Below, one piece after another: positions 1-64,000 of a DNA stretch of 64,000 bases. The notes below the pieces were generated by a model, which worked only from the letters and a program-made list of their open reading frames with translations, did not search any database and was not told the origin of the DNA. Within the stretch, counting starts at the first letter, position 1; every line of letters begins with the position of its first letter. Source of the stretch: Opitutaceae bacterium (lineage in GTDB: Bacteria > Verrucomicrobiota > Verrucomicrobiia > Opitutales > Opitutaceae); NCBI GenBank assembly GCA_035334485.1, contig DAOQKI010000002.1, positions 7,511 to 71,510 of the forward strand. Direction: 5' to 3'. The translations under genes and the position numbers were made by a program.

Positions 1-1
1 G

Positions 2-283
2 CCGAAGGAGTGCGGCCCGGTCGAGGAGGCCGCCTTCGCGGTCTACCAGCGGTGCGCCAGCGAACTGGGCCTGCCTCCCTTCTCGTGGATCCACGCCGGC
101 GGCGGCTCGGACGGCAACCTGCTCTCGGCCGCCGGCCTGCCGAATCTCGATGGACTAGGCGTGATCGGTGAGCACCTCCACAGCGACCGCGAGTGCTGCG
201 TCCTTCCCAGCCTCGTCGAGCGCGCCGAGCTCTGCGCCCGCTTCCTGACTCAACTGGCGACCGGTGCCGGCGTCCTGAAATAG
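2..283 (+). CDS. 3' fragment of an M20-family metallopeptidase (ArgE/DapE/carboxypeptidase G2-like), truncated by the window edge
   Basis: Frame 2 is open from the window edge to TAG 281-283: ...SWIHAGGGSDGNLLSAAGLPNLDGLGVIGEHLHSDRECCVLPSLVERAEL... The GG(S/T)D ... G.G..G...H...E C-terminal pattern recalls M20 peptidases. Family call rests on remembered motifs only. Confidence 0.5.
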   Translation, partial: PKECGPVEEAAFAVYQRCASELGLPPFSWIHAGGGSDGNLLSAAGLPNLDGLGVIGEHLHSDRECCVLPSLVERAELCARFLTQLATGAGVLK

Positions 284-310
284 GACCCGGGCGCCGCGCC
301 AAACGCGTCC

Positions 311-437
311 CGTCTTCGCGGTCTTCGCGCGCTTGGCGGTGACAGTGATCGGCGCCCTGATTGGTGAACCGCTAAGGCCGCTAAGGTCGCGAAGTCCGAG
401 CCGGTCTTCGTGGCCTTCGTGAGCTTCGTGGTGAACC
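311..437. repeat. CACGAAG/CTTAGCGG nested-hairpin element, copy A1 (inverted orientation, lacks one outer arm)
   Basis: CGTCTTCGCGGTCTTCGCGCGCTTGGCGGTGAC...GAACCGCTAAGGCCGCTAAGGTCGCGAAG...GGTCTTCGTGGCCTTCGTGAGCTTCGTGGTGAACC. Its reverse complement is collinear with copies A2 and A4. Confidence 0.85.
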
Positions 438-453
438 GGAATCGTCCGACTGA

Positions 454-1665
454 CTAACGGGCGAAGACCTGGGTGATCTCCTTGAGGCCGACGCCGAGTG
501 CGGCGTGGGCAATCTGGTCCAGCGCCGCCTCGTCGCCCTGCAGGTGGATCGTCTGGTGGACATGGCTCGCGCTGCCGCCGGGCGCGAGGGACAATGCCGG
601 GGAGGACGTCTCCAGTTCGTAGAAGTGTCCGAGGCCCTTCGCGCCGGTCGCGAGCGGGCCGTCGTTGTAGCTGTTCACGACGTCGCCGCTGAACGGGTGC
701 TCCTGGTGTTCCCACATCGAGTTCACGTAGTCCGTCGCGCCCTTGGGCAGCGTGTAGTGGACCAGCGTCAGCGTGTGGCTGGCGGCGTCGTAGCTGCCGA
801 GCAGCGACTTCGCGCGCCGCGGCGGAAAGCCGATCTTGCTGCGATGGTTGGCGTCGCCGCGGAAGAAGACGCGGCCGTCCTTAACCACGAGCCGCTCCGC
901 CGGGACCTTGCCAAAATACGTGTCGTTCACGACCGGGCCGCGCTCGGCCTCGCTGCCTGTCTCATAGGGAACCACGATCGTTGCCGTGGGCGAGGCGTTG
1001 AACATGCCGAGGATCCAGATCGAGAGGAGCCCGCTGGGTTTTTCCCACGCAGCCTTCCCGGTGTTGCGCACGGTGTTGGCCGATTCGAACGCCACGGCCC
1101 CCACGCCTGCCGGGAGCTTGAGGCCGAGGTCCTTCAGGGCGGCGTCCGCGGCGAGCAGGCGCAGGGACCGGGTGACCTCGAGTTCGAATTTCGTGCCCGA
1201 GTAGTTGGTCAGGTGGATCTCGCGCCGGCACACCACCTGGTCGGTCGTGGCGCTGACGACCTCGAACGGCTCGGTGTCGATCGCCGCCGGCGTGAACCAG
1301 TGGTCGAAGTCGAACTTCACCCCCGGCGCGAAGAAGATCGAGTACTGCCCGCCCTCGGGCCCGAGCCAGAACCGGTCCTCGCCGCCAAACACGTTGATGT
1401 GCGCCGCCACCTGGCCCGACGCGATGAGCTCGCGGTTCACCCAGCCGTAGCTGTCGCCGCCCGCCCCGCCCGCCGTGCTGGTCATGATCCGGCCCTGCCA
1501 GGCCGGGACGACGGCGACGCGCGCCCGGCCCGACGCGTCGGTGAGCTCGAGCACCTTCTGGTGCTGGCGCAGGAAGGCCACGTCGTCGCCAAAGGTGGCG
1601 GCGCGGGCCGGGGCGAGGAGAGCCGCGGCGGAGGCCGCGGCCAGGAGCAGGTGGGACAGTTTCAT
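454..1665 (-). CDS. secreted protein of unknown function (possibly DUF6786-type; family name unverified)
   Basis: 403-aa ORF with ATG at 1665-1663 and signal peptide MKLSHLLLAAASAAALLAPARA. GC3-rich codons. It lies 19 nt downstream of the GH172-like gene on the same strand. Confidence 0.75.
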   Translation of the reverse strand: MKLSHLLLAAASAAALLAPARAATFGDDVAFLRQHQKVLELTDASGRARVAVVPAWQGRIMTSTAGGAGGDSYGWVNRELIASGQVAAHINVFGGEDRFWLGPEGGQYSIFFAPGVKFDFDHWFTPAAIDTEPFEVVSATTDQVVCRREIHLTNYSGTKFELEVTRSLRLLAADAALKDLGLKLPAGVGAVAFESANTVRNTGKAAWEKPSGLLSIWILGMFNASPTATIVVPYETGSEAERGPVVNDTYFGKVPAERLVVKDGRVFFRGDANHRSKIGFPPRRAKSLLGSYDAASHTLTLVHYTLPKGATDYVNSMWEHQEHPFSGDVVNSYNDGPLATGAKGLGHFYELETSSPALSLAPGGSASHVHQTIHLQGDEAALDQIAHAALGVGLKEITQVFAR

Positions 1666-1684
1666 GGGGAAAGGCGGGCGCGGG

Positions 1685-2815
1685 TCACTTCACCGGGTCG
1701 GGCACCGCGGTCCAGTGGTCGATCGGCAGTCGCTCCGCCACGGGCGGCAGCGGCGGGAACTTCAGGTGCGGCTCAGTCTGGTACCAGTAGGCGACGGACG
1801 AGTAGTCGTCGCCGCGGTTGTTGTTCGTGCCGTGCTCGATCGAGACGCGGATCGACTGGTCGAAGGTCACCGGGTCCTCGAGGTGGAAGCGGTACATCGA
1901 GTGGCGGCCGGTGTAGTCCGGGTGGGCGTTACCTTTCCGCGAGTAGCCGAAGTACGGGAAATTGTACTCGCGGTTCAGGAGGTTGAAGTTCCACGCGCCG
2001 GCGAAGTAGTCCTCGAGCCCCGTGCCGTTGAGCGTCGGGCGAGCGTCACCGTCGATGGTCATCATGTCGTCGCCCTCTCCCCACCATCCGGTGGAGAGCG
2101 CCTGGATGTGCAGCACCACGCCGACGTAGTGGCCGCGGCCTTTGGCCTCCATGATCAGGTAGTTGTTCTTCCCGTCGACGTTGGGCGCCCCGTCGGTGGC
2201 CTTCGTGCGCTCACGGTGCCACCACGCGTGGAAGCGTCCCTGCCCCTCCGTCGCCTTGGCCGCCGCCGAGCCGGGAACGTAGCTCTCGTAGTCGACGTAG
2301 TAGTAGAACGCCCCGATGGGCTTCTCGCCCTGGTTCTCGATCTCGATCCGCGCCCCGCGCGAGAACGGCATCGGGAAGAAACAGTTCATGGCGCGGTCCG
2401 CGACCGCGAGCGGCGCGCTCGCCCAGTAGTTCGGCTCACCGAAGCCGAGGCCGAAGAAATCCCCGATCGGCGCCTCGATGCTCGGGTCGGCCTCGCCGTC
2501 CCAGTACGCACGCAGCACGATGCGACGCAGGTGGTACATCTCGGGCGACGAGATGGTCACCCAGATGTGGGTTACGGTCCCGGCGCCGCTGAGCTCGGCC
2601 AGCGTGGCCTTCTGGCCGGGGCCGATGCCCGAGAGATAATCGTGGTTGCCGCCGGTGCGGTCGTAACTCGACACGCGCCCGCGCTTCACGCCCTCGCGCA
2701 GGTTCGGCAGGTCGCGAAGCCCGCCAAGCGACGAGGCCGGGGACGGGGCGCCTTGGCCGAGGGCCGCGGCGGAGAGAAGCAATGCGCAGGACAGGGAAGC
2801 CAGCAGTCGTCTCAT
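1685..2815 (-). CDS. secreted DUF2961 / glycoside hydrolase family 172-like protein
   Basis: Track ORF is 1685..2863; I chose the ATG at 2815-2813 (MRRLLASLSCALLLSAAALGQG signal peptide). Blocks RVSSYDRTGGNHDY, THIWVT, LRAYWDGE, PIGDFFG, NCFFPMPF, GTGLEDYF, RFHLEDP, SSVAYWYQ match the DUF2961 signature as I know it. Paralogue at 38565..39647. Confidence 0.85.
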   Translation of the reverse strand: MRRLLASLSCALLLSAAALGQGAPSPASSLGGLRDLPNLREGVKRGRVSSYDRTGGNHDYLSGIGPGQKATLAELSGAGTVTHIWVTISSPEMYHLRRIVLRAYWDGEADPSIEAPIGDFFGLGFGEPNYWASAPLAVADRAMNCFFPMPFSRGARIEIENQGEKPIGAFYYYVDYESYVPGSAAAKATEGQGRFHAWWHRERTKATDGAPNVDGKNNYLIMEAKGRGHYVGVVLHIQALSTGWWGEGDDMMTIDGDARPTLNGTGLEDYFAGAWNFNLLNREYNFPYFGYSRKGNAHPDYTGRHSMYRFHLEDPVTFDQSIRVSIEHGTNNNRGDDYSSVAYWYQTEPHLKFPPLPPVAERLPIDHWTAVPDPVK

Positions 2816-2910
2816 GGCGCAGGGGTGCGGGGTGACAGCGGGGGAAGCCCCAGCCTGAACCACCCCGTCCGAGCGTCAACCCCCGCGTCACGCGAAGGCC
2901 GGCCGGGCCG

Positions 2911-4572
2911 TCACTGCGTGTTCGCGTCCCAGGGCTGGGTGGCGGGGCGCTCGTCCTTGTAGCGGACCTTGAAGGTCGGCTTGGACGCGGCGAGCTTCAG
3001 GAAGGTGTCGAGCGGGACAATCTCGGGCTTTTCCTCGAGGCCGTTCATGATGCTCATCACGCGCTTGATGCTGTTGGACTCGCGCACGTGGAGCAGCAGG
3101 AAGTACGGGCGGACCGGGTTGAGCCGGGCGAGCTCGTCGAGATCGGCGATGGCGCTGGCCTCGGGCCGGTGCTCGTCGAGGTAGTAGTCGTAGGACATGA
3201 ACGCCTGGCCGTTGCGGAGGTCGAAGGTGTGCGCCGCGGCGTAGCCGTTGATGAACCCGATCGTATCGGGGACGTTGGCGTAGTACTCGTCCACCACCCG
3301 CTTCGGCAGGTCGAAATAGCCGATCGGGATCCCGCGGTCGGTGTGGTCCATGATCGTCACCGTGTGCTCATCCATCAGCGGCATGAGCTCGTTCATCTCG
3401 CGCATCAGGCCCGGGAAGCGGTCCGCGGGCACCGCGGCCGGGTACATGTAGCCCGACTGGCCGCCGATGAAATAGTCGTTCGGCGTCTTGTCCTTGGAGA
3501 ACATCTCCATCGCCGCCGGGTACCACTTCGCGCCGTCGACGCCGACCTCCCAGTTGTACGGGATCTGGCCGCGTTCCGGCTGGGTCCACGCACCGATGCC
3601 CATGCTGTCGGACTGCACGAGGCAGATGTAGACCTTCTTTTCCGCCTGGACCTGGCTCTGGCGCGTGACGTGGTTGCTGTTGGTCAGCTTGAAGCCCGGC
3701 GAGAAGCCGATCTGGCTCATGAAGGTGCCGTTCGGAAACGTGTTCAGGCCGATGACCTTCAGGCCGAAGGTCGAGGTGAGCGTGACCCACTGGCCCTCGG
3801 TGTCCTTCGCGTAAGAGTGCCAGCCCATGATCCACGCCGTGGGCTTCATCTGCGCGAGGATCTCCTTGTGGAAGGCGAGCTCGGCGGTGTCGCGCGGGTT
3901 GGCGGACAGGTCGGTGACGAAGGCCCCGAACGCGATCGCGAGGTCGGCCACGCCCGGCTCCATCGTGTCGCCCGCGACGCCGCCCATCCAGATCAGGTAG
4001 TCGCGGCTGCAGCGGCTCCAGTATTCGTTGTAGGCCCAGCGGTAGATCTGCAGGTCGGTCTGGCCGGTGAACTTCCCGCGGAAATCGGCCAGCGGCTTCA
4101 GTCCGTGCTTCTCGGCCAGCGGGATGAGGCTCTCGTCCACCACGACGGCGCGGAGCACGCCGGCGGCGGTGAAGGCAACGTTGAGCGACGGCCGCACCTT
4201 CCGGTCCCAGACCACGTAGCCCTTCGCAAAGTGGCCGAGCTGGGCGAGCGCCGCCTCGGGCGTGGCGAGCCGCGTGAACTTGATCCCGTAGCGCTGGGCG
4301 TAGAAATCCTTCAGCGGGTTGAAGTCGTGGAAATGCCACGTCTCCGGGTACTCGATGTAGACCCGCGGCGCGTCGGTGTTGGCAAGACCCTGCAGGCCGA
4401 TCAGGAAGGCGTTCTCAGGCAGCGCGCCGGAGATCTTCCAGTCGTCCTTCACGGGGATAAGCCAGGCCTCCTTGGGGGCCGGGCCAGTCACGCCGGGCAC
4501 GGCACGGACCGCGGGCGCCAGCACCGCCACCGCGATCAGGAGCTGCAGGAATCGGGAGAGAGAGGATTTCAT
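2911..4572 (-). CDS. secreted GxGYxYP-domain protein (putative glycoside hydrolase), copy 1
   Basis: Track ORF is 2911..4713; ATG at 4572-4570 gives the signal peptide MKSSLSRFLQLLIAVAVLAPAVRA. The motif variant GGQSGYMYP is present. Long blocks are shared with the paralogue at 8603..10267 (KGYVVWDR, RCSRDY, DLSANP, DSMGIGAWT, IGFINGY, RPYFLLLH, FLKLAAS). Confidence 0.85.
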   Translation of the reverse strand: MKSSLSRFLQLLIAVAVLAPAVRAVPGVTGPAPKEAWLIPVKDDWKISGALPENAFLIGLQGLANTDAPRVYIEYPETWHFHDFNPLKDFYAQRYGIKFTRLATPEAALAQLGHFAKGYVVWDRKVRPSLNVAFTAAGVLRAVVVDESLIPLAEKHGLKPLADFRGKFTGQTDLQIYRWAYNEYWSRCSRDYLIWMGGVAGDTMEPGVADLAIAFGAFVTDLSANPRDTAELAFHKEILAQMKPTAWIMGWHSYAKDTEGQWVTLTSTFGLKVIGLNTFPNGTFMSQIGFSPGFKLTNSNHVTRQSQVQAEKKVYICLVQSDSMGIGAWTQPERGQIPYNWEVGVDGAKWYPAAMEMFSKDKTPNDYFIGGQSGYMYPAAVPADRFPGLMREMNELMPLMDEHTVTIMDHTDRGIPIGYFDLPKRVVDEYYANVPDTIGFINGYAAAHTFDLRNGQAFMSYDYYLDEHRPEASAIADLDELARLNPVRPYFLLLHVRESNSIKRVMSIMNGLEEKPEIVPLDTFLKLAASKPTFKVRYKDERPATQPWDANTQ

Positions 4573-4591
4573 GGCGAAGGGTGCGGCGGGA

Positions 4592-5125
4592 TTACTGGCG
4601 CGTGAAGACGTAGACCATGGCCTCGTCGCGCGTGGAGCGGAGCTCGTAGCACCGCAGCGTGCGGCCGTCGGCGGAGAGCCGGTACTCCTGGTAGAGATGC
4701 ACGGGATGATCACCCTGCTGCGCCTCGAGCTGGAGGTTGGTCTCGACCTTCAGCACGCGGCCGCCGTCGAGCCACTCGCCGCTCACCTGTTTCCGCCGGT
4801 CGCCGCCGAGGTAGACATTCGTGTACCACGTATCGAGCCAGTAGGTCGCCGGGTTGCTCGTCACCGTGCGGCCGTCGGTCTTGAGCGTCGTGACATCGTC
4901 GACCTTGCGGTCGGCGCCCCACGCGAGGTGGCGGGTGATCGTGACGGTCTCGCCTGCGACGGCGAAGGTCACGGTGAGATGATCCCACGGCCGGATCGGC
5001 GAGCTGCGGGCCACGTCGAGGGCCCAGGTGCCGGCCAGGCGCGACGGCGCGTCGGCGGCGGCGAGGCGGCTGCTGGCCGCGAACAGGATCAGGAGGAAGG
5101 CGAGTGCAGGTAGACGGAGGCGCAT
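4592..5125 (-). CDS. small secreted lipocalin-like beta-barrel protein, copy 1
   Basis: ATG at 5125-5123 (MRLRLPALAFLLILFAASSRLAAA signal peptide), followed by the GTWALD start typical of lipocalin-like domains. It ends 19 nt before the GxGYxYP gene. Paralogue at 10284..10850. Confidence 0.7.
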   Translation of the reverse strand: MRLRLPALAFLLILFAASSRLAAADAPSRLAGTWALDVARSSPIRPWDHLTVTFAVAGETVTITRHLAWGADRKVDDVTTLKTDGRTVTSNPATYWLDTWYTNVYLGGDRRKQVSGEWLDGGRVLKVETNLQLEAQQGDHPVHLYQEYRLSADGRTLRCYELRSTRDEAMVYVFTRQ

Positions 5126-5259
5126 GGCTGGGCGTTGGGCCAGCGCGACCTTCCACCGATCGCAGCGGCGACACAAGCCGGCCGACCAAATCCTCGATGA
5201 ACGTTCACCCGCCGACTCGCCTTGCGACCGCGCCGCGCGCGGCGATAATTTTCGCCATC

Positions 5260-5730
5260 ATGAACCGCTGGCTGGCCCTCCTCCTCTTCCTGGCCGCGTC
5301 CTTCACCGCGGCCGCCATCGGCGGCTACGCCACGGGCACCTCGGTGCAGACGTGGTATCCGCAGTTGGCCAAGCCGTCGTGGAATCCCCCGCCCTGGGTC
5401 TTCGCCCCGGTGTGGACGGTGCTCTACACAATGATGAGTGTGGCGGCGTGGCGCGTCTGGCTGCGGCGCGCGGAGCCGGGAGCCACGGGCGCGCTGGCGC
5501 TGTTTGGCGCGAGCCTCGTGCTCAACACGCTCTGGTCGCTGATCTTCTTCGGGGCCCGGAGCCCGGGCGGCGCCTTCGTCGAGGTGATCCTGTTCTGGGC
5601 GTGCCTCGTCGCGGTGCAGGCCCGGTTCTGGAAACTCGACCGGCCGGCCGGACTGCTGTGGCTGCCCTATCTCGCCTGGGTGAGCTTCGCCTCCGTGCTC
5701 AACGGCACCGTGTGGTGGCTCAACCGCTAG
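5260..5730 (+). CDS. tspO: tryptophan-rich sensory protein TspO/MBR family
   Basis: 157 aa from the ATG at 5260. Five hydrophobic segments and Trp-rich blocks (WYPQLAKPSWNPPPWVFAPVWTVLY, NTLWSLIFF, WLPYLAWVSFASVLN). An upstream ATG at 5197 is a less likely alternative. Confidence 0.85.
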   Translation: MNRWLALLLFLAASFTAAAIGGYATGTSVQTWYPQLAKPSWNPPPWVFAPVWTVLYTMMSVAAWRVWLRRAEPGATGALALFGASLVLNTLWSLIFFGARSPGGAFVEVILFWACLVAVQARFWKLDRPAGLLWLPYLAWVSFASVLNGTVWWLNR

Positions 5731-5742
5731 ACCTTTTCCGTC

Positions 5743-7422
5743 ATGAAATCCCTCGTTGTCCTCACCCTGCTGCCCCTGCTCGCGGCCGCCGCCACCGGGC
5801 CCGTCACGCCCGCCCAGCCCAGCTTGGAAAACGCCACGGCGCTGCCGGCGGTCGAGCGCGCGGCCGCCGGGCTGCCCGCCGGCGGATTCGTGCTGGCGGA
5901 GGTCGATGGCGACCGCGTCACGTACGCCAGCGCAGGTCACCCGGGACCGCGCGACGGCCTGACGCCGGAGAAGATCCTCTTTGAGATCGGCTCGATCACG
6001 AAGGTCTTCACGAGCCTGCTGCTCGCCGAGGCCGTGAACGAGGGCAAGGCGAAGCTCACGGACCCGATCGGAAAGTTCCTGCCGGCGGACGTGACGCTGA
6101 AGCCCGGGACCGCGGCCATCACCCTCGAGCAGCTGGCGACGCACACGTCGGGCCTGCCGGCGCTGCCGGCCAATTTCCGGCCGGCGAACCAGAACGACCC
6201 GTACGCCGACTACACAGTCGACCAGCTGTACGACTTCCTGCGCGCCTACCAGCCGGAGCACCCCGCGCCGCAACCGGCGTCCTACTCTAACGTGGGGGTC
6301 GGACTGCTCGGGCACCTGCTCGAACGCATCTACGGGAAGCCCTACGCCGAGCTCGTGGCGACCCGCATCGCCGGGCCGCTGGGTCTGACCGACACCGTGA
6401 TCGAACTCGACAGCGCGCAGGCCGATCGGTTCGCCCCGCCACACTCGGGCAGCTTTGCGATGAACCCGTGGCGGCTTCCGACGCTGGCGGGCGCGGGCGC
6501 GCTGCGCTCGACCGCGGCGGACCTGGCGCGCTTCGCCCAGGCGCTGATGGACCCGAAGGACCCGGCGCTCGCCGCGGCGTGGACGCTGGCCCGCCAGCCG
6601 CGCGCGGCCTTCGGCGCGACGGGCCACATCGGCCTGAACATCCTGATCGCCGAGCGGAACGGCGTGACGGTGTACAACCACAGCGGCGGCACGGGCGGCA
6701 CGCGTTCGTACCTCGAGTTCGTGCCGGAGCTGCACCGCGCCACGGTGCTGCTGGTCAACAACGACACGATCGAGCCGGCGCGGATCGTCGCCTCGGTCCG
6801 GCGCCCGCCCAGCCTGGCCGGCAAGGGCGGCGCGGCGCGCGCGGAGGAGCCGATCCCGGTGAAGCAGCTCACCGACTACGTGGGCGTCTATGCGATCGAC
6901 GGCCGCGGCCGGTTCACGTTCCTCCTCGACAACACCGGCCGCCTGCGGGGCCGGCTCACCGCCCAGGCCTTCCTGCCAGTCTTCTTTGCCGGCCACGACC
7001 GGTTCTTCCTGCGCGTGGTGGAGGCGGAGTACCAGTTCGAGCGCGACGCCGGCGGTCACGTGACCGCGGTGGTCCTGCACCAGAACGGCCGCGAGGTCCG
7101 GGCGACGCGGACCGAGGAGCCGGTGCCGACGGTGCGGTTCCTGACCACGGACGAGGCCCGCGACTATGAGGGCCGGTACGGCGAACACCCGCCCCTGCAG
7201 TTCGAGGTGAAGGCCCGCGGGGAGCAGGTTTACGCGAAACTGCTCGGCCAGGCCGCCTACCCGGTCTTCTGCGACCGGCCCGATCACTTCGCCTACGACA
7301 TCGTGCCGGCGGCGTTGACGTTTGAGCGCAACGCCCAGGGCGAGGTCACCGCGGTGGTGCTGCACCAGAACGGCCGCGACCAGCGCGCCGTCCGCCTGCC
7401 CGACCCGCCGGCCAAGCCGTAA
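5743..7422 (+). CDS. secreted serine hydrolase, beta-lactamase/PBP (class C-like) family, with two C-terminal repeat domains
   Basis: Signal peptide MKSLVVLTLLPLLAAAA and an S-x-x-K motif in FEIGSITKVF. Two internally similar C-terminal modules each end ...GHVTAVVLHQNGREVRA / ...GEVTAVVLHQNGRDQRA. Confidence 0.85.
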   Translation: MKSLVVLTLLPLLAAAATGPVTPAQPSLENATALPAVERAAAGLPAGGFVLAEVDGDRVTYASAGHPGPRDGLTPEKILFEIGSITKVFTSLLLAEAVNEGKAKLTDPIGKFLPADVTLKPGTAAITLEQLATHTSGLPALPANFRPANQNDPYADYTVDQLYDFLRAYQPEHPAPQPASYSNVGVGLLGHLLERIYGKPYAELVATRIAGPLGLTDTVIELDSAQADRFAPPHSGSFAMNPWRLPTLAGAGALRSTAADLARFAQALMDPKDPALAAAWTLARQPRAAFGATGHIGLNILIAERNGVTVYNHSGGTGGTRSYLEFVPELHRATVLLVNNDTIEPARIVASVRRPPSLAGKGGAARAEEPIPVKQLTDYVGVYAIDGRGRFTFLLDNTGRLRGRLTAQAFLPVFFAGHDRFFLRVVEAEYQFERDAGGHVTAVVLHQNGREVRATRTEEPVPTVRFLTTDEARDYEGRYGEHPPLQFEVKARGEQVYAKLLGQAAYPVFCDRPDHFAYDIVPAALTFERNAQGEVTAVVLHQNGRDQRAVRLPDPPAKP

Positions 7423-7431
7423 CCGCGGCGG

Positions 7432-8100
7432 TCAGGCGGAGCCGGTCAGATAGCCAAACACCGCGGCCCAGTGGCACGCGCTGCCGGCGAGCACCCACAG
7501 GTGCCAGACGGCATGGTGGTACGGCACGCGCTTCATCAGGTAGAACACCGCACCGCCCGTGTAGCAGAGGCCGCCGGCGAACAGCAGCCACAGCCCGCCG
7601 GCCGGGAGCGAGTGGATGAGCGGCCGGAACGCGATGATCACGAGCCAGCCCATGCCGATGTAGATCAGCGTGGACAGCAGCCGGAAACGGCCGGTGAACC
7701 AGAACTTCAGCGCCACGCCCACGGCCGCGAGCCCCCAGACGACGCCGAACAGGCTCCAACCCCACGGCCCGCGCAGGCTGATCAGGAGGAACGGCGTGTA
7801 GGTGCCCGCGATCAGCAGGAAAATCGCCGCGTGGTCGAACTTGCGCATCATCCGCTTGAGATCCTCCCGGCGGAAGCTGTGGTAGAGCGTCGACGTGGTG
7901 TAGAGCAGCACCAGGGTCGCGCCGAAGATCGCGGTGCTCGTGACCGCCCAGGCGTCCGAGCGCAGCGCCGAGTAGGTCACCATCAGGACCAAGCCGGCGA
8001 TGCTCAGCAGCAGGCCGATGCCATGAGTGAGGGCATTGGCCAGTTCCTCGCGGGGCGTGTACTGGGAGGCGGTTGTGGTCACGCTGGGACCCTGAATCAT
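7432..8100 (-). CDS. hemolysin III / PAQR family channel protein
   Basis: Track ORF is 7432..8331; ATG at 8100-8098 (MIQGPS...). The N-terminal block YTPREELANALTHGIGLLLS, 7 TM segments and HHAVWHLWVL match the HlyIII family. Confidence 0.85.
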   Translation of the reverse strand: MIQGPSVTTTASQYTPREELANALTHGIGLLLSIAGLVLMVTYSALRSDAWAVTSTAIFGATLVLLYTTSTLYHSFRREDLKRMMRKFDHAAIFLLIAGTYTPFLLISLRGPWGWSLFGVVWGLAAVGVALKFWFTGRFRLLSTLIYIGMGWLVIIAFRPLIHSLPAGGLWLLFAGGLCYTGGAVFYLMKRVPYHHAVWHLWVLAGSACHWAAVFGYLTGSA

Positions 8101-8167
8101 GGCACCGCCGCCCGCAAGTGTTGTCAGTGAACTCCGGCCTTCCCACACTCCTGCGCATTCCTTGTCC

Positions 8168-8575
8168 ATGAACCTTCGCCGCCTCGCCTTCTGCCTCGCC
8201 CTCGTCGCCGCCCTCGCCGTTCGCGCCGTTCGCGCCGAGGAGCCCAGCAAGCTGGAGCAGGCCAAGTCCGCCCTGAAGGAGGCTGCGTCCGACGCGGCCG
8301 ACGCCACCAAGCGCGCCGCGACGGCCACCAAGGACTGGTCGGTCCAGGCCTACGAGAAGACCGCCGACGGCACGCGCCACGCGGTCGAGGTCACCAAGGA
8401 GAAATCCAAGGAGGCCTTCGCCGCCACCAAGGAGGTCTCCGAGGAGACGGCGGCCAAGGTGAAGCAGAAGTCGATCGAGGTTGGGAAGGCCGTGGCGGAA
8501 AAATCCGAGGAGGCCGCGGCCGCCGTGAAGGCCAAGGCGCACGAGCTCACGTCGTCCAAGGACGAGAAGAAATAA
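8168..8575 (+). CDS. small secreted Ala/Lys/Glu-rich helical repeat protein (LEA/YtxH-like)
   Basis: ATG at 8168 with signal peptide MNLRRLAFCLALVAALAVRAVRA, followed by repetitive amphipathic KEA..TKE..AAKVK segments. Confidence 0.6.
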   Translation: MNLRRLAFCLALVAALAVRAVRAEEPSKLEQAKSALKEAASDAADATKRAATATKDWSVQAYEKTADGTRHAVEVTKEKSKEAFAATKEVSEETAAKVKQKSIEVGKAVAEKSEEAAAAVKAKAHELTSSKDEKK

Positions 8576-8602
8576 ACGGGTCCCGCCCTGGCCGCCACGC
8601 GG

Positions 8603-10267
8603 CTACGGATTCGGGCTGATCGGATCCGTCGGCTCCTGGTAGTGGGTGCGGTAGGTCTGCGCGCTCGCGGCGAGCTTGAGGAAGACATCGAGCGGGACGA
8701 CCTCGACCGGCTCGCTCAGCGAGTGGAGGATGGCGTTGACCTTCTCGACCGTGTTGCGCTCGCGGATGTGGAGCAGCAGGAAGTACGGCCGCTGCGGGTT
8801 GAGCTGGATTAGCTCCTCGAGGTCCGCCGCGGCGTCGCGGACGGTGCGGTTCACGTCGAGGTAGTAGTCGTAGCTGATCATCGGCTTCCCGTCGCGCAGG
8901 TCGTAGGTCCGCGCCGTGCCGTAGCCGTTGATGAAGCCAATCACGTCGGGGAACTCATGATAGTACCGGTCGACGACGGCCTTCGGCAGGTCGGTGTTGC
9001 CGACGTGCCGGTTGCCCTCGGAATAGTCCATGATCTCCATGGCGCGCAGGTCGAGCTGCGCCATGAGCGCGCGGGCGTCGCGCATCAGCGCCGGGAACTT
9101 CTCGGCCGGGATCGACTTCGGGTACATGTAGCCCGGGCCGCTGAGTCCCGCGATGAAGTAGTCGTTCGGCGTGCGGTCCTCGTAGAAGAACTGGAGGGCA
9201 GGCGGATTCATCCAGGCCCAGTTCATCGTGACCTGCCACGTGTACGGGATCTGGCCGCGGCCCGGCTTCGTCCAGGCGCCGATGCCCATCGAGTCGGTCG
9301 CGACGGCGCAGACGTAGACCTTCGGCTCCGCCTTGAGCCGGGCGTCCGGGGCGACGTGGTGGTTGTTCGCGAACTTGAAGTCCGGCGTGAGCGGAATCTG
9401 GCAGGTGAATGAGACGTTCGGGAGGTTGTGCAGGCCCTCCATCTTCAGGCCGTAGTTGCCGACGAGCGTGGTGTGCTGGCCCTCGGTGTCCTTCCCGTAC
9501 GAGTGCCAGCCGACGACGATGCTCGCCGGGTGCTGGCCGCCGAGGATCCGGCGCTCGAGGGCGAGTTCCTCGGGATGCTTCGGATTGGCCGAGAGGTCGG
9601 TGAAGAACGCCCGCTGCTTCACGCCGAAGTCGGCGATGCCCGGCTGCATCTCCATCCCCGCATGGCCGCCGAGCACGACGTAGTAGTCGCGCGAGCACCG
9701 CGCCCAGTAGTGGTCGTAGGCCCACTGGTAGATGACGTGGTCGGGTTGGCCGGTGAAGCGCCCGCGCAGGTCCGCGACGCACTTCAGCCCGTGCTTTTCC
9801 ACGAGCGGGACCAGGTCAGGGCTCACCACCACCGCGTCGTCGACGCCCGCGATGGTGAAGGCGACGATCAGCGAGGCACGCACGGCGCGGTCCCAGACGA
9901 CATAACCCTTGGCGTAGCGGCCAAAGCGCGCGAGCGCCGCGTCGGCATCGTCCTGGGCGAGCCGCTCGAACTTCACGCCATGCCGGCGCTCGAGGAAACC
10001 CTCCAGCGGGCGCACGATCTCCCACTGCCAGTCGGCGGGATACTCGAGATAGACACGGGGCGCCTCGCGGTTGGCGAGGCCCTGCAGCGAGATCAGCAGC
10101 GCGTGCACCGGCACGTCGCCGTCGAGCCGCCAGTTCGACGAGAGCGGGATGATGGTCGCGGTGGCCGGCGCGCGGTCGACCTTGGCGGGGATCGGCTGGG
10201 CTGCCGCGGGGAACGCGGCGAGCGCACCGGCGAGCAGGCAGTGGCGGAACAGGGAAATGGTCTTCAT
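8603..10267 (-). CDS. secreted GxGYxYP-domain protein (putative glycoside hydrolase), copy 2
   Basis: 554 aa, ATG at 10267-10265, signal peptide MKTISLFRHCLLAGALAAFPAAA. Exact GxGYxYP motif (GPGYMYP). By eye roughly half the positions are identical to copy 1 (not computed). Confidence 0.88.
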   Translation of the reverse strand: MKTISLFRHCLLAGALAAFPAAAQPIPAKVDRAPATATIIPLSSNWRLDGDVPVHALLISLQGLANREAPRVYLEYPADWQWEIVRPLEGFLERRHGVKFERLAQDDADAALARFGRYAKGYVVWDRAVRASLIVAFTIAGVDDAVVVSPDLVPLVEKHGLKCVADLRGRFTGQPDHVIYQWAYDHYWARCSRDYYVVLGGHAGMEMQPGIADFGVKQRAFFTDLSANPKHPEELALERRILGGQHPASIVVGWHSYGKDTEGQHTTLVGNYGLKMEGLHNLPNVSFTCQIPLTPDFKFANNHHVAPDARLKAEPKVYVCAVATDSMGIGAWTKPGRGQIPYTWQVTMNWAWMNPPALQFFYEDRTPNDYFIAGLSGPGYMYPKSIPAEKFPALMRDARALMAQLDLRAMEIMDYSEGNRHVGNTDLPKAVVDRYYHEFPDVIGFINGYGTARTYDLRDGKPMISYDYYLDVNRTVRDAAADLEELIQLNPQRPYFLLLHIRERNTVEKVNAILHSLSEPVEVVPLDVFLKLAASAQTYRTHYQEPTDPISPNP

Positions 10268-10283
10268 GGCGGAGTCCTCCGGC

Positions 10284-10850
10284 CTATTCGGCCCGGCCCT
10301 TCCCGGCGGCCGCGTCGGCCGCCTCGTCGGTGACGCGCTTGAACACGTACACGATGGGATCGTTGCGGGTGCTGCGCAGCTCGATCAGCGTGAGCTGGGC
10401 GCCGTTGGCCGAGACGCGGTAGTCGCTCAGGATGTTCACCGCGCGCTCGCCCTGCTGGGTGGCAAGCACCAGGTCGGCGCTGGTGCGGAGCAGCCGGCCG
10501 CCGTCGAGCAGCTCGGTGCGGATGCGCTTCGTCCGGTCGCCGCCGACGTAGGCGCCGAGGTGGCGGTTGTCCGGCCACCAGTTCACGGCCACGCGGTTCA
10601 CCGCCTGCGTCAGGTCGAGCGGCGTCACCTCGTCGTACGTGCGGCGGCCCGCGGCGTACTGACGGGTGAGGGTCACATGCGGACCCTCCACCGTAATGAC
10701 CAGCCGCAGCGCGCCCCACGCGCTGAGCTCGGTGCTGCGCGCCGGGTCGTAGCGCCAGATGCCCGCGAGACGGTGCGCGTCGGGCGCGGTCTCCGCGGCG
10801 CCGGCGGTCGCGACCGCCAGCCACAGGCCCAGAAGAATGAATCGGTGCAT
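10284..10850 (-). CDS. small secreted lipocalin-like beta-barrel protein, copy 2
   Basis: ATG at 10850-10848 (MHRFILLGLWLAVATAGA signal peptide), then GIWRYD. It ends 16 nt before GxGYxYP copy 2. Collinear similarity to 4592..5125 (e.g. ..YVGGDR.K....E.LDGGR.L......L..QQG........YR.SA.G..L...ELRSTR......YVF.R). Confidence 0.7.
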   Translation of the reverse strand: MHRFILLGLWLAVATAGAAETAPDAHRLAGIWRYDPARSTELSAWGALRLVITVEGPHVTLTRQYAAGRRTYDEVTPLDLTQAVNRVAVNWWPDNRHLGAYVGGDRTKRIRTELLDGGRLLRTSADLVLATQQGERAVNILSDYRVSANGAQLTLIELRSTRNDPIVYVFKRVTDEAADAAAGKGRAE

Positions 10851-10915
10851 GACGACCCCCACCAACGTCCGCCGGGGCCGATTTTCAAACCCGATATTCG
10901 CGAATATTCCCTCGG

Positions 10916-13201
10916 TCAGAGCGGGCGGCAGGTGAACGACGTCACCAGGTCAAACGCGCGGGCCGTCGCCAGCCGCGCCTCGAGGTGCCAGAGCGGCTCG
11001 ACGCGGAAGTCGATCGAGTTCTCGCGCTGGCGGAGCTCGTCGGCCCAGGGCGCGTTCAGCACGAGCTCCCAGCCGTCGACCCGCAGCACGGCGCGGCGGC
11101 CCTCGATCTGCCACGGCCCGCGGGTGTGAAGGTTGAACGCCAGCGCGGCCGGCGCCAGCAGCTCGCCGCAGTCCCGGACCTGGAAGGTCTCCGGCTCGTC
11201 GGCGCTGAGCTCGCGGACACAGGAGGACATGACTCCGCGCCAGACGTGGCCAAGGTCGACGCGGACGCGCAGCCGCCGGGCGTCGCCCTCCCCTTCCGGA
11301 ATGACGGCCTGCTCGACACTGCCTTGGTTCAGATAGATGCCCTCGGCCGTGACCGGCGTGAGCGTGTTGTGCATCTCGGTCCGTTTGAGCACCTGGGTGC
11401 GGAGGTCGTCGTAGCGCACCTGGCCGCGATCCAGCAGCACCGGGATCTGGTCGAGCTCGAGGAGGAACGAGCCCTTGTCGAAGTGAGTGTGCGAGGCCTT
11501 CGCCTTGGCGCCCACGACATGGAGCCGGACGGACCGGCCCGCGGCAGTGCGGCGGCGGCTGGTCAGGTGGCCGGTCTGCGGGAGCCGCGCGAATTCCGGC
11601 ACGATCGAGACCGGCGGGGCCAGGCGGGTGGGCCCGGCGATGAACGCGAACACGCCCTCGGTGAAATACTGGTCGTAGTAGCCGAGCGGGCGCCGGCGGG
11701 TCAGGCACGCGGCCGCGACCCGGGCGTAAACGCTGTCAGGGAACACCGCGGCGAGGAGCGCCACGGTGTCACCCACGACGAGGTCGGTGGTGTTGTCACC
11801 CTCGGTGACCACCTTGCCGGGCTCCATCGCGGACAGCGCGGCGACGAAATCGGCGGTGTGGACGAACTGCGGCGGCAGCAGCGGAGCGACCTCGCGGCCG
11901 CGGGCCCGCGCGTAGGCGATCAGGCCGGGGAGCACGGCGTGCATCGTGACGGAGAAGTAACCCAAGCCCTCGTCGGTGCCGCCGTCGGGCAGGACATAGT
12001 TGGCCATGCCGGCTTGGAGATCGCCCAGCGCGAGCTCCGTGTGGGTCCGCATGCGCGGCCACGCCGTCTCGAGGTAAAGCCCCGCGAGCAGCCGGGCCCG
12101 GCAGAACCACGGGCCCTGATTCATGGTGTAGAGGTAGTCCCACTTGAGCATGTCGCGCTCGATGACCGCGAGGCCCTTGTCCCACAGCACCTGCTGCGCG
12201 AGGTACCGGGCACGGGGCGTGAGGGCGAAGTCGTACCAGTCGAGCAGCAGCGCGGCCGCGGTGGTGGCCATCTCCTCGTTGAAGCAGCGCTGATCCCACA
12301 CGCTGCCCCGGGCCCGGCTCTCGGCCGACTGCGCCCACGACGTGGTGTGGAGCAGGCACATCAGGTAGCGCAGCGCATGGAACCCGAGCGCGCGGTCGCC
12401 GTTGACGAGGCCGACGAAGCCGAGGACCAGCGGCTCGGAAAAATACGTGGCGCGGCCCGACTCGCGGGCCCGGATGTAGCGCTGGTCGGTCTGCGGGAGG
12501 TAGTCGTCGAGCTGGTCCTCGGGTGAGCGGGCGAGGTACTGCCGGGCGCGCTCCTCCATGAGCCGCCAGTGGTCGCTCCAGTACGGCAGCGCTCGCTTGG
12601 CGCGGAGCGCCGGCAGGTCGTCGACGCTGAACAGCAGCCCGCGGGCGAGCCGCGGCTCCGGCCACTCCTCGGGCGGCAGAATAAGTCCCGTCCACCGGCC
12701 ATCGTAGCGCGGACGCGCCGCCTCGAGCTCCGCCACGAGAGCGGCGCGGGCGACGCCCCACCACTGGAAGCTGAGATGCACGGTCGGCGTGTCGGTGGCG
12801 GTCAGGGAAACGCGCACGGCCTCCACCGGGCGCTCGCCGATCGGGAGCGCCAGCTCATGCCGGCGCCCGCGGCCCGTCACCGGCGCGCCGAGCGGCGACC
12901 ACTGGCCGCGACGGCAGGCCTCGAACACCAGCGTAACGTGGGCGGGTGCGACGTAACAGAAGACAAACTGGTCGAAACGGTCGGGCAGGCCGGACACCGC
13001 CATGCCGAAGCGCGCCGCCAGCTGACCGGCGGGCGCGAGGTCCCAGGAGAGCTTGGTGCCGTCCCAGCCAAAGTCGCGCCGGAGGCCGCGGGCGGCGCCC
13101 GGCTCGAGCGTGAGGGGCAGCTGCTCGGCAATCGTCGCGTCGTGGAACGGCGCGAACATGGACTCGGCAGGCGTGAGTTCGAACAGCTGGGTCGGAGGCA
13201 T
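10916..13201 (-). CDS. cytoplasmic heparinase II/III-like (alginate-lyase-fold) protein
   Basis: 761 aa, ATG at 13201-13199, with no signal peptide. The C-terminal block AKASHTHFDKGSFLLE resembles the H.H.D..SF motif of heparinase II/III-like domains, preceded by a long helical region. Confidence 0.7.
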   Translation of the reverse strand: MPPTQLFELTPAESMFAPFHDATIAEQLPLTLEPGAARGLRRDFGWDGTKLSWDLAPAGQLAARFGMAVSGLPDRFDQFVFCYVAPAHVTLVFEACRRGQWSPLGAPVTGRGRRHELALPIGERPVEAVRVSLTATDTPTVHLSFQWWGVARAALVAELEAARPRYDGRWTGLILPPEEWPEPRLARGLLFSVDDLPALRAKRALPYWSDHWRLMEERARQYLARSPEDQLDDYLPQTDQRYIRARESGRATYFSEPLVLGFVGLVNGDRALGFHALRYLMCLLHTTSWAQSAESRARGSVWDQRCFNEEMATTAAALLLDWYDFALTPRARYLAQQVLWDKGLAVIERDMLKWDYLYTMNQGPWFCRARLLAGLYLETAWPRMRTHTELALGDLQAGMANYVLPDGGTDEGLGYFSVTMHAVLPGLIAYARARGREVAPLLPPQFVHTADFVAALSAMEPGKVVTEGDNTTDLVVGDTVALLAAVFPDSVYARVAAACLTRRRPLGYYDQYFTEGVFAFIAGPTRLAPPVSIVPEFARLPQTGHLTSRRRTAAGRSVRLHVVGAKAKASHTHFDKGSFLLELDQIPVLLDRGQVRYDDLRTQVLKRTEMHNTLTPVTAEGIYLNQGSVEQAVIPEGEGDARRLRVRVDLGHVWRGVMSSCVRELSADEPETFQVRDCGELLAPAALAFNLHTRGPWQIEGRRAVLRVDGWELVLNAPWADELRQRENSIDFRVEPLWHLEARLATARAFDLVTSFTCRPL

Positions 13202-13217
13202 GCGCTAGCAATCCCCA

Positions 13218-13287
13218 GTCGCAGGTCGAAGGTCAAATGTCGAACGCCCGGGCCGGCCCCTTCGACCTGGGACCTGCGACGTTCGAC
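13218..13287. repeat. inverted heptamer arrays GTCG(A/C)AG and complement
   Basis: Left arm is GTCGCAGGTCGAAGGTCAAATGTCGAACG. Right arm is CCTTCGACCTGGGACCTGCGACGTTCGAC. It lies between the heparinase-like gene start and the PhyH copy 1 stop. Confidence 0.85.
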
Positions 13288-13297
13288 CCGAGTCCGC

Positions 13298-14122
13298 TCA
13301 GCCTTTGCCGGCTTCCTCGTTGCTCACCGGCTTGAAGCTCGGGCGGCCGTAGCGCTGGGTGGGCGGAGTGCCGTACGGGTTGTGGCGGAACTCGTCGACG
13401 CCGCGGCACAGGTAGATCTTGAAGTTCGGGTTCACCGCCAGGTCGTTCTTCACGTTGGTGCCCGAGTAGCGGATGGTGAGGCCGGCGCGGCGGCGGTCCG
13501 AGGGATTGCCGGGCGAGCCGTGGATGGCGCGGTCGTCGTGCAGCGAGCACTCGCCGGCCTTGAGCCGGAACTGCACGGCCTTGGCCGCGTCGAAGTCCGA
13601 GCCGTCCTCCAGCTCGAGCGACAGCACCGACTGGGTCTGCGACGAGCGGCGGTGCTTGATGAGCCCGCCGCGGTGCGAGCCGGGCAGCAGCTTCATGCCG
13701 CCGTTCTCCTCGTCGACGTCATCGAACGCGAGCCAGACGGTCACGGAGTGGTGCGGCGCCATCGGCCAGTAGTAGGCGTCCTGGTGCCAGCCGACGGTGG
13801 CCTGGTTGCGCGGCTCCTTGATGAAGAAGTTGCTGGCCCAGGCGTAGAAGTTCGGCCCGAGCACGCCCTCGACGAGGTCGAGGATGCGCGGGTTCATGAC
13901 GATATCGTAAAGGTAGGTGCTCGTCTCGTGCCACTCGCGGATGTCCTTGGTGGTCTCGCCGGGCTTCAGCAGGGCGAGCAGGTTGGGCAGCTCGGCGTTG
14001 ATCTTCGCCATCTCCTCCCGGGTGAAGATCGGGGGGAGGCCGAGCAGGTAGCCGTTCTCGTGGTAGAACTTCTGCTGGGCGGCGGTGAGGCGATAGGGAT
14101 TGGGAGCGGTGGCGGTGGACAT
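13298..14122 (-). CDS. phytanoyl-CoA dioxygenase (PhyH) family Fe(II)/2-oxoglutarate oxygenase, copy 1
   Basis: Track ORF is 13298..15052; ATG at 14122-14120 (MSTATAPNPYRLT...), 274 aa. Facial triad WHQD ... H (VGWHQDAYYW, AIHGSPGN). Confidence 0.85.
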   Translation of the reverse strand: MSTATAPNPYRLTAAQQKFYHENGYLLGLPPIFTREEMAKINAELPNLLALLKPGETTKDIREWHETSTYLYDIVMNPRILDLVEGVLGPNFYAWASNFFIKEPRNQATVGWHQDAYYWPMAPHHSVTVWLAFDDVDEENGGMKLLPGSHRGGLIKHRRSSQTQSVLSLELEDGSDFDAAKAVQFRLKAGECSLHDDRAIHGSPGNPSDRRRAGLTIRYSGTNVKNDLAVNPNFKIYLCRGVDEFRHNPYGTPPTQRYGRPSFKPVSNEEAGKG

Positions 14123-14254
14123 GGGGAGGTTCAGGTGCGGGAAAAGGCGGCGCGCACCATAGCGGGAAAACCCGCGGACCGCGTTCAGATTTTGCGGTGG
14201 AAATGTACAGGATATTACGCCATCCCAGAATAAAGTGCACTCCGGCCCGACCCC

Positions 14255-15142
14255 ATGAAAGTCCTGCGCGACCCCCAGATCATCAGCGGCTACGTCTATG
14301 AGCATCCCGTGGACGACCTGCCGGCGCTGACGCACTGCGGCGAGGCGCTGTGCTGCCGGGGCCACCACCTCAAGCCGCACTCCCACCCGGGCTTCGAGTT
14401 CCTGTACCTGGCGCGCGGCAAGGCGTCGTGGCGGGCCGGCGGCGAGGTGACGCCACAGGCGATGGGCGACGTGTACCTGACCTATCCGCACGAGAAGCAC
14501 GGCACCGGCTCGACGGGCAACCCGGAGAACCACCACCTCTGGGTGGGCCTGAAGCTGGACCAGCTCGGCCCGAACGCCCGGCGGCTGGCGGCCGAGCTGC
14601 GGCGCCGGCAGGTGCGGACGCTCAGCAGCTGTCCCGAGGTCGAGCCGGTGCTGCGGGGCCTGGTCGCGCAGGTGGTCGCGCACCATCCCGACCGGCGCGC
14701 GACGATTCTGGCGTACCTCGAGCTCTTCATCGCGCTGGTGGCGCAGCGGCTGCACGCGGGCGAGGGCCGGGCGCCGGTCCCGACCGCCCTGCCCTACTCC
14801 TACGCGGTGCAGCGCGCGGTGGCATACATGGAGCAGCACCTCGACCGCCGGATCCCGCTGCGCGACCTGGCGTCGATGGCGACGGCGCGGAGCGTGCCGC
14901 ACTTCTGCACGCAGTTCCGGCGCGAAGTCGGCGTGAGCCCCGCGGCGCACCATCTCCAGCGGCGGCTCGATGCGGCGCGTCTCGCGCTGCGGCAGCCGAA
15001 CTTTGATGTGACGAAGGCCGCGCTGCAGCACGGCTTCAGCTCGTCGCAGCACTTCAGCACGCTGTTCCGGCGCGCGTACGGCGTGACGCCCCGCGAGTGG
15101 CGGCGGCAGCAGGCCGGGACGCGGCGGACGGCGGCGCGCTAG
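14255..15142 (+). CDS. AraC family transcriptional regulator (cupin sensor + HTH)
   Basis: 295 aa. C-terminal AraC HTH (FCTQFRREVGVSPAAHHLQRRLDAARLAL...HGFSSSQHFSTLFRRAYGVTPREWRR). Divergent from PhyH copy 1. Its TAG stop (15140-15142) overlaps the stop of the convergent PhyH copy 2 within a shared CTAG at 15139-15142. Confidence 0.9.
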   Translation: MKVLRDPQIISGYVYEHPVDDLPALTHCGEALCCRGHHLKPHSHPGFEFLYLARGKASWRAGGEVTPQAMGDVYLTYPHEKHGTGSTGNPENHHLWVGLKLDQLGPNARRLAAELRRRQVRTLSSCPEVEPVLRGLVAQVVAHHPDRRATILAYLELFIALVAQRLHAGEGRAPVPTALPYSYAVQRAVAYMEQHLDRRIPLRDLASMATARSVPHFCTQFRREVGVSPAAHHLQRRLDAARLALRQPNFDVTKAALQHGFSSSQHFSTLFRRAYGVTPREWRRQQAGTRRTAAR

Positions 15143-16149
15143 ACCCGGGCCGCGCTCTCGGGCCAGCGGCGGAAGGCGGAGAAGTTGGGCTTCACCTGGT
15201 CGAACACCTCGCGGCGCCGGGCGTACGCGGTGTAGTCCGCGACCTGCTCCGGGTGCTGGCGGCTGGCGACCAGGAAGTCGGCCTCCGGGGGATAGCAGGC
15301 GATGTTGCCCTTGGCGTAAAACTCGGGGTTGGCCTCGCCCTGGTCGTTGACCGCCTCCGGCCAGAGACCGACGTTGTTCGGGGCCTCGGCGGACTGGTAG
15401 CGGAGGTCGACGCTCCAGCGGATGTGGTCGGAGTAGTTCGGCGTTGAGCAGTGCGGCGTGCGGTTGGTCATGAACACCACGCCGCCGCGCGGGCAGGCGG
15501 CGGTGATCGCCTTCCGCGGATCATCGGGCAGGTTCTCGTCCTTGATCACGAGGAAGCCCGCGTTGCCGCCCGTGTGGTGGGTCACCACCTCACCGAGATG
15601 GGTGCGCGGGAGGATCTGCATGCAGCCGTTCTCCACGGTCGCGTCGACCAGCGGGATCCAGCACGTGATGATCATCTCGCGGTCGCACATCGGCGCAAAG
15701 TAGCCGCTGTCCTGGTGCCACGGCACGATGCCGCGCCCGATGTTGGGCAGCTTGGGCCGGATGCGGTAGACGGAGGACGCGACGATCTCCTCGGACGCGA
15801 GCAGGCCGCCGACCTTCTTCAGCAGCTTCGGGTGCGAGATCACGTCGAACATCTCCGGCGCATGGAAGCCGCCGCCCCGGAGGCCCTCGAGGTGGCGCAT
15901 GATGGCCTCGCCGTTCTCCTTCGAGTCACGGTAGATCGCGGCGAGGCGGCGGTCGAAGTCGAGCCCGGCATGCAGGTCCGCGAGCTTCCCCGCGGCGTGC
16001 AGCTCGCGCGCCTTGCGGTCGATCTCCTTCTCCAGCTCGCGGCGGAGCGGCTCGAGGTCGGACGGATCAAACACGTCCGGGACAATCAGGTAGCCTTCCT
16101 CGTGGAAAAAACGAATCTGCTGCGCGGTGAGCGCCTTGGGGTGGTTCAT
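15139..16149 (-). CDS. PhyH family Fe(II)/2-oxoglutarate oxygenase, copy 2
   Basis: Track ORF is 15139..16962; ATG at 16149-16147 (MNHPKALTAQQIRFFHEEGYLIV), 336 aa. Motifs VPWHQDSGYF and TPHCSTPN. Confidence 0.85.
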   Translation of the reverse strand: MNHPKALTAQQIRFFHEEGYLIVPDVFDPSDLEPLRRELEKEIDRKARELHAAGKLADLHAGLDFDRRLAAIYRDSKENGEAIMRHLEGLRGGGFHAPEMFDVISHPKLLKKVGGLLASEEIVASSVYRIRPKLPNIGRGIVPWHQDSGYFAPMCDREMIITCWIPLVDATVENGCMQILPRTHLGEVVTHHTGGNAGFLVIKDENLPDDPRKAITAACPRGGVVFMTNRTPHCSTPNYSDHIRWSVDLRYQSAEAPNNVGLWPEAVNDQGEANPEFYAKGNIACYPPEADFLVASRQHPEQVADYTAYARRREVFDQVKPNFSAFRRWPESAARV

Positions 16150-16238
16150 GAACACCACTCTCGCAGCTTCGGTCCGGGTTGGCAATGGCCCGCAGTCACC
16201 TTTGGTGGTGAATAAACACCATTGAAAGCCAAGGCGGC

Positions 16239-16277
16239 CCCGCCCTCGTGTCACGTAATACGTGACACGAGGGCGGG
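16239..16277. promoter_or_regulatory. perfect 19-nt-arm palindrome in a divergent promoter region (candidate operator)
   Basis: CCCGCCCTCGTGTCACGTA-A-TACGTGACACGAGGGCGGG read directly. It lies between PhyH copy 2 (start 16149, minus) and the SDR gene (start 16300, plus). Confidence 0.55.
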
Positions 16278-16299
16278 CCGGCGTAGGGTGGCCAGCGCA

Positions 16300-17118
16300 A
16301 TGGAGCGATTTGCGGGCCGGGTGGTGTGGATCACGGGAGCCTCGTCGGGCATTGGCGAGGCGCTGGCGCACGCGTTCGCCGTCGAGGGCGCGCGTGTGGT
16401 GCTGTCGAGCCGCCGGCCAGCCGAGCTCGAGCGGGTGCGGCAGGCGCTGCCGCGCGCGGCGGAGCACTGGTGCGTGCCGCTGGACCTGGTCCAGACCGCG
16501 AGCTTTCCGGGGATCGTCGCCGAGGTCCTCCGCCTCGCCGGGCGGATCGACGTCCTGGTCAACAACGGGGGCGTGAGTCAGCGGGCGCTGGCGGTGGAGG
16601 CGACGCTCGAGGTGGAGCGGGCGCTGATGGAGGTGGACTACTTTGGTCCGGTGGCCCTGACCAAGGCGGTGCTGCCGGCGATGCTGGCGCAGCGGGCGGG
16701 TCACGTGGTCGTCGTGAGCAGCGTGATGGGCTACGTCGGCACGCCCGGCCGCTCGACCTATGCGGCGGCGAAGCACGCGCTGCACGGCTACTTCGACTCG
16801 CTGCGGGCGGAAATCTGGCGCGACGGCATCCGTGTCACACTGGTCTGCCCGGGCTATGTGCTGACGCAGGTCTCGGCCAACGCGGTCGGTCCGCGCGGCG
16901 AGAAGCACGGCGTGACCGATGGGACGCACGAGCGCGGCATCAGCCCGGCGCGGGTCGCGCACGCCACGCTCAACGCGATTGTCCGCGGCAAGGAAGAGAT
17001 CGCCATCGGCGGGACCGAGCGCTGGGCGATCCTGCTGAAGCGCCTGCTGCCCGGCGTCGCCTCGCGTGTGATCCGGAAGATGACGTTCTCGGTGACGCCG
17101 GGCGGGCGGAAGTCGTAG
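16300..17118 (+). CDS. short-chain dehydrogenase/reductase (SDR) family oxidoreductase
   Basis: ATG at 16300. TGASSGIG Rossmann motif, NNGG, and the catalytic Y..AK in STYAAAKHAL. Confidence 0.9.
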   Translation: MERFAGRVVWITGASSGIGEALAHAFAVEGARVVLSSRRPAELERVRQALPRAAEHWCVPLDLVQTASFPGIVAEVLRLAGRIDVLVNNGGVSQRALAVEATLEVERALMEVDYFGPVALTKAVLPAMLAQRAGHVVVVSSVMGYVGTPGRSTYAAAKHALHGYFDSLRAEIWRDGIRVTLVCPGYVLTQVSANAVGPRGEKHGVTDGTHERGISPARVAHATLNAIVRGKEEIAIGGTERWAILLKRLLPGVASRVIRKMTFSVTPGGRKS

Positions 17119-17142
17119 CGGGGTTCAAGTTCCGAACCCCGC
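17118..17142. terminator. GC-rich hairpin between convergent genes (bidirectional terminator candidate)
   Basis: GCGGGGTTC-aagttcc-GAACCCCGC, a 9-bp perfect stem starting at the last base of the SDR stop codon, 23 nt from the stop of the convergent isomerase gene. Confidence 0.5.
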
Positions 17143-17164
17143 CCCGCCGCCCGCGGCGAATCCC

Positions 17165-18364
17165 TTACGCGAAGCTGCCGCCCCGGACGATGCCGAGGGC
17201 GCGGCGGCGGGCGCGGCGATCGGCGGCGGCCTTGCGCTCGTAACCGCTGCGGCGGTGCTCGGCGAGCGGGTCGGCGGGTAGGCCGTTACGCTTGCGCCAG
17301 GCAGCCAGGGCGGGAGTGACGTCGGTGAAGAACGCCTGCTTCAGCTGGAGCTCGGCATCGATGACATTGTTCCTGGCCTGGGCGGCGCGGAGACGGTCGT
17401 GGTCGACGAGCGCGGCCTTGGCGTAGAGCTCCTGCGCGATGACGACAGTCTGGATCATCGCCTCGACCTTGGGCTTCTCGTTGTGGCACTGGTCGACCAT
17501 GTAGGCGATCTTTGGCATGCGGCCGCGGTCGGCGGCGAACGCGTGGATCTCGTGGAAGATTCGGAAAATCTGGTACGGGTCGATGGAGCCGAGCGTGAGG
17601 TCGTCGTCGGCGTAACGGCGGTCGTTGAAGTGGAAGCCGCCGAGCATGTCCTCGTCGAGCAGCCACGCGACGATCTGCTCGATGTTCTGCGCGTTGTAGT
17701 GGTGGCCGGTGTCGACCAGCACCTTGGCGCGGGGGCCGGCGCGCTTCGAGAGGAGGTAGGCCATGCCCCAGTCGGCGATGTCGGTCTGATAGAAGGCCGG
17801 CTCGAAGGGCTTGTACTCGACGAGCATCGTCTGCTTCGGGCCGAGCTTTTTGTGCAGCGCCTTGAGACAGTCGGTGAAATGGCCCTTGCGCTCGCGGATG
17901 CTGCCCTGTCCCGGGTAATTGGTGCCGTCGGCGAACCAGAGCGAGAGGTACTCGCTGCCGACGGCCTTCATGATGGCCACCGAGTCGAAGCAGTGCTGCA
18001 GCGCCTGGCGCCGGACCGCGGGATCGTTGTGGCCGAACGAGCCCCACTTGTAGCACTGGTCCTGGAAGACATTGGGATTGATGGCGCCGAGCTTCACGCC
18101 GTGCTTCCGCGCGAGCCGCACGACCTTGCGCGGGTCCTCGCCGGGGGTGAAGTCCCACAGCACGTGCGTCGCGACCGTCGGGCAGCAGCCCGTGACGGCG
18201 TGGACCTGGCCGGCGTCGGCCAGCTTGTCGTTCATATCGATCGCGGCGGCATCCTGGAAGAACTTGCCGAAGCGCGTGCCCGTGTCGGCAAAGCCCCACG
18301 ACGGCGTCTCGACGTTGAAGGAATCAAGCGCCTCGACGGCGCGGCGGAGTAGTTTCGGGGTCAT
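17165..18364 (-). CDS. xylose-isomerase-like TIM-barrel sugar isomerase, L-rhamnose isomerase (RhaI, Pseudomonas stutzeri type)-like
   Basis: Track ORF is 17165..18484; ATG at 18364-18362 (MTPKLLRRAVEALDSFNVETPSWGFADTGTRFGKF), 399 aa. The N-terminal PSWG..TGGTRF-like block matches my memory of RhaI-type enzymes. Substrate not assignable. Confidence 0.65.
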   Translation of the reverse strand: MTPKLLRRAVEALDSFNVETPSWGFADTGTRFGKFFQDAAAIDMNDKLADAGQVHAVTGCCPTVATHVLWDFTPGEDPRKVVRLARKHGVKLGAINPNVFQDQCYKWGSFGHNDPAVRRQALQHCFDSVAIMKAVGSEYLSLWFADGTNYPGQGSIRERKGHFTDCLKALHKKLGPKQTMLVEYKPFEPAFYQTDIADWGMAYLLSKRAGPRAKVLVDTGHHYNAQNIEQIVAWLLDEDMLGGFHFNDRRYADDDLTLGSIDPYQIFRIFHEIHAFAADRGRMPKIAYMVDQCHNEKPKVEAMIQTVVIAQELYAKAALVDHDRLRAAQARNNVIDAELQLKQAFFTDVTPALAAWRKRNGLPADPLAEHRRSGYERKAAADRRARRRALGIVRGGSFA

Positions 18365-18617
18365 GGCGAACCCATTTGGGCCGCGGGGAACGGGGTTGTC
18401 AGCCGCGAAATCCTCGGCTCTCGTGGCCGCGCGATGTGCGACGCCTGCCTGATGCTGGGTTCCCCATGGCTGCCGAGCCTGCACGGCGGCCGCCCGCGCC
18501 CGCGCCCGACCGCGGTGTCGCTGGGACTGCGCCGCAAGGCAACGCCAGCGGCGGCAAAGCCCGATTCCAAGGCAACGAAGACCCGCGGATCGCGCCGGAA
18601 GTGAGCGCGTGGGCCTA

Positions 18618-18779
18618 GGTTGCCACGAAGGGCACGAAGACCGATCCGCGCTGCTTCGCGGCCTTAGCGGACTTAGCGGTAACCAAGACCAAACCGTCGA
18701 TCCGTTTCACCGCTAAGCTCGCGGAGGGCGCGAAGACCTGATCGTCCGGGCTTCGTGCGCTTCGTGACCTTGGTGGCAA
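18618..18779. repeat. CACGAAG/CTTAGCGG nested-hairpin element, copy A2 (full length)
   Basis: Outer arms are GGTTGCCACGAAGGGCACGAAGACC / GGGCTTCGTGCGCTTCGTGACCTTGGTGGCAA. Inner arms are CTTCGCGGCCTTAGCGGACTTAGCGGTAACC / TTTCACCGCTAAGCTCGCGGAGGGCGCGAAG. Confidence 0.9.
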
Positions 18780-18806
18780 TTCCCAGCCCTGCGCTCGGCG
18801 AACACG

Positions 18807-20465
18807 TCAGTCTTCGGGCGGCGGGGTGACAGGAACGGGGCGGTGCGTGCGGAGCAGGAGGTAGGCGAAGAGTGCGAGGGCGGCGGAGACGCCGACGAAC
18901 CAGTCGCCGTGGAGCACGTAGAAGGACGGCTGGCCGATCCAGCGGGCGTCGCGTGTGACGGCGACCGTCTGCGTACCGCGGAAGTAAATGCTGCCGTCTT
19001 CGTTGACGAGCGTGGCGCGGATGCTGCCGAACTCGTCGATCCACCCGCTCCAGCCGCCGTTGCCGCAGCGCAGCACGGGGCGGCGGGTCTCGACGGCGCG
19101 CAACACCGAGTGAGCGGCATGCTGGTAGGCCGCCCCACCCTCGCCGAACCAGGCGTTGTTCGTCTGGACGACCAGCACGTCGGCGCCGGCCAGGGCGCTG
19201 GTCCGCGCCAGCTGCGGGTAGATGTCCTCGTAGCAAATCAGCGGGCCGAAGGTCACCGAGTTGCCGGCGACGGGCACGACCAGCGGGGAGGAATAAAGTC
19301 CGGCCGCGAAGTCATCGCCGATGGGCACGAACTTGGAGAGCCAGCCCAGCACCGGACGGAGCGGAACGTATTCGCCGAACGGCACGAGATGGCGCTTCGC
19401 GTAGTAGGTCGTCTGGACGCCCGTCACGGGATCGACCGCGAACACGCCGTTGTACCAGGCCTCGTTAGGGGTGTGCGCCGCCTCGACGGCGACGGAGCCC
19501 AGCAGCAGCGGGGCGCGCGAGCGGCGGGCGAGCGACTCGACGAACGCCCGGGCGTCGGGATCGCCCTGCACGGCCCACGGGGTCGTGGCCTCGGGCCAGA
19601 GGATCGCGTCGGGCAGCGTGGCGGCGGCCTTCAGGGTCGTGTCCTCCAGCACCTTCAGGATGCCGGGGCCCTTGGCCGGGTCCCACTTCACGTCCTGCGG
19701 GATGTACGGCTGGACGAACGCGAAGCGGCCCAGGGGCACGCTGTAACGGAGCCGGTTGAACGACTCCTGGACATGGACGCAGAGGCACACGAGCAGGAGG
19801 AACATCGCGAGGAAGAACTCCTGGCTGCGCTTGCGCAGGCCGGTCTCGCCCTCGCGGAAGAGCCGGTGCGCGTACGCGGCGAACCCGAGGTTCATCATCA
19901 CGAGCACGAACGAGACGCCCCAGCCGCCGGTGAACGCGGCGATCTGGAGGATGCTGGCGCGCTCCCACTGGGTGGCCGAGAGCGGCAGCCACGGGAACCC
20001 GCTCAGCAGCCACGAGCGGGTCCACTCGACCACGACCCAGGCGCCGGCGAGCCCGAGTACGGCGACGAGGCGCACCGGCGTGGGCCGGCCGATGATGCGC
20101 GGCATGACCCACCGGGCGGCGAGGAACCAGCTGCCGACCCAGGCGCCGATGAACGGGCCGAGCAGGAAAAGCCCCAGCCACGTCACATGGTGCAACCAGC
20201 CCAGCACGACGGTCCACGCGACGGCCTGCGCGCCGAGCACCGTGAACGCGAACAGCCGGAACGGGGGCCGCAGGTAGGCCCAGAACAAGGCGGGCACGAG
20301 CATCGCGTAGGCGAACTCGGGCATCTGGAACGGGGGATACGACAGCACGCCGAGCAGCGCCGTGACTCCGAAGACGATCGCGGCGGCGACCGCGTTCGGA
20401 TGGCGGTCCCAAAGCGTCGGCTGCGGCGCGTAGGGATCGGGCGGAGAAGACGAGGAGTCGGGCAC
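18807..20465 (-). CDS. lnt: apolipoprotein N-acyltransferase
   Basis: 552 aa with an apparent GTG start (cac at 20463-20465). N-terminal multi-TM region plus a C-terminal CN-hydrolase domain (LICYEDIYP catalytic Cys context, WPE, VVQTNNAWFG). Confidence 0.88.
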   Translation of the reverse strand: MPDSSSSPPDPYAPQPTLWDRHPNAVAAAIVFGVTALLGVLSYPPFQMPEFAYAMLVPALFWAYLRPPFRLFAFTVLGAQAVAWTVVLGWLHHVTWLGLFLLGPFIGAWVGSWFLAARWVMPRIIGRPTPVRLVAVLGLAGAWVVVEWTRSWLLSGFPWLPLSATQWERASILQIAAFTGGWGVSFVLVMMNLGFAAYAHRLFREGETGLRKRSQEFFLAMFLLLVCLCVHVQESFNRLRYSVPLGRFAFVQPYIPQDVKWDPAKGPGILKVLEDTTLKAAATLPDAILWPEATTPWAVQGDPDARAFVESLARRSRAPLLLGSVAVEAAHTPNEAWYNGVFAVDPVTGVQTTYYAKRHLVPFGEYVPLRPVLGWLSKFVPIGDDFAAGLYSSPLVVPVAGNSVTFGPLICYEDIYPQLARTSALAGADVLVVQTNNAWFGEGGAAYQHAAHSVLRAVETRRPVLRCGNGGWSGWIDEFGSIRATLVNEDGSIYFRGTQTVAVTRDARWIGQPSFYVLHGDWFVGVSAALALFAYLLLRTHRPVPVTPPPED

Positions 20466-20472
20466 GGGAGGG

Positions 20473-20689
20473 AACGCTCAACTTTCAACGCTCAACGTTC
20501 AACGTTCAACTTCGGGCAAGGCGAACGCCGGACGTCGAACGTCGGACGCCGGACGTCGAAGGGCGCAGACCGCTGGGCCTAGGGCGCGAGCCGACTTGGG
20601 CGTCGAGCGTTGAATGTCGAACGTTGAGCGTTCCGGTCCGACACTTCGGCGTCCGGCGTTCGACGTCCGATGTTCGGCGTTCGTCCGGC
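20473..20689. repeat. compound element with two heptamer families in a-b-a'-b' order
   Basis: a is TCAACG(C/T) x about 5 (20473-20513). b is G(C/T)CG(G/A)AC x about 5 (20524-20561). a' is CGTTGA-type (20604-20633). b' is GTCCGGC/GTTCGAC-type (20645-20689). Confidence 0.85.
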
Positions 20690-20700
20690 CCCACCAAAAA

Positions 20701-23667
20701 TCAGGCTCCGTGGCAGTTCTTGTATTTCTTGCCGCTGCCGCACGGGCAGGGATCGTTGCGGCCGACCTTGGGGGTCTCGCGGCGGACGGTGACCTTGGGC
20801 AGCTGGATCTCGCGCTCGCCGCCGGAGGTGGCGGTGGTCGTGGTCTCGACGCGCGGGGCGGCGGCCGCGGGGGCGTCGGTGGGGCCGACGGCGCGGGCAG
20901 TGCGGCTGAGGAGGGCGAGCATGTTCTCGAAGGACTCGAGATTGGACGCGCTGCGGAACAGGCCGGTGCAGATCTGCAGGCGGACATTGTTCATCAGCTC
21001 CTCGAAGAAGCGGTAGGCCTCGGACTTGTACTCGACGAGCGGGTCCTTCTGGCCGTAGGTGCGCAGGCCGATGCTCTTGCGCAAGTCCTCCATCTCGGTG
21101 AGGTGCTCCTGCCAGTGGTGATCGATGGCGTTGATCACGACGTAGCGCTCGAGCGAGCCGAGCGCCTCGGGAATCTCGGCGGACTCCTTGATGCCGTAGG
21201 CGCGCTGGATCCGCTCCAGGACCAGGCGGGCGAGCGGCTCGACCTCGTTGCCGGCCAGCTCGTCGACGCGGAGGGTGATCGGGAAGTGGGAGTTGACCCA
21301 GCCGACGAAGCTCTCGACGGCGGCCGGGGCGGGGCCGGCCTTCTCGCCGTAGCCGGCGGCCTCGAGGCGGTTGAGGATCTCCTCCTCGACCTGCTCGAAG
21401 ATGATGGTCTTGGGGCGCTCGGCGTGGATGGCGGCGTTGCGGATGCCGTACACGACCTCGCGCTGCTGGTTGAGCACGTCGTCGTACTGGAGCAGGCGCT
21501 TGCGGATCGAGAAGTTCTGCTGCTCGACCTTTTTCTGGGCGGACTCGATGGAGCGGTTGAGCCACGGGTGCTCGAGCTCCTCGCCCTCCTTCATCGAGCC
21601 CTCCATGAGACGGGACGCGAGGTTGCCCTGGAGGAAGAGGCGCATCAGGTCGTCCTCGAGCGAGAGGAAGAACTTGGTGAGGCCGGGGTCGCCCTGGCGC
21701 GAGCAGCGGCCGCGCAGCTGGCGGTCGATGCGGCGGGACTCGTGGCGCTCGGTGCCGATGACGTAGAGGCCGCCGAGTTCGCGGACGCCCTCGCCCAGTT
21801 TGATGTCGGTGCCGCGGCCCGCCATGTTGGTGGCGATGGTGACGGCGCTGCGCTGGCCGGCGCGGGCGACAATCTCGGACTCCTGCTGGTGGAACTTGGC
21901 GTTGAGGACGGTGTGGACGACGCCGGCGCGCTTGAGCATGCGCGAGAGGATCTCGGACGACTCAACGGACACGGTGCCGACGAGCACGGGCTGGCCGCGC
22001 CCGTTGGCGGCCTCGATCTCGCGCACGACGGCGGCATACTTGTCTCGCCGCGTCTTGAAGATCGAATCGTTCCGGTCGACGCGGATGCAGGGCTTGTTGG
22101 TCGGGATGACCTGCACGCCGAGCCGGTAGATGTCGTGGAACTCCGTCGCCTCCGTCTCCGCCGTGCCGGTCATGCCGGCCAGCTTCTCGTACATGCGGAA
22201 GTAGTTCTGGATGGTGATCGTCGCGTAGGTGCGGGTCTCGCGCTCGATCGTGACGCCCTCCTTGGCCTCAACGGCCTGGTGGAGGCCGTCGGACCAGCGG
22301 CGGCCGGGCATGACGCGGCCGGTGTTCTCGTCGACGATCATGACCTTGCCCTCCTGGACGACGTACTCGACGTCCTTCTCGTAGAGGGAGTACGCGCGGA
22401 GGAGCTGGGAGATGGCGTGGATGTCCTCGGAGATCTCGGTGTAGCGGGCCTGGGAGGCGAGCTTGCGCTCCTCGCGCTGCTCGGGGGCGAGGGCGTGGTC
22501 CTTGTCGAGGTCGCTGAACTCGGTGGCCAGATCAGGGAGGACGAAGGCGTCGGGGTTGTCGGGCCGCAGGGCCTTGCGGCCGATCTCGGTGAGGTCGGCC
22601 TGGTGCTGGCGCTCGTCGATGGTGAAGAAGAGATCCTCCTTGAGGCGGTAGAGCTCGTCCTTGTTGAGGTCGGAGTTCATCTCCGTCTCGGTCTTGTCGA
22701 GGAGCTTGCGCCACTCGGGCGTCTCCATGAGCCGGAGGAGGAACTTATTCTTCGGGTTGCCCATCTTGACCTGCAGGAGCTTGCGGGCGGCGAGGAGCTG
22801 GTCGTCCTCGGAGGCGCCGGCCTTCTCGAGGAGGGCCTTGGCGTCGGAGGCGATCCGGTTGCAGAGGCGGGTCTGGTCGTTGACCAGGCGCTCGACCGGG
22901 GGCTTGATGCGGGTGAAGGGCTGCTCGCGCTCGATGGGCGCGGGGCCGGAGATGATGAGGGGGGTGCGGGCCTCGTCGATGAGGATGGAGTCGATTTCGT
23001 CGACGATGCAGTACCAGTGGTCGCGCTGGACCTGGTCCTCCTTGCGGGTGGCCATGCCGTTGTCGCGGAGGTAGTCGAAACCGAACTCGCTGGCGGTGCC
23101 GTAGGTGATGTCGCGGCCGTACATCTCGCGGCGGAGATCGGGGGCCATCTGCTGCTGGATGCAGCCGACGGAGACGCCGAGGAAGTTGTACAGGTGGCCC
23201 ATCCACTCGGAGTCGCGGCGGGCGAGGTAGTCGTTGACCGTGACGAGCTGGGTGTTCCGGCCGTTGAGGGAGTTGAGGTAGAGCGGGAGGGTCGAGACGA
23301 GGGTCTTGCCCTCGCCGGTGGCCATCTCGGCGATGCGGCCCTGGTGGATGGCGAGGCCGCCGATGATCTGGACGTCGAAGTGGACCATGTCCCAGGTCAG
23401 CTCGTGGTCGCAGACGATGATCTTGCGGCCGACGAGGCGGCGGGCGGCATTCTTGACGGTGGCGAACGCCTCGGGGAGGATCTGGTCGAGCGTCTCGCCG
23501 GCCTTCACCCGGGCGCGAAACTCGTCGGTCTTGGCGCGCAGCTGCTCGTCGGTGAGGGACTGGTACGTCTGCTCAATCTCGTTGATGCGCGCGACCGTGG
23601 GGCGGGCCTTGTCCAGGAACTTTTTGTAGTGCCGGCCGGCGAAGCGTTTGAACAGAAAGGAAAGCAT
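20701..23667 (-). CDS. secA: preprotein translocase ATPase SecA
   Basis: Track ORF is 20701..24027; ATG at 23667-23665 ([17 protein letters not shown]), 988 aa. Walker A region [39 protein letters not shown], and a C-terminal zinc motif [14 protein letters not shown]. Confidence 0.97.
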
Positions 23668-23861
23668 GAAGGGCCGATACCATAGAAGCACCCGGGGGCT
23701 TGGCAAATGGCAAATCGGACGGCGGGGACGGGACGGGCGCCTGACGGATGCGCATGGGACGCAGGCAATTGAACGACCCGGCCGCGGCGGCCGGACGCAC
23801 GATTTCTGAAATTCGCCCGGGAATCTCCGCGAGCTCGCACGGGTCTTGCTTAGGGGAACCC

Positions 23862-25367
23862 ATGACCGTGCCTGCCCCCACCCCCGCCCACCCGCGCGCC
23901 CCGGGCGGCGCGCCGTCGCCCAGCGTCCTGGACGGCTACGCCACGGAGAGCTTCTTCGACGAGATGTTCCAGGCCGACGGCGCGCTGCGGCCGCACTACC
24001 GGAAATTCGTCGCGCGCCTGGGCTCAATCCCCCGGTCGGACCTCGACGCCCGCCGTCAGGCGGTCGACGCGATGTTTCTCCGGCAGGGCATCACCTTTAA
24101 CGTCTATGGCGACTCGCAGGGCACGGAGCGGATCTTCCCGTTCGACCTGCTGCCGCGGGTGATCCCGGCGGCCGAATGGGAGAAGCTCGAGGCCGGCCTC
24201 GTGCAGCGCATCACGGCGCTGAACCTCTTCCTCCACGACATCTATCACGAGCAGCGGATCCTGAAGGACGGGGTGATCCCTCCCTACTTCGTCCTCTCGG
24301 CGCGGCATTTCCGGCGGGAGTTCGTGAACTTCCGGGTGCCGGGCGACACCTACATCCACGTCTGCGGCACGGACCTGATCCGCGGGGCCGACGGTGGCTA
24401 CCTGGTGCTGGAGGACAACGCGCGGTGTCCGTCGGGAGTGAGCTACCTGCTGGAGAACCGGCGGGCGATGCGGCGGACGTTCCCCGGGTTCTTCGACGGC
24501 ACCGGGGTGCGGCCGGTGGACAACTACCCGGCCGAGCTCCTGGCCGTCCTGCAGCATTCGGCGCCGGCGGGCGTGGCGGACCCGACGGTGGTGCTGCTCA
24601 CGCCCGGGCCGTACAACTCGGCCTATTTCGAGCACACCTACCTCGCGCGGCAGATGGGCATCGAAATCGTCGAGGGCCGCGACCTGGTGGTGCGGGACCA
24701 GCGCGTGTACATGCGCACGACGAAGGGCCAGCAGCCGGTGCACGTGATCTACCGGCGGATCGACGACGACTTCCTCGATCCGACGGTCTTCCGGCCCGAC
24801 TCGGCGCTCGGCGTGCCCGGGCTGATCCACGCCTACCGCGCCGGCAATGTCTCGCTCGCCAACTCCGTCGGCACGGGCGTCGCGGACGACAAGGTGATGT
24901 ATTATTTCGTCCCGCGGATCATCAAGTACTACCTCGACCAGGACCCGCTGATCGCGAACGTGCCGACCTACCTCGCGAGCGAGGACCAGGACCGGGCATA
25001 CATCCTGGACCACCTCGACGAACTGGTGGTGAAGGCGGCGAATGAGGCGGGCGGGTACGGCATGCTGATGGGTCCGCAGGCCTCGGCGGCCGAGCGCGCG
25101 GCGTTCCGCGAGAAGATCATCGCGGACCCGCGGAACTACATCGCGCAGCCGATGATCTCGCTGTCGCGGCACCCCACCTTCATCGAGGAGACGGGCCGCT
25201 GCGAGGGGCGCCACATCGACCTCCGGCCCTACATCCTCTACGGCAAGAAAACCACGGTGATCCCGGGCGGCCTGACGCGGGTGGCGCTCCGCCGCGGCTC
25301 GCTGGTGGTGAACTCGTCGCAGGGCGGCGGGAGCAAGGACACCTGGGTGCTGTACGCCGACGAATAA
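23862..25367 (+). CDS. circularly permuted type-2 ATP-grasp protein
   Basis: ATG at 23862, 501 aa. Blocks YHRKFV..., [40 protein letters not shown] and [10 protein letters not shown] are typical of this family as I remember it. Confidence 0.8.
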
Positions 25368-25372
25368 CCGCC

Positions 25373-26404
25373 ATGCTGAGCCGCGTCGCCAACTCCCTCT
25401 ACTGGATGAGCCGCTACCTCGAACGCGCCGACAACACGGCGCGCCTGGTGGACGTGAACCTCCAGCTCTTCCTCGATTTCCGCGCCCGCGACGACCGCGA
25501 GCTCGCCGCGCGCTGGATGCCCGTAGTCCAGAGCGCGGGCGACGAGTCGCTGTTCCGGTCGCTCCACGGCTCGCCCACGGGGCGCACCGTCTCGGAGTTC
25601 CTCGTGTTCCAGCCCGAGAACCCCAACTCGATCCTGGCCGCGGTGACGCAGGCCCGCGAGAACGCGCGCATGGTGCGCGACCAGATCACGATCGAGGTGT
25701 GGGAGGAGCTCAACCGTCTCTACCTCTACCTGCGATCGGCGGCGGCGCGGGCCCAGCTCGAGTCGAGTCCCGGCGAGTTCTTCCAGGAGATCAAGGCGAG
25801 CTCGCTGCACCTGCAGGGGCTCACCAACGCGACCGTGGTACGCAACGAGGGCTGGCTGTTCCAGCAGGCGGGCAAGTACCTCGAGCGCGCGGACCAGACC
25901 TCGCGCATCCTCGACGTCCGCCACGCGACCTTCCCGCCCAAAGGGCCGCCGGCGCCGGTCGACCAGGCGGGCGCGCTCGAGTGGGCGGCGGTGCTGCGGT
26001 CATGCAGCGCGTGGGACGCCTACCGGTCGCTCCACGGGGCGGATGTCCAGCCGGCGCTGGTGGCGGAGTACCTGCTGCTGACGCCGGACTTTCCCCGGTC
26101 GGTGCGGTTCTGCCTCCAGTCGCTGAACGCCACGCTGCGGGGGATCTCGGGCACGGCCCCGGACCGCTTTGCCAACGACGCCGAGCGGCTCGCGGGCCGC
26201 CTGCTGGCCGAGCTGCAGTTCACAACCACGGCGGAGATCTTCGCCACGGGCCTCCACGCCTATGTCGACGAGCTGCAGACCAAGCTGAACAACATCGGCA
26301 CCGCCCTCTTCCAGGCCTATATCTTCCAATCGTTCCAGACGCTCGACACGGAGCAGCTGCAGCAGCAGGAAGAACAGCAGCAACAGCTGACGCCTGGAAG
26401 ATGA
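25373..26404 (+). CDS. alpha-E domain protein (DUF403)
   Basis: 343 aa. The N-terminus MLSRVANSLYWMSRYLERADNTARL is the classic alpha-E start. It begins 5 nt after the ATP-grasp gene. Gln-rich tail (EQLQQQEEQQQQL). Confidence 0.85.
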   Translation: MLSRVANSLYWMSRYLERADNTARLVDVNLQLFLDFRARDDRELAARWMPVVQSAGDESLFRSLHGSPTGRTVSEFLVFQPENPNSILAAVTQARENARMVRDQITIEVWEELNRLYLYLRSAAARAQLESSPGEFFQEIKASSLHLQGLTNATVVRNEGWLFQQAGKYLERADQTSRILDVRHATFPPKGPPAPVDQAGALEWAAVLRSCSAWDAYRSLHGADVQPALVAEYLLLTPDFPRSVRFCLQSLNATLRGISGTAPDRFANDAERLAGRLLAELQFTTTAEIFATGLHAYVDELQTKLNNIGTALFQAYIFQSFQTLDTEQLQQQEEQQQQLTPGR

Positions 26405-27264
26405 AGCTGCAGGTCCACCATCGCACCCACTACGCCTACGGCACCCCGGTCCGGGACAGCTTCAACGAGGCCCGCCTCCAGCCGACGACGGCGGACGGCC
26501 AGGTCTGCCACAGCTTCGTGCTGAAGGTGCTGCCACCCACGCGGCTCACCCACTACCTCGATTTCCAGTTCAACTACGTCCACCTCTTTGACCTCACCGA
26601 GCCGCACGCCGCGCTGACCGTTGACGCCACGTCGATCGTCTCGACCGCCAGCCGGGCCCTGCCGGCCGGCCAAGCGACCCTGCCGCTGGCCGAGATGGAA
26701 CGCGCCTGCGGGCACCTCGAGCGCTGCCACGACTTCCTGCAGCCGAGCCGGTTTGCCGATCCCAGTCCCGAGGCCCGCGCGCTGGGTGAGGCCGCCGCCG
26801 CGGGCCGCAGCGACGCCTGGGCGGTGGCGCAGGCCGTGATGGCGCAGGTGCACCGCGAGTTCGCCTACATGCCGGCCGCGACCCACGTGCACACGCACAT
26901 GCGCGACGTGCTGCGGCTGCGGCGCGGGGTCTGCCAGGACTTCGCCCACGTGATGATCGGCGCGTGCCGCGCGTTGCGGATCCCCTGCCGGTACGCGAGC
27001 GGCTACCTCTACAACGGCCCCGCCGACCAGCTGCGCGGCGCGCAGGCCAGCCACGCGTGGGTCGAGGTATACCTGCCGGAGCTGGGCTGGCGTGGACTCG
27101 ACCCGACCAACAATTCCCAGCCCGATGAGCGCTACGTGAAGGTCGCGGTCGGCCGCGACTACGGCGATGTGCCGCCGATCAAGGGCACCTACCGGGGAAC
27201 CGGTGAGCACAAGATGACCGTCGAGGTCCTGGTCACCGCCCTCGACCCGGTGCCGGTCGCGTGA
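26401..27264 (+). CDS. transglutaminase-like cysteine peptidase family protein (Bact_transglu_N + core)
   Basis: The ATG at 26401 overlaps the alpha-E stop (ATGA). 287 aa starting MKLQVHHRTHYAY. Catalytic Cys context GVCQDFAHVM, then HAWVEVY and DPTN. Confidence 0.85.
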   Translation: MKLQVHHRTHYAYGTPVRDSFNEARLQPTTADGQVCHSFVLKVLPPTRLTHYLDFQFNYVHLFDLTEPHAALTVDATSIVSTASRALPAGQATLPLAEMERACGHLERCHDFLQPSRFADPSPEARALGEAAAAGRSDAWAVAQAVMAQVHREFAYMPAATHVHTHMRDVLRLRRGVCQDFAHVMIGACRALRIPCRYASGYLYNGPADQLRGAQASHAWVEVYLPELGWRGLDPTNNSQPDERYVKVAVGRDYGDVPPIKGTYRGTGEHKMTVEVLVTALDPVPVA

Positions 27265-27325
27265 ACCACGTTTCCAGCTCGCCACGGGCTCCCGGCTCGC
27301 CAGCGTTCCGTCACCTTACCTTGCC

Positions 27326-28516
27326 ATGACGGATACCCCTGCCGCCATTGCAGCCCCGGCGTCGCCCGCGCGCCTGGAGTCTGTCGACCTCCTGCGCGGC
27401 CTCGTCATGGTCGTGATGGCCATTGATCACGTCCGGGACTTCCTCCACTTCGGCGCGATCCAAGGCGTCGACCCGCTGGACCTGACCCGGACCACCGGGG
27501 CGGTTTTCCTCACGCGCTGGATCACCCATTTCTGCGCGCCGATCTTCTCGTTCCTGGCCGGGACAGGCGTGTGCTTCGCGCTGGCGCGGGGCAAGAGTCG
27601 GGCGGAGATGAGCTGGTTCCTCATCACGCGCGGCGCGTGGCTGATCGTCCTCGAGCTGACGCTGCTGATGTGGTTCGGCTGGATGTTCAAGATCACGCTG
27701 GATTTCTACGTGCTGGCGACCCTGTGGTCGCTCGGCTGGTCGATGATCGTGCTGGCGGGCCTGATCTGGCTGCCGACGGGGCTGGTGGCGGCGCTGGGCC
27801 TGGCGCTGGTGCTGCTGCATAACGCGTTCGACGGCGTGGCGCCGGCGGCCTGGGGAGCGTGGGCGCCGCTGTGGCAGGTGCTGCACGCGGGCGGTTTCTT
27901 CGACCTCGGCCGGATCCATTTCTGGGCCTTCTACCCGCTGATCCCGTGGCCGGGCGTGATGGCGCTCGGCTATGTCTTCGGCTCGCTGTACCGGCTCGAC
28001 AGCGCGGCCCGCCGACGCCGGCTGTGGCAGCTCGGCTTCGGGCTGACGGCGGCGTTCGTGGTGCTGCGAGCGACCAACCTGTACGGCAACCCGACGCACT
28101 GGGCGCACCAGGGCAGCGGGCTGTTCACGGTGCTGTCCTTCCTCAACTGCGCCAAGTACCCGCCGTCGCTGCTCTACCTCCTGATGGCGCTCGGTCCGGC
28201 GTGCCTGCCGCTCGCGTGGTGGGACGGCGGCACGCCCTCGTGGCTGCGGCCGCTGCTCGCGTACGGGCGAGTGCCGATGTTCTATTACGTGATCCACATC
28301 CCGCTCATCCACGCGATCGCCTGGGTCTGGGCGAAGGCGAGCTTCGGTCGGGCCGATTTCCTCCTGCTCGCCGAAAATTCGCCGCCCAATGCCGGCTTCG
28401 GCCTGCTGGTCGTCTACGGAGTGTGGGCCGCGGTCGTGCTGGCGCTGTACCTGCCCTGCCGCTGGTTCGCCGACGTGAAGCGCCGCCGGCGCGAGGCGTG
28501 GCTGAGCTACTTCTGA
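27326..28516 (+). CDS. DUF1624 / heparan-alpha-glucosaminide N-acetyltransferase-like membrane protein
   Basis: 396 aa. The N-terminal RLESVDLLRGLVMVVMAIDHVRDF block and about 10 TM segments. Confidence 0.75.
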   Translation: MTDTPAAIAAPASPARLESVDLLRGLVMVVMAIDHVRDFLHFGAIQGVDPLDLTRTTGAVFLTRWITHFCAPIFSFLAGTGVCFALARGKSRAEMSWFLITRGAWLIVLELTLLMWFGWMFKITLDFYVLATLWSLGWSMIVLAGLIWLPTGLVAALGLALVLLHNAFDGVAPAAWGAWAPLWQVLHAGGFFDLGRIHFWAFYPLIPWPGVMALGYVFGSLYRLDSAARRRRLWQLGFGLTAAFVVLRATNLYGNPTHWAHQGSGLFTVLSFLNCAKYPPSLLYLLMALGPACLPLAWWDGGTPSWLRPLLAYGRVPMFYYVIHIPLIHAIAWVWAKASFGRADFLLLAENSPPNAGFGLLVVYGVWAAVVLALYLPCRWFADVKRRRREAWLSYF

Positions 28517-28525
28517 GCGAGGTGA

Positions 28526-28555
28526 GTTGAAGGTTGAAGGCTGAGAGTTGAAAGG
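28526..28555. repeat. tandem heptamer array GTTGAAG-type (about 4 units)
   Basis: GTTGAAG GTTGAAG GCTGAGA GTTGAAA GG read directly, starting 10 nt after the DUF1624 stop. Confidence 0.7.
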
Positions 28556-28579
28556 CGGAGGCATACGGCCATCCGCCTT
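28552..28579. terminator. hairpin between convergent genes (terminator candidate)
   Basis: AAGGCGGA-ggcatacggcca-TCCGCCTT, between the DUF1624 gene (end 28516) and the UDP-glucuronate decarboxylase gene (end 28612). Confidence 0.5.
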
Positions 28580-28611
28580 CAGCCGGACGCAATCAACCGT
28601 TCCAGTGCGGC

Positions 28612-29538
<927 letters not shown>

Positions 29539-29653
29539 GGGAAAAATGAGAGGGAAACTCGGCCAATTGGCGAGTGCAGGAATTGGGCTCGGTCCATGCG
29601 GTCGGTCGAATTGCGCTGGCCTGAGGCGGCGGGTCTCCGCAGCCTATCCGCCG

Positions 29654-30589
29654 ATGTCCGGCACCCCTGCTCTACGGACCCCGTTTCCCGATACCGGCCG
29701 GGCCGTGCTGTTGGTCGTCGCCTACGTGTCGGCACAGGCGATCGTGGGTTTCTTCGTCGGCATGGTGGCGGCCATCGTGGGGCACGGCGACATCCCCTCG
29801 GTCGGCTCGGTCATGGGGGACGCGTGGGTGCTCCTGCTCATGCTGGTTCCCTCGGCCATGGGCATGCTGGCCCTGGGGCTGTACCTGGCGCGGGAAACGC
29901 CGGCGCAGTTTTTTCGGCTGCGCCCGTTTCCCGTGGCCCTGGTGCCGGCGATAGTGGTGACCGCCGTAGGCGCCTCGTTCGTGCTGATCGAGGTCGACAA
30001 CGCCATCTGTCACGTGCTGGCCCTGGCGCTCGCCCCGAAGAAGCTGCCGCCGGACCTGCTCGACATGGCCGCCGCGCCAGTCGGGGCCTTTGTCCTGGCG
30101 GTGGTGGCGGCGCCGTGGCTGGAGGAGTATTTCTTCCGCGGGCTCATCCTGCGCGGGCTGCTGGCGCGCCATCGCACGAGCGCGGCGGTGATCCTGAACG
30201 CGGTTCTGTTCGGCCTGATGCACGCCAACTTCCGCCAGTTCGTGCTCGGCACCGTGATCGGGTTGATCTTCGGCTGGTGGTACGCCCGCACCCGCTCGGT
30301 CGCGCCCGGCATCGTGGGTCACATGGTGTTCAACTCCACCTCCTGGGTGGCGGCGCAATGGCCGGTGCTCGCGACGTTGGGATTGGGCCGGCAGGACGGC
30401 GTGGTCCGACACGAACCGTGGTGGCTCTTCCTGGGCGGCGCGGGACTGCTGGCGGGCGGCCTGCTGCTCTTCCATCGCCTCTGCCCCAGCCTGCCGCCGC
30501 CCGAGCCAAGCCCGGAACTTCCTCCAACGGACGAACCGCCTCTGCTCGACCAGCCGCCGCTGCTAGCGTCACCGCCGCCAAGCCTCTGA
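29654..30589 (+). CDS. CPBP family intramembrane glutamic endopeptidase (CAAX protease-like) with Pro-rich tail
   Basis: ATG at 29654. EEYFFRGL and FGLMH motifs, multiple TM segments, C-terminal LPPPEPSPELPPTDEPPLL. Confidence 0.8.
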   Translation: MSGTPALRTPFPDTGRAVLLVVAYVSAQAIVGFFVGMVAAIVGHGDIPSVGSVMGDAWVLLLMLVPSAMGMLALGLYLARETPAQFFRLRPFPVALVPAIVVTAVGASFVLIEVDNAICHVLALALAPKKLPPDLLDMAAAPVGAFVLAVVAAPWLEEYFFRGLILRGLLARHRTSAAVILNAVLFGLMHANFRQFVLGTVIGLIFGWWYARTRSVAPGIVGHMVFNSTSWVAAQWPVLATLGLGRQDGVVRHEPWWLFLGGAGLLAGGLLLFHRLCPSLPPPEPSPELPPTDEPPLLDQPPLLASPPPSL

Positions 30590-30615
30590 CCGCGCCCCGT
30601 TGTGCCGGCCAGACC

Positions 30616-30648
30616 ATTCCGGAATCCGGATTCCGGAATCCGGAATTT
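30616..30648. repeat. self-complementary heptamer array (A/T)TCCGGA x about 4
   Basis: ATTCCGGAATCCGGATTCCGGAATCCGGAATTT, in the 64-nt gap between the convergent CPBP and tgt genes. Confidence 0.7.
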
Positions 30649-30653
30649 GCAAT

Positions 30654-31805
<1,152 letters not shown>

Positions 31806-31810
31806 GGCAG

Positions 31811-31989
31811 ATTGCGGATTGCGAATCGCGGATTGCGGATTGGGGAGCCAGCGGGCGGTTTTGGCAAGGGAGGAGGTACGGAGCCATAGGCCAAATGGCC
31901 TGCTGGCAGGGCAATTGCGGATTTGCCACTCGATGGGTTCCCTGTTCCCTTGGGCAATCCGCCATTCGCGATCCGCAATCCGCAATTCC
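31811..31989. repeat. inverted heptamer arrays ATTGCGG / CCGCAAT flanking a divergent promoter region
   Basis: Left arm 31811-31843 is ATTGCGGATTGCGAATCGCGGATTGCGGATTGG. Right arm 31955-31989 is CAATCCGCCATTCGCGATCCGCAATCCGCAATTCC. An extra partial unit occurs at 31912-31927. Confidence 0.85.
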
Positions 31990-31994
31990 AAGCC

Positions 31995-32561
31995 GTGCTG
32001 CTCGTCATCGACAACTACGACTCGTTCACCTTCAACCTCGTCCAGTATTTTGGGCAACTGGGGGTGACGCAGCGCGTTTTCCGCAACAACGAGATCACGC
32101 CGGCCGAGGCGCTCGCCCTGAAGCCGGACCGGGTGCTGCTCTCGCCGGGTCCCTGCTCGCCCAAGGAGGCGGGGGTGACGCTGGACATCATCAAGGCCTT
32201 TGCCGGGGTGAAACCGATCTTCGGCGTCTGCCTGGGTCACCAATCGATCGGGCATTACTTCGGCGGCAAGGTGGTGCGGGCGTCGCGCCTCATGCACGGC
32301 AAGACCTCGCCGATCCGGCACAAGGACACCGACGTTTTCCAGGGACTGCCGCAGGGCTTCCAAGCCACGCGGTACCACTCGCTGCTGGTAGAGCGCGAGA
32401 CCTTCCCGGCCGAGCTGGAGATCACCGCGGAAACAGCCGAGGGCGAGGTTATGGGCCTCCGCCACCGGACCCTCCCCATCTGGGGCGTGCAGTTCCACCC
32501 CGAATCCATCGCGACCGAAGGGGGAATGAGGATTCTGCAGAACTTTCTGACGCTGAACTGA
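31995..32561 (+). CDS. trpG: glutamine amidotransferase subunit of anthranilate / aminodeoxychorismate synthase
   Basis: Probable GTG start at 31995: (V)[27 protein letters not shown] nucleophile elbow and FHPES. trpG versus pabA cannot be resolved from sequence alone. Confidence 0.88.
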
Positions 32562-32570
32562 TCCCAACCT

Positions 32571-32695
32571 GTAGCTGGTAGTTAGTAGCTGGTAGCTAGC
32601 ATCAAATCCCAAAGTCTAGGACCTCCTCACAAATTTCGCTGTCTTCCTCACGGCTCCCTCATCCTACCAGCTACCATCTACTAGCTACTATCTAC
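32571..32695. repeat. inverted heptamer arrays GTAGCTG/GTAGTTA and complement
   Basis: Left arm 32571-32600 is GTAGCTGGTAGTTAGTAGCTGGTAGCTAGC. Right arm 32664-32695 is CTACCAGCTACCATCTACTAGCTACTATCTAC. The 63-nt centre is comparatively AT-rich. Confidence 0.85.
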
Positions 32696-32705
32696 GCCTC
32701 CACCC

Positions 32706-33164
32706 ATGCGCTGCCCGAAATGCACCTCCATTGAGGACAAGGTCATCGACTCCCGGATCTCGAAGGAAGGCTCGACGATCCGCCGCCGGCGCGAATGCCT
32801 CGAGTGCGGCCATCGCTTCACGACGACGGAGGGGTTGGTCCGGGACGGCATGGTGGTGATCAAGCGCGACGGCCGGCGCGAGGAGTTTTCCCGCGAGAAG
32901 CTGCTCCACGCGGTGCGCGCCGCCTGCCACAAGCGCCCGGTCGACGCCGAGCAGATCGGCATGCTGCTGGAGGACGTGATCGACGTGCTGGAGGCCCAGT
33001 ACGAGAGCGAGATTCCCTCCGCGGCGATCGGCGACGCGGTCATGCAGCGCCTCAAGGCCGTGGACCAGGTGGCCTACGTGCGCTTCGCGAGCGTGTACAA
33101 GGAATTCCGGGACGTGACGGAGTTCATGACCGAGATCAGCGCGCTGTCCAAGAAGCCGAAATGA
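32706..33164 (+). CDS. nrdR: transcriptional repressor NrdR (zinc ribbon + ATP-cone)
   Basis: MRCPKCTSIEDKVIDSRISKEGSTIRRRRECLECGHRFTTTE followed by an ATP-cone (VIKRDGRREEFSREKL...). Confidence 0.97.
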   Translation: MRCPKCTSIEDKVIDSRISKEGSTIRRRRECLECGHRFTTTEGLVRDGMVVIKRDGRREEFSREKLLHAVRAACHKRPVDAEQIGMLLEDVIDVLEAQYESEIPSAAIGDAVMQRLKAVDQVAYVRFASVYKEFRDVTEFMTEISALSKKPK

Positions 33165-33664
33165 GCCGCGACCGCGCCGACCTGCGCCGCCTCCACTTCA
33201 TCAACGCGTTGTTCGCGCACGCGACCGGTCACGACCTCTATCTCGCGGAGCAGATCAAGCAGGCCATCACGTTCAGCCTCTCCGACCTGGCGGCCCAGAC
33301 TGCCGCCCATCCGGATTACGCCGCGAGATTCGACACGGAGTTCAACGCGGCGGCCGCCCTGCTCATGGCCCGGCTGTTCTCGCATCTGCCGCGCCGGGGC
33401 TTCTACCACTGGGACGCCGCACTGACGCCCGAGGCCGCGACCCCGCTGTTCGCCCGCGCCGAGCTGATGGCGGGGCTGCGACACCTGGCCCGCTTCCGGG
33501 AATCGACGCTGCTGGTGACCAATCTCCGTCCCGCGCTGATCCCGCCCGAGCGCCGCGCCACGCCCCGCCGTCGCCGCGACTACGAGGACGCGCTGGCGTT
33601 CATCCAGGACCTCACCGCCGCCCGAACGACCCGCGCGGCGGAGCTGCAGCTGTTGTTTTTGTAG
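33161..33664 (+). CDS. hypothetical helical protein translationally coupled to nrdR
   Basis: The ATG at 33161 overlaps the nrdR stop (ATGA). 167 aa with GC3-rich codon usage throughout and no motif I recognise. Confidence 0.6.
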   Translation: MSRDRADLRRLHFINALFAHATGHDLYLAEQIKQAITFSLSDLAAQTAAHPDYAARFDTEFNAAAALLMARLFSHLPRRGFYHWDAALTPEAATPLFARAELMAGLRHLARFRESTLLVTNLRPALIPPERRATPRRRRDYEDALAFIQDLTAARTTRAAELQLLFL

Positions 33665-33804
33665 TAGCGAGTAGCGCGTAGCGGGTAGCGAGCATGTGGC
33701 GAGGCTTGCGGGAAGGACGGCTAGGACCGTCGTTGCCACCCAGCCGAATTCGATCACGCTGCTGCCTGCCTACTCGCTACGCGCTACCCGCTACTCGCTA
33801 CTCC
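33661..33804. repeat. inverted heptamer arrays GTAGCG(A/C/G) and complement
   Basis: Left arm 33661-33692 is GTAGTAGCGAGTAGCGCGTAGCGGGTAGCGAG and begins in the stop codon of the upstream gene. Right arm 33770-33804 is CTACTCGCTACGCGCTACCCGCTACTCGCTACTCC and ends 4 nt before the HIT start codon. Confidence 0.9.
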
Positions 33805-33808
33805 AAAA

Positions 33809-34147
33809 ATGAAGACCATCTTCCAGAAAATCATCGCCCGGGAGATTCCGGCCAAGATCGAGCATGAGGATGAGCATTGCGTGGTGATCCACGACATCCA
33901 GCCCCAGGCGCCCGTGCACATGCTCGTGATCCCGAAGCGGCTCGTGGCCCGGCTGAGCGAGGCGCGGCCGGACGACCAGCCGCTGCTGGGTCACCTGCTG
34001 CTCACCGCCGGCAAGGTCGCGCGGAAGCTCCAGCTCACCGAGGGTTACCGCATCGTGATCAACAACGGTCCGTTCGGCGGCGAGTCCGTGCCGCACCTGC
34101 ACGTCCACGTGCTCGGCCGGCGCCAGCTGACGTGGCCGCCGGGATGA
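33809..34147 (+). CDS. histidine triad (HIT) family nucleotide-binding protein
   Basis: 112 aa. IF.KII..EIPA, and the HLHVHVLG histidine triad. Confidence 0.93.
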   Translation: MKTIFQKIIAREIPAKIEHEDEHCVVIHDIQPQAPVHMLVIPKRLVARLSEARPDDQPLLGHLLLTAGKVARKLQLTEGYRIVINNGPFGGESVPHLHVHVLGRRQLTWPPG

Positions 34148-34160
34148 GCCGCGGACGCGG

Positions 34161-34253
34161 CTGGAGAATCGGAGATTGGAGTTGGGAGATGGAATACCCG
34201 CAGACCGCTGCCGGGGTATTCCAGCTTCCAGCTCCCAGCACCTAACTTCCACT
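34161..34253. repeat. inverted arrays of GGAG(A/T)TGG-type units around a GGAATACCC/GGGTATTCC stem
   Basis: Left arm is CTGGAGAATCGGAGATTGGAGTTGGGAGATGGAATACCCG. Right arm is CGGGGTATTCCAGCTTCCAGCTCCCAGCACCTAACTTCCAC. It lies between the convergent HIT and decarboxylase genes. Confidence 0.8.
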
Positions 34254-34275
34254 TGCCGGCGGCGCGAGGCGCCGC

Positions 34276-35535
34276 CTAGCGCAGGCCTGGGTAGTCGAGG
34301 GTGCCGAAGTGGTCGGCGAGGGTCTCGGCGCGGCGGATCAGACGGTAGTTGGTGCCGCCCTGCCAGAGGACCTCGGCGGAGCGGAGCTTGCCGTTGTAAT
34401 TGAAGCCCATCGCGTGGCCGTGGGCGCCGGTGTCGTGGATCACGAGCAGGTCGCCAATCGCGGGATCGGCAATCTCGCGGTCGACGGCGAACTTGTCGTT
34501 GTTCTCACACAGGGAGCCGGTGACGTCGTAGACCTTGCGCGGGCCGTTTTCCTTCCCGGGCACCGTGATGTGGTGGTACGAGCCGTACATGCCCGGACGC
34601 ATCAGGTTGGCCATGCAGGCGTCGAGCCCGACGTAGTCCTTGTAGATCGCCTTCTTGTGGAGGACGCGCGTGACGAGGTAACCGTAGGGTCCCGTGATCA
34701 TGCGGCCGCACTCCATCGCGATCCGCATCGGCCCGAGCCCGGCGGCGACGATGGTGCGCTCGTAGACCTCGCGGATGCGGCCGCCCAGCGCTGCCAGGTC
34801 GACCGCGGTCTGGTTCGGGCGGTACGGGATGCCGATGCCACCGCCGAGGTTGACGTACTCGAAGCGGATGCCGAGCTCGCGGCTCAGCTCCACGACGAGG
34901 GTGAACAGCATCTGGGCGGTCTCGACGAAGTAATCGGGATTGAGCTCGTTCGACGCGACCATCGTGTGGAGGCCGAAGCGCTTCACGCCCTTGTCGCGGA
35001 TCATCCGGTAGCCCTCGAACAGCTGCTCGCGGGTGAAGCCGTACTTGGCCTCCTCGGGCTTGCCGATGATGGCGTTGCCGGCCTTGAGCGGGCCGGGGTT
35101 GTAGCGGAAGCACAGCATCTCGGGCAGCTTCCCGCCAAGGCTCTGCTCGAGGAAGGCGATGTGGCTGATGTCGTCGAGGTTGATCAGCGCACCGAGCTGG
35201 TGGGCCTTCTGGTACTCGTAGGCCGGCGTGTCGTTCGACGTGAAGACGATCTGGTGGCCCTTGATGCCGACCGCCTCGCAGAGGCGGAGCTCGGCCAGGG
35301 ACGAGCAGTCGCCGCCGAGGCCTTCCTGCTTGAGCACCTCGAGCACGTACGGGTTCGGCAGGGCCTTCACCGCGTAGTGGTTCATGAACCCACCCGGCAC
35401 CCACGAGAACGCCTGGTAAAACGCGCGGGCGTTCCGGCGCATCGCCGCCTCATCGTAGAGGTGGAAGGGCGTCGGCACCTGGGCGGTGATGGCCTCGAGT
35501 TGTTCCTTGGTGAACGGGAGCGATTTGGTCGTCAC
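34276..35535 (-). CDS. lysA: PLP-dependent Orn/DAP/Arg decarboxylase family 2 enzyme, diaminopimelate decarboxylase-like
   Basis: The track start at 35559 is a TTG. I prefer the GTG at 35535-35533: (V)TTKSLPFTKEQLEAI..PTPFHLYDE. PLP-Lys context HYAVKALPN, GGGIGIPY, GSLCENNDKF. Substrate assignment is moderate. Confidence 0.7.
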   Translation of the reverse strand: MTTKSLPFTKEQLEAITAQVPTPFHLYDEAAMRRNARAFYQAFSWVPGGFMNHYAVKALPNPYVLEVLKQEGLGGDCSSLAELRLCEAVGIKGHQIVFTSNDTPAYEYQKAHQLGALINLDDISHIAFLEQSLGGKLPEMLCFRYNPGPLKAGNAIIGKPEEAKYGFTREQLFEGYRMIRDKGVKRFGLHTMVASNELNPDYFVETAQMLFTLVVELSRELGIRFEYVNLGGGIGIPYRPNQTAVDLAALGGRIREVYERTIVAAGLGPMRIAMECGRMITGPYGYLVTRVLHKKAIYKDYVGLDACMANLMRPGMYGSYHHITVPGKENGPRKVYDVTGSLCENNDKFAVDREIADPAIGDLLVIHDTGAHGHAMGFNYNGKLRSAEVLWQGGTNYRLIRRAETLADHFGTLDYPGLR

Positions 35536-35590
35536 GGCGAAAGGCGCGAAAAAAGGCAAAGCAATCCCCCGGTGTCAACCGTGCGCCCCG

Positions 35591-36430
35591 TCAGGCCCCG
35601 GGCCGGTGCCGCTGACGGTAGCCCCGGGCGTCGAGCCCGGTGAAGTGGCGGAAGACCCGGGCGAAGTACTGGCTGGAGCTGAAGCCGCAGGCGAGGGCGA
35701 TGTCGGTGATGGAGGCCTCGGTCTCCTTGAGCGCCAGCTTGGCCCGGTCGATCCGCAGGCGGTTGACCAACACGAGGGGGCTGTCGCCGGTCAGGCGACG
35801 GCACAGGGTGGCAAATCGTGAACGTCCGAGCCCGCACTGTCCGGCCATCTCCTCAAGGGACCACGTGTCCGGGCTGCGCTCCCGCAGCCGCCCGATGAAG
35901 TCGGCCACCCGGCGCTCGGACGCCGCCGCGGCGCCGTCGGCCGGCCCGGCCTCGATGCTGCGCACCAGCTCGAACACCGCCAGCCGCACCAGGGCGTGGC
36001 AGTAGCTCGGGCTGTGGGCGCCGGGATGGGCCAGCTCCTCGACGATGACGGGCAGCAGCCAGCGCATGCGCGAGGTCGCCGGGTAGCAATGCCTTCCGCA
36101 GCGGGTCAGGAGCCCGCTGATGCGCCGCGCCTCGGTGGCGCTAATCCCGAAGGCCGGGTGGAACCCGAACGACGCGCGCGGCCGGCGCAGCCCACCGTCG
36201 AGGCCGATCTGGACCCATTGCCAGTGGTGGCCCGGCTCGAACTCGTCGACGCTCCCGTGCTCCTGCCACGGCAGCGAGAAATACACCGAGCCGGCCGTGA
36301 CCCGCTCGACGCGGCCCTCGACGTGCCAGTTGAGCGCGCCCTTCTCGAGCAGGATGATCTCGAGGCCGTGGTCGCGGTGCGTCGGGAGGGTGCGGGCGCT
36401 GCCGCGGCCGAAGCGCGGGATGCTCTTCAT
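35591..36430 (-). CDS. AraC family transcriptional regulator (cupin + HTH)
   Basis: Track ORF is 35591..37195; ATG at 36430-36428 (MKSIPRFGRG...), 279 aa. C-terminal HTH ...SRFATLCRRLTGDSPLVLVNRLRIDRAKLAL...CGFSSSQYFARVFRHFTGLDARGYR. Divergent from PhyH copy 3. Confidence 0.88.
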   Translation of the reverse strand: MKSIPRFGRGSARTLPTHRDHGLEIILLEKGALNWHVEGRVERVTAGSVYFSLPWQEHGSVDEFEPGHHWQWVQIGLDGGLRRPRASFGFHPAFGISATEARRISGLLTRCGRHCYPATSRMRWLLPVIVEELAHPGAHSPSYCHALVRLAVFELVRSIEAGPADGAAAASERRVADFIGRLRERSPDTWSLEEMAGQCGLGRSRFATLCRRLTGDSPLVLVNRLRIDRAKLALKETEASITDIALACGFSSSQYFARVFRHFTGLDARGYRQRHRPGA

Positions 36431-36547
36431 CGATGTGCACGATTTGCCACTGCCCAACGCTGGACGCAAGCCGGGGCCGCGGCTGCTAGACTGGCCGCGA
36501 CAACCCACCCGGGCTGTCGGCTCTCCGGAGCCGCTTGAACCCACCCC

Positions 36548-37363
36548 ATGAAACTCACCTCGACCCAGATCGACCAGTTCCGGCGCAAGGGCTACGTGGC
36601 CGTGCCCGGCTTCTTCAACGCGCAGGAGACCGCGGCCCTGCAGGCCGACATCGCCCGCCTCAAGCGCAACGGCTTTCTGCGCAACGTCGCGACGGACGGC
36701 GACGGCAAGACCCAATCGTCCACGAAGCAGAACCTGCAGCTCTGTCCTGCGAACTTCTACAGCACGCTGATCCGCGCCTTGCCCTTCGCGCCCAAGGTCG
36801 TCGACGCGGTCACGAAGCTGATCGGCGCGGATATCACCCTCCACCTTGATCAGATCTTCCTGAAGCCCGGCCGGAGCGGCATGGGCACCGCGTGGCACCA
36901 AGACAACGCGTACTTCCGGATCCCCAAGCCGCTCCGTGGAACCGCCATGTGGATCGCGGTCCACGACGCGACGGCGGCGAACGGGACGATCCGAGTGATT
37001 CCCGACGCCTGGGAAGAGCCCCTGCCCCACCAGCGCGACGGGAACAGCGACCACCATATCCGCTGTTTCCCGGACGAGGCGAAGGCGGAGACCGTGGAGC
37101 TGAAGGCCGGCGGCGTGGTGTTCTTCTGCTACGGCACTCCGCACGCGACGGGCGACAACCAGACCGACACCGAGCGGGCGGGACTGGCGTATCATTTCCT
37201 GTGCGAGGACCAGACCGACGACGCGTTCTATTCGTCCGGCCGGATCGGCAATCCCCGTCCCCGCCTCACCGGCTCACGCGCGACAGGCGGCTTGGAGGAG
37301 TACGGCAACGTCATCGCCGGCACTTGGGACGCCGAGGTGGCACGGGCGGTCGCGCCGCGGTAG
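36548..37363 (+). CDS. PhyH family Fe(II)/2-oxoglutarate oxygenase, copy 3
   Basis: 271 aa. MKLTSTQIDQFRRKGYVAVPGFF, TAWHQDNAYF, TPHATGDN. Confidence 0.85.
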   Translation: MKLTSTQIDQFRRKGYVAVPGFFNAQETAALQADIARLKRNGFLRNVATDGDGKTQSSTKQNLQLCPANFYSTLIRALPFAPKVVDAVTKLIGADITLHLDQIFLKPGRSGMGTAWHQDNAYFRIPKPLRGTAMWIAVHDATAANGTIRVIPDAWEEPLPHQRDGNSDHHIRCFPDEAKAETVELKAGGVVFFCYGTPHATGDNQTDTERAGLAYHFLCEDQTDDAFYSSGRIGNPRPRLTGSRATGGLEEYGNVIAGTWDAEVARAVAPR

Positions 37364-37380
37364 ACGCGCGGGACGCGCGA

Positions 37381-37482
37381 GTCGAAGGTCGCAGGTCGAA
37401 AGGCGCAGGTCGACAGCGCGGCTTTGCCGCGGGTTGGTTAAGTTGGGAGTCTCCCTTCGACCCAGGACATTCGACCTGAGAC
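37381..37482. repeat. inverted heptamer arrays GTCG(A/C)AG and complement (same unit family as 13218..13287)
   Basis: Left arm 37381-37414 is GTCGAAGGTCGCAGGTCGAAAGGCGCAGGTCGAC. Right arm 37453-37482 is CCCTTCGACCCAGGACATTCGACCTGAGAC. Confidence 0.85.
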
Positions 37483-37504
37483 ACGTGCGCGCTCCGCGCG
37501 CACG

Positions 37505-38350
37505 CTAGCTGCCTTCCTCGACCTTGATGTGGAGGCGGTCGGCGCAGGATTGGCAGATACCGTGGGTGATCTTTCCCTCGTTGTGGCGGACCAGGTATTC
37601 GGTGACCTCGTGCCAGTAACCCTCGTCGTCACGGACCTTCCGGCACCAGGCGCAGATGGGCAGCAGCCCGGACAGCGTCGTGAGCTCGACACGGGAGGCG
37701 GCCAGCTCGTCGCCGCGGTTCTTCAGCACGGCGATCAGGACAGCGACAAAGAGCGCCACATCGAACACGACGGCGTCGGCGTAGTCGACATAGGTCAGCA
37801 GCGCGGGCTCCCGCGAGGTCGGCCCGAGTCCAAGGATGCCGTAACCCGCCACCCGCAGGAACAGGTAGATGGCCTGCACGAGGAAGATGCCCGCCGGGGA
37901 AATCAGGGAGTCGGCGAGGTGATTCCGGGTCCGGCGGAGGTAGAAAAAACCGGCGAGGCAGAAGCCGCCCCAGATGACGCGGCTGAGGATCACGCGGGCC
38001 ACGTTGCTGGGATGCGACGGCCCGAAGACCACCAGCGCGAGCCCGTAGGCGACGACGACCGAAGCGACGATCAGCACCTGCGGACGCCGGCCAGCGGCGC
38101 GCTGCGCGCCGAGGAACAGCACGCCGTACGCGACGGTCACCATCAGCCGCGAGACAAACCGGGCGTCCGGCGAGTACCAGAGCGCGCTGTAGACAAAGAG
38201 GAAGTCCGTGAACGCAAACAGCCAGGCCCCCAGGGCCCAGAACCCAAAGTCCGGCGACCGCTGGCTGGTCCACCACAGGTACGTGAGCTGCAGCGCCAGC
38301 ATGATCGCCGTGAAACCCGCGGTGAGGAAAAACGAGGTTTCAGCGTTCAT
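37505..38350 (-). CDS. 7-TM membrane protein with C-terminal CxxC...HxxCxxC putative zinc-binding module
   Basis: 281 aa, ATG at 38350-38348. Seven hydrophobic segments, then LPICAWCRKVRDDEGYWHEVTEYLVRHNEGKITHGICQSCADRL. Confidence 0.75.
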   Translation of the reverse strand: MNAETSFFLTAGFTAIMLALQLTYLWWTSQRSPDFGFWALGAWLFAFTDFLFVYSALWYSPDARFVSRLMVTVAYGVLFLGAQRAAGRRPQVLIVASVVVAYGLALVVFGPSHPSNVARVILSRVIWGGFCLAGFFYLRRTRNHLADSLISPAGIFLVQAIYLFLRVAGYGILGLGPTSREPALLTYVDYADAVVFDVALFVAVLIAVLKNRGDELAASRVELTTLSGLLPICAWCRKVRDDEGYWHEVTEYLVRHNEGKITHGICQSCADRLHIKVEEGS

Positions 38351-38564
38351 CAGTGGGGCGACAGGGCGGACGAAATGAAAAGCGGTCGCCGGGGTCGGTG
38401 CAATGCCAAGTCGCTGACTGCCATCGTGTCCGTGGTCCCGCTGTTTAGGGCCTTGATCGCCGACCGCAGCAGCGCCTCGTCGTGGTCATTCCGGCGAGGG
38501 ACGACGCTAACTGGGCTGGAGCCCGCGGGTGCAGGCCCTTCGAGGCCCAACCGGGCGACCGGGC

Positions 38565-39647
38565 CTAGATGATCTCGCGGTAGTCGCGGTCGGGCAGCGG
38601 CTCGAGCGGGGCGCCGGGGAGGGTCTGGTACCAGTAGGCGACCGAGGCGATGTCGTCCTGCAGCGCGAGGTAGCGCTTGTGCGGGAAGTCGCGGTCGAGG
38701 TCCCGCCAGCCGAGCGCCTGCATCGTCACGCGGAGGTCCTTCTTGAAGAACACCGGGTCGTGCACGTGGAAACGGTAGAGCGTCATGCGGGCTCCCACCT
38801 GCATCGACTTGCCCACGACGTGCTGGAAGCCGAAGTACGGCGAGGAAAAGTTGTTCTCGTCGAAGCCCCACGCGCCGCCGAAGTAGTCCTCCGTGCCGGT
38901 GCCGCAGATCGTCGGCCACTCCTTGTCCCCGTCGAGGTACATCTTGATCTCGCCCTCGCCCCACCAGCCGGCGCTGTTCTGCTGCCAGCTCATGAAGGTG
39001 CCGACGTACTGGCCGTGGCCCTTCACGCCCTGGAGGATCGTGTAGACCTCCTTGTACGGCACGGGATTCGTCCGGCGGAACTGCGCGTGGAAATACAGCG
39101 CGTCCGCCGGCACCGGCTCGAGGGTGAAGTTGATGGTGTAGAAGAAGTGGGTCAGGTCCTGGGCCATCGTGTTCTCCACCGTGATCCGCACGTGCTTCCG
39201 GAACGGCATCGGGAAAAAGCAGTTCATCCCGCCCTTCGGGTTCACGTTGATCGGCTGCGCCGTGATGTTCTGGTCCTTGCTCCACGACTGGCACATGAAG
39301 TCGCCGATCGGACACTCGACCGACGGGTGCTTCTGGCCGTCCCAGTAGATGCGGAGGATCGTCTGCCGCCGGAACCGCATGTCGAAGGTGATCCAGATGT
39401 GACGGAGGAAGCCCGGGCCCTCGTGGTCCATGATCGTGATGGTCTCGCCCGCCTTGATCGGACGGCAGGGCGAGCACTTCCAGCCCCGGCCCAGGTCGCG
39501 GGCCTGATTCCACGCCGCCGGCTCGAGCGTCGTCTTCGGCGTCGCGGAGCCGCCGACGCCCTTCTTGCCGTCGGGATTCTCCGCCGAGATCGAGCGGGAC
39601 TCGGCCTGACGCTTTTGGAAGAGGTTCGAGAGATCGATGGAGTTCAT
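38565..39647 (-). CDS. cytoplasmic DUF2961 / GH172-like protein
   Basis: ATG at 39647-39645 (MNSIDLSNLF...), 360 aa, with no signal peptide. Blocks RHIWITF, LRIYWDGQ, PIGDFM, NCFFPMPF, GEGEIKMYLDGD, GTGTEDYFGGAWGF, RFHVHDP, ASVAYWYQ. Confidence 0.85.
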   Translation of the reverse strand: MNSIDLSNLFQKRQAESRSISAENPDGKKGVGGSATPKTTLEPAAWNQARDLGRGWKCSPCRPIKAGETITIMDHEGPGFLRHIWITFDMRFRRQTILRIYWDGQKHPSVECPIGDFMCQSWSKDQNITAQPINVNPKGGMNCFFPMPFRKHVRITVENTMAQDLTHFFYTINFTLEPVPADALYFHAQFRRTNPVPYKEVYTILQGVKGHGQYVGTFMSWQQNSAGWWGEGEIKMYLDGDKEWPTICGTGTEDYFGGAWGFDENNFSSPYFGFQHVVGKSMQVGARMTLYRFHVHDPVFFKKDLRVTMQALGWRDLDRDFPHKRYLALQDDIASVAYWYQTLPGAPLEPLPDRDYREII

Positions 39648-39740
39648 GCGGGGTTCGGAGTTCGGGTTTGCGGAAGGTGACCGGGGACAGGTGGCGATGC
39701 GAATCGTTTTTGGCGGTCCACCCACTCATCAGAGTGTTCT

Positions 39741-39835
39741 TTCACCACGAAGCGCGCGAAGCACACGAAGCCAAGTCATCGACTGACCTAGTCCAAACAC
39801 GAGCCTTGGTGCCCTTCGTGTCCTTCGTGGTTAAC
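39741..39835. repeat. CACGAAG element, copy A3 (short form: outer arms only)
   Basis: TTCACCACGAAGCGCGCGAAGCACACGAAG ...35 nt... CCTTGGTGCCCTTCGTGTCCTTCGTGGTTAACC. Confidence 0.85.
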
Positions 39836-39842
39836 CAAACCG

Positions 39843-40967
39843 TCAGGATCTCGCCTCGAAGGTGCCGTCGGCGTGCTTGGCGATGAGGCGTTTCAGCTCC
39901 AGCAGCATCAGGGCGGCCGCCAGTCGGTCCGGCGGGAGGCCGGTCGCAGTCGCGAGCGCATCGGCGTTCAGCATGGCGCCGCCGCGGAACTGCTCCCAGG
40001 CCGTCGCCTCGTCCGGGCTCAGGTCGCGCGGCTCGGCCGGCGCGGCGCCGGCCTTGGGTGGAATCGGCGCCGGACGCAGCCCCTCGAGATAGTTCAGCTC
40101 GGCCAGGATGTCGTCGACGCTGGTCAGGAGCGTCGCGCCGTCGCGGATCAGCTGGTGGCAGCCGGCGCTGGAGTTCTGGTCGATGCGGCCCGGCACGGCG
40201 AAGAGCAGCCGGCCCTGCTCGCCAGCAAAGCGCGCCGTGATCATGGCCCCGCCGCTGACGTCGGTCTCGACCACGATCGTGGCCTCGCACATGCCCGCGA
40301 CGACGCGGTTGCGCATCGGAAAGCTCTGCTTGTCGGCCCGCCGGCCGAAGGGAAACTCCGAGAGGACGGCTCCTGACGCCTCGATCTGCCGATAGAGGCC
40401 GAGGTTTTCCGGCGGGTAGATGATGTCGATGCCGCAGCCGAGGACCGCCGCGGTCTTGCCGCCGACGGACAGGGCTCCCTCGTGCGCCGCGGTGTCGATG
40501 CCGCGCGCCAATCCGCTGACCACACAGAACCCGAGCCGCGCGAGCTCGGCGCCCAGCCGGCGAGCGGTCGCCTGACCGTACAACGTCGCCCGCCGCGAGC
40601 CCACGATGGCGATGTTGGGCTGGGTGAATTCGTAGTGGCCCTTCCGGTAGAGTCCGATCGGCGGGTCGCTGATTTCCTTCAGGAGCTTCGGATAGGCGGC
40701 ATCCCGCGTGGTGATGAACGTGGCCCCGGCCTTCGCCATGCGCTCCTCCTCGCGGGCGAGGTCAAAGTGCTGGGTCCATTGCGCGATGGTCGCGCTGATC
40801 ACCGGACCAACGCCCTTCACCGACTCCAACCGGCGCGATCCGGCGGTGAACACGGCGCGCGGGTCGCCGCCAAGCTCGGCCAGCAGGCGATTGAGGGTGA
40901 TCGGCCCGATGTTCGGCAGCGCGTTCAGCACCAAGAACGCCTGCGACTCGGTCAGCTCACGGGTCAT
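39843..40967 (-). CDS. dprA: DNA-processing protein DprA (Smf)
   Basis: ATG at 40967-40965. LNALPNIGPITLNRLL, IAIVGSRRAT.YG, SGLARGID..AH.GAL, and a C-terminal winged-helix-like tail. Confidence 0.92.
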   Translation of the reverse strand: MTRELTESQAFLVLNALPNIGPITLNRLLAELGGDPRAVFTAGSRRLESVKGVGPVISATIAQWTQHFDLAREEERMAKAGATFITTRDAAYPKLLKEISDPPIGLYRKGHYEFTQPNIAIVGSRRATLYGQATARRLGAELARLGFCVVSGLARGIDTAAHEGALSVGGKTAAVLGCGIDIIYPPENLGLYRQIEASGAVLSEFPFGRRADKQSFPMRNRVVAGMCEATIVVETDVSGGAMITARFAGEQGRLLFAVPGRIDQNSSAGCHQLIRDGATLLTSVDDILAELNYLEGLRPAPIPPKAGAAPAEPRDLSPDEATAWEQFRGGAMLNADALATATGLPPDRLAAALMLLELKRLIAKHADGTFEARS

Positions 40968-42441
40968 GCCGCGACTCTCGCAGCGCCGCGGCCAAAAAGT
41001 CGAGCAGCTGTGTCGTCTGCACTGCCGTCTGGCCAAGATTGCGGGCCAGCAAATCAGCTGCGCTTCCGTGCCACACCGCGCCGCGCGCCGCCGCCAACAG
41101 GGGATCGTCCGGGGTTTGCGCCAGAAGACCGCCGATCAGGCCGGCGAGCAGGTCGCCGCTGCCGCCGCGCGCGAGCACCGGGCCGCCGTGGAAGCTGTGG
41201 TAGACCGCCTCGCCATCGCTGATGCGTGTGACCGGTCCCTTGAGCACCACCGTCGCCTTTCGACGGCGCGCATACTCGCGCAATTCGTAACCGTCGCAGA
41301 TCCGGGCGAATTCGCCGGCATGAGGCGTGAGCACCAGCGGCCCCTTGGCGGCCTTGATCAATTCGGGTTGGAGAGCGTCGGCGTCGAGCAGCGTCGGCAG
41401 CCGCACCGAGCCCAGCACGTCAGCCACCAGCGCGAAGGTCTCGGCTTCGCGTCCCAGTCCCGGCCCGATCACCAACGCCTGGGCCCGTCCCAGCCGCGCC
41501 TGCAGCAGGGCCCGTCCTTCCAAGGCGAGCCCGCCGTCGGGCGTCTCAGGCCAGCCGACCCACATCGCTTCCGGCGCGCGGGCGGCAAACGCCGGCGCAA
41601 GCGACTCGGGCACAAAGGCGGTCACGAGCCCCGCCCCACCCCGCAACGCGGCGAGCACGGTCATCAGCACGGCGCCGGGATAGCTGCGGGAACCGCCCAG
41701 CACGAGGACGTGGCCGAGCCGGCGCTTGTCGACCTCTGCAGGCCGCAGTCCGGCCAGCGGCGCGAGCAGGCCGGGGGCGATCACCCGGTCGCGGCCCTTT
41801 TCGGTGCCGGAGAAAAACCCAAGGTCGAGATACCGGAGACGCCCGGCGCGGTCGCCGGTGAAGAGCGGTTCCTTCACGCTGCCCGTGGCGTAGGTGAAGT
41901 CGGCGCGGAACAGCCCGGCACTCGGCAGGTCGACCGCGGCGCGCAGGCGGACCGGGAGCTCATTTGCGCGATCGAGGAGCACGGCGACCTCGGGGCCGAC
42001 CGGAGGTCGGAACTGGAAGCCGAACACCCCGTCGAGACACAGCTCATAGCTCCCACTGAGCACGTGGCCGGGCGGCAACACCGCGAGCCGGGGACCGGCG
42101 GCCTGCGCGAGTTCGCGGTACGCCCGAAGCGCGAGCGGACGGAGCGCGCGCTCGCCGAACGCGAAACGCACGTGAAAGCTGGCGTGCGGGAAACGGCCGG
42201 CGAGGTCGGCCGCGGCGAGCAGCGCGTCGCCGCCATTGTGACCCTTGCCGACGAGCACCAGCACGCGGCCCGAGGGCGCAAACCCACCGATCTCGCGGAA
42301 ATCCTCCAGCAGGGCGACCGCAACGGCGCGACCCGCCTGCTGCATCGCGGGCCATTCGCGGGCTTCGTCGCCGCCGAACCGCTTCGCCTCAAGCCGGCCG
42401 GCCGCCTCGCACGACAGGATCGGGTGACTGGGCAGGCTCAT
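40957..42441 (-). CDS. nnr: bifunctional NAD(P)H-hydrate repair enzyme (epimerase + ADP-dependent dehydratase)
   Basis: 494 aa. YjeF_N block VLVLVGKGHNGGDALLAA and carbohydrate-kinase block VLKG..T.I..G...........A.GGSGD.L.G.I..LLAQ. It overlaps the dprA start by 11 nt. Confidence 0.9.
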   Translation of the reverse strand: MSLPSHPILSCEAAGRLEAKRFGGDEAREWPAMQQAGRAVAVALLEDFREIGGFAPSGRVLVLVGKGHNGGDALLAAADLAGRFPHASFHVRFAFGERALRPLALRAYRELAQAAGPRLAVLPPGHVLSGSYELCLDGVFGFQFRPPVGPEVAVLLDRANELPVRLRAAVDLPSAGLFRADFTYATGSVKEPLFTGDRAGRLRYLDLGFFSGTEKGRDRVIAPGLLAPLAGLRPAEVDKRRLGHVLVLGGSRSYPGAVLMTVLAALRGGAGLVTAFVPESLAPAFAARAPEAMWVGWPETPDGGLALEGRALLQARLGRAQALVIGPGLGREAETFALVADVLGSVRLPTLLDADALQPELIKAAKGPLVLTPHAGEFARICDGYELREYARRRKATVVLKGPVTRISDGEAVYHSFHGGPVLARGGSGDLLAGLIGGLLAQTPDDPLLAAARGAVWHGSAADLLARNLGQTAVQTTQLLDFLAAALRESRHDP

Positions 42442-42454
42442 GGCAGGAAAGACG

Positions 42455-42895
42455 TTACTGGGGCGTGCCGCCCGTCAGCCACTCGCGGCGCTGCTCCTCG
42501 GTCTCGGTGTACTGCAGCGGGGAGTTCTTGGGCACGCCGTGATTTAGGATCGGGCGGGTCAGTCGCGGGATCGAGCGGAAGTAGAACCCGTCGCCGACGC
42601 GCATGACCTCGTAACAGACGGAATAGGTCTTCTTCTCCACGTCCCAAAGCGCGACCTCGGTGAGATCGTGGTCCCACGCGGCGTGTTTGCCCCAGTCGGC
42701 GAAGACGGCCTCGATGTCGCTCATCTTCGGCCGGTCGAGCACGACATGCTGCGTCGGCGGCTCCGGCCGGACGGGCGGAACCGGCCGGGGCAGCGCCCAC
42801 ACGAACAGCGCGCCGATCACGAAGCCCAGCAGGACCCATGACGGGGTCTTGGACAGGCGGGACGGCGACGGCGGCCGGTCGGGGGATTCGTCCAT
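42455..42895 (-). CDS. hypothetical single-pass membrane protein
   Basis: 146 aa, ATG at 42895-42893, one TM segment (WVLLGFVIGALFVWAL). Wedged between acpS and nnr with 7- and 13-nt gaps. Confidence 0.6.
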   Translation of the reverse strand: MDESPDRPPSPSRLSKTPSWVLLGFVIGALFVWALPRPVPPVRPEPPTQHVVLDRPKMSDIEAVFADWGKHAAWDHDLTEVALWDVEKKTYSVCYEVMRVGDGFYFRSIPRLTRPILNHGVPKNSPLQYTETEEQRREWLTGGTPQ

Positions 42896-42902
42896 GGGAA
42901 CC

Positions 42903-43310
42903 TCAAGCCCGCACGAGGGCGGCGACCGCCATGGCGTGGGTCTCGGTGTGGGAGAGCGTGAGCAGCACGTGGGTGGCGCCGACCTGACGCAGCAGCGCCT
43001 GGCCCTTTTCGTCGAGTCGGACGAGCGGCTCGTGGCGCGATCCGTGGTAGACCGACACGGAACGCCAGCCGAGCTCAGCGCCGATACCGGTGGTGAAACA
43101 CTTGGAGACCGCCTCCTTGGCGGCGAAGCGGGCGGCGTAGTGCTTGTGGGGATGGGCCATGCCGCCGCAGTAGGCGCGTTCCTCCTCGGAAAACACCCGC
43201 TCGAGGAAACGCGCTCCCTGTCGTTCCAGCACGCCCCGCACCCGCTCGACCTCGATCAGGTCGGCGCCAAGGGCGACGAGGATACCGCCGGGAGGGAGGG
43301 AGAGGTCCAT
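42903..43310 (-). CDS. acpS: holo-[acyl-carrier-protein] synthase
   Basis: 135 aa. LGADLIEVERV, FSEEE, ARFAAKEAVSKC, SLSHT..HA.A. Confidence 0.92.
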   Translation of the reverse strand: MDLSLPPGGILVALGADLIEVERVRGVLERQGARFLERVFSEEERAYCGGMAHPHKHYAARFAAKEAVSKCFTTGIGAELGWRSVSVYHGSRHEPLVRLDEKGQALLRQVGATHVLLTLSHTETHAMAVAALVRA

Positions 43311-43320
43311 GGGGTCGGAA

Positions 43321-43352
43321 GTAGCGAGTAGCGCGTAGCGGGTAGTGAGTAG
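43321..43352. repeat. single arm of the GTAGCG(A/C/G) heptamer array (near-identical to 33665..33692)
   Basis: GTAGCGAGTAGCGCGTAGCGGGTAGTGAGTAGG. Only a short complementary stub (GCTCGCTAC, about 43399-43407) remains, at the pdxJ 3' end. Confidence 0.8.
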
Positions 43353-43403
43353 GAAATCGGCGGGAAGAAGGAGGAAAAGTGCAGGGACGGTTTGAAATGC
43401 TCG

Positions 43404-44153
43404 CTACTGCCGCGGATTCATCCTCGCCTTCAGTTCGCGGACGGCTTCCTCGATGCCGGTGAAGAGGGCGCGGCTGATGATGCTGTGGCCGATGTTGAGC
43501 TCGTGGAGATGCGGCAGGGTCCGGATCTCGGCGATGTTGACGTAGTTGATGCCGTGGCCGGCGTTGACAGTGAGACCCAACTCGTGGGCCCGCACGCAGC
43601 CGAGCCTGAGGGCGTTGAATTCCTTGGTCCGGGCCGGCGTGTAATAGGCGTTGGCGTAGGCGCCGGTGTGCAGCTCGACGATCGGCGCGCGCAGCTTGGC
43701 AGCCAGGTCGATCTGCGCCTCTTCGGGGTCGATGAAGAGGCTCGTCTGGATGCCGGCGTCGGTCATCGCGTCAATCACCGCCTTCACCCGGGCGCGCTGC
43801 CCCACCACGTCGAGCCCGCCCTCGGTGGAGACCTCCTGGCGGTTCTCCGGCACGAGGCAGACGGTGGCGGGCTTCAGCTTCAGGGCGAACGCCGTCATCT
43901 CGGGCGTGCAAGCCATCTCAAGGTTGAGCCGGGTCGAGATGCTCTCGCGCAGGCGCCAGACATCGCGCTCCTGGATGTGGCGGCGGTCCTCGCGCAGGTG
44001 GACCGTGATGCCATCGGCTCCCGCCCGCTCGCCGAGCAGGGCAAGGGTGACCGGATCTGGCTCGACCGCGCCCCCGACGGTGGCGGGCGCTTCACGGTAG
44101 CGCGCCTGCCGGACCGTGGCGCAATGGTCAATGTTGAGGCCGAGCAGAATCAT
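43404..44153 (-). CDS. pdxJ: pyridoxine 5'-phosphate synthase
   Basis: Track ORF is 43404..44972; ATG at 44153-44151 (MILLGLNIDHCATVRQAR), 249 aa. HLREDRRHI, NLEMA, VCLVPE, ELHTG.YA, NAGHG.NY, LNIGHSII. Confidence 0.95.
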   Translation of the reverse strand: MILLGLNIDHCATVRQARYREAPATVGGAVEPDPVTLALLGERAGADGITVHLREDRRHIQERDVWRLRESISTRLNLEMACTPEMTAFALKLKPATVCLVPENRQEVSTEGGLDVVGQRARVKAVIDAMTDAGIQTSLFIDPEEAQIDLAAKLRAPIVELHTGAYANAYYTPARTKEFNALRLGCVRAHELGLTVNAGHGINYVNIAEIRTLPHLHELNIGHSIISRALFTGIEEAVRELKARMNPRQ

Positions 44154-44207
44154 GGGACGGAGGTTTGACGCGATTAAGCGACCTGTGAATCTGCAAGGCA
44201 AAGCGAA

Positions 44208-44963
44208 ATGACCCCGCCGACCGAGCCGAAGCCCGCCCCACCCGCTGCCCCGAAGCAGGAGAACCTGCTGGTCAGCATCATCTGCAACATCGTGATCCCA
44301 GCGGTGGTGCTTGGGAACCTGAGCGGACCGAACCGTCTCGGCACCGCGGGCGGGCTGATCGTGGCGCTGATTTTCCCGGTGGGTTACGGCCTCCACGACT
44401 TCTACCGGCGCCGCAAGGCCAACTTCATCTCCGTGATCAGCTTTGTCGGCGTGCTGCTCACCGGCGGCCTGGGCCTGCTCAAGCTCGGCGGCTTCTGGTT
44501 CGCCGTGAAGGATGCGGCGGTGTCCTCGGTCATCGGCATCGCCGTGCTGGCGTCGGTCCGCGCCCGGGAACCGCTCGTGAAGACCCTGTTCTGCAACGAG
44601 ACGGTCATGGACCTGCCGCGCGTGGAGGGGGCGCTGCGCGACCGGGGCACCGAGGCGGCGTTCCAAGGGCTGCTGCGGCGCTGCACCCTGATCGTGGCGT
44701 CGGCGTTCTTTGTGAGCGCGGTGCTCGGTTACTCGCTGGCGCGTTACCTCCTGCGCAGCCCGGCCGGCACCGAGGCGTTCAATGCCGAGCTGGCGAAGAT
44801 GCACTGGCTCAGCTGGCCGGTGATCGTCGTTCCCTGCATGGTGCTGATGATGGTCGCGCTGTGGCGGCTGGTGGTGGGGCTCAAGAGCCTGACCGGCCTG
44901 ACGACCGACGAGATTTTCAAGTCCGAGCCGGCCAAGGCGGAGACCGGGAAGCCGGAGTCCTGA
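44208..44963 (+). CDS. conserved multi-pass inner-membrane protein, function unknown
   Basis: 251 aa with about 6 hydrophobic segments and Pro/Lys-rich termini. No catalytic motif recognised. Confidence 0.65.
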   Translation: MTPPTEPKPAPPAAPKQENLLVSIICNIVIPAVVLGNLSGPNRLGTAGGLIVALIFPVGYGLHDFYRRRKANFISVISFVGVLLTGGLGLLKLGGFWFAVKDAAVSSVIGIAVLASVRAREPLVKTLFCNETVMDLPRVEGALRDRGTEAAFQGLLRRCTLIVASAFFVSAVLGYSLARYLLRSPAGTEAFNAELAKMHWLSWPVIVVPCMVLMMVALWRLVVGLKSLTGLTTDEIFKSEPAKAETGKPES

Positions 44964-45015
44964 GCCGCGCACTTCCCCCTCGCGTTAGGGCGCCGCGGCA
45001 CGCTAGGCGTGGGGG

Positions 45016-45537
45016 ATGCCTTCCGCACCGACCACGGACCAACGACCCAAGCGCGGCCAGCCCTGCCCCTGCGGCACGGGCCAGCTCTTCGAAGCGTGCT
45101 GCGAGCCCATCCTCGCGGGCCAGCAACAACCGGCGACGGCGGAGCAGCTGATGCGGGCGCGTTTCACGGCGCACGTGGCGCATGATTTCAAGTTCCTGCA
45201 CGAGTCCTACCGTCCGACCGCGGGCACGCCCTTCATGCCGGAGGAAGGCACGCCGTCGGTGACCTGGACCAAGCTCGAGGTGCACGCGCACGAGCTGACC
45301 GAAAACCCGGACAAGGCGTACGTGGACTTCTCAGCCTACGGCACGGAGGACGGGGTCGAGAAGGTGCTGCACGAGAAGGCCGAATTCCAGCGCGTGAACG
45401 GCCGATGGCTCTACACCCGCGAAGCCCGGCTCGGGCCCGCCCCGTACCGTTCGGCTGCACCCAAGGTTGGCCGCAACGACCCCTGCCCGTGCGGCAGCGG
45501 CAAGAAGTACAAGCACTGCTGCTGGGGCAAGAAGTGA
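45016..45537 (+). CDS. YchJ-family (UPF0225) protein with N- and C-terminal SEC-C zinc motifs
   Basis: 173 aa. N-terminal [13 protein letters not shown], central NTF2-like region [11 protein letters not shown]-terminal [18 protein letters not shown]. Confidence 0.85.
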
Positions 45538-45538
45538 C

Positions 45539-45742
45539 CTACGGGTGGTCGGGCGTCTGGCGCCGCGGGTCGGTTTCGACCTGCCGGCGCAGCGCGGCCA
45601 TGTTGTCGACGAGATTGGGATAGCGACGCCCCGCCGTCTTCGCCCTAGCCTGAGCCCAGGCGATGCTCTCAGCCGAGAGCTTGGCGCCGGTGCCGGTCTT
45701 GGGGCGCGGCTTTTTCCACGGCGGAGTGCGATGGCTGGGCAT
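45539..45742 (-). CDS. small basic hypothetical protein (possibly DUF5872-like; unverified)
   Basis: 67 aa from the ATG at 45742-45740: MPSHRTPPWKKPRPKTGTGAKLSAESIAWAQARAKTAGRRYPNLVDNMAALR... The GR.YPNLVDNM block is one I recall from small conserved proteins. Weak call. Confidence 0.35.
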   Translation of the reverse strand: MPSHRTPPWKKPRPKTGTGAKLSAESIAWAQARAKTAGRRYPNLVDNMAALRRQVETDPRRQTPDHP

Positions 45743-45911
45743 GGGGTGATTCGACCAAGCGTCGGGAGTCCGGGGCAATGCCAGACTGCGCCCGGCGCTT
45801 CTGACTTCTGCCGGACGCTTCTTCCGCCTAACCCCGGGAACCCATGGCAGGGTAGAACTTGATCGAGGCGCGCCGCGCTGGCCGGAGGAGTACGCGGCCA
45901 AGCCGGCGCGG

Positions 45912-46988
45912 CTACTGGGCCCAATCCATCGGGGCGGGCGGTACGAACGAGGAGTTCACCGCCACCGCGCCGCCGTTCTTCATGGAGTTGCCCACGGCCT
46001 CGAGGATCTCGACAACGTGCGCGGCCTGACTGCCGCTCGCGCGCTGGGGTCGGCCGGCCAGCATGGCCTGGGTCATGTCGTCGACCGCCCGCGCGAACTC
46101 GACGCCCTCGAAGGGTGACCGGATCAGCGGCACCGGCTCGTATTTTCCCCCGAAGGGAGCGAACTCGACCGAGGCATTGAAGCCCTGGAAACTGCCGAGG
46201 TAGACGCTACCGAGGTCGCCGTTGAACTCAATTCCCCCGCCCTGCTTGCCGCCGGCGACGTAGAAATTGGCCGACAGCCGGGCGGTGAGTCCGGCCTCAA
46301 ACTCCAGCATCGCGAGGACGTAATCGGGAGTCGTGATGGTGAACTTGCGCCCCTCCTTGGTGACCCGATGCGGGTACACGACCTTGCCGGTCGCGGTGAC
46401 CCGGCGCACCGGGCCGAACATGGTGGTGAGAAGCGTGAGGGGATAGACTCCGACGTCCCACTGGATGCCGACCTCGTAGAACGGCTCGGGATTGGGGTGC
46501 CAGGCCTCGATGCGGCCGTGGTTGATGTCGGCGTACACGAGGCGAACCGGGCCGGCCTTCCCGCTGCGGAGCAGCTTCCACGCGGTCTGCTGGGCCTCGC
46601 CCATGTAGGTGATGGGCGCGCTGCCGAGCCGCAGCCCGCGCGCGGCGGCCAGGTCGACCAGTTCCTTGGCGTCGGCGTAGCGCAGCGCGAGCGGCTTCTC
46701 GGTGTGCACGTGTTTGCCGGCGAGCAGGCACTGCTTCACGACCTCGTAGTGCGCGAAGTGGATCGTGAGGTTCACGACCAGCGCGATGCTCGGGTCGGCC
46801 AGCATCTGCGCCAGGCTGTCGTAGGCGCGGCCCCCGAACTTGGCAGCGAACGCCCGGGCGCGGGCGGGATCGAGGTCGGAGAAGCCGACCAGCTCGCACG
46901 TCGGGTAGGTCAGGATGCGCTCGGCATAGCGGTCGGCGATGTTGCCACACCCGACGATGGCAACGCGGATCTTCTGGGGAGAGGACAT
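45912..46988 (-). CDS. Gfo/Idh/MocA family NAD(P)-dependent oxidoreductase
   Basis: Track ORF is 45912..47519; ATG at 46988-46986 (MSSPQKIRVAIVGCGNIADRY), 358 aa. EKPLA motif in HTEKPLAL. Confidence 0.88.
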   Translation of the reverse strand: MSSPQKIRVAIVGCGNIADRYAERILTYPTCELVGFSDLDPARARAFAAKFGGRAYDSLAQMLADPSIALVVNLTIHFAHYEVVKQCLLAGKHVHTEKPLALRYADAKELVDLAAARGLRLGSAPITYMGEAQQTAWKLLRSGKAGPVRLVYADINHGRIEAWHPNPEPFYEVGIQWDVGVYPLTLLTTMFGPVRRVTATGKVVYPHRVTKEGRKFTITTPDYVLAMLEFEAGLTARLSANFYVAGGKQGGGIEFNGDLGSVYLGSFQGFNASVEFAPFGGKYEPVPLIRSPFEGVEFARAVDDMTQAMLAGRPQRASGSQAAHVVEILEAVGNSMKNGGAVAVNSSFVPPAPMDWAQ

Positions 46989-47061
46989 GGGGAACGGAAG
47001 TCCACCAATCACACCCGGCGCCCGGAGCCAAACCAAACCGCTCGGCCCGACGGGGTGGAGG

Positions 47062-47232
47062 ATTGCCACCAAGGACACGAAGCACACGAAGGTGGCGCTC
47101 TGCTGCTTCGCGGTCGTGGCGGCCTTGGCGGTCAATCCCCATCGACTCCGATCCGCTTCACCGCCAAGCACGCGGAGAGCGCGAAGCCAGCCAAGGTCTG
47201 GGCTTCGTGTGCTTCGTGCCCTTCGTGGCAAA
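47062..47232. repeat. CACGAAG/CTTGGCGG nested-hairpin element, copy A4 (full length)
   Basis: Outer arms are ATTGCCACCAAGGACACGAAGCACACGAAGG / GGGCTTCGTGTGCTTCGTGCCCTTCGTGGCAA. Inner arms are CTGCTTCGCGGTCGTGGCGGCCTTGGCGGTCAAT / CTTCACCGCCAAGCACGCGGAGAGCGCGAAG. It lies in the divergent gap between the Gfo/Idh/MocA and fatty-acid-hydroxylase genes. Confidence 0.9.
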
Positions 47233-47286
47233 CCCCCGTGGTCGTGGGCTTGCCAATGAAGGCGAACGGGCCAAGCTCGGCGGCCG

Positions 47287-48294
47287 ATGTCCGCCGAGTC
47301 ACCCCGCTCCGCCGCGATTTCCGACGCCGTTGGCACACGCAACGCCAAGGGCGAGTGGCGGCCGCCGTATCCCGTGCGGTATGCGCCGCTCTTCGCCTGG
47401 CCGCTGCGGCTGGTGGCGCTGGCGAAATGGACGTTTGGATTTCCCGGCTTCCTCTGGCCGCTGAACACGCTGCTGCTCCTGATCTCGGCGGTGTCGTGGT
47501 ACGCCACGCAACCGGACATTGCACGATGCGCACAGTTCGAGGTCGGCTGGATCGCGCAGGTCTATGTGCGAAACCTCGCGATGATGTGGCTCTTCTACGG
47601 GAGCTACTACTGGTACCTCTACATCCACAAGGGCGAGGGCACGAAGGGGAAGTACGACCCGAACTGGCCCGCGCGAAACAGCCGGCTCTTCCTGTTCCGG
47701 GACCAGGTTTACGACAACGTTTTCTGGACCAGCGGCGTGGCGCTGCTCGTGTGGACGGGCTACGAGGTCCTGACGCTCTGGCTGTACGCGAACCACCGCA
47801 TCCCGTGGCTCGAGTGGTCGCAGCATCCGGTCTGGTTCGTCGCGTGGTTCTTCGTGATCCCGCTGTGGCGCGAGTTCCACTTCTACTGGGTGCACCGGCT
47901 GATCCACTGGAAGCCGCTCTACAAGCACGTGCACTCGCTGCACCACAAGAACATCAACCCGAACCCGTGGTCGGGCATGGCGATGCACCCGGTGGAGACG
48001 ATTCTCTACCTCAGCGTCGTGCTGATCCACTGGGTGGTGCCGTCGCATCCGTTCCATTTCCTGTTCGACCTCCAGCACGCGGCGCTCGGGCCGGCGAGCG
48101 GCCACCACGGATTCGAGGGACCGATCGTGAACGGGAAATTCCCGACCGGGTCCTATTTCCACTATCTCCACCACCGTTACTTCGAGTGCAATTACGGCGA
48201 GACCACGGTCCCGCTGGACCGCTGGTTCGGCACGTTCCGCGACGGACTCCCGGAAGGCGAAGGCGCGAAGCTGGCAGAGGAGCACGAGTACTAG
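47287..48294 (+). CDS. fatty acid hydroxylase superfamily membrane di-iron enzyme (sterol desaturase-like)
   Basis: 335 aa. Histidine boxes HRLIH, HSLHH, HYLHH and about 4 TM segments. Confidence 0.85.
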   Translation: MSAESPRSAAISDAVGTRNAKGEWRPPYPVRYAPLFAWPLRLVALAKWTFGFPGFLWPLNTLLLLISAVSWYATQPDIARCAQFEVGWIAQVYVRNLAMMWLFYGSYYWYLYIHKGEGTKGKYDPNWPARNSRLFLFRDQVYDNVFWTSGVALLVWTGYEVLTLWLYANHRIPWLEWSQHPVWFVAWFFVIPLWREFHFYWVHRLIHWKPLYKHVHSLHHKNINPNPWSGMAMHPVETILYLSVVLIHWVVPSHPFHFLFDLQHAALGPASGHHGFEGPIVNGKFPTGSYFHYLHHRYFECNYGETTVPLDRWFGTFRDGLPEGEGAKLAEEHEY

Positions 48295-48481
48295 GGCTGG
48301 GAGCACAGGAGGCACCGGCGGGAACGGAGTCGTCGTTTCCCGGCACCGGCCTCCGCTCCCTCCGTTGCCTCCTGTGCAATGCCTGGGTTCGGGATCGCCC
48401 GCTCCACCCGGTCCGACGAGGAATTGGCTTTGGTTCACCGGGCGCGAGCGCTACGCTCCGGGGCCAAGCACCGGAGTTGTC

Positions 48482-49726
48482 ATGCCTCCCCCCAACCAAG
48501 CCACCGGCAACAAACCCAACGACCTCAAGCGGTCAGATTTCCCCTGCAATCCCAACTGGAAGGACGACTCGGCGGGCCGCCATCACATCTTCCTGTTCGA
48601 CGGCACGTGGAACGACGACACCGGGATGAATCCCGCGGACTTCCGCTGGGATGCGGCCCGGCACCTGTGGGTCAGCCAGAGCGACCCGACGCAGGCGTTT
48701 CCGCCGGTCGTCACGAACCTGGTGAAGACGTACACGGCCCTCGGGCCGGACAGCGACCGGCAGGTCACGCACTATTTCCGGGGCATCGGCAACGACGACG
48801 AGAATGACGCGCTGAACCAGCGCACGGAAGGAGCCCTGGCGACGATGGAGCAGCACATCCGCAACGCCGCCTACTGCGAGTTCCTGCGGACCTACCGCCG
48901 GGGCGACCAGATCTCGATCCTCGGGTTCAGCCGCGGCGCGGCGAGCGCGCGCCTGTTCGCCCGGGATCTCGCGACGATCGGATTCCTGAAGGAGGTCACG
49001 ATTGAAAGCCGGTATTGCCGCGTGCGGAACAGCGGCGAGATCCGTCACGACGTGTGGACGCTCGAGACCAAGTGGGCCGGCCGGCCATTGGTGGCCGGCA
49101 AGGACCTGCCCATCGCCTTCCTCGGCGTGTGGGACACGGTGGCCACCAGCATCGCGGCCAAGCCGAGCGACTGGCGGGTGCCCGACACCGTGGCGCGGGC
49201 GGTGCATTGCCTGGCGCTGGACGAGACCCGGAAGCTCTTTGCCCCCACCCTGCTCCAGTACCCGAAGAGTCGCGCGACGGAGATGAAGGAAGTCTGGTTT
49301 CCCGGCGCGCACAGCGACGTCGGGGGCGGATACTACAACGACGCCCTGTCGCGCGTGACCCTGAACTTCATGTGGAACAACTGGGAGACCGCGCTGGCGG
49401 CCGAGGGCCTGCCCGCGCTGACCTGGCGCCTGGACTTGGCGGGACAATACACCGCGACGGACGGGCTGCCCTGGATGCGGCACCAGGAAACGGGCCTGAC
49501 CGCCGACCTGGGCGGAGTTGAACCGCGGGACCTTGAACCGTTGAACGGCGGCCTGCCCCGGGTGCATCCGAGCGTCGAGCGGTTCGTCCAGCAGGGCGGA
49601 CTCCAGTACTGCGTCGAGGGGAAGGATTTTCCGCCCTCGTGCCAGGTCTCGCCGCAGGTCTACAGCCCGCTCGCCTATCCCGGGCCCGACCTCGTGGTGC
49701 TGTACGAGTCGACGGCGTGGGCGTAA
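48482..49726 (+). CDS. DUF2235 alpha/beta-hydrolase (Tle1-type phospholipase-like fold)
   Basis: ATG at 48482, 414 aa. HHIFLFDGTWND, YFRGIGN, GFSRGAASAR (G-x-S-x-G nucleophile elbow), GVWDTVA, HSDVGGGY. Confidence 0.8.
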   Translation: MPPPNQATGNKPNDLKRSDFPCNPNWKDDSAGRHHIFLFDGTWNDDTGMNPADFRWDAARHLWVSQSDPTQAFPPVVTNLVKTYTALGPDSDRQVTHYFRGIGNDDENDALNQRTEGALATMEQHIRNAAYCEFLRTYRRGDQISILGFSRGAASARLFARDLATIGFLKEVTIESRYCRVRNSGEIRHDVWTLETKWAGRPLVAGKDLPIAFLGVWDTVATSIAAKPSDWRVPDTVARAVHCLALDETRKLFAPTLLQYPKSRATEMKEVWFPGAHSDVGGGYYNDALSRVTLNFMWNNWETALAAEGLPALTWRLDLAGQYTATDGLPWMRHQETGLTADLGGVEPRDLEPLNGGLPRVHPSVERFVQQGGLQYCVEGKDFPPSCQVSPQVYSPLAYPGPDLVVLYESTAWA

Positions 49727-49807
49727 GGACGGGCCGCGGCGGCGCGGTTTTACTCGGTTGCTTTCCGGCGGGACTTCGTTGACCTACCGGCGACCCCGCT
49801 ACCCCAC

Positions 49808-50647
49808 ATGAGCTCCTTCCGCCTGACCAAGGAACAGCTGACGTTATTCCACACGTTTGGCTACCTGCACTTTCCCGGCCTCCTCAATGACCGGATTGCG
49901 CGCATCATCGAGGAGTTCGAGCGCATCTGGGTCACCGAAGGCGGTGGCCACCACGGCGGCTCGCACGACGGCAAGCGGCGCTCGTGCATCGTGCCCTACA
50001 TCGACCGCAACGAGTACCTTTGCACGATGCTGGACGACCCGCGGCTGGCGGGGATCGCGTCGAGCATCCTGGGCGACGACTTCAATTACATGGGGTCGGA
50101 CGGCAACCTCTACGCCGGCGACACGGGCTGGCACTCCGACGGTTGGCACCGCGAGGTCATCCACATCAAGATGGCCTTTTACCTCGACCCGGTGGCGCGC
50201 GACACGGGATGCCTGCGGGTGATTCCAGGGAGTCACAAAATCGGCGACCACTTCGCGGACTCGCTGCAGCGGGAGATTTACCTGTCCGACAAGACCTGGG
50301 CGACTGCCGGGCGCGACGTGCCCTGCGTGCCGCTCGAGTCGAAGCCGGGTGACGTGGTGGTCTTCAATCACAACCTCAAGCATTCGGCGTTCGGCGGCAG
50401 CGCGCGGCGGCGGATGTTCACGATGAACTGCTGCCAGCGCTACCCCGAGCACCTGCTGCCGGAACTGCGGGAATACCTCTCCGGGGCGGCCCGCTTCTGG
50501 GTCGAGCGCGCCTATGGCGACACGATGATCCGCACGGCGACGCCGGAGCGGAAGGTTCACCTCGAGCAATGCCTGGCGAACGACGGGCACCTAAAGGCGC
50601 TGTCGGAGGAAGCCCGGCGCAAGATGACCGAGCCGTCGCGCGGCTGA
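49808..50647 (+). CDS. PhyH family Fe(II)/2-oxoglutarate oxygenase, copy 4
   Basis: 279 aa. LTKEQLTLFHTFGYLHFPGLL, TGWHSDGW, NLKHSAFGG. Confidence 0.82.
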   Translation: MSSFRLTKEQLTLFHTFGYLHFPGLLNDRIARIIEEFERIWVTEGGGHHGGSHDGKRRSCIVPYIDRNEYLCTMLDDPRLAGIASSILGDDFNYMGSDGNLYAGDTGWHSDGWHREVIHIKMAFYLDPVARDTGCLRVIPGSHKIGDHFADSLQREIYLSDKTWATAGRDVPCVPLESKPGDVVVFNHNLKHSAFGGSARRRMFTMNCCQRYPEHLLPELREYLSGAARFWVERAYGDTMIRTATPERKVHLEQCLANDGHLKALSEEARRKMTEPSRG

Positions 50648-50652
50648 CGCGG

Positions 50653-51081
50653 CTAATTACCCAGCTCGAAGACGATGGGCACCTGCACGCGGCAGGGCAC
50701 CTTGGTCCCACCGAGCAGGCCCGGCTTGAAACGCCACTTGAGCACGCCGTCAGACGCGGCCTTGGCGAACCGAACTTCCGTCGCCTTCAGCACGACCGGA
50801 TCCTTCACGTGGCCGTCGGCCTCGACGGTGATGAGCAGCAGGACCTCGCCCTCGATCCGTTTCCGTTTCAGCTCGCCCGGATAATTGGGGCGCGGCTGGG
50901 AACGCGGCTTGGGCGGAACATCGACCTGGCTGGACTCGTAGACGCCGGCCGGCAGCGGCGGCGGGTCGTTTCTTACTGACCGAAGATCCTCGTCCTGCGC
51001 CTGAACCGGGAGAGAGAGCAGGAGCAACGACGCCAAGGCTGCGGGGAAGCGAATACGACTCAAGGTCATGGGGAGTGACAT
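50653..51081 (-). CDS. TonB C-terminal domain protein (energy transducer TonB-like)
   Basis: ATG at 51081-51079 (MSLPMTLSRIRFPAALASLLLL...); an alternative ATG lies at 51069. Pro-rich linker, then the P..YP..L....IEG.V.L...V...G.V TonB_C pattern. Confidence 0.75.
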   Translation of the reverse strand: MSLPMTLSRIRFPAALASLLLLSLPVQAQDEDLRSVRNDPPPLPAGVYESSQVDVPPKPRSQPRPNYPGELKRKRIEGEVLLLITVEADGHVKDPVVLKATEVRFAKAASDGVLKWRFKPGLLGGTKVPCRVQVPIVFELGN

Positions 51082-51265
51082 ACGAGTTAGCTTTTCATGC
51101 CGCTGAGCAGGCGATGTGCCAGCCGTGCAGGTGGGGTAGACACTGGCTAACCCGGACCGCGCACAAATCAAGCCTCCGTCGCAGGCCCGGTTGGGCGCGC
51201 CCAGACCGATGGCAGGCTTACCTCTGGCGCGGGGCGGCGGCTGAACACCGCCCCGGCGCGCTGGG

Positions 51266-54200
51266 TCACTGGCAGGCTTCGCACTCGCCGCCGTTGCGCA
51301 TCGCCTCGATCGAACAGGCGATCTTCTCGGACTCGGAGTAGACGCGCTTCCCACCCTCCTGGACACTCACCGGCTTGCCGGCGTCGGCCAGGTTCATCGG
51401 CGGGGCGGTGATGCCGGGATCGGCCTGGGCGGCCGCGTCCTGGGCTTCCTTGACGGCGCCGCGGACCTCCTTCTTCACGGCAACCGTGGCCTTCTCGATG
51501 TTCGAGGCGCCGAGGCTGCGGAGGTAATAGGTGGTCTTGAGGCCGACATGCCACGCCGCTCGGTACATGTGGCTGAGCGTCTTAAGGTCAGGGGTCTTGA
51601 TCCAGAGATTCACCGACTGGGACTGGTCGATCCACTTCTGGCGGCGGGCCGCCGCGTCGATGATCCACTTGAAGTCGATGTCGAAGGCCGTGAGGTACTT
51701 CGCCTTGAGGTCGGCCGGGACATTCGGGATGTCCTTCAGCTCGCCGTCGAAATACTTCAGGTTGTCGATCATCTCCTGGTTCCACAGTCCGCGGGCCTTG
51801 AGGTCCTTCACGAGGAACGGATTCAGGACGATGAACTCGCCGGAGAGGTTCGATTTGACGAACAGGTTCTTGTACGTCGGCTCGATGCAGGGCGACGTGG
51901 CCGTGATGTTCGAAATCGTGGCGGTCGGGGCGATGGCGAGGACGTTGCTGTTGCGCATGCCCTGCTTGGCGATCTTCTGGCGGACCGGAGTCCAGTCCAG
52001 CTTGCCGCCGCGGGGCACCTCGACGGCGACGCCGCGCTCCTGCTCGAGGAGGTCGATCGTGTCCTGCGGGAGCAGGCCGCGCTCCCACTTCGAGCCCTGG
52101 TAGGTCGAGTACGGGCCGCGCTCGGCGGCGAGATCGGAGGACGCCTCGTAGGCGTAGTAGGCGATGGCCTCCATGGCCTCGTCATTGAACTCAACGGCCT
52201 CGGGTGAGGCGAAGGCATGGCCGCGGAGATAAAGCGCGTGGGCCAGGCCCATGACGCCAAGGCCGATCGGACGGTGGCGGAGATTGGACGTCTTGGCCGC
52301 GGTCGTCGGGTAGAAGTTGATGTCGATGACGTTGTCCAGCGCCCGGACGGCCATGCGGACGGTGGCGCGGAGCTTGTCGTGGTCGATGGAGCCGTCGGGC
52401 TTGAGGTGGTTCTCGATGATGACCGAGCCGAGATTGCAGACGGCGGTCTCGTCGTTGGACGTGTTGAGCGTGATCTCGGTGCAGAGATTCGACGAGTGGA
52501 TGACGCCGACGTGGTCCTGCGGGGAGCGGACGTTGCAGGCGTCCTTGAACGTGATCCAGGGATGCCCGGTCTCGAAGAGCATCGAGAGCATCTTCTTCCA
52601 GAGCTCGAGGGCGTCGATGCGCTGGCCGTGGATCTTGCCCTCCTCGGCGAGCTTCTCGTAGCGGAGGTAGGCCTCCTCGAACTTCTTGCCGTAAAGGTCG
52701 TGGAGATCCTTGGTCTGGTTGGAGCGGAAGAGGGTCCAGTGCTGGCGGGCCTCCATGCGCTTCATGAACAGGTCGGGAATCCAGTTCGCCGTGTTCATGT
52801 CGTGCGTGCGACGGCGGTCGTCGCCGGTGTTCTTCCGCAGCTCGAGGAACTCGGTGATGTCGTTGTGCCAGGTCTCGAGGTAGGCGCAGCCGGAGCCCTT
52901 GCGCTTGCCGCCCTGGTTGACGGCCACGAGCTGGTCGTTGTGCAGCTTGAGGAACGGGATGACGCCCTGGGATTCGCCGTTGGTGCCGCCGATGTAGGCG
53001 CCGGTGCCGCGGACCGCGGTCCACGAGCCGCCGAGGCCGCCCGCCCACTTCGACAGGAAGGCGTTTTCCGCGATGCCGCGGAGCATGATGCCCTCGATCG
53101 AGTCGTCGACGTAGTAGAGGTAGCAGGAGCTCAACTGCGAGTGGAGCGTGCCGGAATTGAACAGCGTCGGCGTGCTCGAGCAGAACCGCCGGCTCTTGTA
53201 GAGGTCGTAGAGGGCGGTGACGAGTTCCTCGCGGCTCTGCTTCTCGTCGAGGAACAGGCCCATCGCCACGCGCATCCAGAAGAACTGGGGCGTCTCGATG
53301 CGGCGCGACGGCTTCGAGGTCTTGTCGACGATGAGGTACCGGTCGTAAAGGGTCTGGATGCCGAGGAAGTCGAACTCCAGGTCGGCCGACGGATCGAGGA
53401 CCGAGGCGAGCTTCGCGAGATCGTACTCCAGGAGGCGGGGATTGAGGCGCTTGATGGCGATGCCGTGCTCGAGGTACTTGCGGAAGGCGCGCTGGTGGGC
53501 GGCCTTGAGGGCACCGATGCCGTCGCGGGTGATGTCCCAGCCGAGGATTTCCTCGTAGATGTAGGTCAGCTGGATGCGGCCGGCGAACTTGGCAAAGTCA
53601 GCATCCCTCTCGATGAGGGTCTTCGAGTTGAGGATGATCGTGGAATCGAGATCCTTCTGGGAAATCTGGTCGTAGACCGAACGGCGGAGCTCGGCCTCGA
53701 TCTCGTCGGCGGAGAGGCACAGGTCGAGGCCGATCTGGGCGAACTCGATGCGCTTGCGGAGGTCGGCGCCGTCCCAGAAGACGTTCTCGCCGTTAGCCTT
53801 CTTGACGACGATCATCGCCGACTGCGCCGGTGCCTCGGCCGCGGGCGCATTGAACGGCGCCTCGCTGGCGGTCTCGAGCCCGGCTTCGCGGGCGGCGCTG
53901 CGCTGGGCGCGGAAAAGGATGTACGCCTCGGCCACCTTGTAGTGGCCGGACTTCATCAGTTCCTCCTGCACCATGTCCTGGATCTCCTCGATATGGACGA
54001 AGGACTGCTTGGAGGAGTGAACGCGCTCGGTGACTGCTTTGGTGATGGCGACGGCAGGGGCAGAATCGCGCTGGAGGGAGAGGAACGTCTTGCGGACGGC
54101 GATCTCCACCTTCTGGTCGCTCCACGGGACCACCTGGTTGTTGCGGCGGATGACGCGGAGGGAGGACTGGGCGGCGGCCTCGCGATCAACGGAGATCTTG

Positions 54201-54622
54201 CGGGCGCGATTGAGCAGGAGGCTCTTCGCCACGAAGTAGGCGTTGTTGTCGACCAGCGTCTTCTCAATCAGCTCATAAAGACTGTTGAGCGAGAGCCGGA
54301 GCGGCGACTGCGTGCGGGCAAGCTCGTTGAGATTGCCGGCGACCTCGCGGCAGATGCGGGCGAGCCACGCGCGGTTCGTGTCGTTGAAGATGTCCTTTTC
54401 GCCGCGGGCGAGGCAAACGTTGGTCAGCGCCTTGCCGAGCGTGTCGGCAACCTCGGCGAGCACAAAACGCTCTTCACCGTGCGGGCACAGCAGCACAATG
54501 TTCGGCACCTCAATGCTTTCAGAAACAACAACGTCACGCCAAGCGTAGTGGGGCTTTTGATCGATCGGGGTGTGGACAGTGCGCTTGAGAGCCAGATCGT
54601 GCGCCAGGGAAGGGTTGCTCAT
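51266..54622 (-). CDS. nrdA: ribonucleoside-diphosphate reductase large subunit (class I, chlamydial-type long N-terminus with multiple ATP-cone-like segments)
   Basis: 1118 aa. Catalytic blocks SSCYLY, NQGGKRKGSGCAYLE, SNLCTEI, LLAIAPTATIS, and a C-terminal Cys pair (CEAC). About 330 aa of N-terminal ATP-cone-like repeats (e.g. LRVIRRNNQVVPWSDQKV). Confidence 0.95.
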   Translation of the reverse strand: MSNPSLAHDLALKRTVHTPIDQKPHYAWRDVVVSESIEVPNIVLLCPHGEERFVLAEVADTLGKALTNVCLARGEKDIFNDTNRAWLARICREVAGNLNELARTQSPLRLSLNSLYELIEKTLVDNNAYFVAKSLLLNRARKISVDREAAAQSSLRVIRRNNQVVPWSDQKVEIAVRKTFLSLQRDSAPAVAITKAVTERVHSSKQSFVHIEEIQDMVQEELMKSGHYKVAEAYILFRAQRSAAREAGLETASEAPFNAPAAEAPAQSAMIVVKKANGENVFWDGADLRKRIEFAQIGLDLCLSADEIEAELRRSVYDQISQKDLDSTIILNSKTLIERDADFAKFAGRIQLTYIYEEILGWDITRDGIGALKAAHQRAFRKYLEHGIAIKRLNPRLLEYDLAKLASVLDPSADLEFDFLGIQTLYDRYLIVDKTSKPSRRIETPQFFWMRVAMGLFLDEKQSREELVTALYDLYKSRRFCSSTPTLFNSGTLHSQLSSCYLYYVDDSIEGIMLRGIAENAFLSKWAGGLGGSWTAVRGTGAYIGGTNGESQGVIPFLKLHNDQLVAVNQGGKRKGSGCAYLETWHNDITEFLELRKNTGDDRRRTHDMNTANWIPDLFMKRMEARQHWTLFRSNQTKDLHDLYGKKFEEAYLRYEKLAEEGKIHGQRIDALELWKKMLSMLFETGHPWITFKDACNVRSPQDHVGVIHSSNLCTEITLNTSNDETAVCNLGSVIIENHLKPDGSIDHDKLRATVRMAVRALDNVIDINFYPTTAAKTSNLRHRPIGLGVMGLAHALYLRGHAFASPEAVEFNDEAMEAIAYYAYEASSDLAAERGPYSTYQGSKWERGLLPQDTIDLLEQERGVAVEVPRGGKLDWTPVRQKIAKQGMRNSNVLAIAPTATISNITATSPCIEPTYKNLFVKSNLSGEFIVLNPFLVKDLKARGLWNQEMIDNLKYFDGELKDIPNVPADLKAKYLTAFDIDFKWIIDAAARRQKWIDQSQSVNLWIKTPDLKTLSHMYRAAWHVGLKTTYYLRSLGASNIEKATVAVKKEVRGAVKEAQDAAAQADPGITAPPMNLADAGKPVSVQEGGKRVYSESEKIACSIEAMRNGGECEACQ

Positions 54623-54783
54623 GGAAAAACGTAACGGGTTTGAGACAAAAGGGTAAGAGTTAGAAACGGAAAGATGACGGAGCCGGAGCGTAGCCGCAAA
54701 AGCGGCGGCAGCGCCGGCTGAAAAGCAAAGATGAAGCTAGCGGGACGGGTGGACGGTAGGCCGACGCGACAGGCGAATACTGC

Positions 54784-55869
<1,086 letters not shown>

Positions 55870-55965
55870 GGAACTGAACGGGCAATCGGGCGGTTTTTCG
55901 GGTGTTTTCGCCGCCAAATGGCGGAAGTCGAATGAGAGTTGCTGGAAGTTACTGACGCATTGTTA

Positions 55966-56013
55966 ACCACTACAGGATGTGGTCACACGACGCTTCGACC
56001 ACAACCTATTGGT
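55966..56013. promoter_or_regulatory. candidate tandem NrdR boxes upstream of nrdB-nrdA
   Basis: Two imperfect palindromes, ACCACTACAGGATGTGGT (55966-55983) and ACCACAACCTATTGGT (55998-56013), with centres 31 bp apart, 97-144 bp upstream of the nrdB ATG. They resemble the remembered NrdR-box consensus acaCwAtATaTwGtgt and its usual tandem spacing. Confidence 0.4.
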
Positions 56014-56242
56014 CTCGGGTTTTCGCTCGTCAATAGGTTTATCGGGAAAAACTCATGAATTTTTCCGCGATTTTGGGCTTGCGGAGATTTCTCCCGTTTC
56101 CTCCCGAGGGAAAAACTTCCCCAAACGCGTCCAAAATCGTTTTTCTCCTCTGAGAAACGCTCGTCGCCACCAGTCGGCAACGCCATCGCACGCTCCAACC
56201 CTGGCCTGATTTCTTCTCTGGTATCGGACGCTGTGATACAGG

Positions 56243-64000: not shown

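Follow-up and report, generated by a model that had tools for sequence, protein, structure and literature searches.

The window, meaning the whole 64-kb stretch of Opitutaceae DNA analysed here, carries genes for SecA, Lnt, Rce1, TGT, a GATase, NrdR, HIT, LysA, GH172, AcpS, PdxJ and two PhyH proteins, and the gaps between genes hold short tandem arrays of a 7-nt unit or, in one family, of a 9-nt unit, many of them facing an array of the complementary unit (Table 1). The analysis covered these 64 kb of the source genome and, in relatives, stretches of about 20 kb. The arrays listed in an earlier note on this DNA were all found by TRF and by reading the sequence, at or within a few nucleotides of the positions given there, and the array beside the GH172 start codon is an addition to that list. 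Some descriptions required amendment. The array at 34161-34253 exists, but its unit, given as eight letters, has a period of 7 (GGAGATG / TTCCAGC). The array at 43321 had been called a lone arm and that at 28526-28555 had been given without a partner; both arrays stand, and the first is accompanied by a one-unit remnant partner and the second by a decayed one.

Table 1 Array elements of the window, with unit sequences, copy numbers (x) and gene context.
Position	Strand	Arrays	Context
314-430		Partial 9-nt composite: (CTTCGCGnn)x3 314-338, (CGCTAAGnn)x3 370-394, (CTTCGTGnn)x3 406-430, then GTGAA	Convergent gap
13218-13287		GTCGAAG x4 13218-13246; 12-nt loop; CTTCGAC x4 13259-13287; unit order shuffled between arms	Between PhyH stop (13298-13300) and next start (13199-13201)
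18624-18775		Full 9-nt composite A-B'-B-A': CACGAAG x2 18624-18639; CTTCGCG/CTTAGCG x3 18654-18678; CGCTAAG/CGCGGAG/CGCGAAG 18711-18735; CTTCGTG x2 + CTTGGTG 18751-18775	
20473-20689		Two interleaved pairs: TCAACGY x5.5 20473-20512 with 20604-20634; CGRACGY x5.5 20522-20562 with 20644-20689; aligned arm 40 nt, 5 mismatches; stem about 45 bp by RNAfold	Between SecA stop and Lnt start
28526-28601		GTTGAAG x4 28526-28555; decayed partner CTTCAGCC...CAATCAACC about 28577-28601	Convergent gap
30616-30648		Self-complementary TCCGGAA x4.5	Convergent Rce1|TGT gap
31811-31989		ATTGCGG x5 31811-31843; 112-nt loop; CCGCAAT x5 31955-31989	Divergent TGT|GATase gap
32571-32695	+	GTAGCTN x4 + GCAT junction; 68-nt loop; NAGCTAC x4.5	Intercistronic GATase>NrdR; 9 nt after stop, 10 nt before ATG
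33661-33804	+	GTAGCGN x4 + GCAT; 80-nt loop; NCGCTAC x5	TAG stop of 167-aa gene in first unit; ends 4 nt before HIT ATG
34161-34253		GGAGATG-type x4 34161-34192; CTTCCAG-type x5 34217-34253	Convergent HIT|LysA gap
37381-37482		GTCGAAG x5 37381-37414; CTTCGAC-type x4 37453-37482	3' of second PhyH gene
39652-39670	-	GTTCGGA, 2.5 units	Ends 4 nt from GH172 start codon
39746-39829		Simple 9-nt module: ttcac-(CRCGAAGnn)x3 39746-39770; 34-nt loop; (CTTSGTGnn)x3 39805-39829	
43321-43408	-	GTAGCGN x5 43321-43352; remnant partner GCTCGCTAC about 43398-43408	Array adjoins AcpS start; pdxJ stop codon CTA (43404-43406) inside remnant
47067-47227		Full 9-nt composite A-B'-B-A': 47067-47091, 47106-47130, 47162-47186, 47203-47227	Divergent gap

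A scan of the window for at least four copies of a 7-nt unit with at least 75% self-match found 17 arrays in 8.5 kb of intergenic DNA and none in 55.5 kb of coding DNA, compared with 0.05 ± 0.26 expected in shuffled intergenic DNA. Periods 5, 6 and 8-12 yielded 0-4 arrays against the 17 of period 7. The shuffles and the period comparison together rule out chance or composition as the source of the arrays, and the intergenic enrichment over shuffled sequence that had been put forward as a check is borne out for the window. The statement that almost every gap is filled was too strong: of the 34 gaps that measure 40 nt or more, 14 have arrays, and between 13 and 47 kb about 13 of 25 do. Among gaps of at least 40 nt, 5 of 7 convergent, 7 of 17 tandem and 2 of 10 divergent ones contain arrays. 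The arrays are non-coding and occur in all three gap types alike, as had been proposed, and a preference for gene 3' ends is not significant either in the window (Fisher p=0.14) or across phyla (chi-square p=0.60). Arms had also been reported to start in or beside stop and start codons, which was confirmed for codons abutting or lying inside arms; the median distance from stop codon to element edge is 10 nt, with 38 of 89 within 3 nt. Rfam gave no match at the gathering threshold for the whole window and none at E<=1 for 28-48 kb.

Most of the window arrays have a complementary array 10-112 nt away, with arms of 21-40 nt and 1-5 mismatches. Such partner arms are present at 13218/13259, 20473-20689 (two pairs), 31811/31955, 32571/32664, 33661/33770, 34161/34217 and 37381/37453, and inverted pairs account for about two thirds of the array sites in the window. 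Folding is strong for the resulting 20-45-bp stems (z down to -7), which might serve as intercistronic RNA hairpins at which transcripts are processed or stabilised. Strong folding, the abutment of arms on stop and start codons and the shared orientation of the three GTAGC elements relative to transcription all favour a reading in which the arrays are selected RNA structures, that is, putative intercistronic or 3'-end hairpins that terminate, insulate or stabilise transcripts or act as cleavage sites for an enzyme such as RNase III. The heptamer repeats of Xanthomonas, moreover, are mostly transcribed (PMC4692102). The claim that the elements are not simple terminators holds, as the loops span 12-112 nt and the arms are followed by no T-run. 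The U-tract of a terminator is absent. A consensus scan of 28-48 kb gave 15 terminator-like sites; they are not enriched, and no array lies at or forms any of them. A further point against selected hairpins is the presence of elements in divergent gaps, since their two arms would there belong to different transcripts.

The order of units within the arms bears on how the pairs arise. At 33661/33770, unit complements in the same order had been reported, and this was reproduced with 0 mismatches, versus 2 for a strict reverse complement. As a general rule it was rejected: it is the better description at only 2 loci, compared with 25 pairs favouring the strict reverse complement. A permutation test on 35 informative pairs showed no more mirroring of variant units between arms than random order gives (mean z -0.04), so that the order is unconstrained. 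This unmirrored order and the whole-unit indels of arms described below support the earlier suggestion of a process acting on units rather than selection for one perfect stem. About half of the fold-back mismatches are of transversion type, which argues against selected RNA pairing, as does the folding energy, which has no consistent strand asymmetry; the G.T/A.C skew within the hairpin is marginal (P about 0.05) and may leave room for RNA-level constraint.

Genomes of many phyla were searched with the seed GTAGCNN x4, giving at least 120 loci. Among the matches listed, 43 of 129 seed arrays have an inverted partner versus 0 of 127 controls, and the remaining 67% without a partner also speak against selection on a stem. 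Period-7 arrays with units other than the seed number at least 112 at these loci, in 866 kb from 120 genomes, whereas periods 5, 6, 8 and 9 give 6-20. The 164 unit-locus combinations among the matches listed are nearly all distinct, and internal palindromes in these units are not in excess (observed = shuffled). Thus, the unit sequence is arbitrary and the period is specifically 7. The suggestions that no such element class had been described and that this could be a lineage-specific REP/BIME-like system are not upheld, because this architecture, with its variety of units, exists across phyla and is already published.

Array change over time was followed in relatives whose synonymous divergence from the window is about 9%, 23% and 29%; L001-L010 proved to be the window strain itself and added nothing to the comparison. 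Between relatives, arm indels are whole units (7, 7, 7, 14, 14, 14 and 21 nt), whereas loop indels are arbitrary. The right arm at 31811-31989 lacks 21 nt (3 units) in L012, the GTTCGGA array is 14 nt (2 units) longer in L011, the TCCGGAA array is about one unit shorter in L011, and the element at 34161-34253 has a 7-nt indel in L012; by comparison, the loop at 37381-37482 carries a 144-nt insertion in L011. A 99% relative keeps three units in the partner at about 43398-43408 versus one in the window, and the pair at 28526 is intact in L013 (6353/6425). Such whole-unit growth and shrinkage is the signature of replication slippage. Arm divergence is 8.7% in L011 and 18.7% in L012, compared with 9.3% and 22.9% at third codon positions, respectively; array bases thus change at about the synonymous-site rate and the sequence itself is not conserved. 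Despite this neutral-rate change, arm complementarity stays near 90%, which fits the RNA-structure reading, under which pairing alone is selected and the sequence drifts.

In addition, both arms can switch unit together (GTAGCG/GTAGCT; CACGAAG/CGCGAAG), as seen on an orthologous element whose loop is homologous. The GATase|NrdR gap has GTAGCGN in L011, L015 and L016 and GTAGCTN in the window, and the module at 39746-39829 has CGCGAAG/CTTCGCG in both arms in L011 and L012. Relatives at about 30% synonymous divergence still have elements in the same gaps, and in one gap the fold-back arrays have a period of 7, 8 or 9 depending on the relative; this could reflect selection for a hairpin, not mere tolerance. 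Against such selection, however, the same gap is empty in some close relatives, and unit numbers can be very unequal between arms (2 vs 5; 5 vs 1.5). Overall, selected RNA structures are a credible but unlikely explanation of the arrays.

At least eight unrelated units occur in 35 kb of the window, and two families recur, GTAGC (three loci) and the 9-nt family (four loci). The two GTCGAAG elements were considered as relics of a PhyH gene duplication and this was rejected, the PhyH proteins being only 24% identical. Within the GTAGC family of L011, the left arms of loci 1 and 2 agree at 35/36 nt (33 nt identical by eye), and loci 1 and 3 align at 87/119, loop included. REPs carry a conserved GTAG tetranucleotide at the 5' end, and GTAGC units contain it; GT[AG]G is present, repeated, in this family only and absent from the other window units. 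An AGCAT arm-loop junction and partly homologous loops are common to the three GTAGCGN/GTAGCTN loci, a pattern that also fits a mobile element. In the 9-nt family the module ends are conserved (ttcac...gtgaa) and a module is combined with its inverted copy as in REPINs (PMC3116915); the family is multi-copy in other genomes, L190 having at least five elements within 13 kb. In L013, moreover, the GATase|NrdR gap lacks the element, holding 7 nt (CCCACCC) versus 144 nt in the window. These features are consistent with REP/REPIN- or MITE-like elements whose terminal inverted repeats would be the arrays and whose copies would be spread by a transposase, of RAYT type or another, with its gene elsewhere in the genome. 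We nevertheless give this origin little credence. The unrelated units of the window and the nearly all-distinct units of the wider scan would demand as many recognition specificities, loops are unrelated between most families, and none of the 30 window proteins scanned is a transposase (RAYT/Y1 domain included). The elements are orthologous and old rather than recent insertions, and relatives differ by whole-unit indels, not by presence or absence with target duplications; no clear target duplication flanks the window GATase|NrdR copy and none is evident at the empty L013 site.

Organisation at the level of units rather than stems would also suit arrays of binding sites for a protein with a footprint of about 7 nt, with single-strand nucleic-acid binders of the cold-shock-domain or S1-domain type, working on 5'/3' untranslated RNA, as candidates. 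Some single arrays lie directly upstream of start codons (39652-39670), as TAACTGA repeats do, and each unit of a heptamer repeat is bound by one CspB molecule (reviewed in PMC4679880). The units are, however, essentially arbitrary, with no common motif, and the arms change at neutral rate. A non-specific binder needs no repeats, and over 100 different units are beyond what a specific one can recognise. This is the least probable reading, and a very improbable one.

On balance, the elements are heptamer arrays, with one 9-nt family, mostly arranged as fold-back pairs, and they are probably built by slippage, homogenised unit by unit and extended to fill non-coding space. Replication slippage would add and remove whole units, while periodicity, arm complementarity and between-locus similarity would be kept by register-free copying of units. 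Judged by the patterns described above, arms probably copy one another by template switching and loci by gene conversion. Unit-level copying would produce the joint unit switch in both arms, the identical arms at different loci and the unmirrored unit order. Arrays would expand until they reach coding sequence, and they may lie flush with stop and start codons because expansion halts there. The fold-back form may be tolerated inside operons because the upstream stop and the next start stay close. No measurement here accounts for the preference of period 7 over 5 or 8.

The relatives form a compact natural series for reading array dynamics, as it displays slippage, neutral-rate change, joint unit switching, between-locus copying and complementarity at unit level only. 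These dynamics narrow the mechanisms, arguing against sequence-specific sites and classical terminators and for unit-level copying, and they yield concrete predictions for cultured Opitutaceae. A bolder and rather doubtful extension is that the arrays represent a general, self-generating intercistronic class, in which sequence-independent period-7 slippage and template switching would build, on the spot, hairpins able to pair in any register, which cells would retain for stop-start proximity or dsRNA processing. If true, heptamer fold-back arrays would be a functional analogue of REPs made without a transposase, and the 'prime-number periodicity' noted across prokaryotic genomes would be explained.

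Among known repeats, we take the cyanobacterial STRRs (Mazel 1990) and the long SSRs (Mrazek 2007) to be the same kind as the window arrays, which likewise have at least three tandem 7-nt copies, are restricted to non-coding DNA and vary in copy number by whole units. Unlike those long, perfect repeats, the window arrays are short (4-6 units), degenerate and unusually often in inverted pairs. According to the SPADE survey, heptamer repeats outnumber all other intergenic tandem repeats of prokaryotes, and its authors state that they have no clue to a function (PMC6344855); with these repeats the window arrays share the 7-nt unit, 3-10 head-to-tail copies, intergenic location, many units per genome, whole-unit variation and a function without explanation. 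Slippage and a 7-nt polymerase contact had been suggested by Mrazek in 2007 (as told in PMC4679880). In Xanthomonas, 70-75 inverted GGGAATC pairs likewise combine intergenic heptamer arrays on opposite strands close together, with site and pair type conserved between species and length varying, similar to the pattern here (PMC4692102). There, however, one G-rich, quadruplex-forming unit dominates. The quadruplex interpretation does not transfer to the diverse window units, as G-tracts are absent from GTCGAAG, AACGTTC, TCCGGAA, ATTGCGG, GTAGCKN and GGAGATG.

Geobacter metallireducens has GGACCGG x4 at 49 sites and also MTYCTGA x5 sites, depicted as pairs that switch strand (PMC2700814); these are likewise 4-5 tandem heptamers, multi-copy, mostly intergenic and in part paired inverted; those families are defined by sequence and read as global-regulator binding sites with a proposed regulatory role, whereas the window unit varies by locus. 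A Nostoc gap also holds TTGTCAG together with its complement (PMC2408588). The TAACTGA repeats of Beggiatoaceae, cyanobacteria and Bacteroidetes (PMC4679880) have 2-6 intergenic copies near a start codon, ending 1 to a few nt from it, as the GTTCGGA array does, but they use one unit across taxa, are oriented with the downstream gene and include one inverted case in 170. REP/BIME/REPIN elements (PMC3116915) are similarly extragenic, hairpin-forming, often intercistronic and evolving in concert, and doublets resembling REPINs occur in the 9-nt family; REPs, however, are single imperfect palindromes of one or few families moved by RAYTs, whereas the window stems consist of diverse, tandem short units that slip by whole units, and no RAYT is among the 30 window proteins scanned. 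A literature search on CACGAAG/CTTCGTG returned only primer noise. In summary, the window offers a locally dense instance of repeats that are known throughout bacteria, not a new kind of element, and, with no published description found in the literature searched, it seems to be the first of such density in Opitutaceae/Verrucomicrobiota.

Wherever the earlier note had read degenerate heptamer arrays they were found, as were period-9 arrays at all four loci of the CACGAAG family, both by Tandem Repeats Finder and by direct reading of the sequence. With a uniform criterion of at least four copies and at least 75% self-match, 17 period-7 arrays were detected in 8.5 kb of intergenic DNA, all between 13 and 44 kb, versus none in 55.5 kb of coding DNA and 0.05 ± 0.26 expected from shuffled intergenic DNA, confirming the proposed intergenic enrichment within the window. 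By the same criterion, periods 5, 6 and 8-12 gave 0-4 arrays in the window. The window has a G+C content of ~67%, and the gene map was therefore built from codon statistics; the genes are chromosomal housekeeping genes, including those for SecA, Lnt, Tgt, GATase, NrdR, HIT, a LysA-like decarboxylase, DprA, AcpS, PdxJ and NrdAB. When every gap was folded with RNAfold, the arrays base-paired with complementary arrays lying 12-112 nt away, and explicit alignment gave arms of 21-40 nt with 1-5 mismatches. The arrays are thus real, but the claim that they fill almost every intergenic gap was too broad, as only 14 of the 34 folded gaps of at least 40 nt have them (convergent, 5/7; tandem, 7/17; divergent, 2/10).

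Coordinates of elements, genes and insertions (window numbering unless prefixed; L011-L018 are syntenic loci of relatives)
Feature	Position	Setting or content
GTAGC element	32571-32695	GATase-NrdR gap
GTAGC element	33661-33804	gap between the 167-aa protein gene and HIT
GTAGC element	43321-43408	AcpS/pdxJ
Stop codon within a unit	33662-33664	TAG
Stop codon within a unit	43404-43406	CTA, minus strand
9-nt element	314-430	
9-nt element	18624-18775	module, then its own inverted copy
9-nt element	39746-39829	GH172-DprA gap
9-nt element	47067-47227	module, then its own inverted copy
Gene of the 167-aa protein	33161-33664	
First PhyH gene	13298-14122	GTCGAAG/CTTCGAC fold-back array follows
Second PhyH gene	36548-37363	GTCGAAG/CTTCGAC fold-back array follows
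Third PhyH gene	49808-50647	
Near-perfect palindrome, ~45 nt	16236-16280	CCCCGCCCTCGTGTCACGTAATACGTGACACGAGGGCGGG; divergent gap, no tandem units
Region without period-7 arrays	48000-64000	
Ends of same-strain contigs	30617; 33691; 34273-34279	in or beside arrays
Gap orthologous to 33665-33808	L017:4579-4679	8-nt fold-back array, GGAACTCA / TGAGTTCC
Gap orthologous to 33665-33808	L018:10508-10593	9-nt fold-back array, CACGGAGnn / CTCCGTGnn
Gap between the 167-aa protein gene and HIT	L015:10519-10982	
Inserted PDDEXK_3 (PF13366) gene	L015:10552-10953	
144-nt insertion	L011:10290-10440	loop of the element 3' of PhyH

The end of the window that lacks period-7 arrays has a lower G+C content (0.59-0.67 vs 0.65-0.71 upstream), and its genes (NrdAB, two TPR proteins, a TonB-type outer-membrane barrel and a Tle1-like phospholipase) look chromosomal. 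The first two of the three PhyH-family dioxygenase genes share 24% identity, yet each precedes a fold-back array of the same unit, which may be a coincidence or an unexplained association. The palindrome, possibly an operator or a site of regulation in both directions, is the strongest non-repeat hairpin of the window (gap z = -5.9).

Consistent with the earlier note, elements occur in tandem, convergent and divergent gaps (51/19/9) roughly in proportion to gaps overall (319/98/71; chi-square p = 0.60), and often start in or within a few nucleotides of stop or start codons. Element edges lie a median of 10 nt from the stop codon (at most 3 nt in 38/89); in tandem gaps of the window, the outer ends of both arms come within 0-16 nt of the stop codon upstream and the start codon downstream, and two stop codons lie within a unit. 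Coding constraints alone seem to limit the arrays, which would account for this reach. Simple terminators do not account for them, as the note had argued: no U-tract follows the arms, and arrays form none of the 15 terminator-like sites at 28-48 kb (10.4 ± 3.4 expected). A rival explanation is that the stems are selected as RNA hairpins. The three GTAGC elements share one orientation relative to transcription, and hairpins show a marginal G.T/A.C skew (P about 0.05); roughly half of the mismatches between arms are of the transversion type, and RNAfold of the window gaps gave no consistent strand asymmetry of folding energy. In the slippage account favoured below, arrays within operons may be tolerated by selection in the fold-back form because it keeps stop and start close, and the long stems may also act as RNA processing or stabilising hairpins.

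Ten public contigs encoding the NrdR of the window, the metagenome-assembled genome GCA_035335065.1 among them, match the window at 99.99-100% identity (nine at 100%). Five of these same-strain contigs (L002, L003, L006, L007 and L008), from metagenomes assembled independently, end in or beside arrays, so the repeats fragment short-read assemblies of this lineage. Graded relatives were chosen through homologues of the 167-aa protein, giving syntenic loci L011 (99%), L012 (97%), L013 and L014 (90%), L015 (85%), L016 (83%), L017 (84%) and L018 (81%), and a gene table for an 86% relative. The closest clade is rich in period-7 arrays (5-10 per 16-20 kb in L011, L012, L013 and L015). L016, L017 and L018 have few or none, and these more distant relatives carry 9-nt arrays, CACGGAA-type in L016 and L017 and a CACGGAG-type fold-back in L018.

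Between relatives, indels in the arms are whole units (7, 7, 7, 14, 14, 14 and 21 nt) and loop indels have arbitrary lengths, which is direct evidence that the arrays grow and shrink by strand slippage. Arms diverge from those of L011 by 8.7% (third codon positions, 9.3%; other intergenic DNA, 10.0%) and from those of L012 by 18.7% (22.9% and 19.6%), indicating substitution at the neutral rate and hence no conservation of arm sequence, a result to be weighed against the rival view that the arrays bind a protein. Orthologous gaps nevertheless keep periodicity and ~90% arm complementarity, and the unit may switch in both arms at once. Five genomes share a homologous loop in the GATase-NrdR gap, flanked by GTAGCTN/NAGCTAC arms in the window and L012 and by GTAGCGN/NCGCTAC arms in L011, L015 and L016. 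All three GTAGC loci have the GCT form in L012 and the GCG form in L011, and in the GH172-DprA element the CACGAAG/CTTCGTG arms of the window correspond to CGCGAAG/CTTCGCG arms in L011 and L012. In the gap 3' of the 167-aa protein gene, a repeat-built hairpin is kept in the more distant L017 and L018 with both unit and period changed. Insertions also occur in loops: the PDDEXK_3 gene of L015 has inverted 9-nt arrays of TACAGGAGG and CTCTCCGTT type on both sides and so occupies the loop of a fold-back array, and the insertion in L011 holds a different palindromic repeat (GTCATGCTGAACGGAGTGAAGCATC ... GAATGACAG), so loops can take up further insertions.

Replication slippage with a period of 7 in non-coding DNA is the best-supported explanation of the arrays, and the unit-level process proposed in the earlier note holds. 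Unit number can differ between the arms of a pair (2 vs 5, 5 vs 1.5, 5 vs 1), and the order of variant units is mirrored between arms no more than in random permutations (35 informative pairs; mean z -0.04; none above 1.64). The same unit order noted at 33661/33770 is real but follows no rule (it is favoured by 4 pairs, against 25 for a strict reverse complement and 31 ties), and is one outcome of unconstrained order. Moreover, the left arms of the first two GTAGC loci of L011, 1 kb apart, agree at 35 of the 36 positions aligned (by eye, 33 nt are identical), and the first and third, 10 kb apart, at 87 of 119, loop included. The concerted switches, near-identity between loci and unmirrored order suggest that the arrays would be homogenised by unit-level, register-free copying, both from arm to arm and from locus to locus. 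A rival reading, movement of a REP/MITE system by a transposase, is plausible mainly for the GTAGC family, all members of which share an AGCAT arm-loop junction, and for the 9-nt family.

The 9-nt module has the layout ttcac-(CRCGAAGnn)x3, loop, (CTTCGYGnn)x3-gtgaa; a copy in L013 is likewise followed by its own inverted copy, with outer arms forming a perfect 33-nt inverted repeat as read directly. A metagenome scan with CTTCGTGNN x3 gave at least 120 loci (contigs L139-L258). Among the matches listed, 71 of 148 arrays have a CRCGAAG partner, the boundary ...AC-CACGAAG / CTTCGTG-GT... is conserved, loops span 8-221 nt and contigs have 47-67% G+C. The module is multi-copy in unrelated contigs, such as L218, L190 (at least five elements in 13 kb; closest to Burkholderiales) and L225 (closest to a 'PVC group bacterium'), indicating that the family is not confined to Opitutaceae. 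We found no published description of this CACGAAG/CTTCGTG module in the literature, and among all repeats seen it looks the most like a REPIN-type dispersed element.

The period-7 arrays also extend far beyond this lineage. A scan with GTAGCNN x4, one genome per species, gave at least 120 loci, the matches listed including Cyanobacteria, Streptomyces, Halomonas, Alcanivorax, Acidobacteriota, Planctomycetota, Chloroflexota, Bacteroidota, candidate phyla radiation lineages and others. Among these matches, a complementary array of at least three units lies within 150 nt of 43/129 arrays versus 0/127 control windows 1 kb away, and the surrounding 866 kb hold 112 further period-7 arrays of other units, many also inverted pairs, versus 20, 13, 6 and 9 arrays of periods 5, 6, 8 and 9. 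Units are essentially arbitrary, with nearly all of the 164 (unit, locus) combinations listed being distinct and no excess of internal palindromy among them.

Similar arrays have been described before. Xanthomonas has ~185 GGGAATC arrays, 70-75 of them inverted pairs, with pair type conserved between species and length variable (PMC4692102); in Geobacter metallireducens, heptanucleotides in tandem runs of 4-5 form families, and some are drawn as pairs that switch strand (PMC2700814); TTGTCAG x3 is listed with its complement for an intergenic region of Nostoc (PMC2408588); and TAACTGA repeats are described in Beggiatoaceae, with a reported proposal that 7 nt matches the length of polymerase contact and favours slippage (PMC4679880). 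The observation is confirmed and its original interpretation partly supported, the suggestion of a new, lineage-specific and undescribed class having given way to a repeat kind known from many phyla but unexplained, for which the arrays studied here offer a compact series of comparisons that puts constraints on the mechanism.
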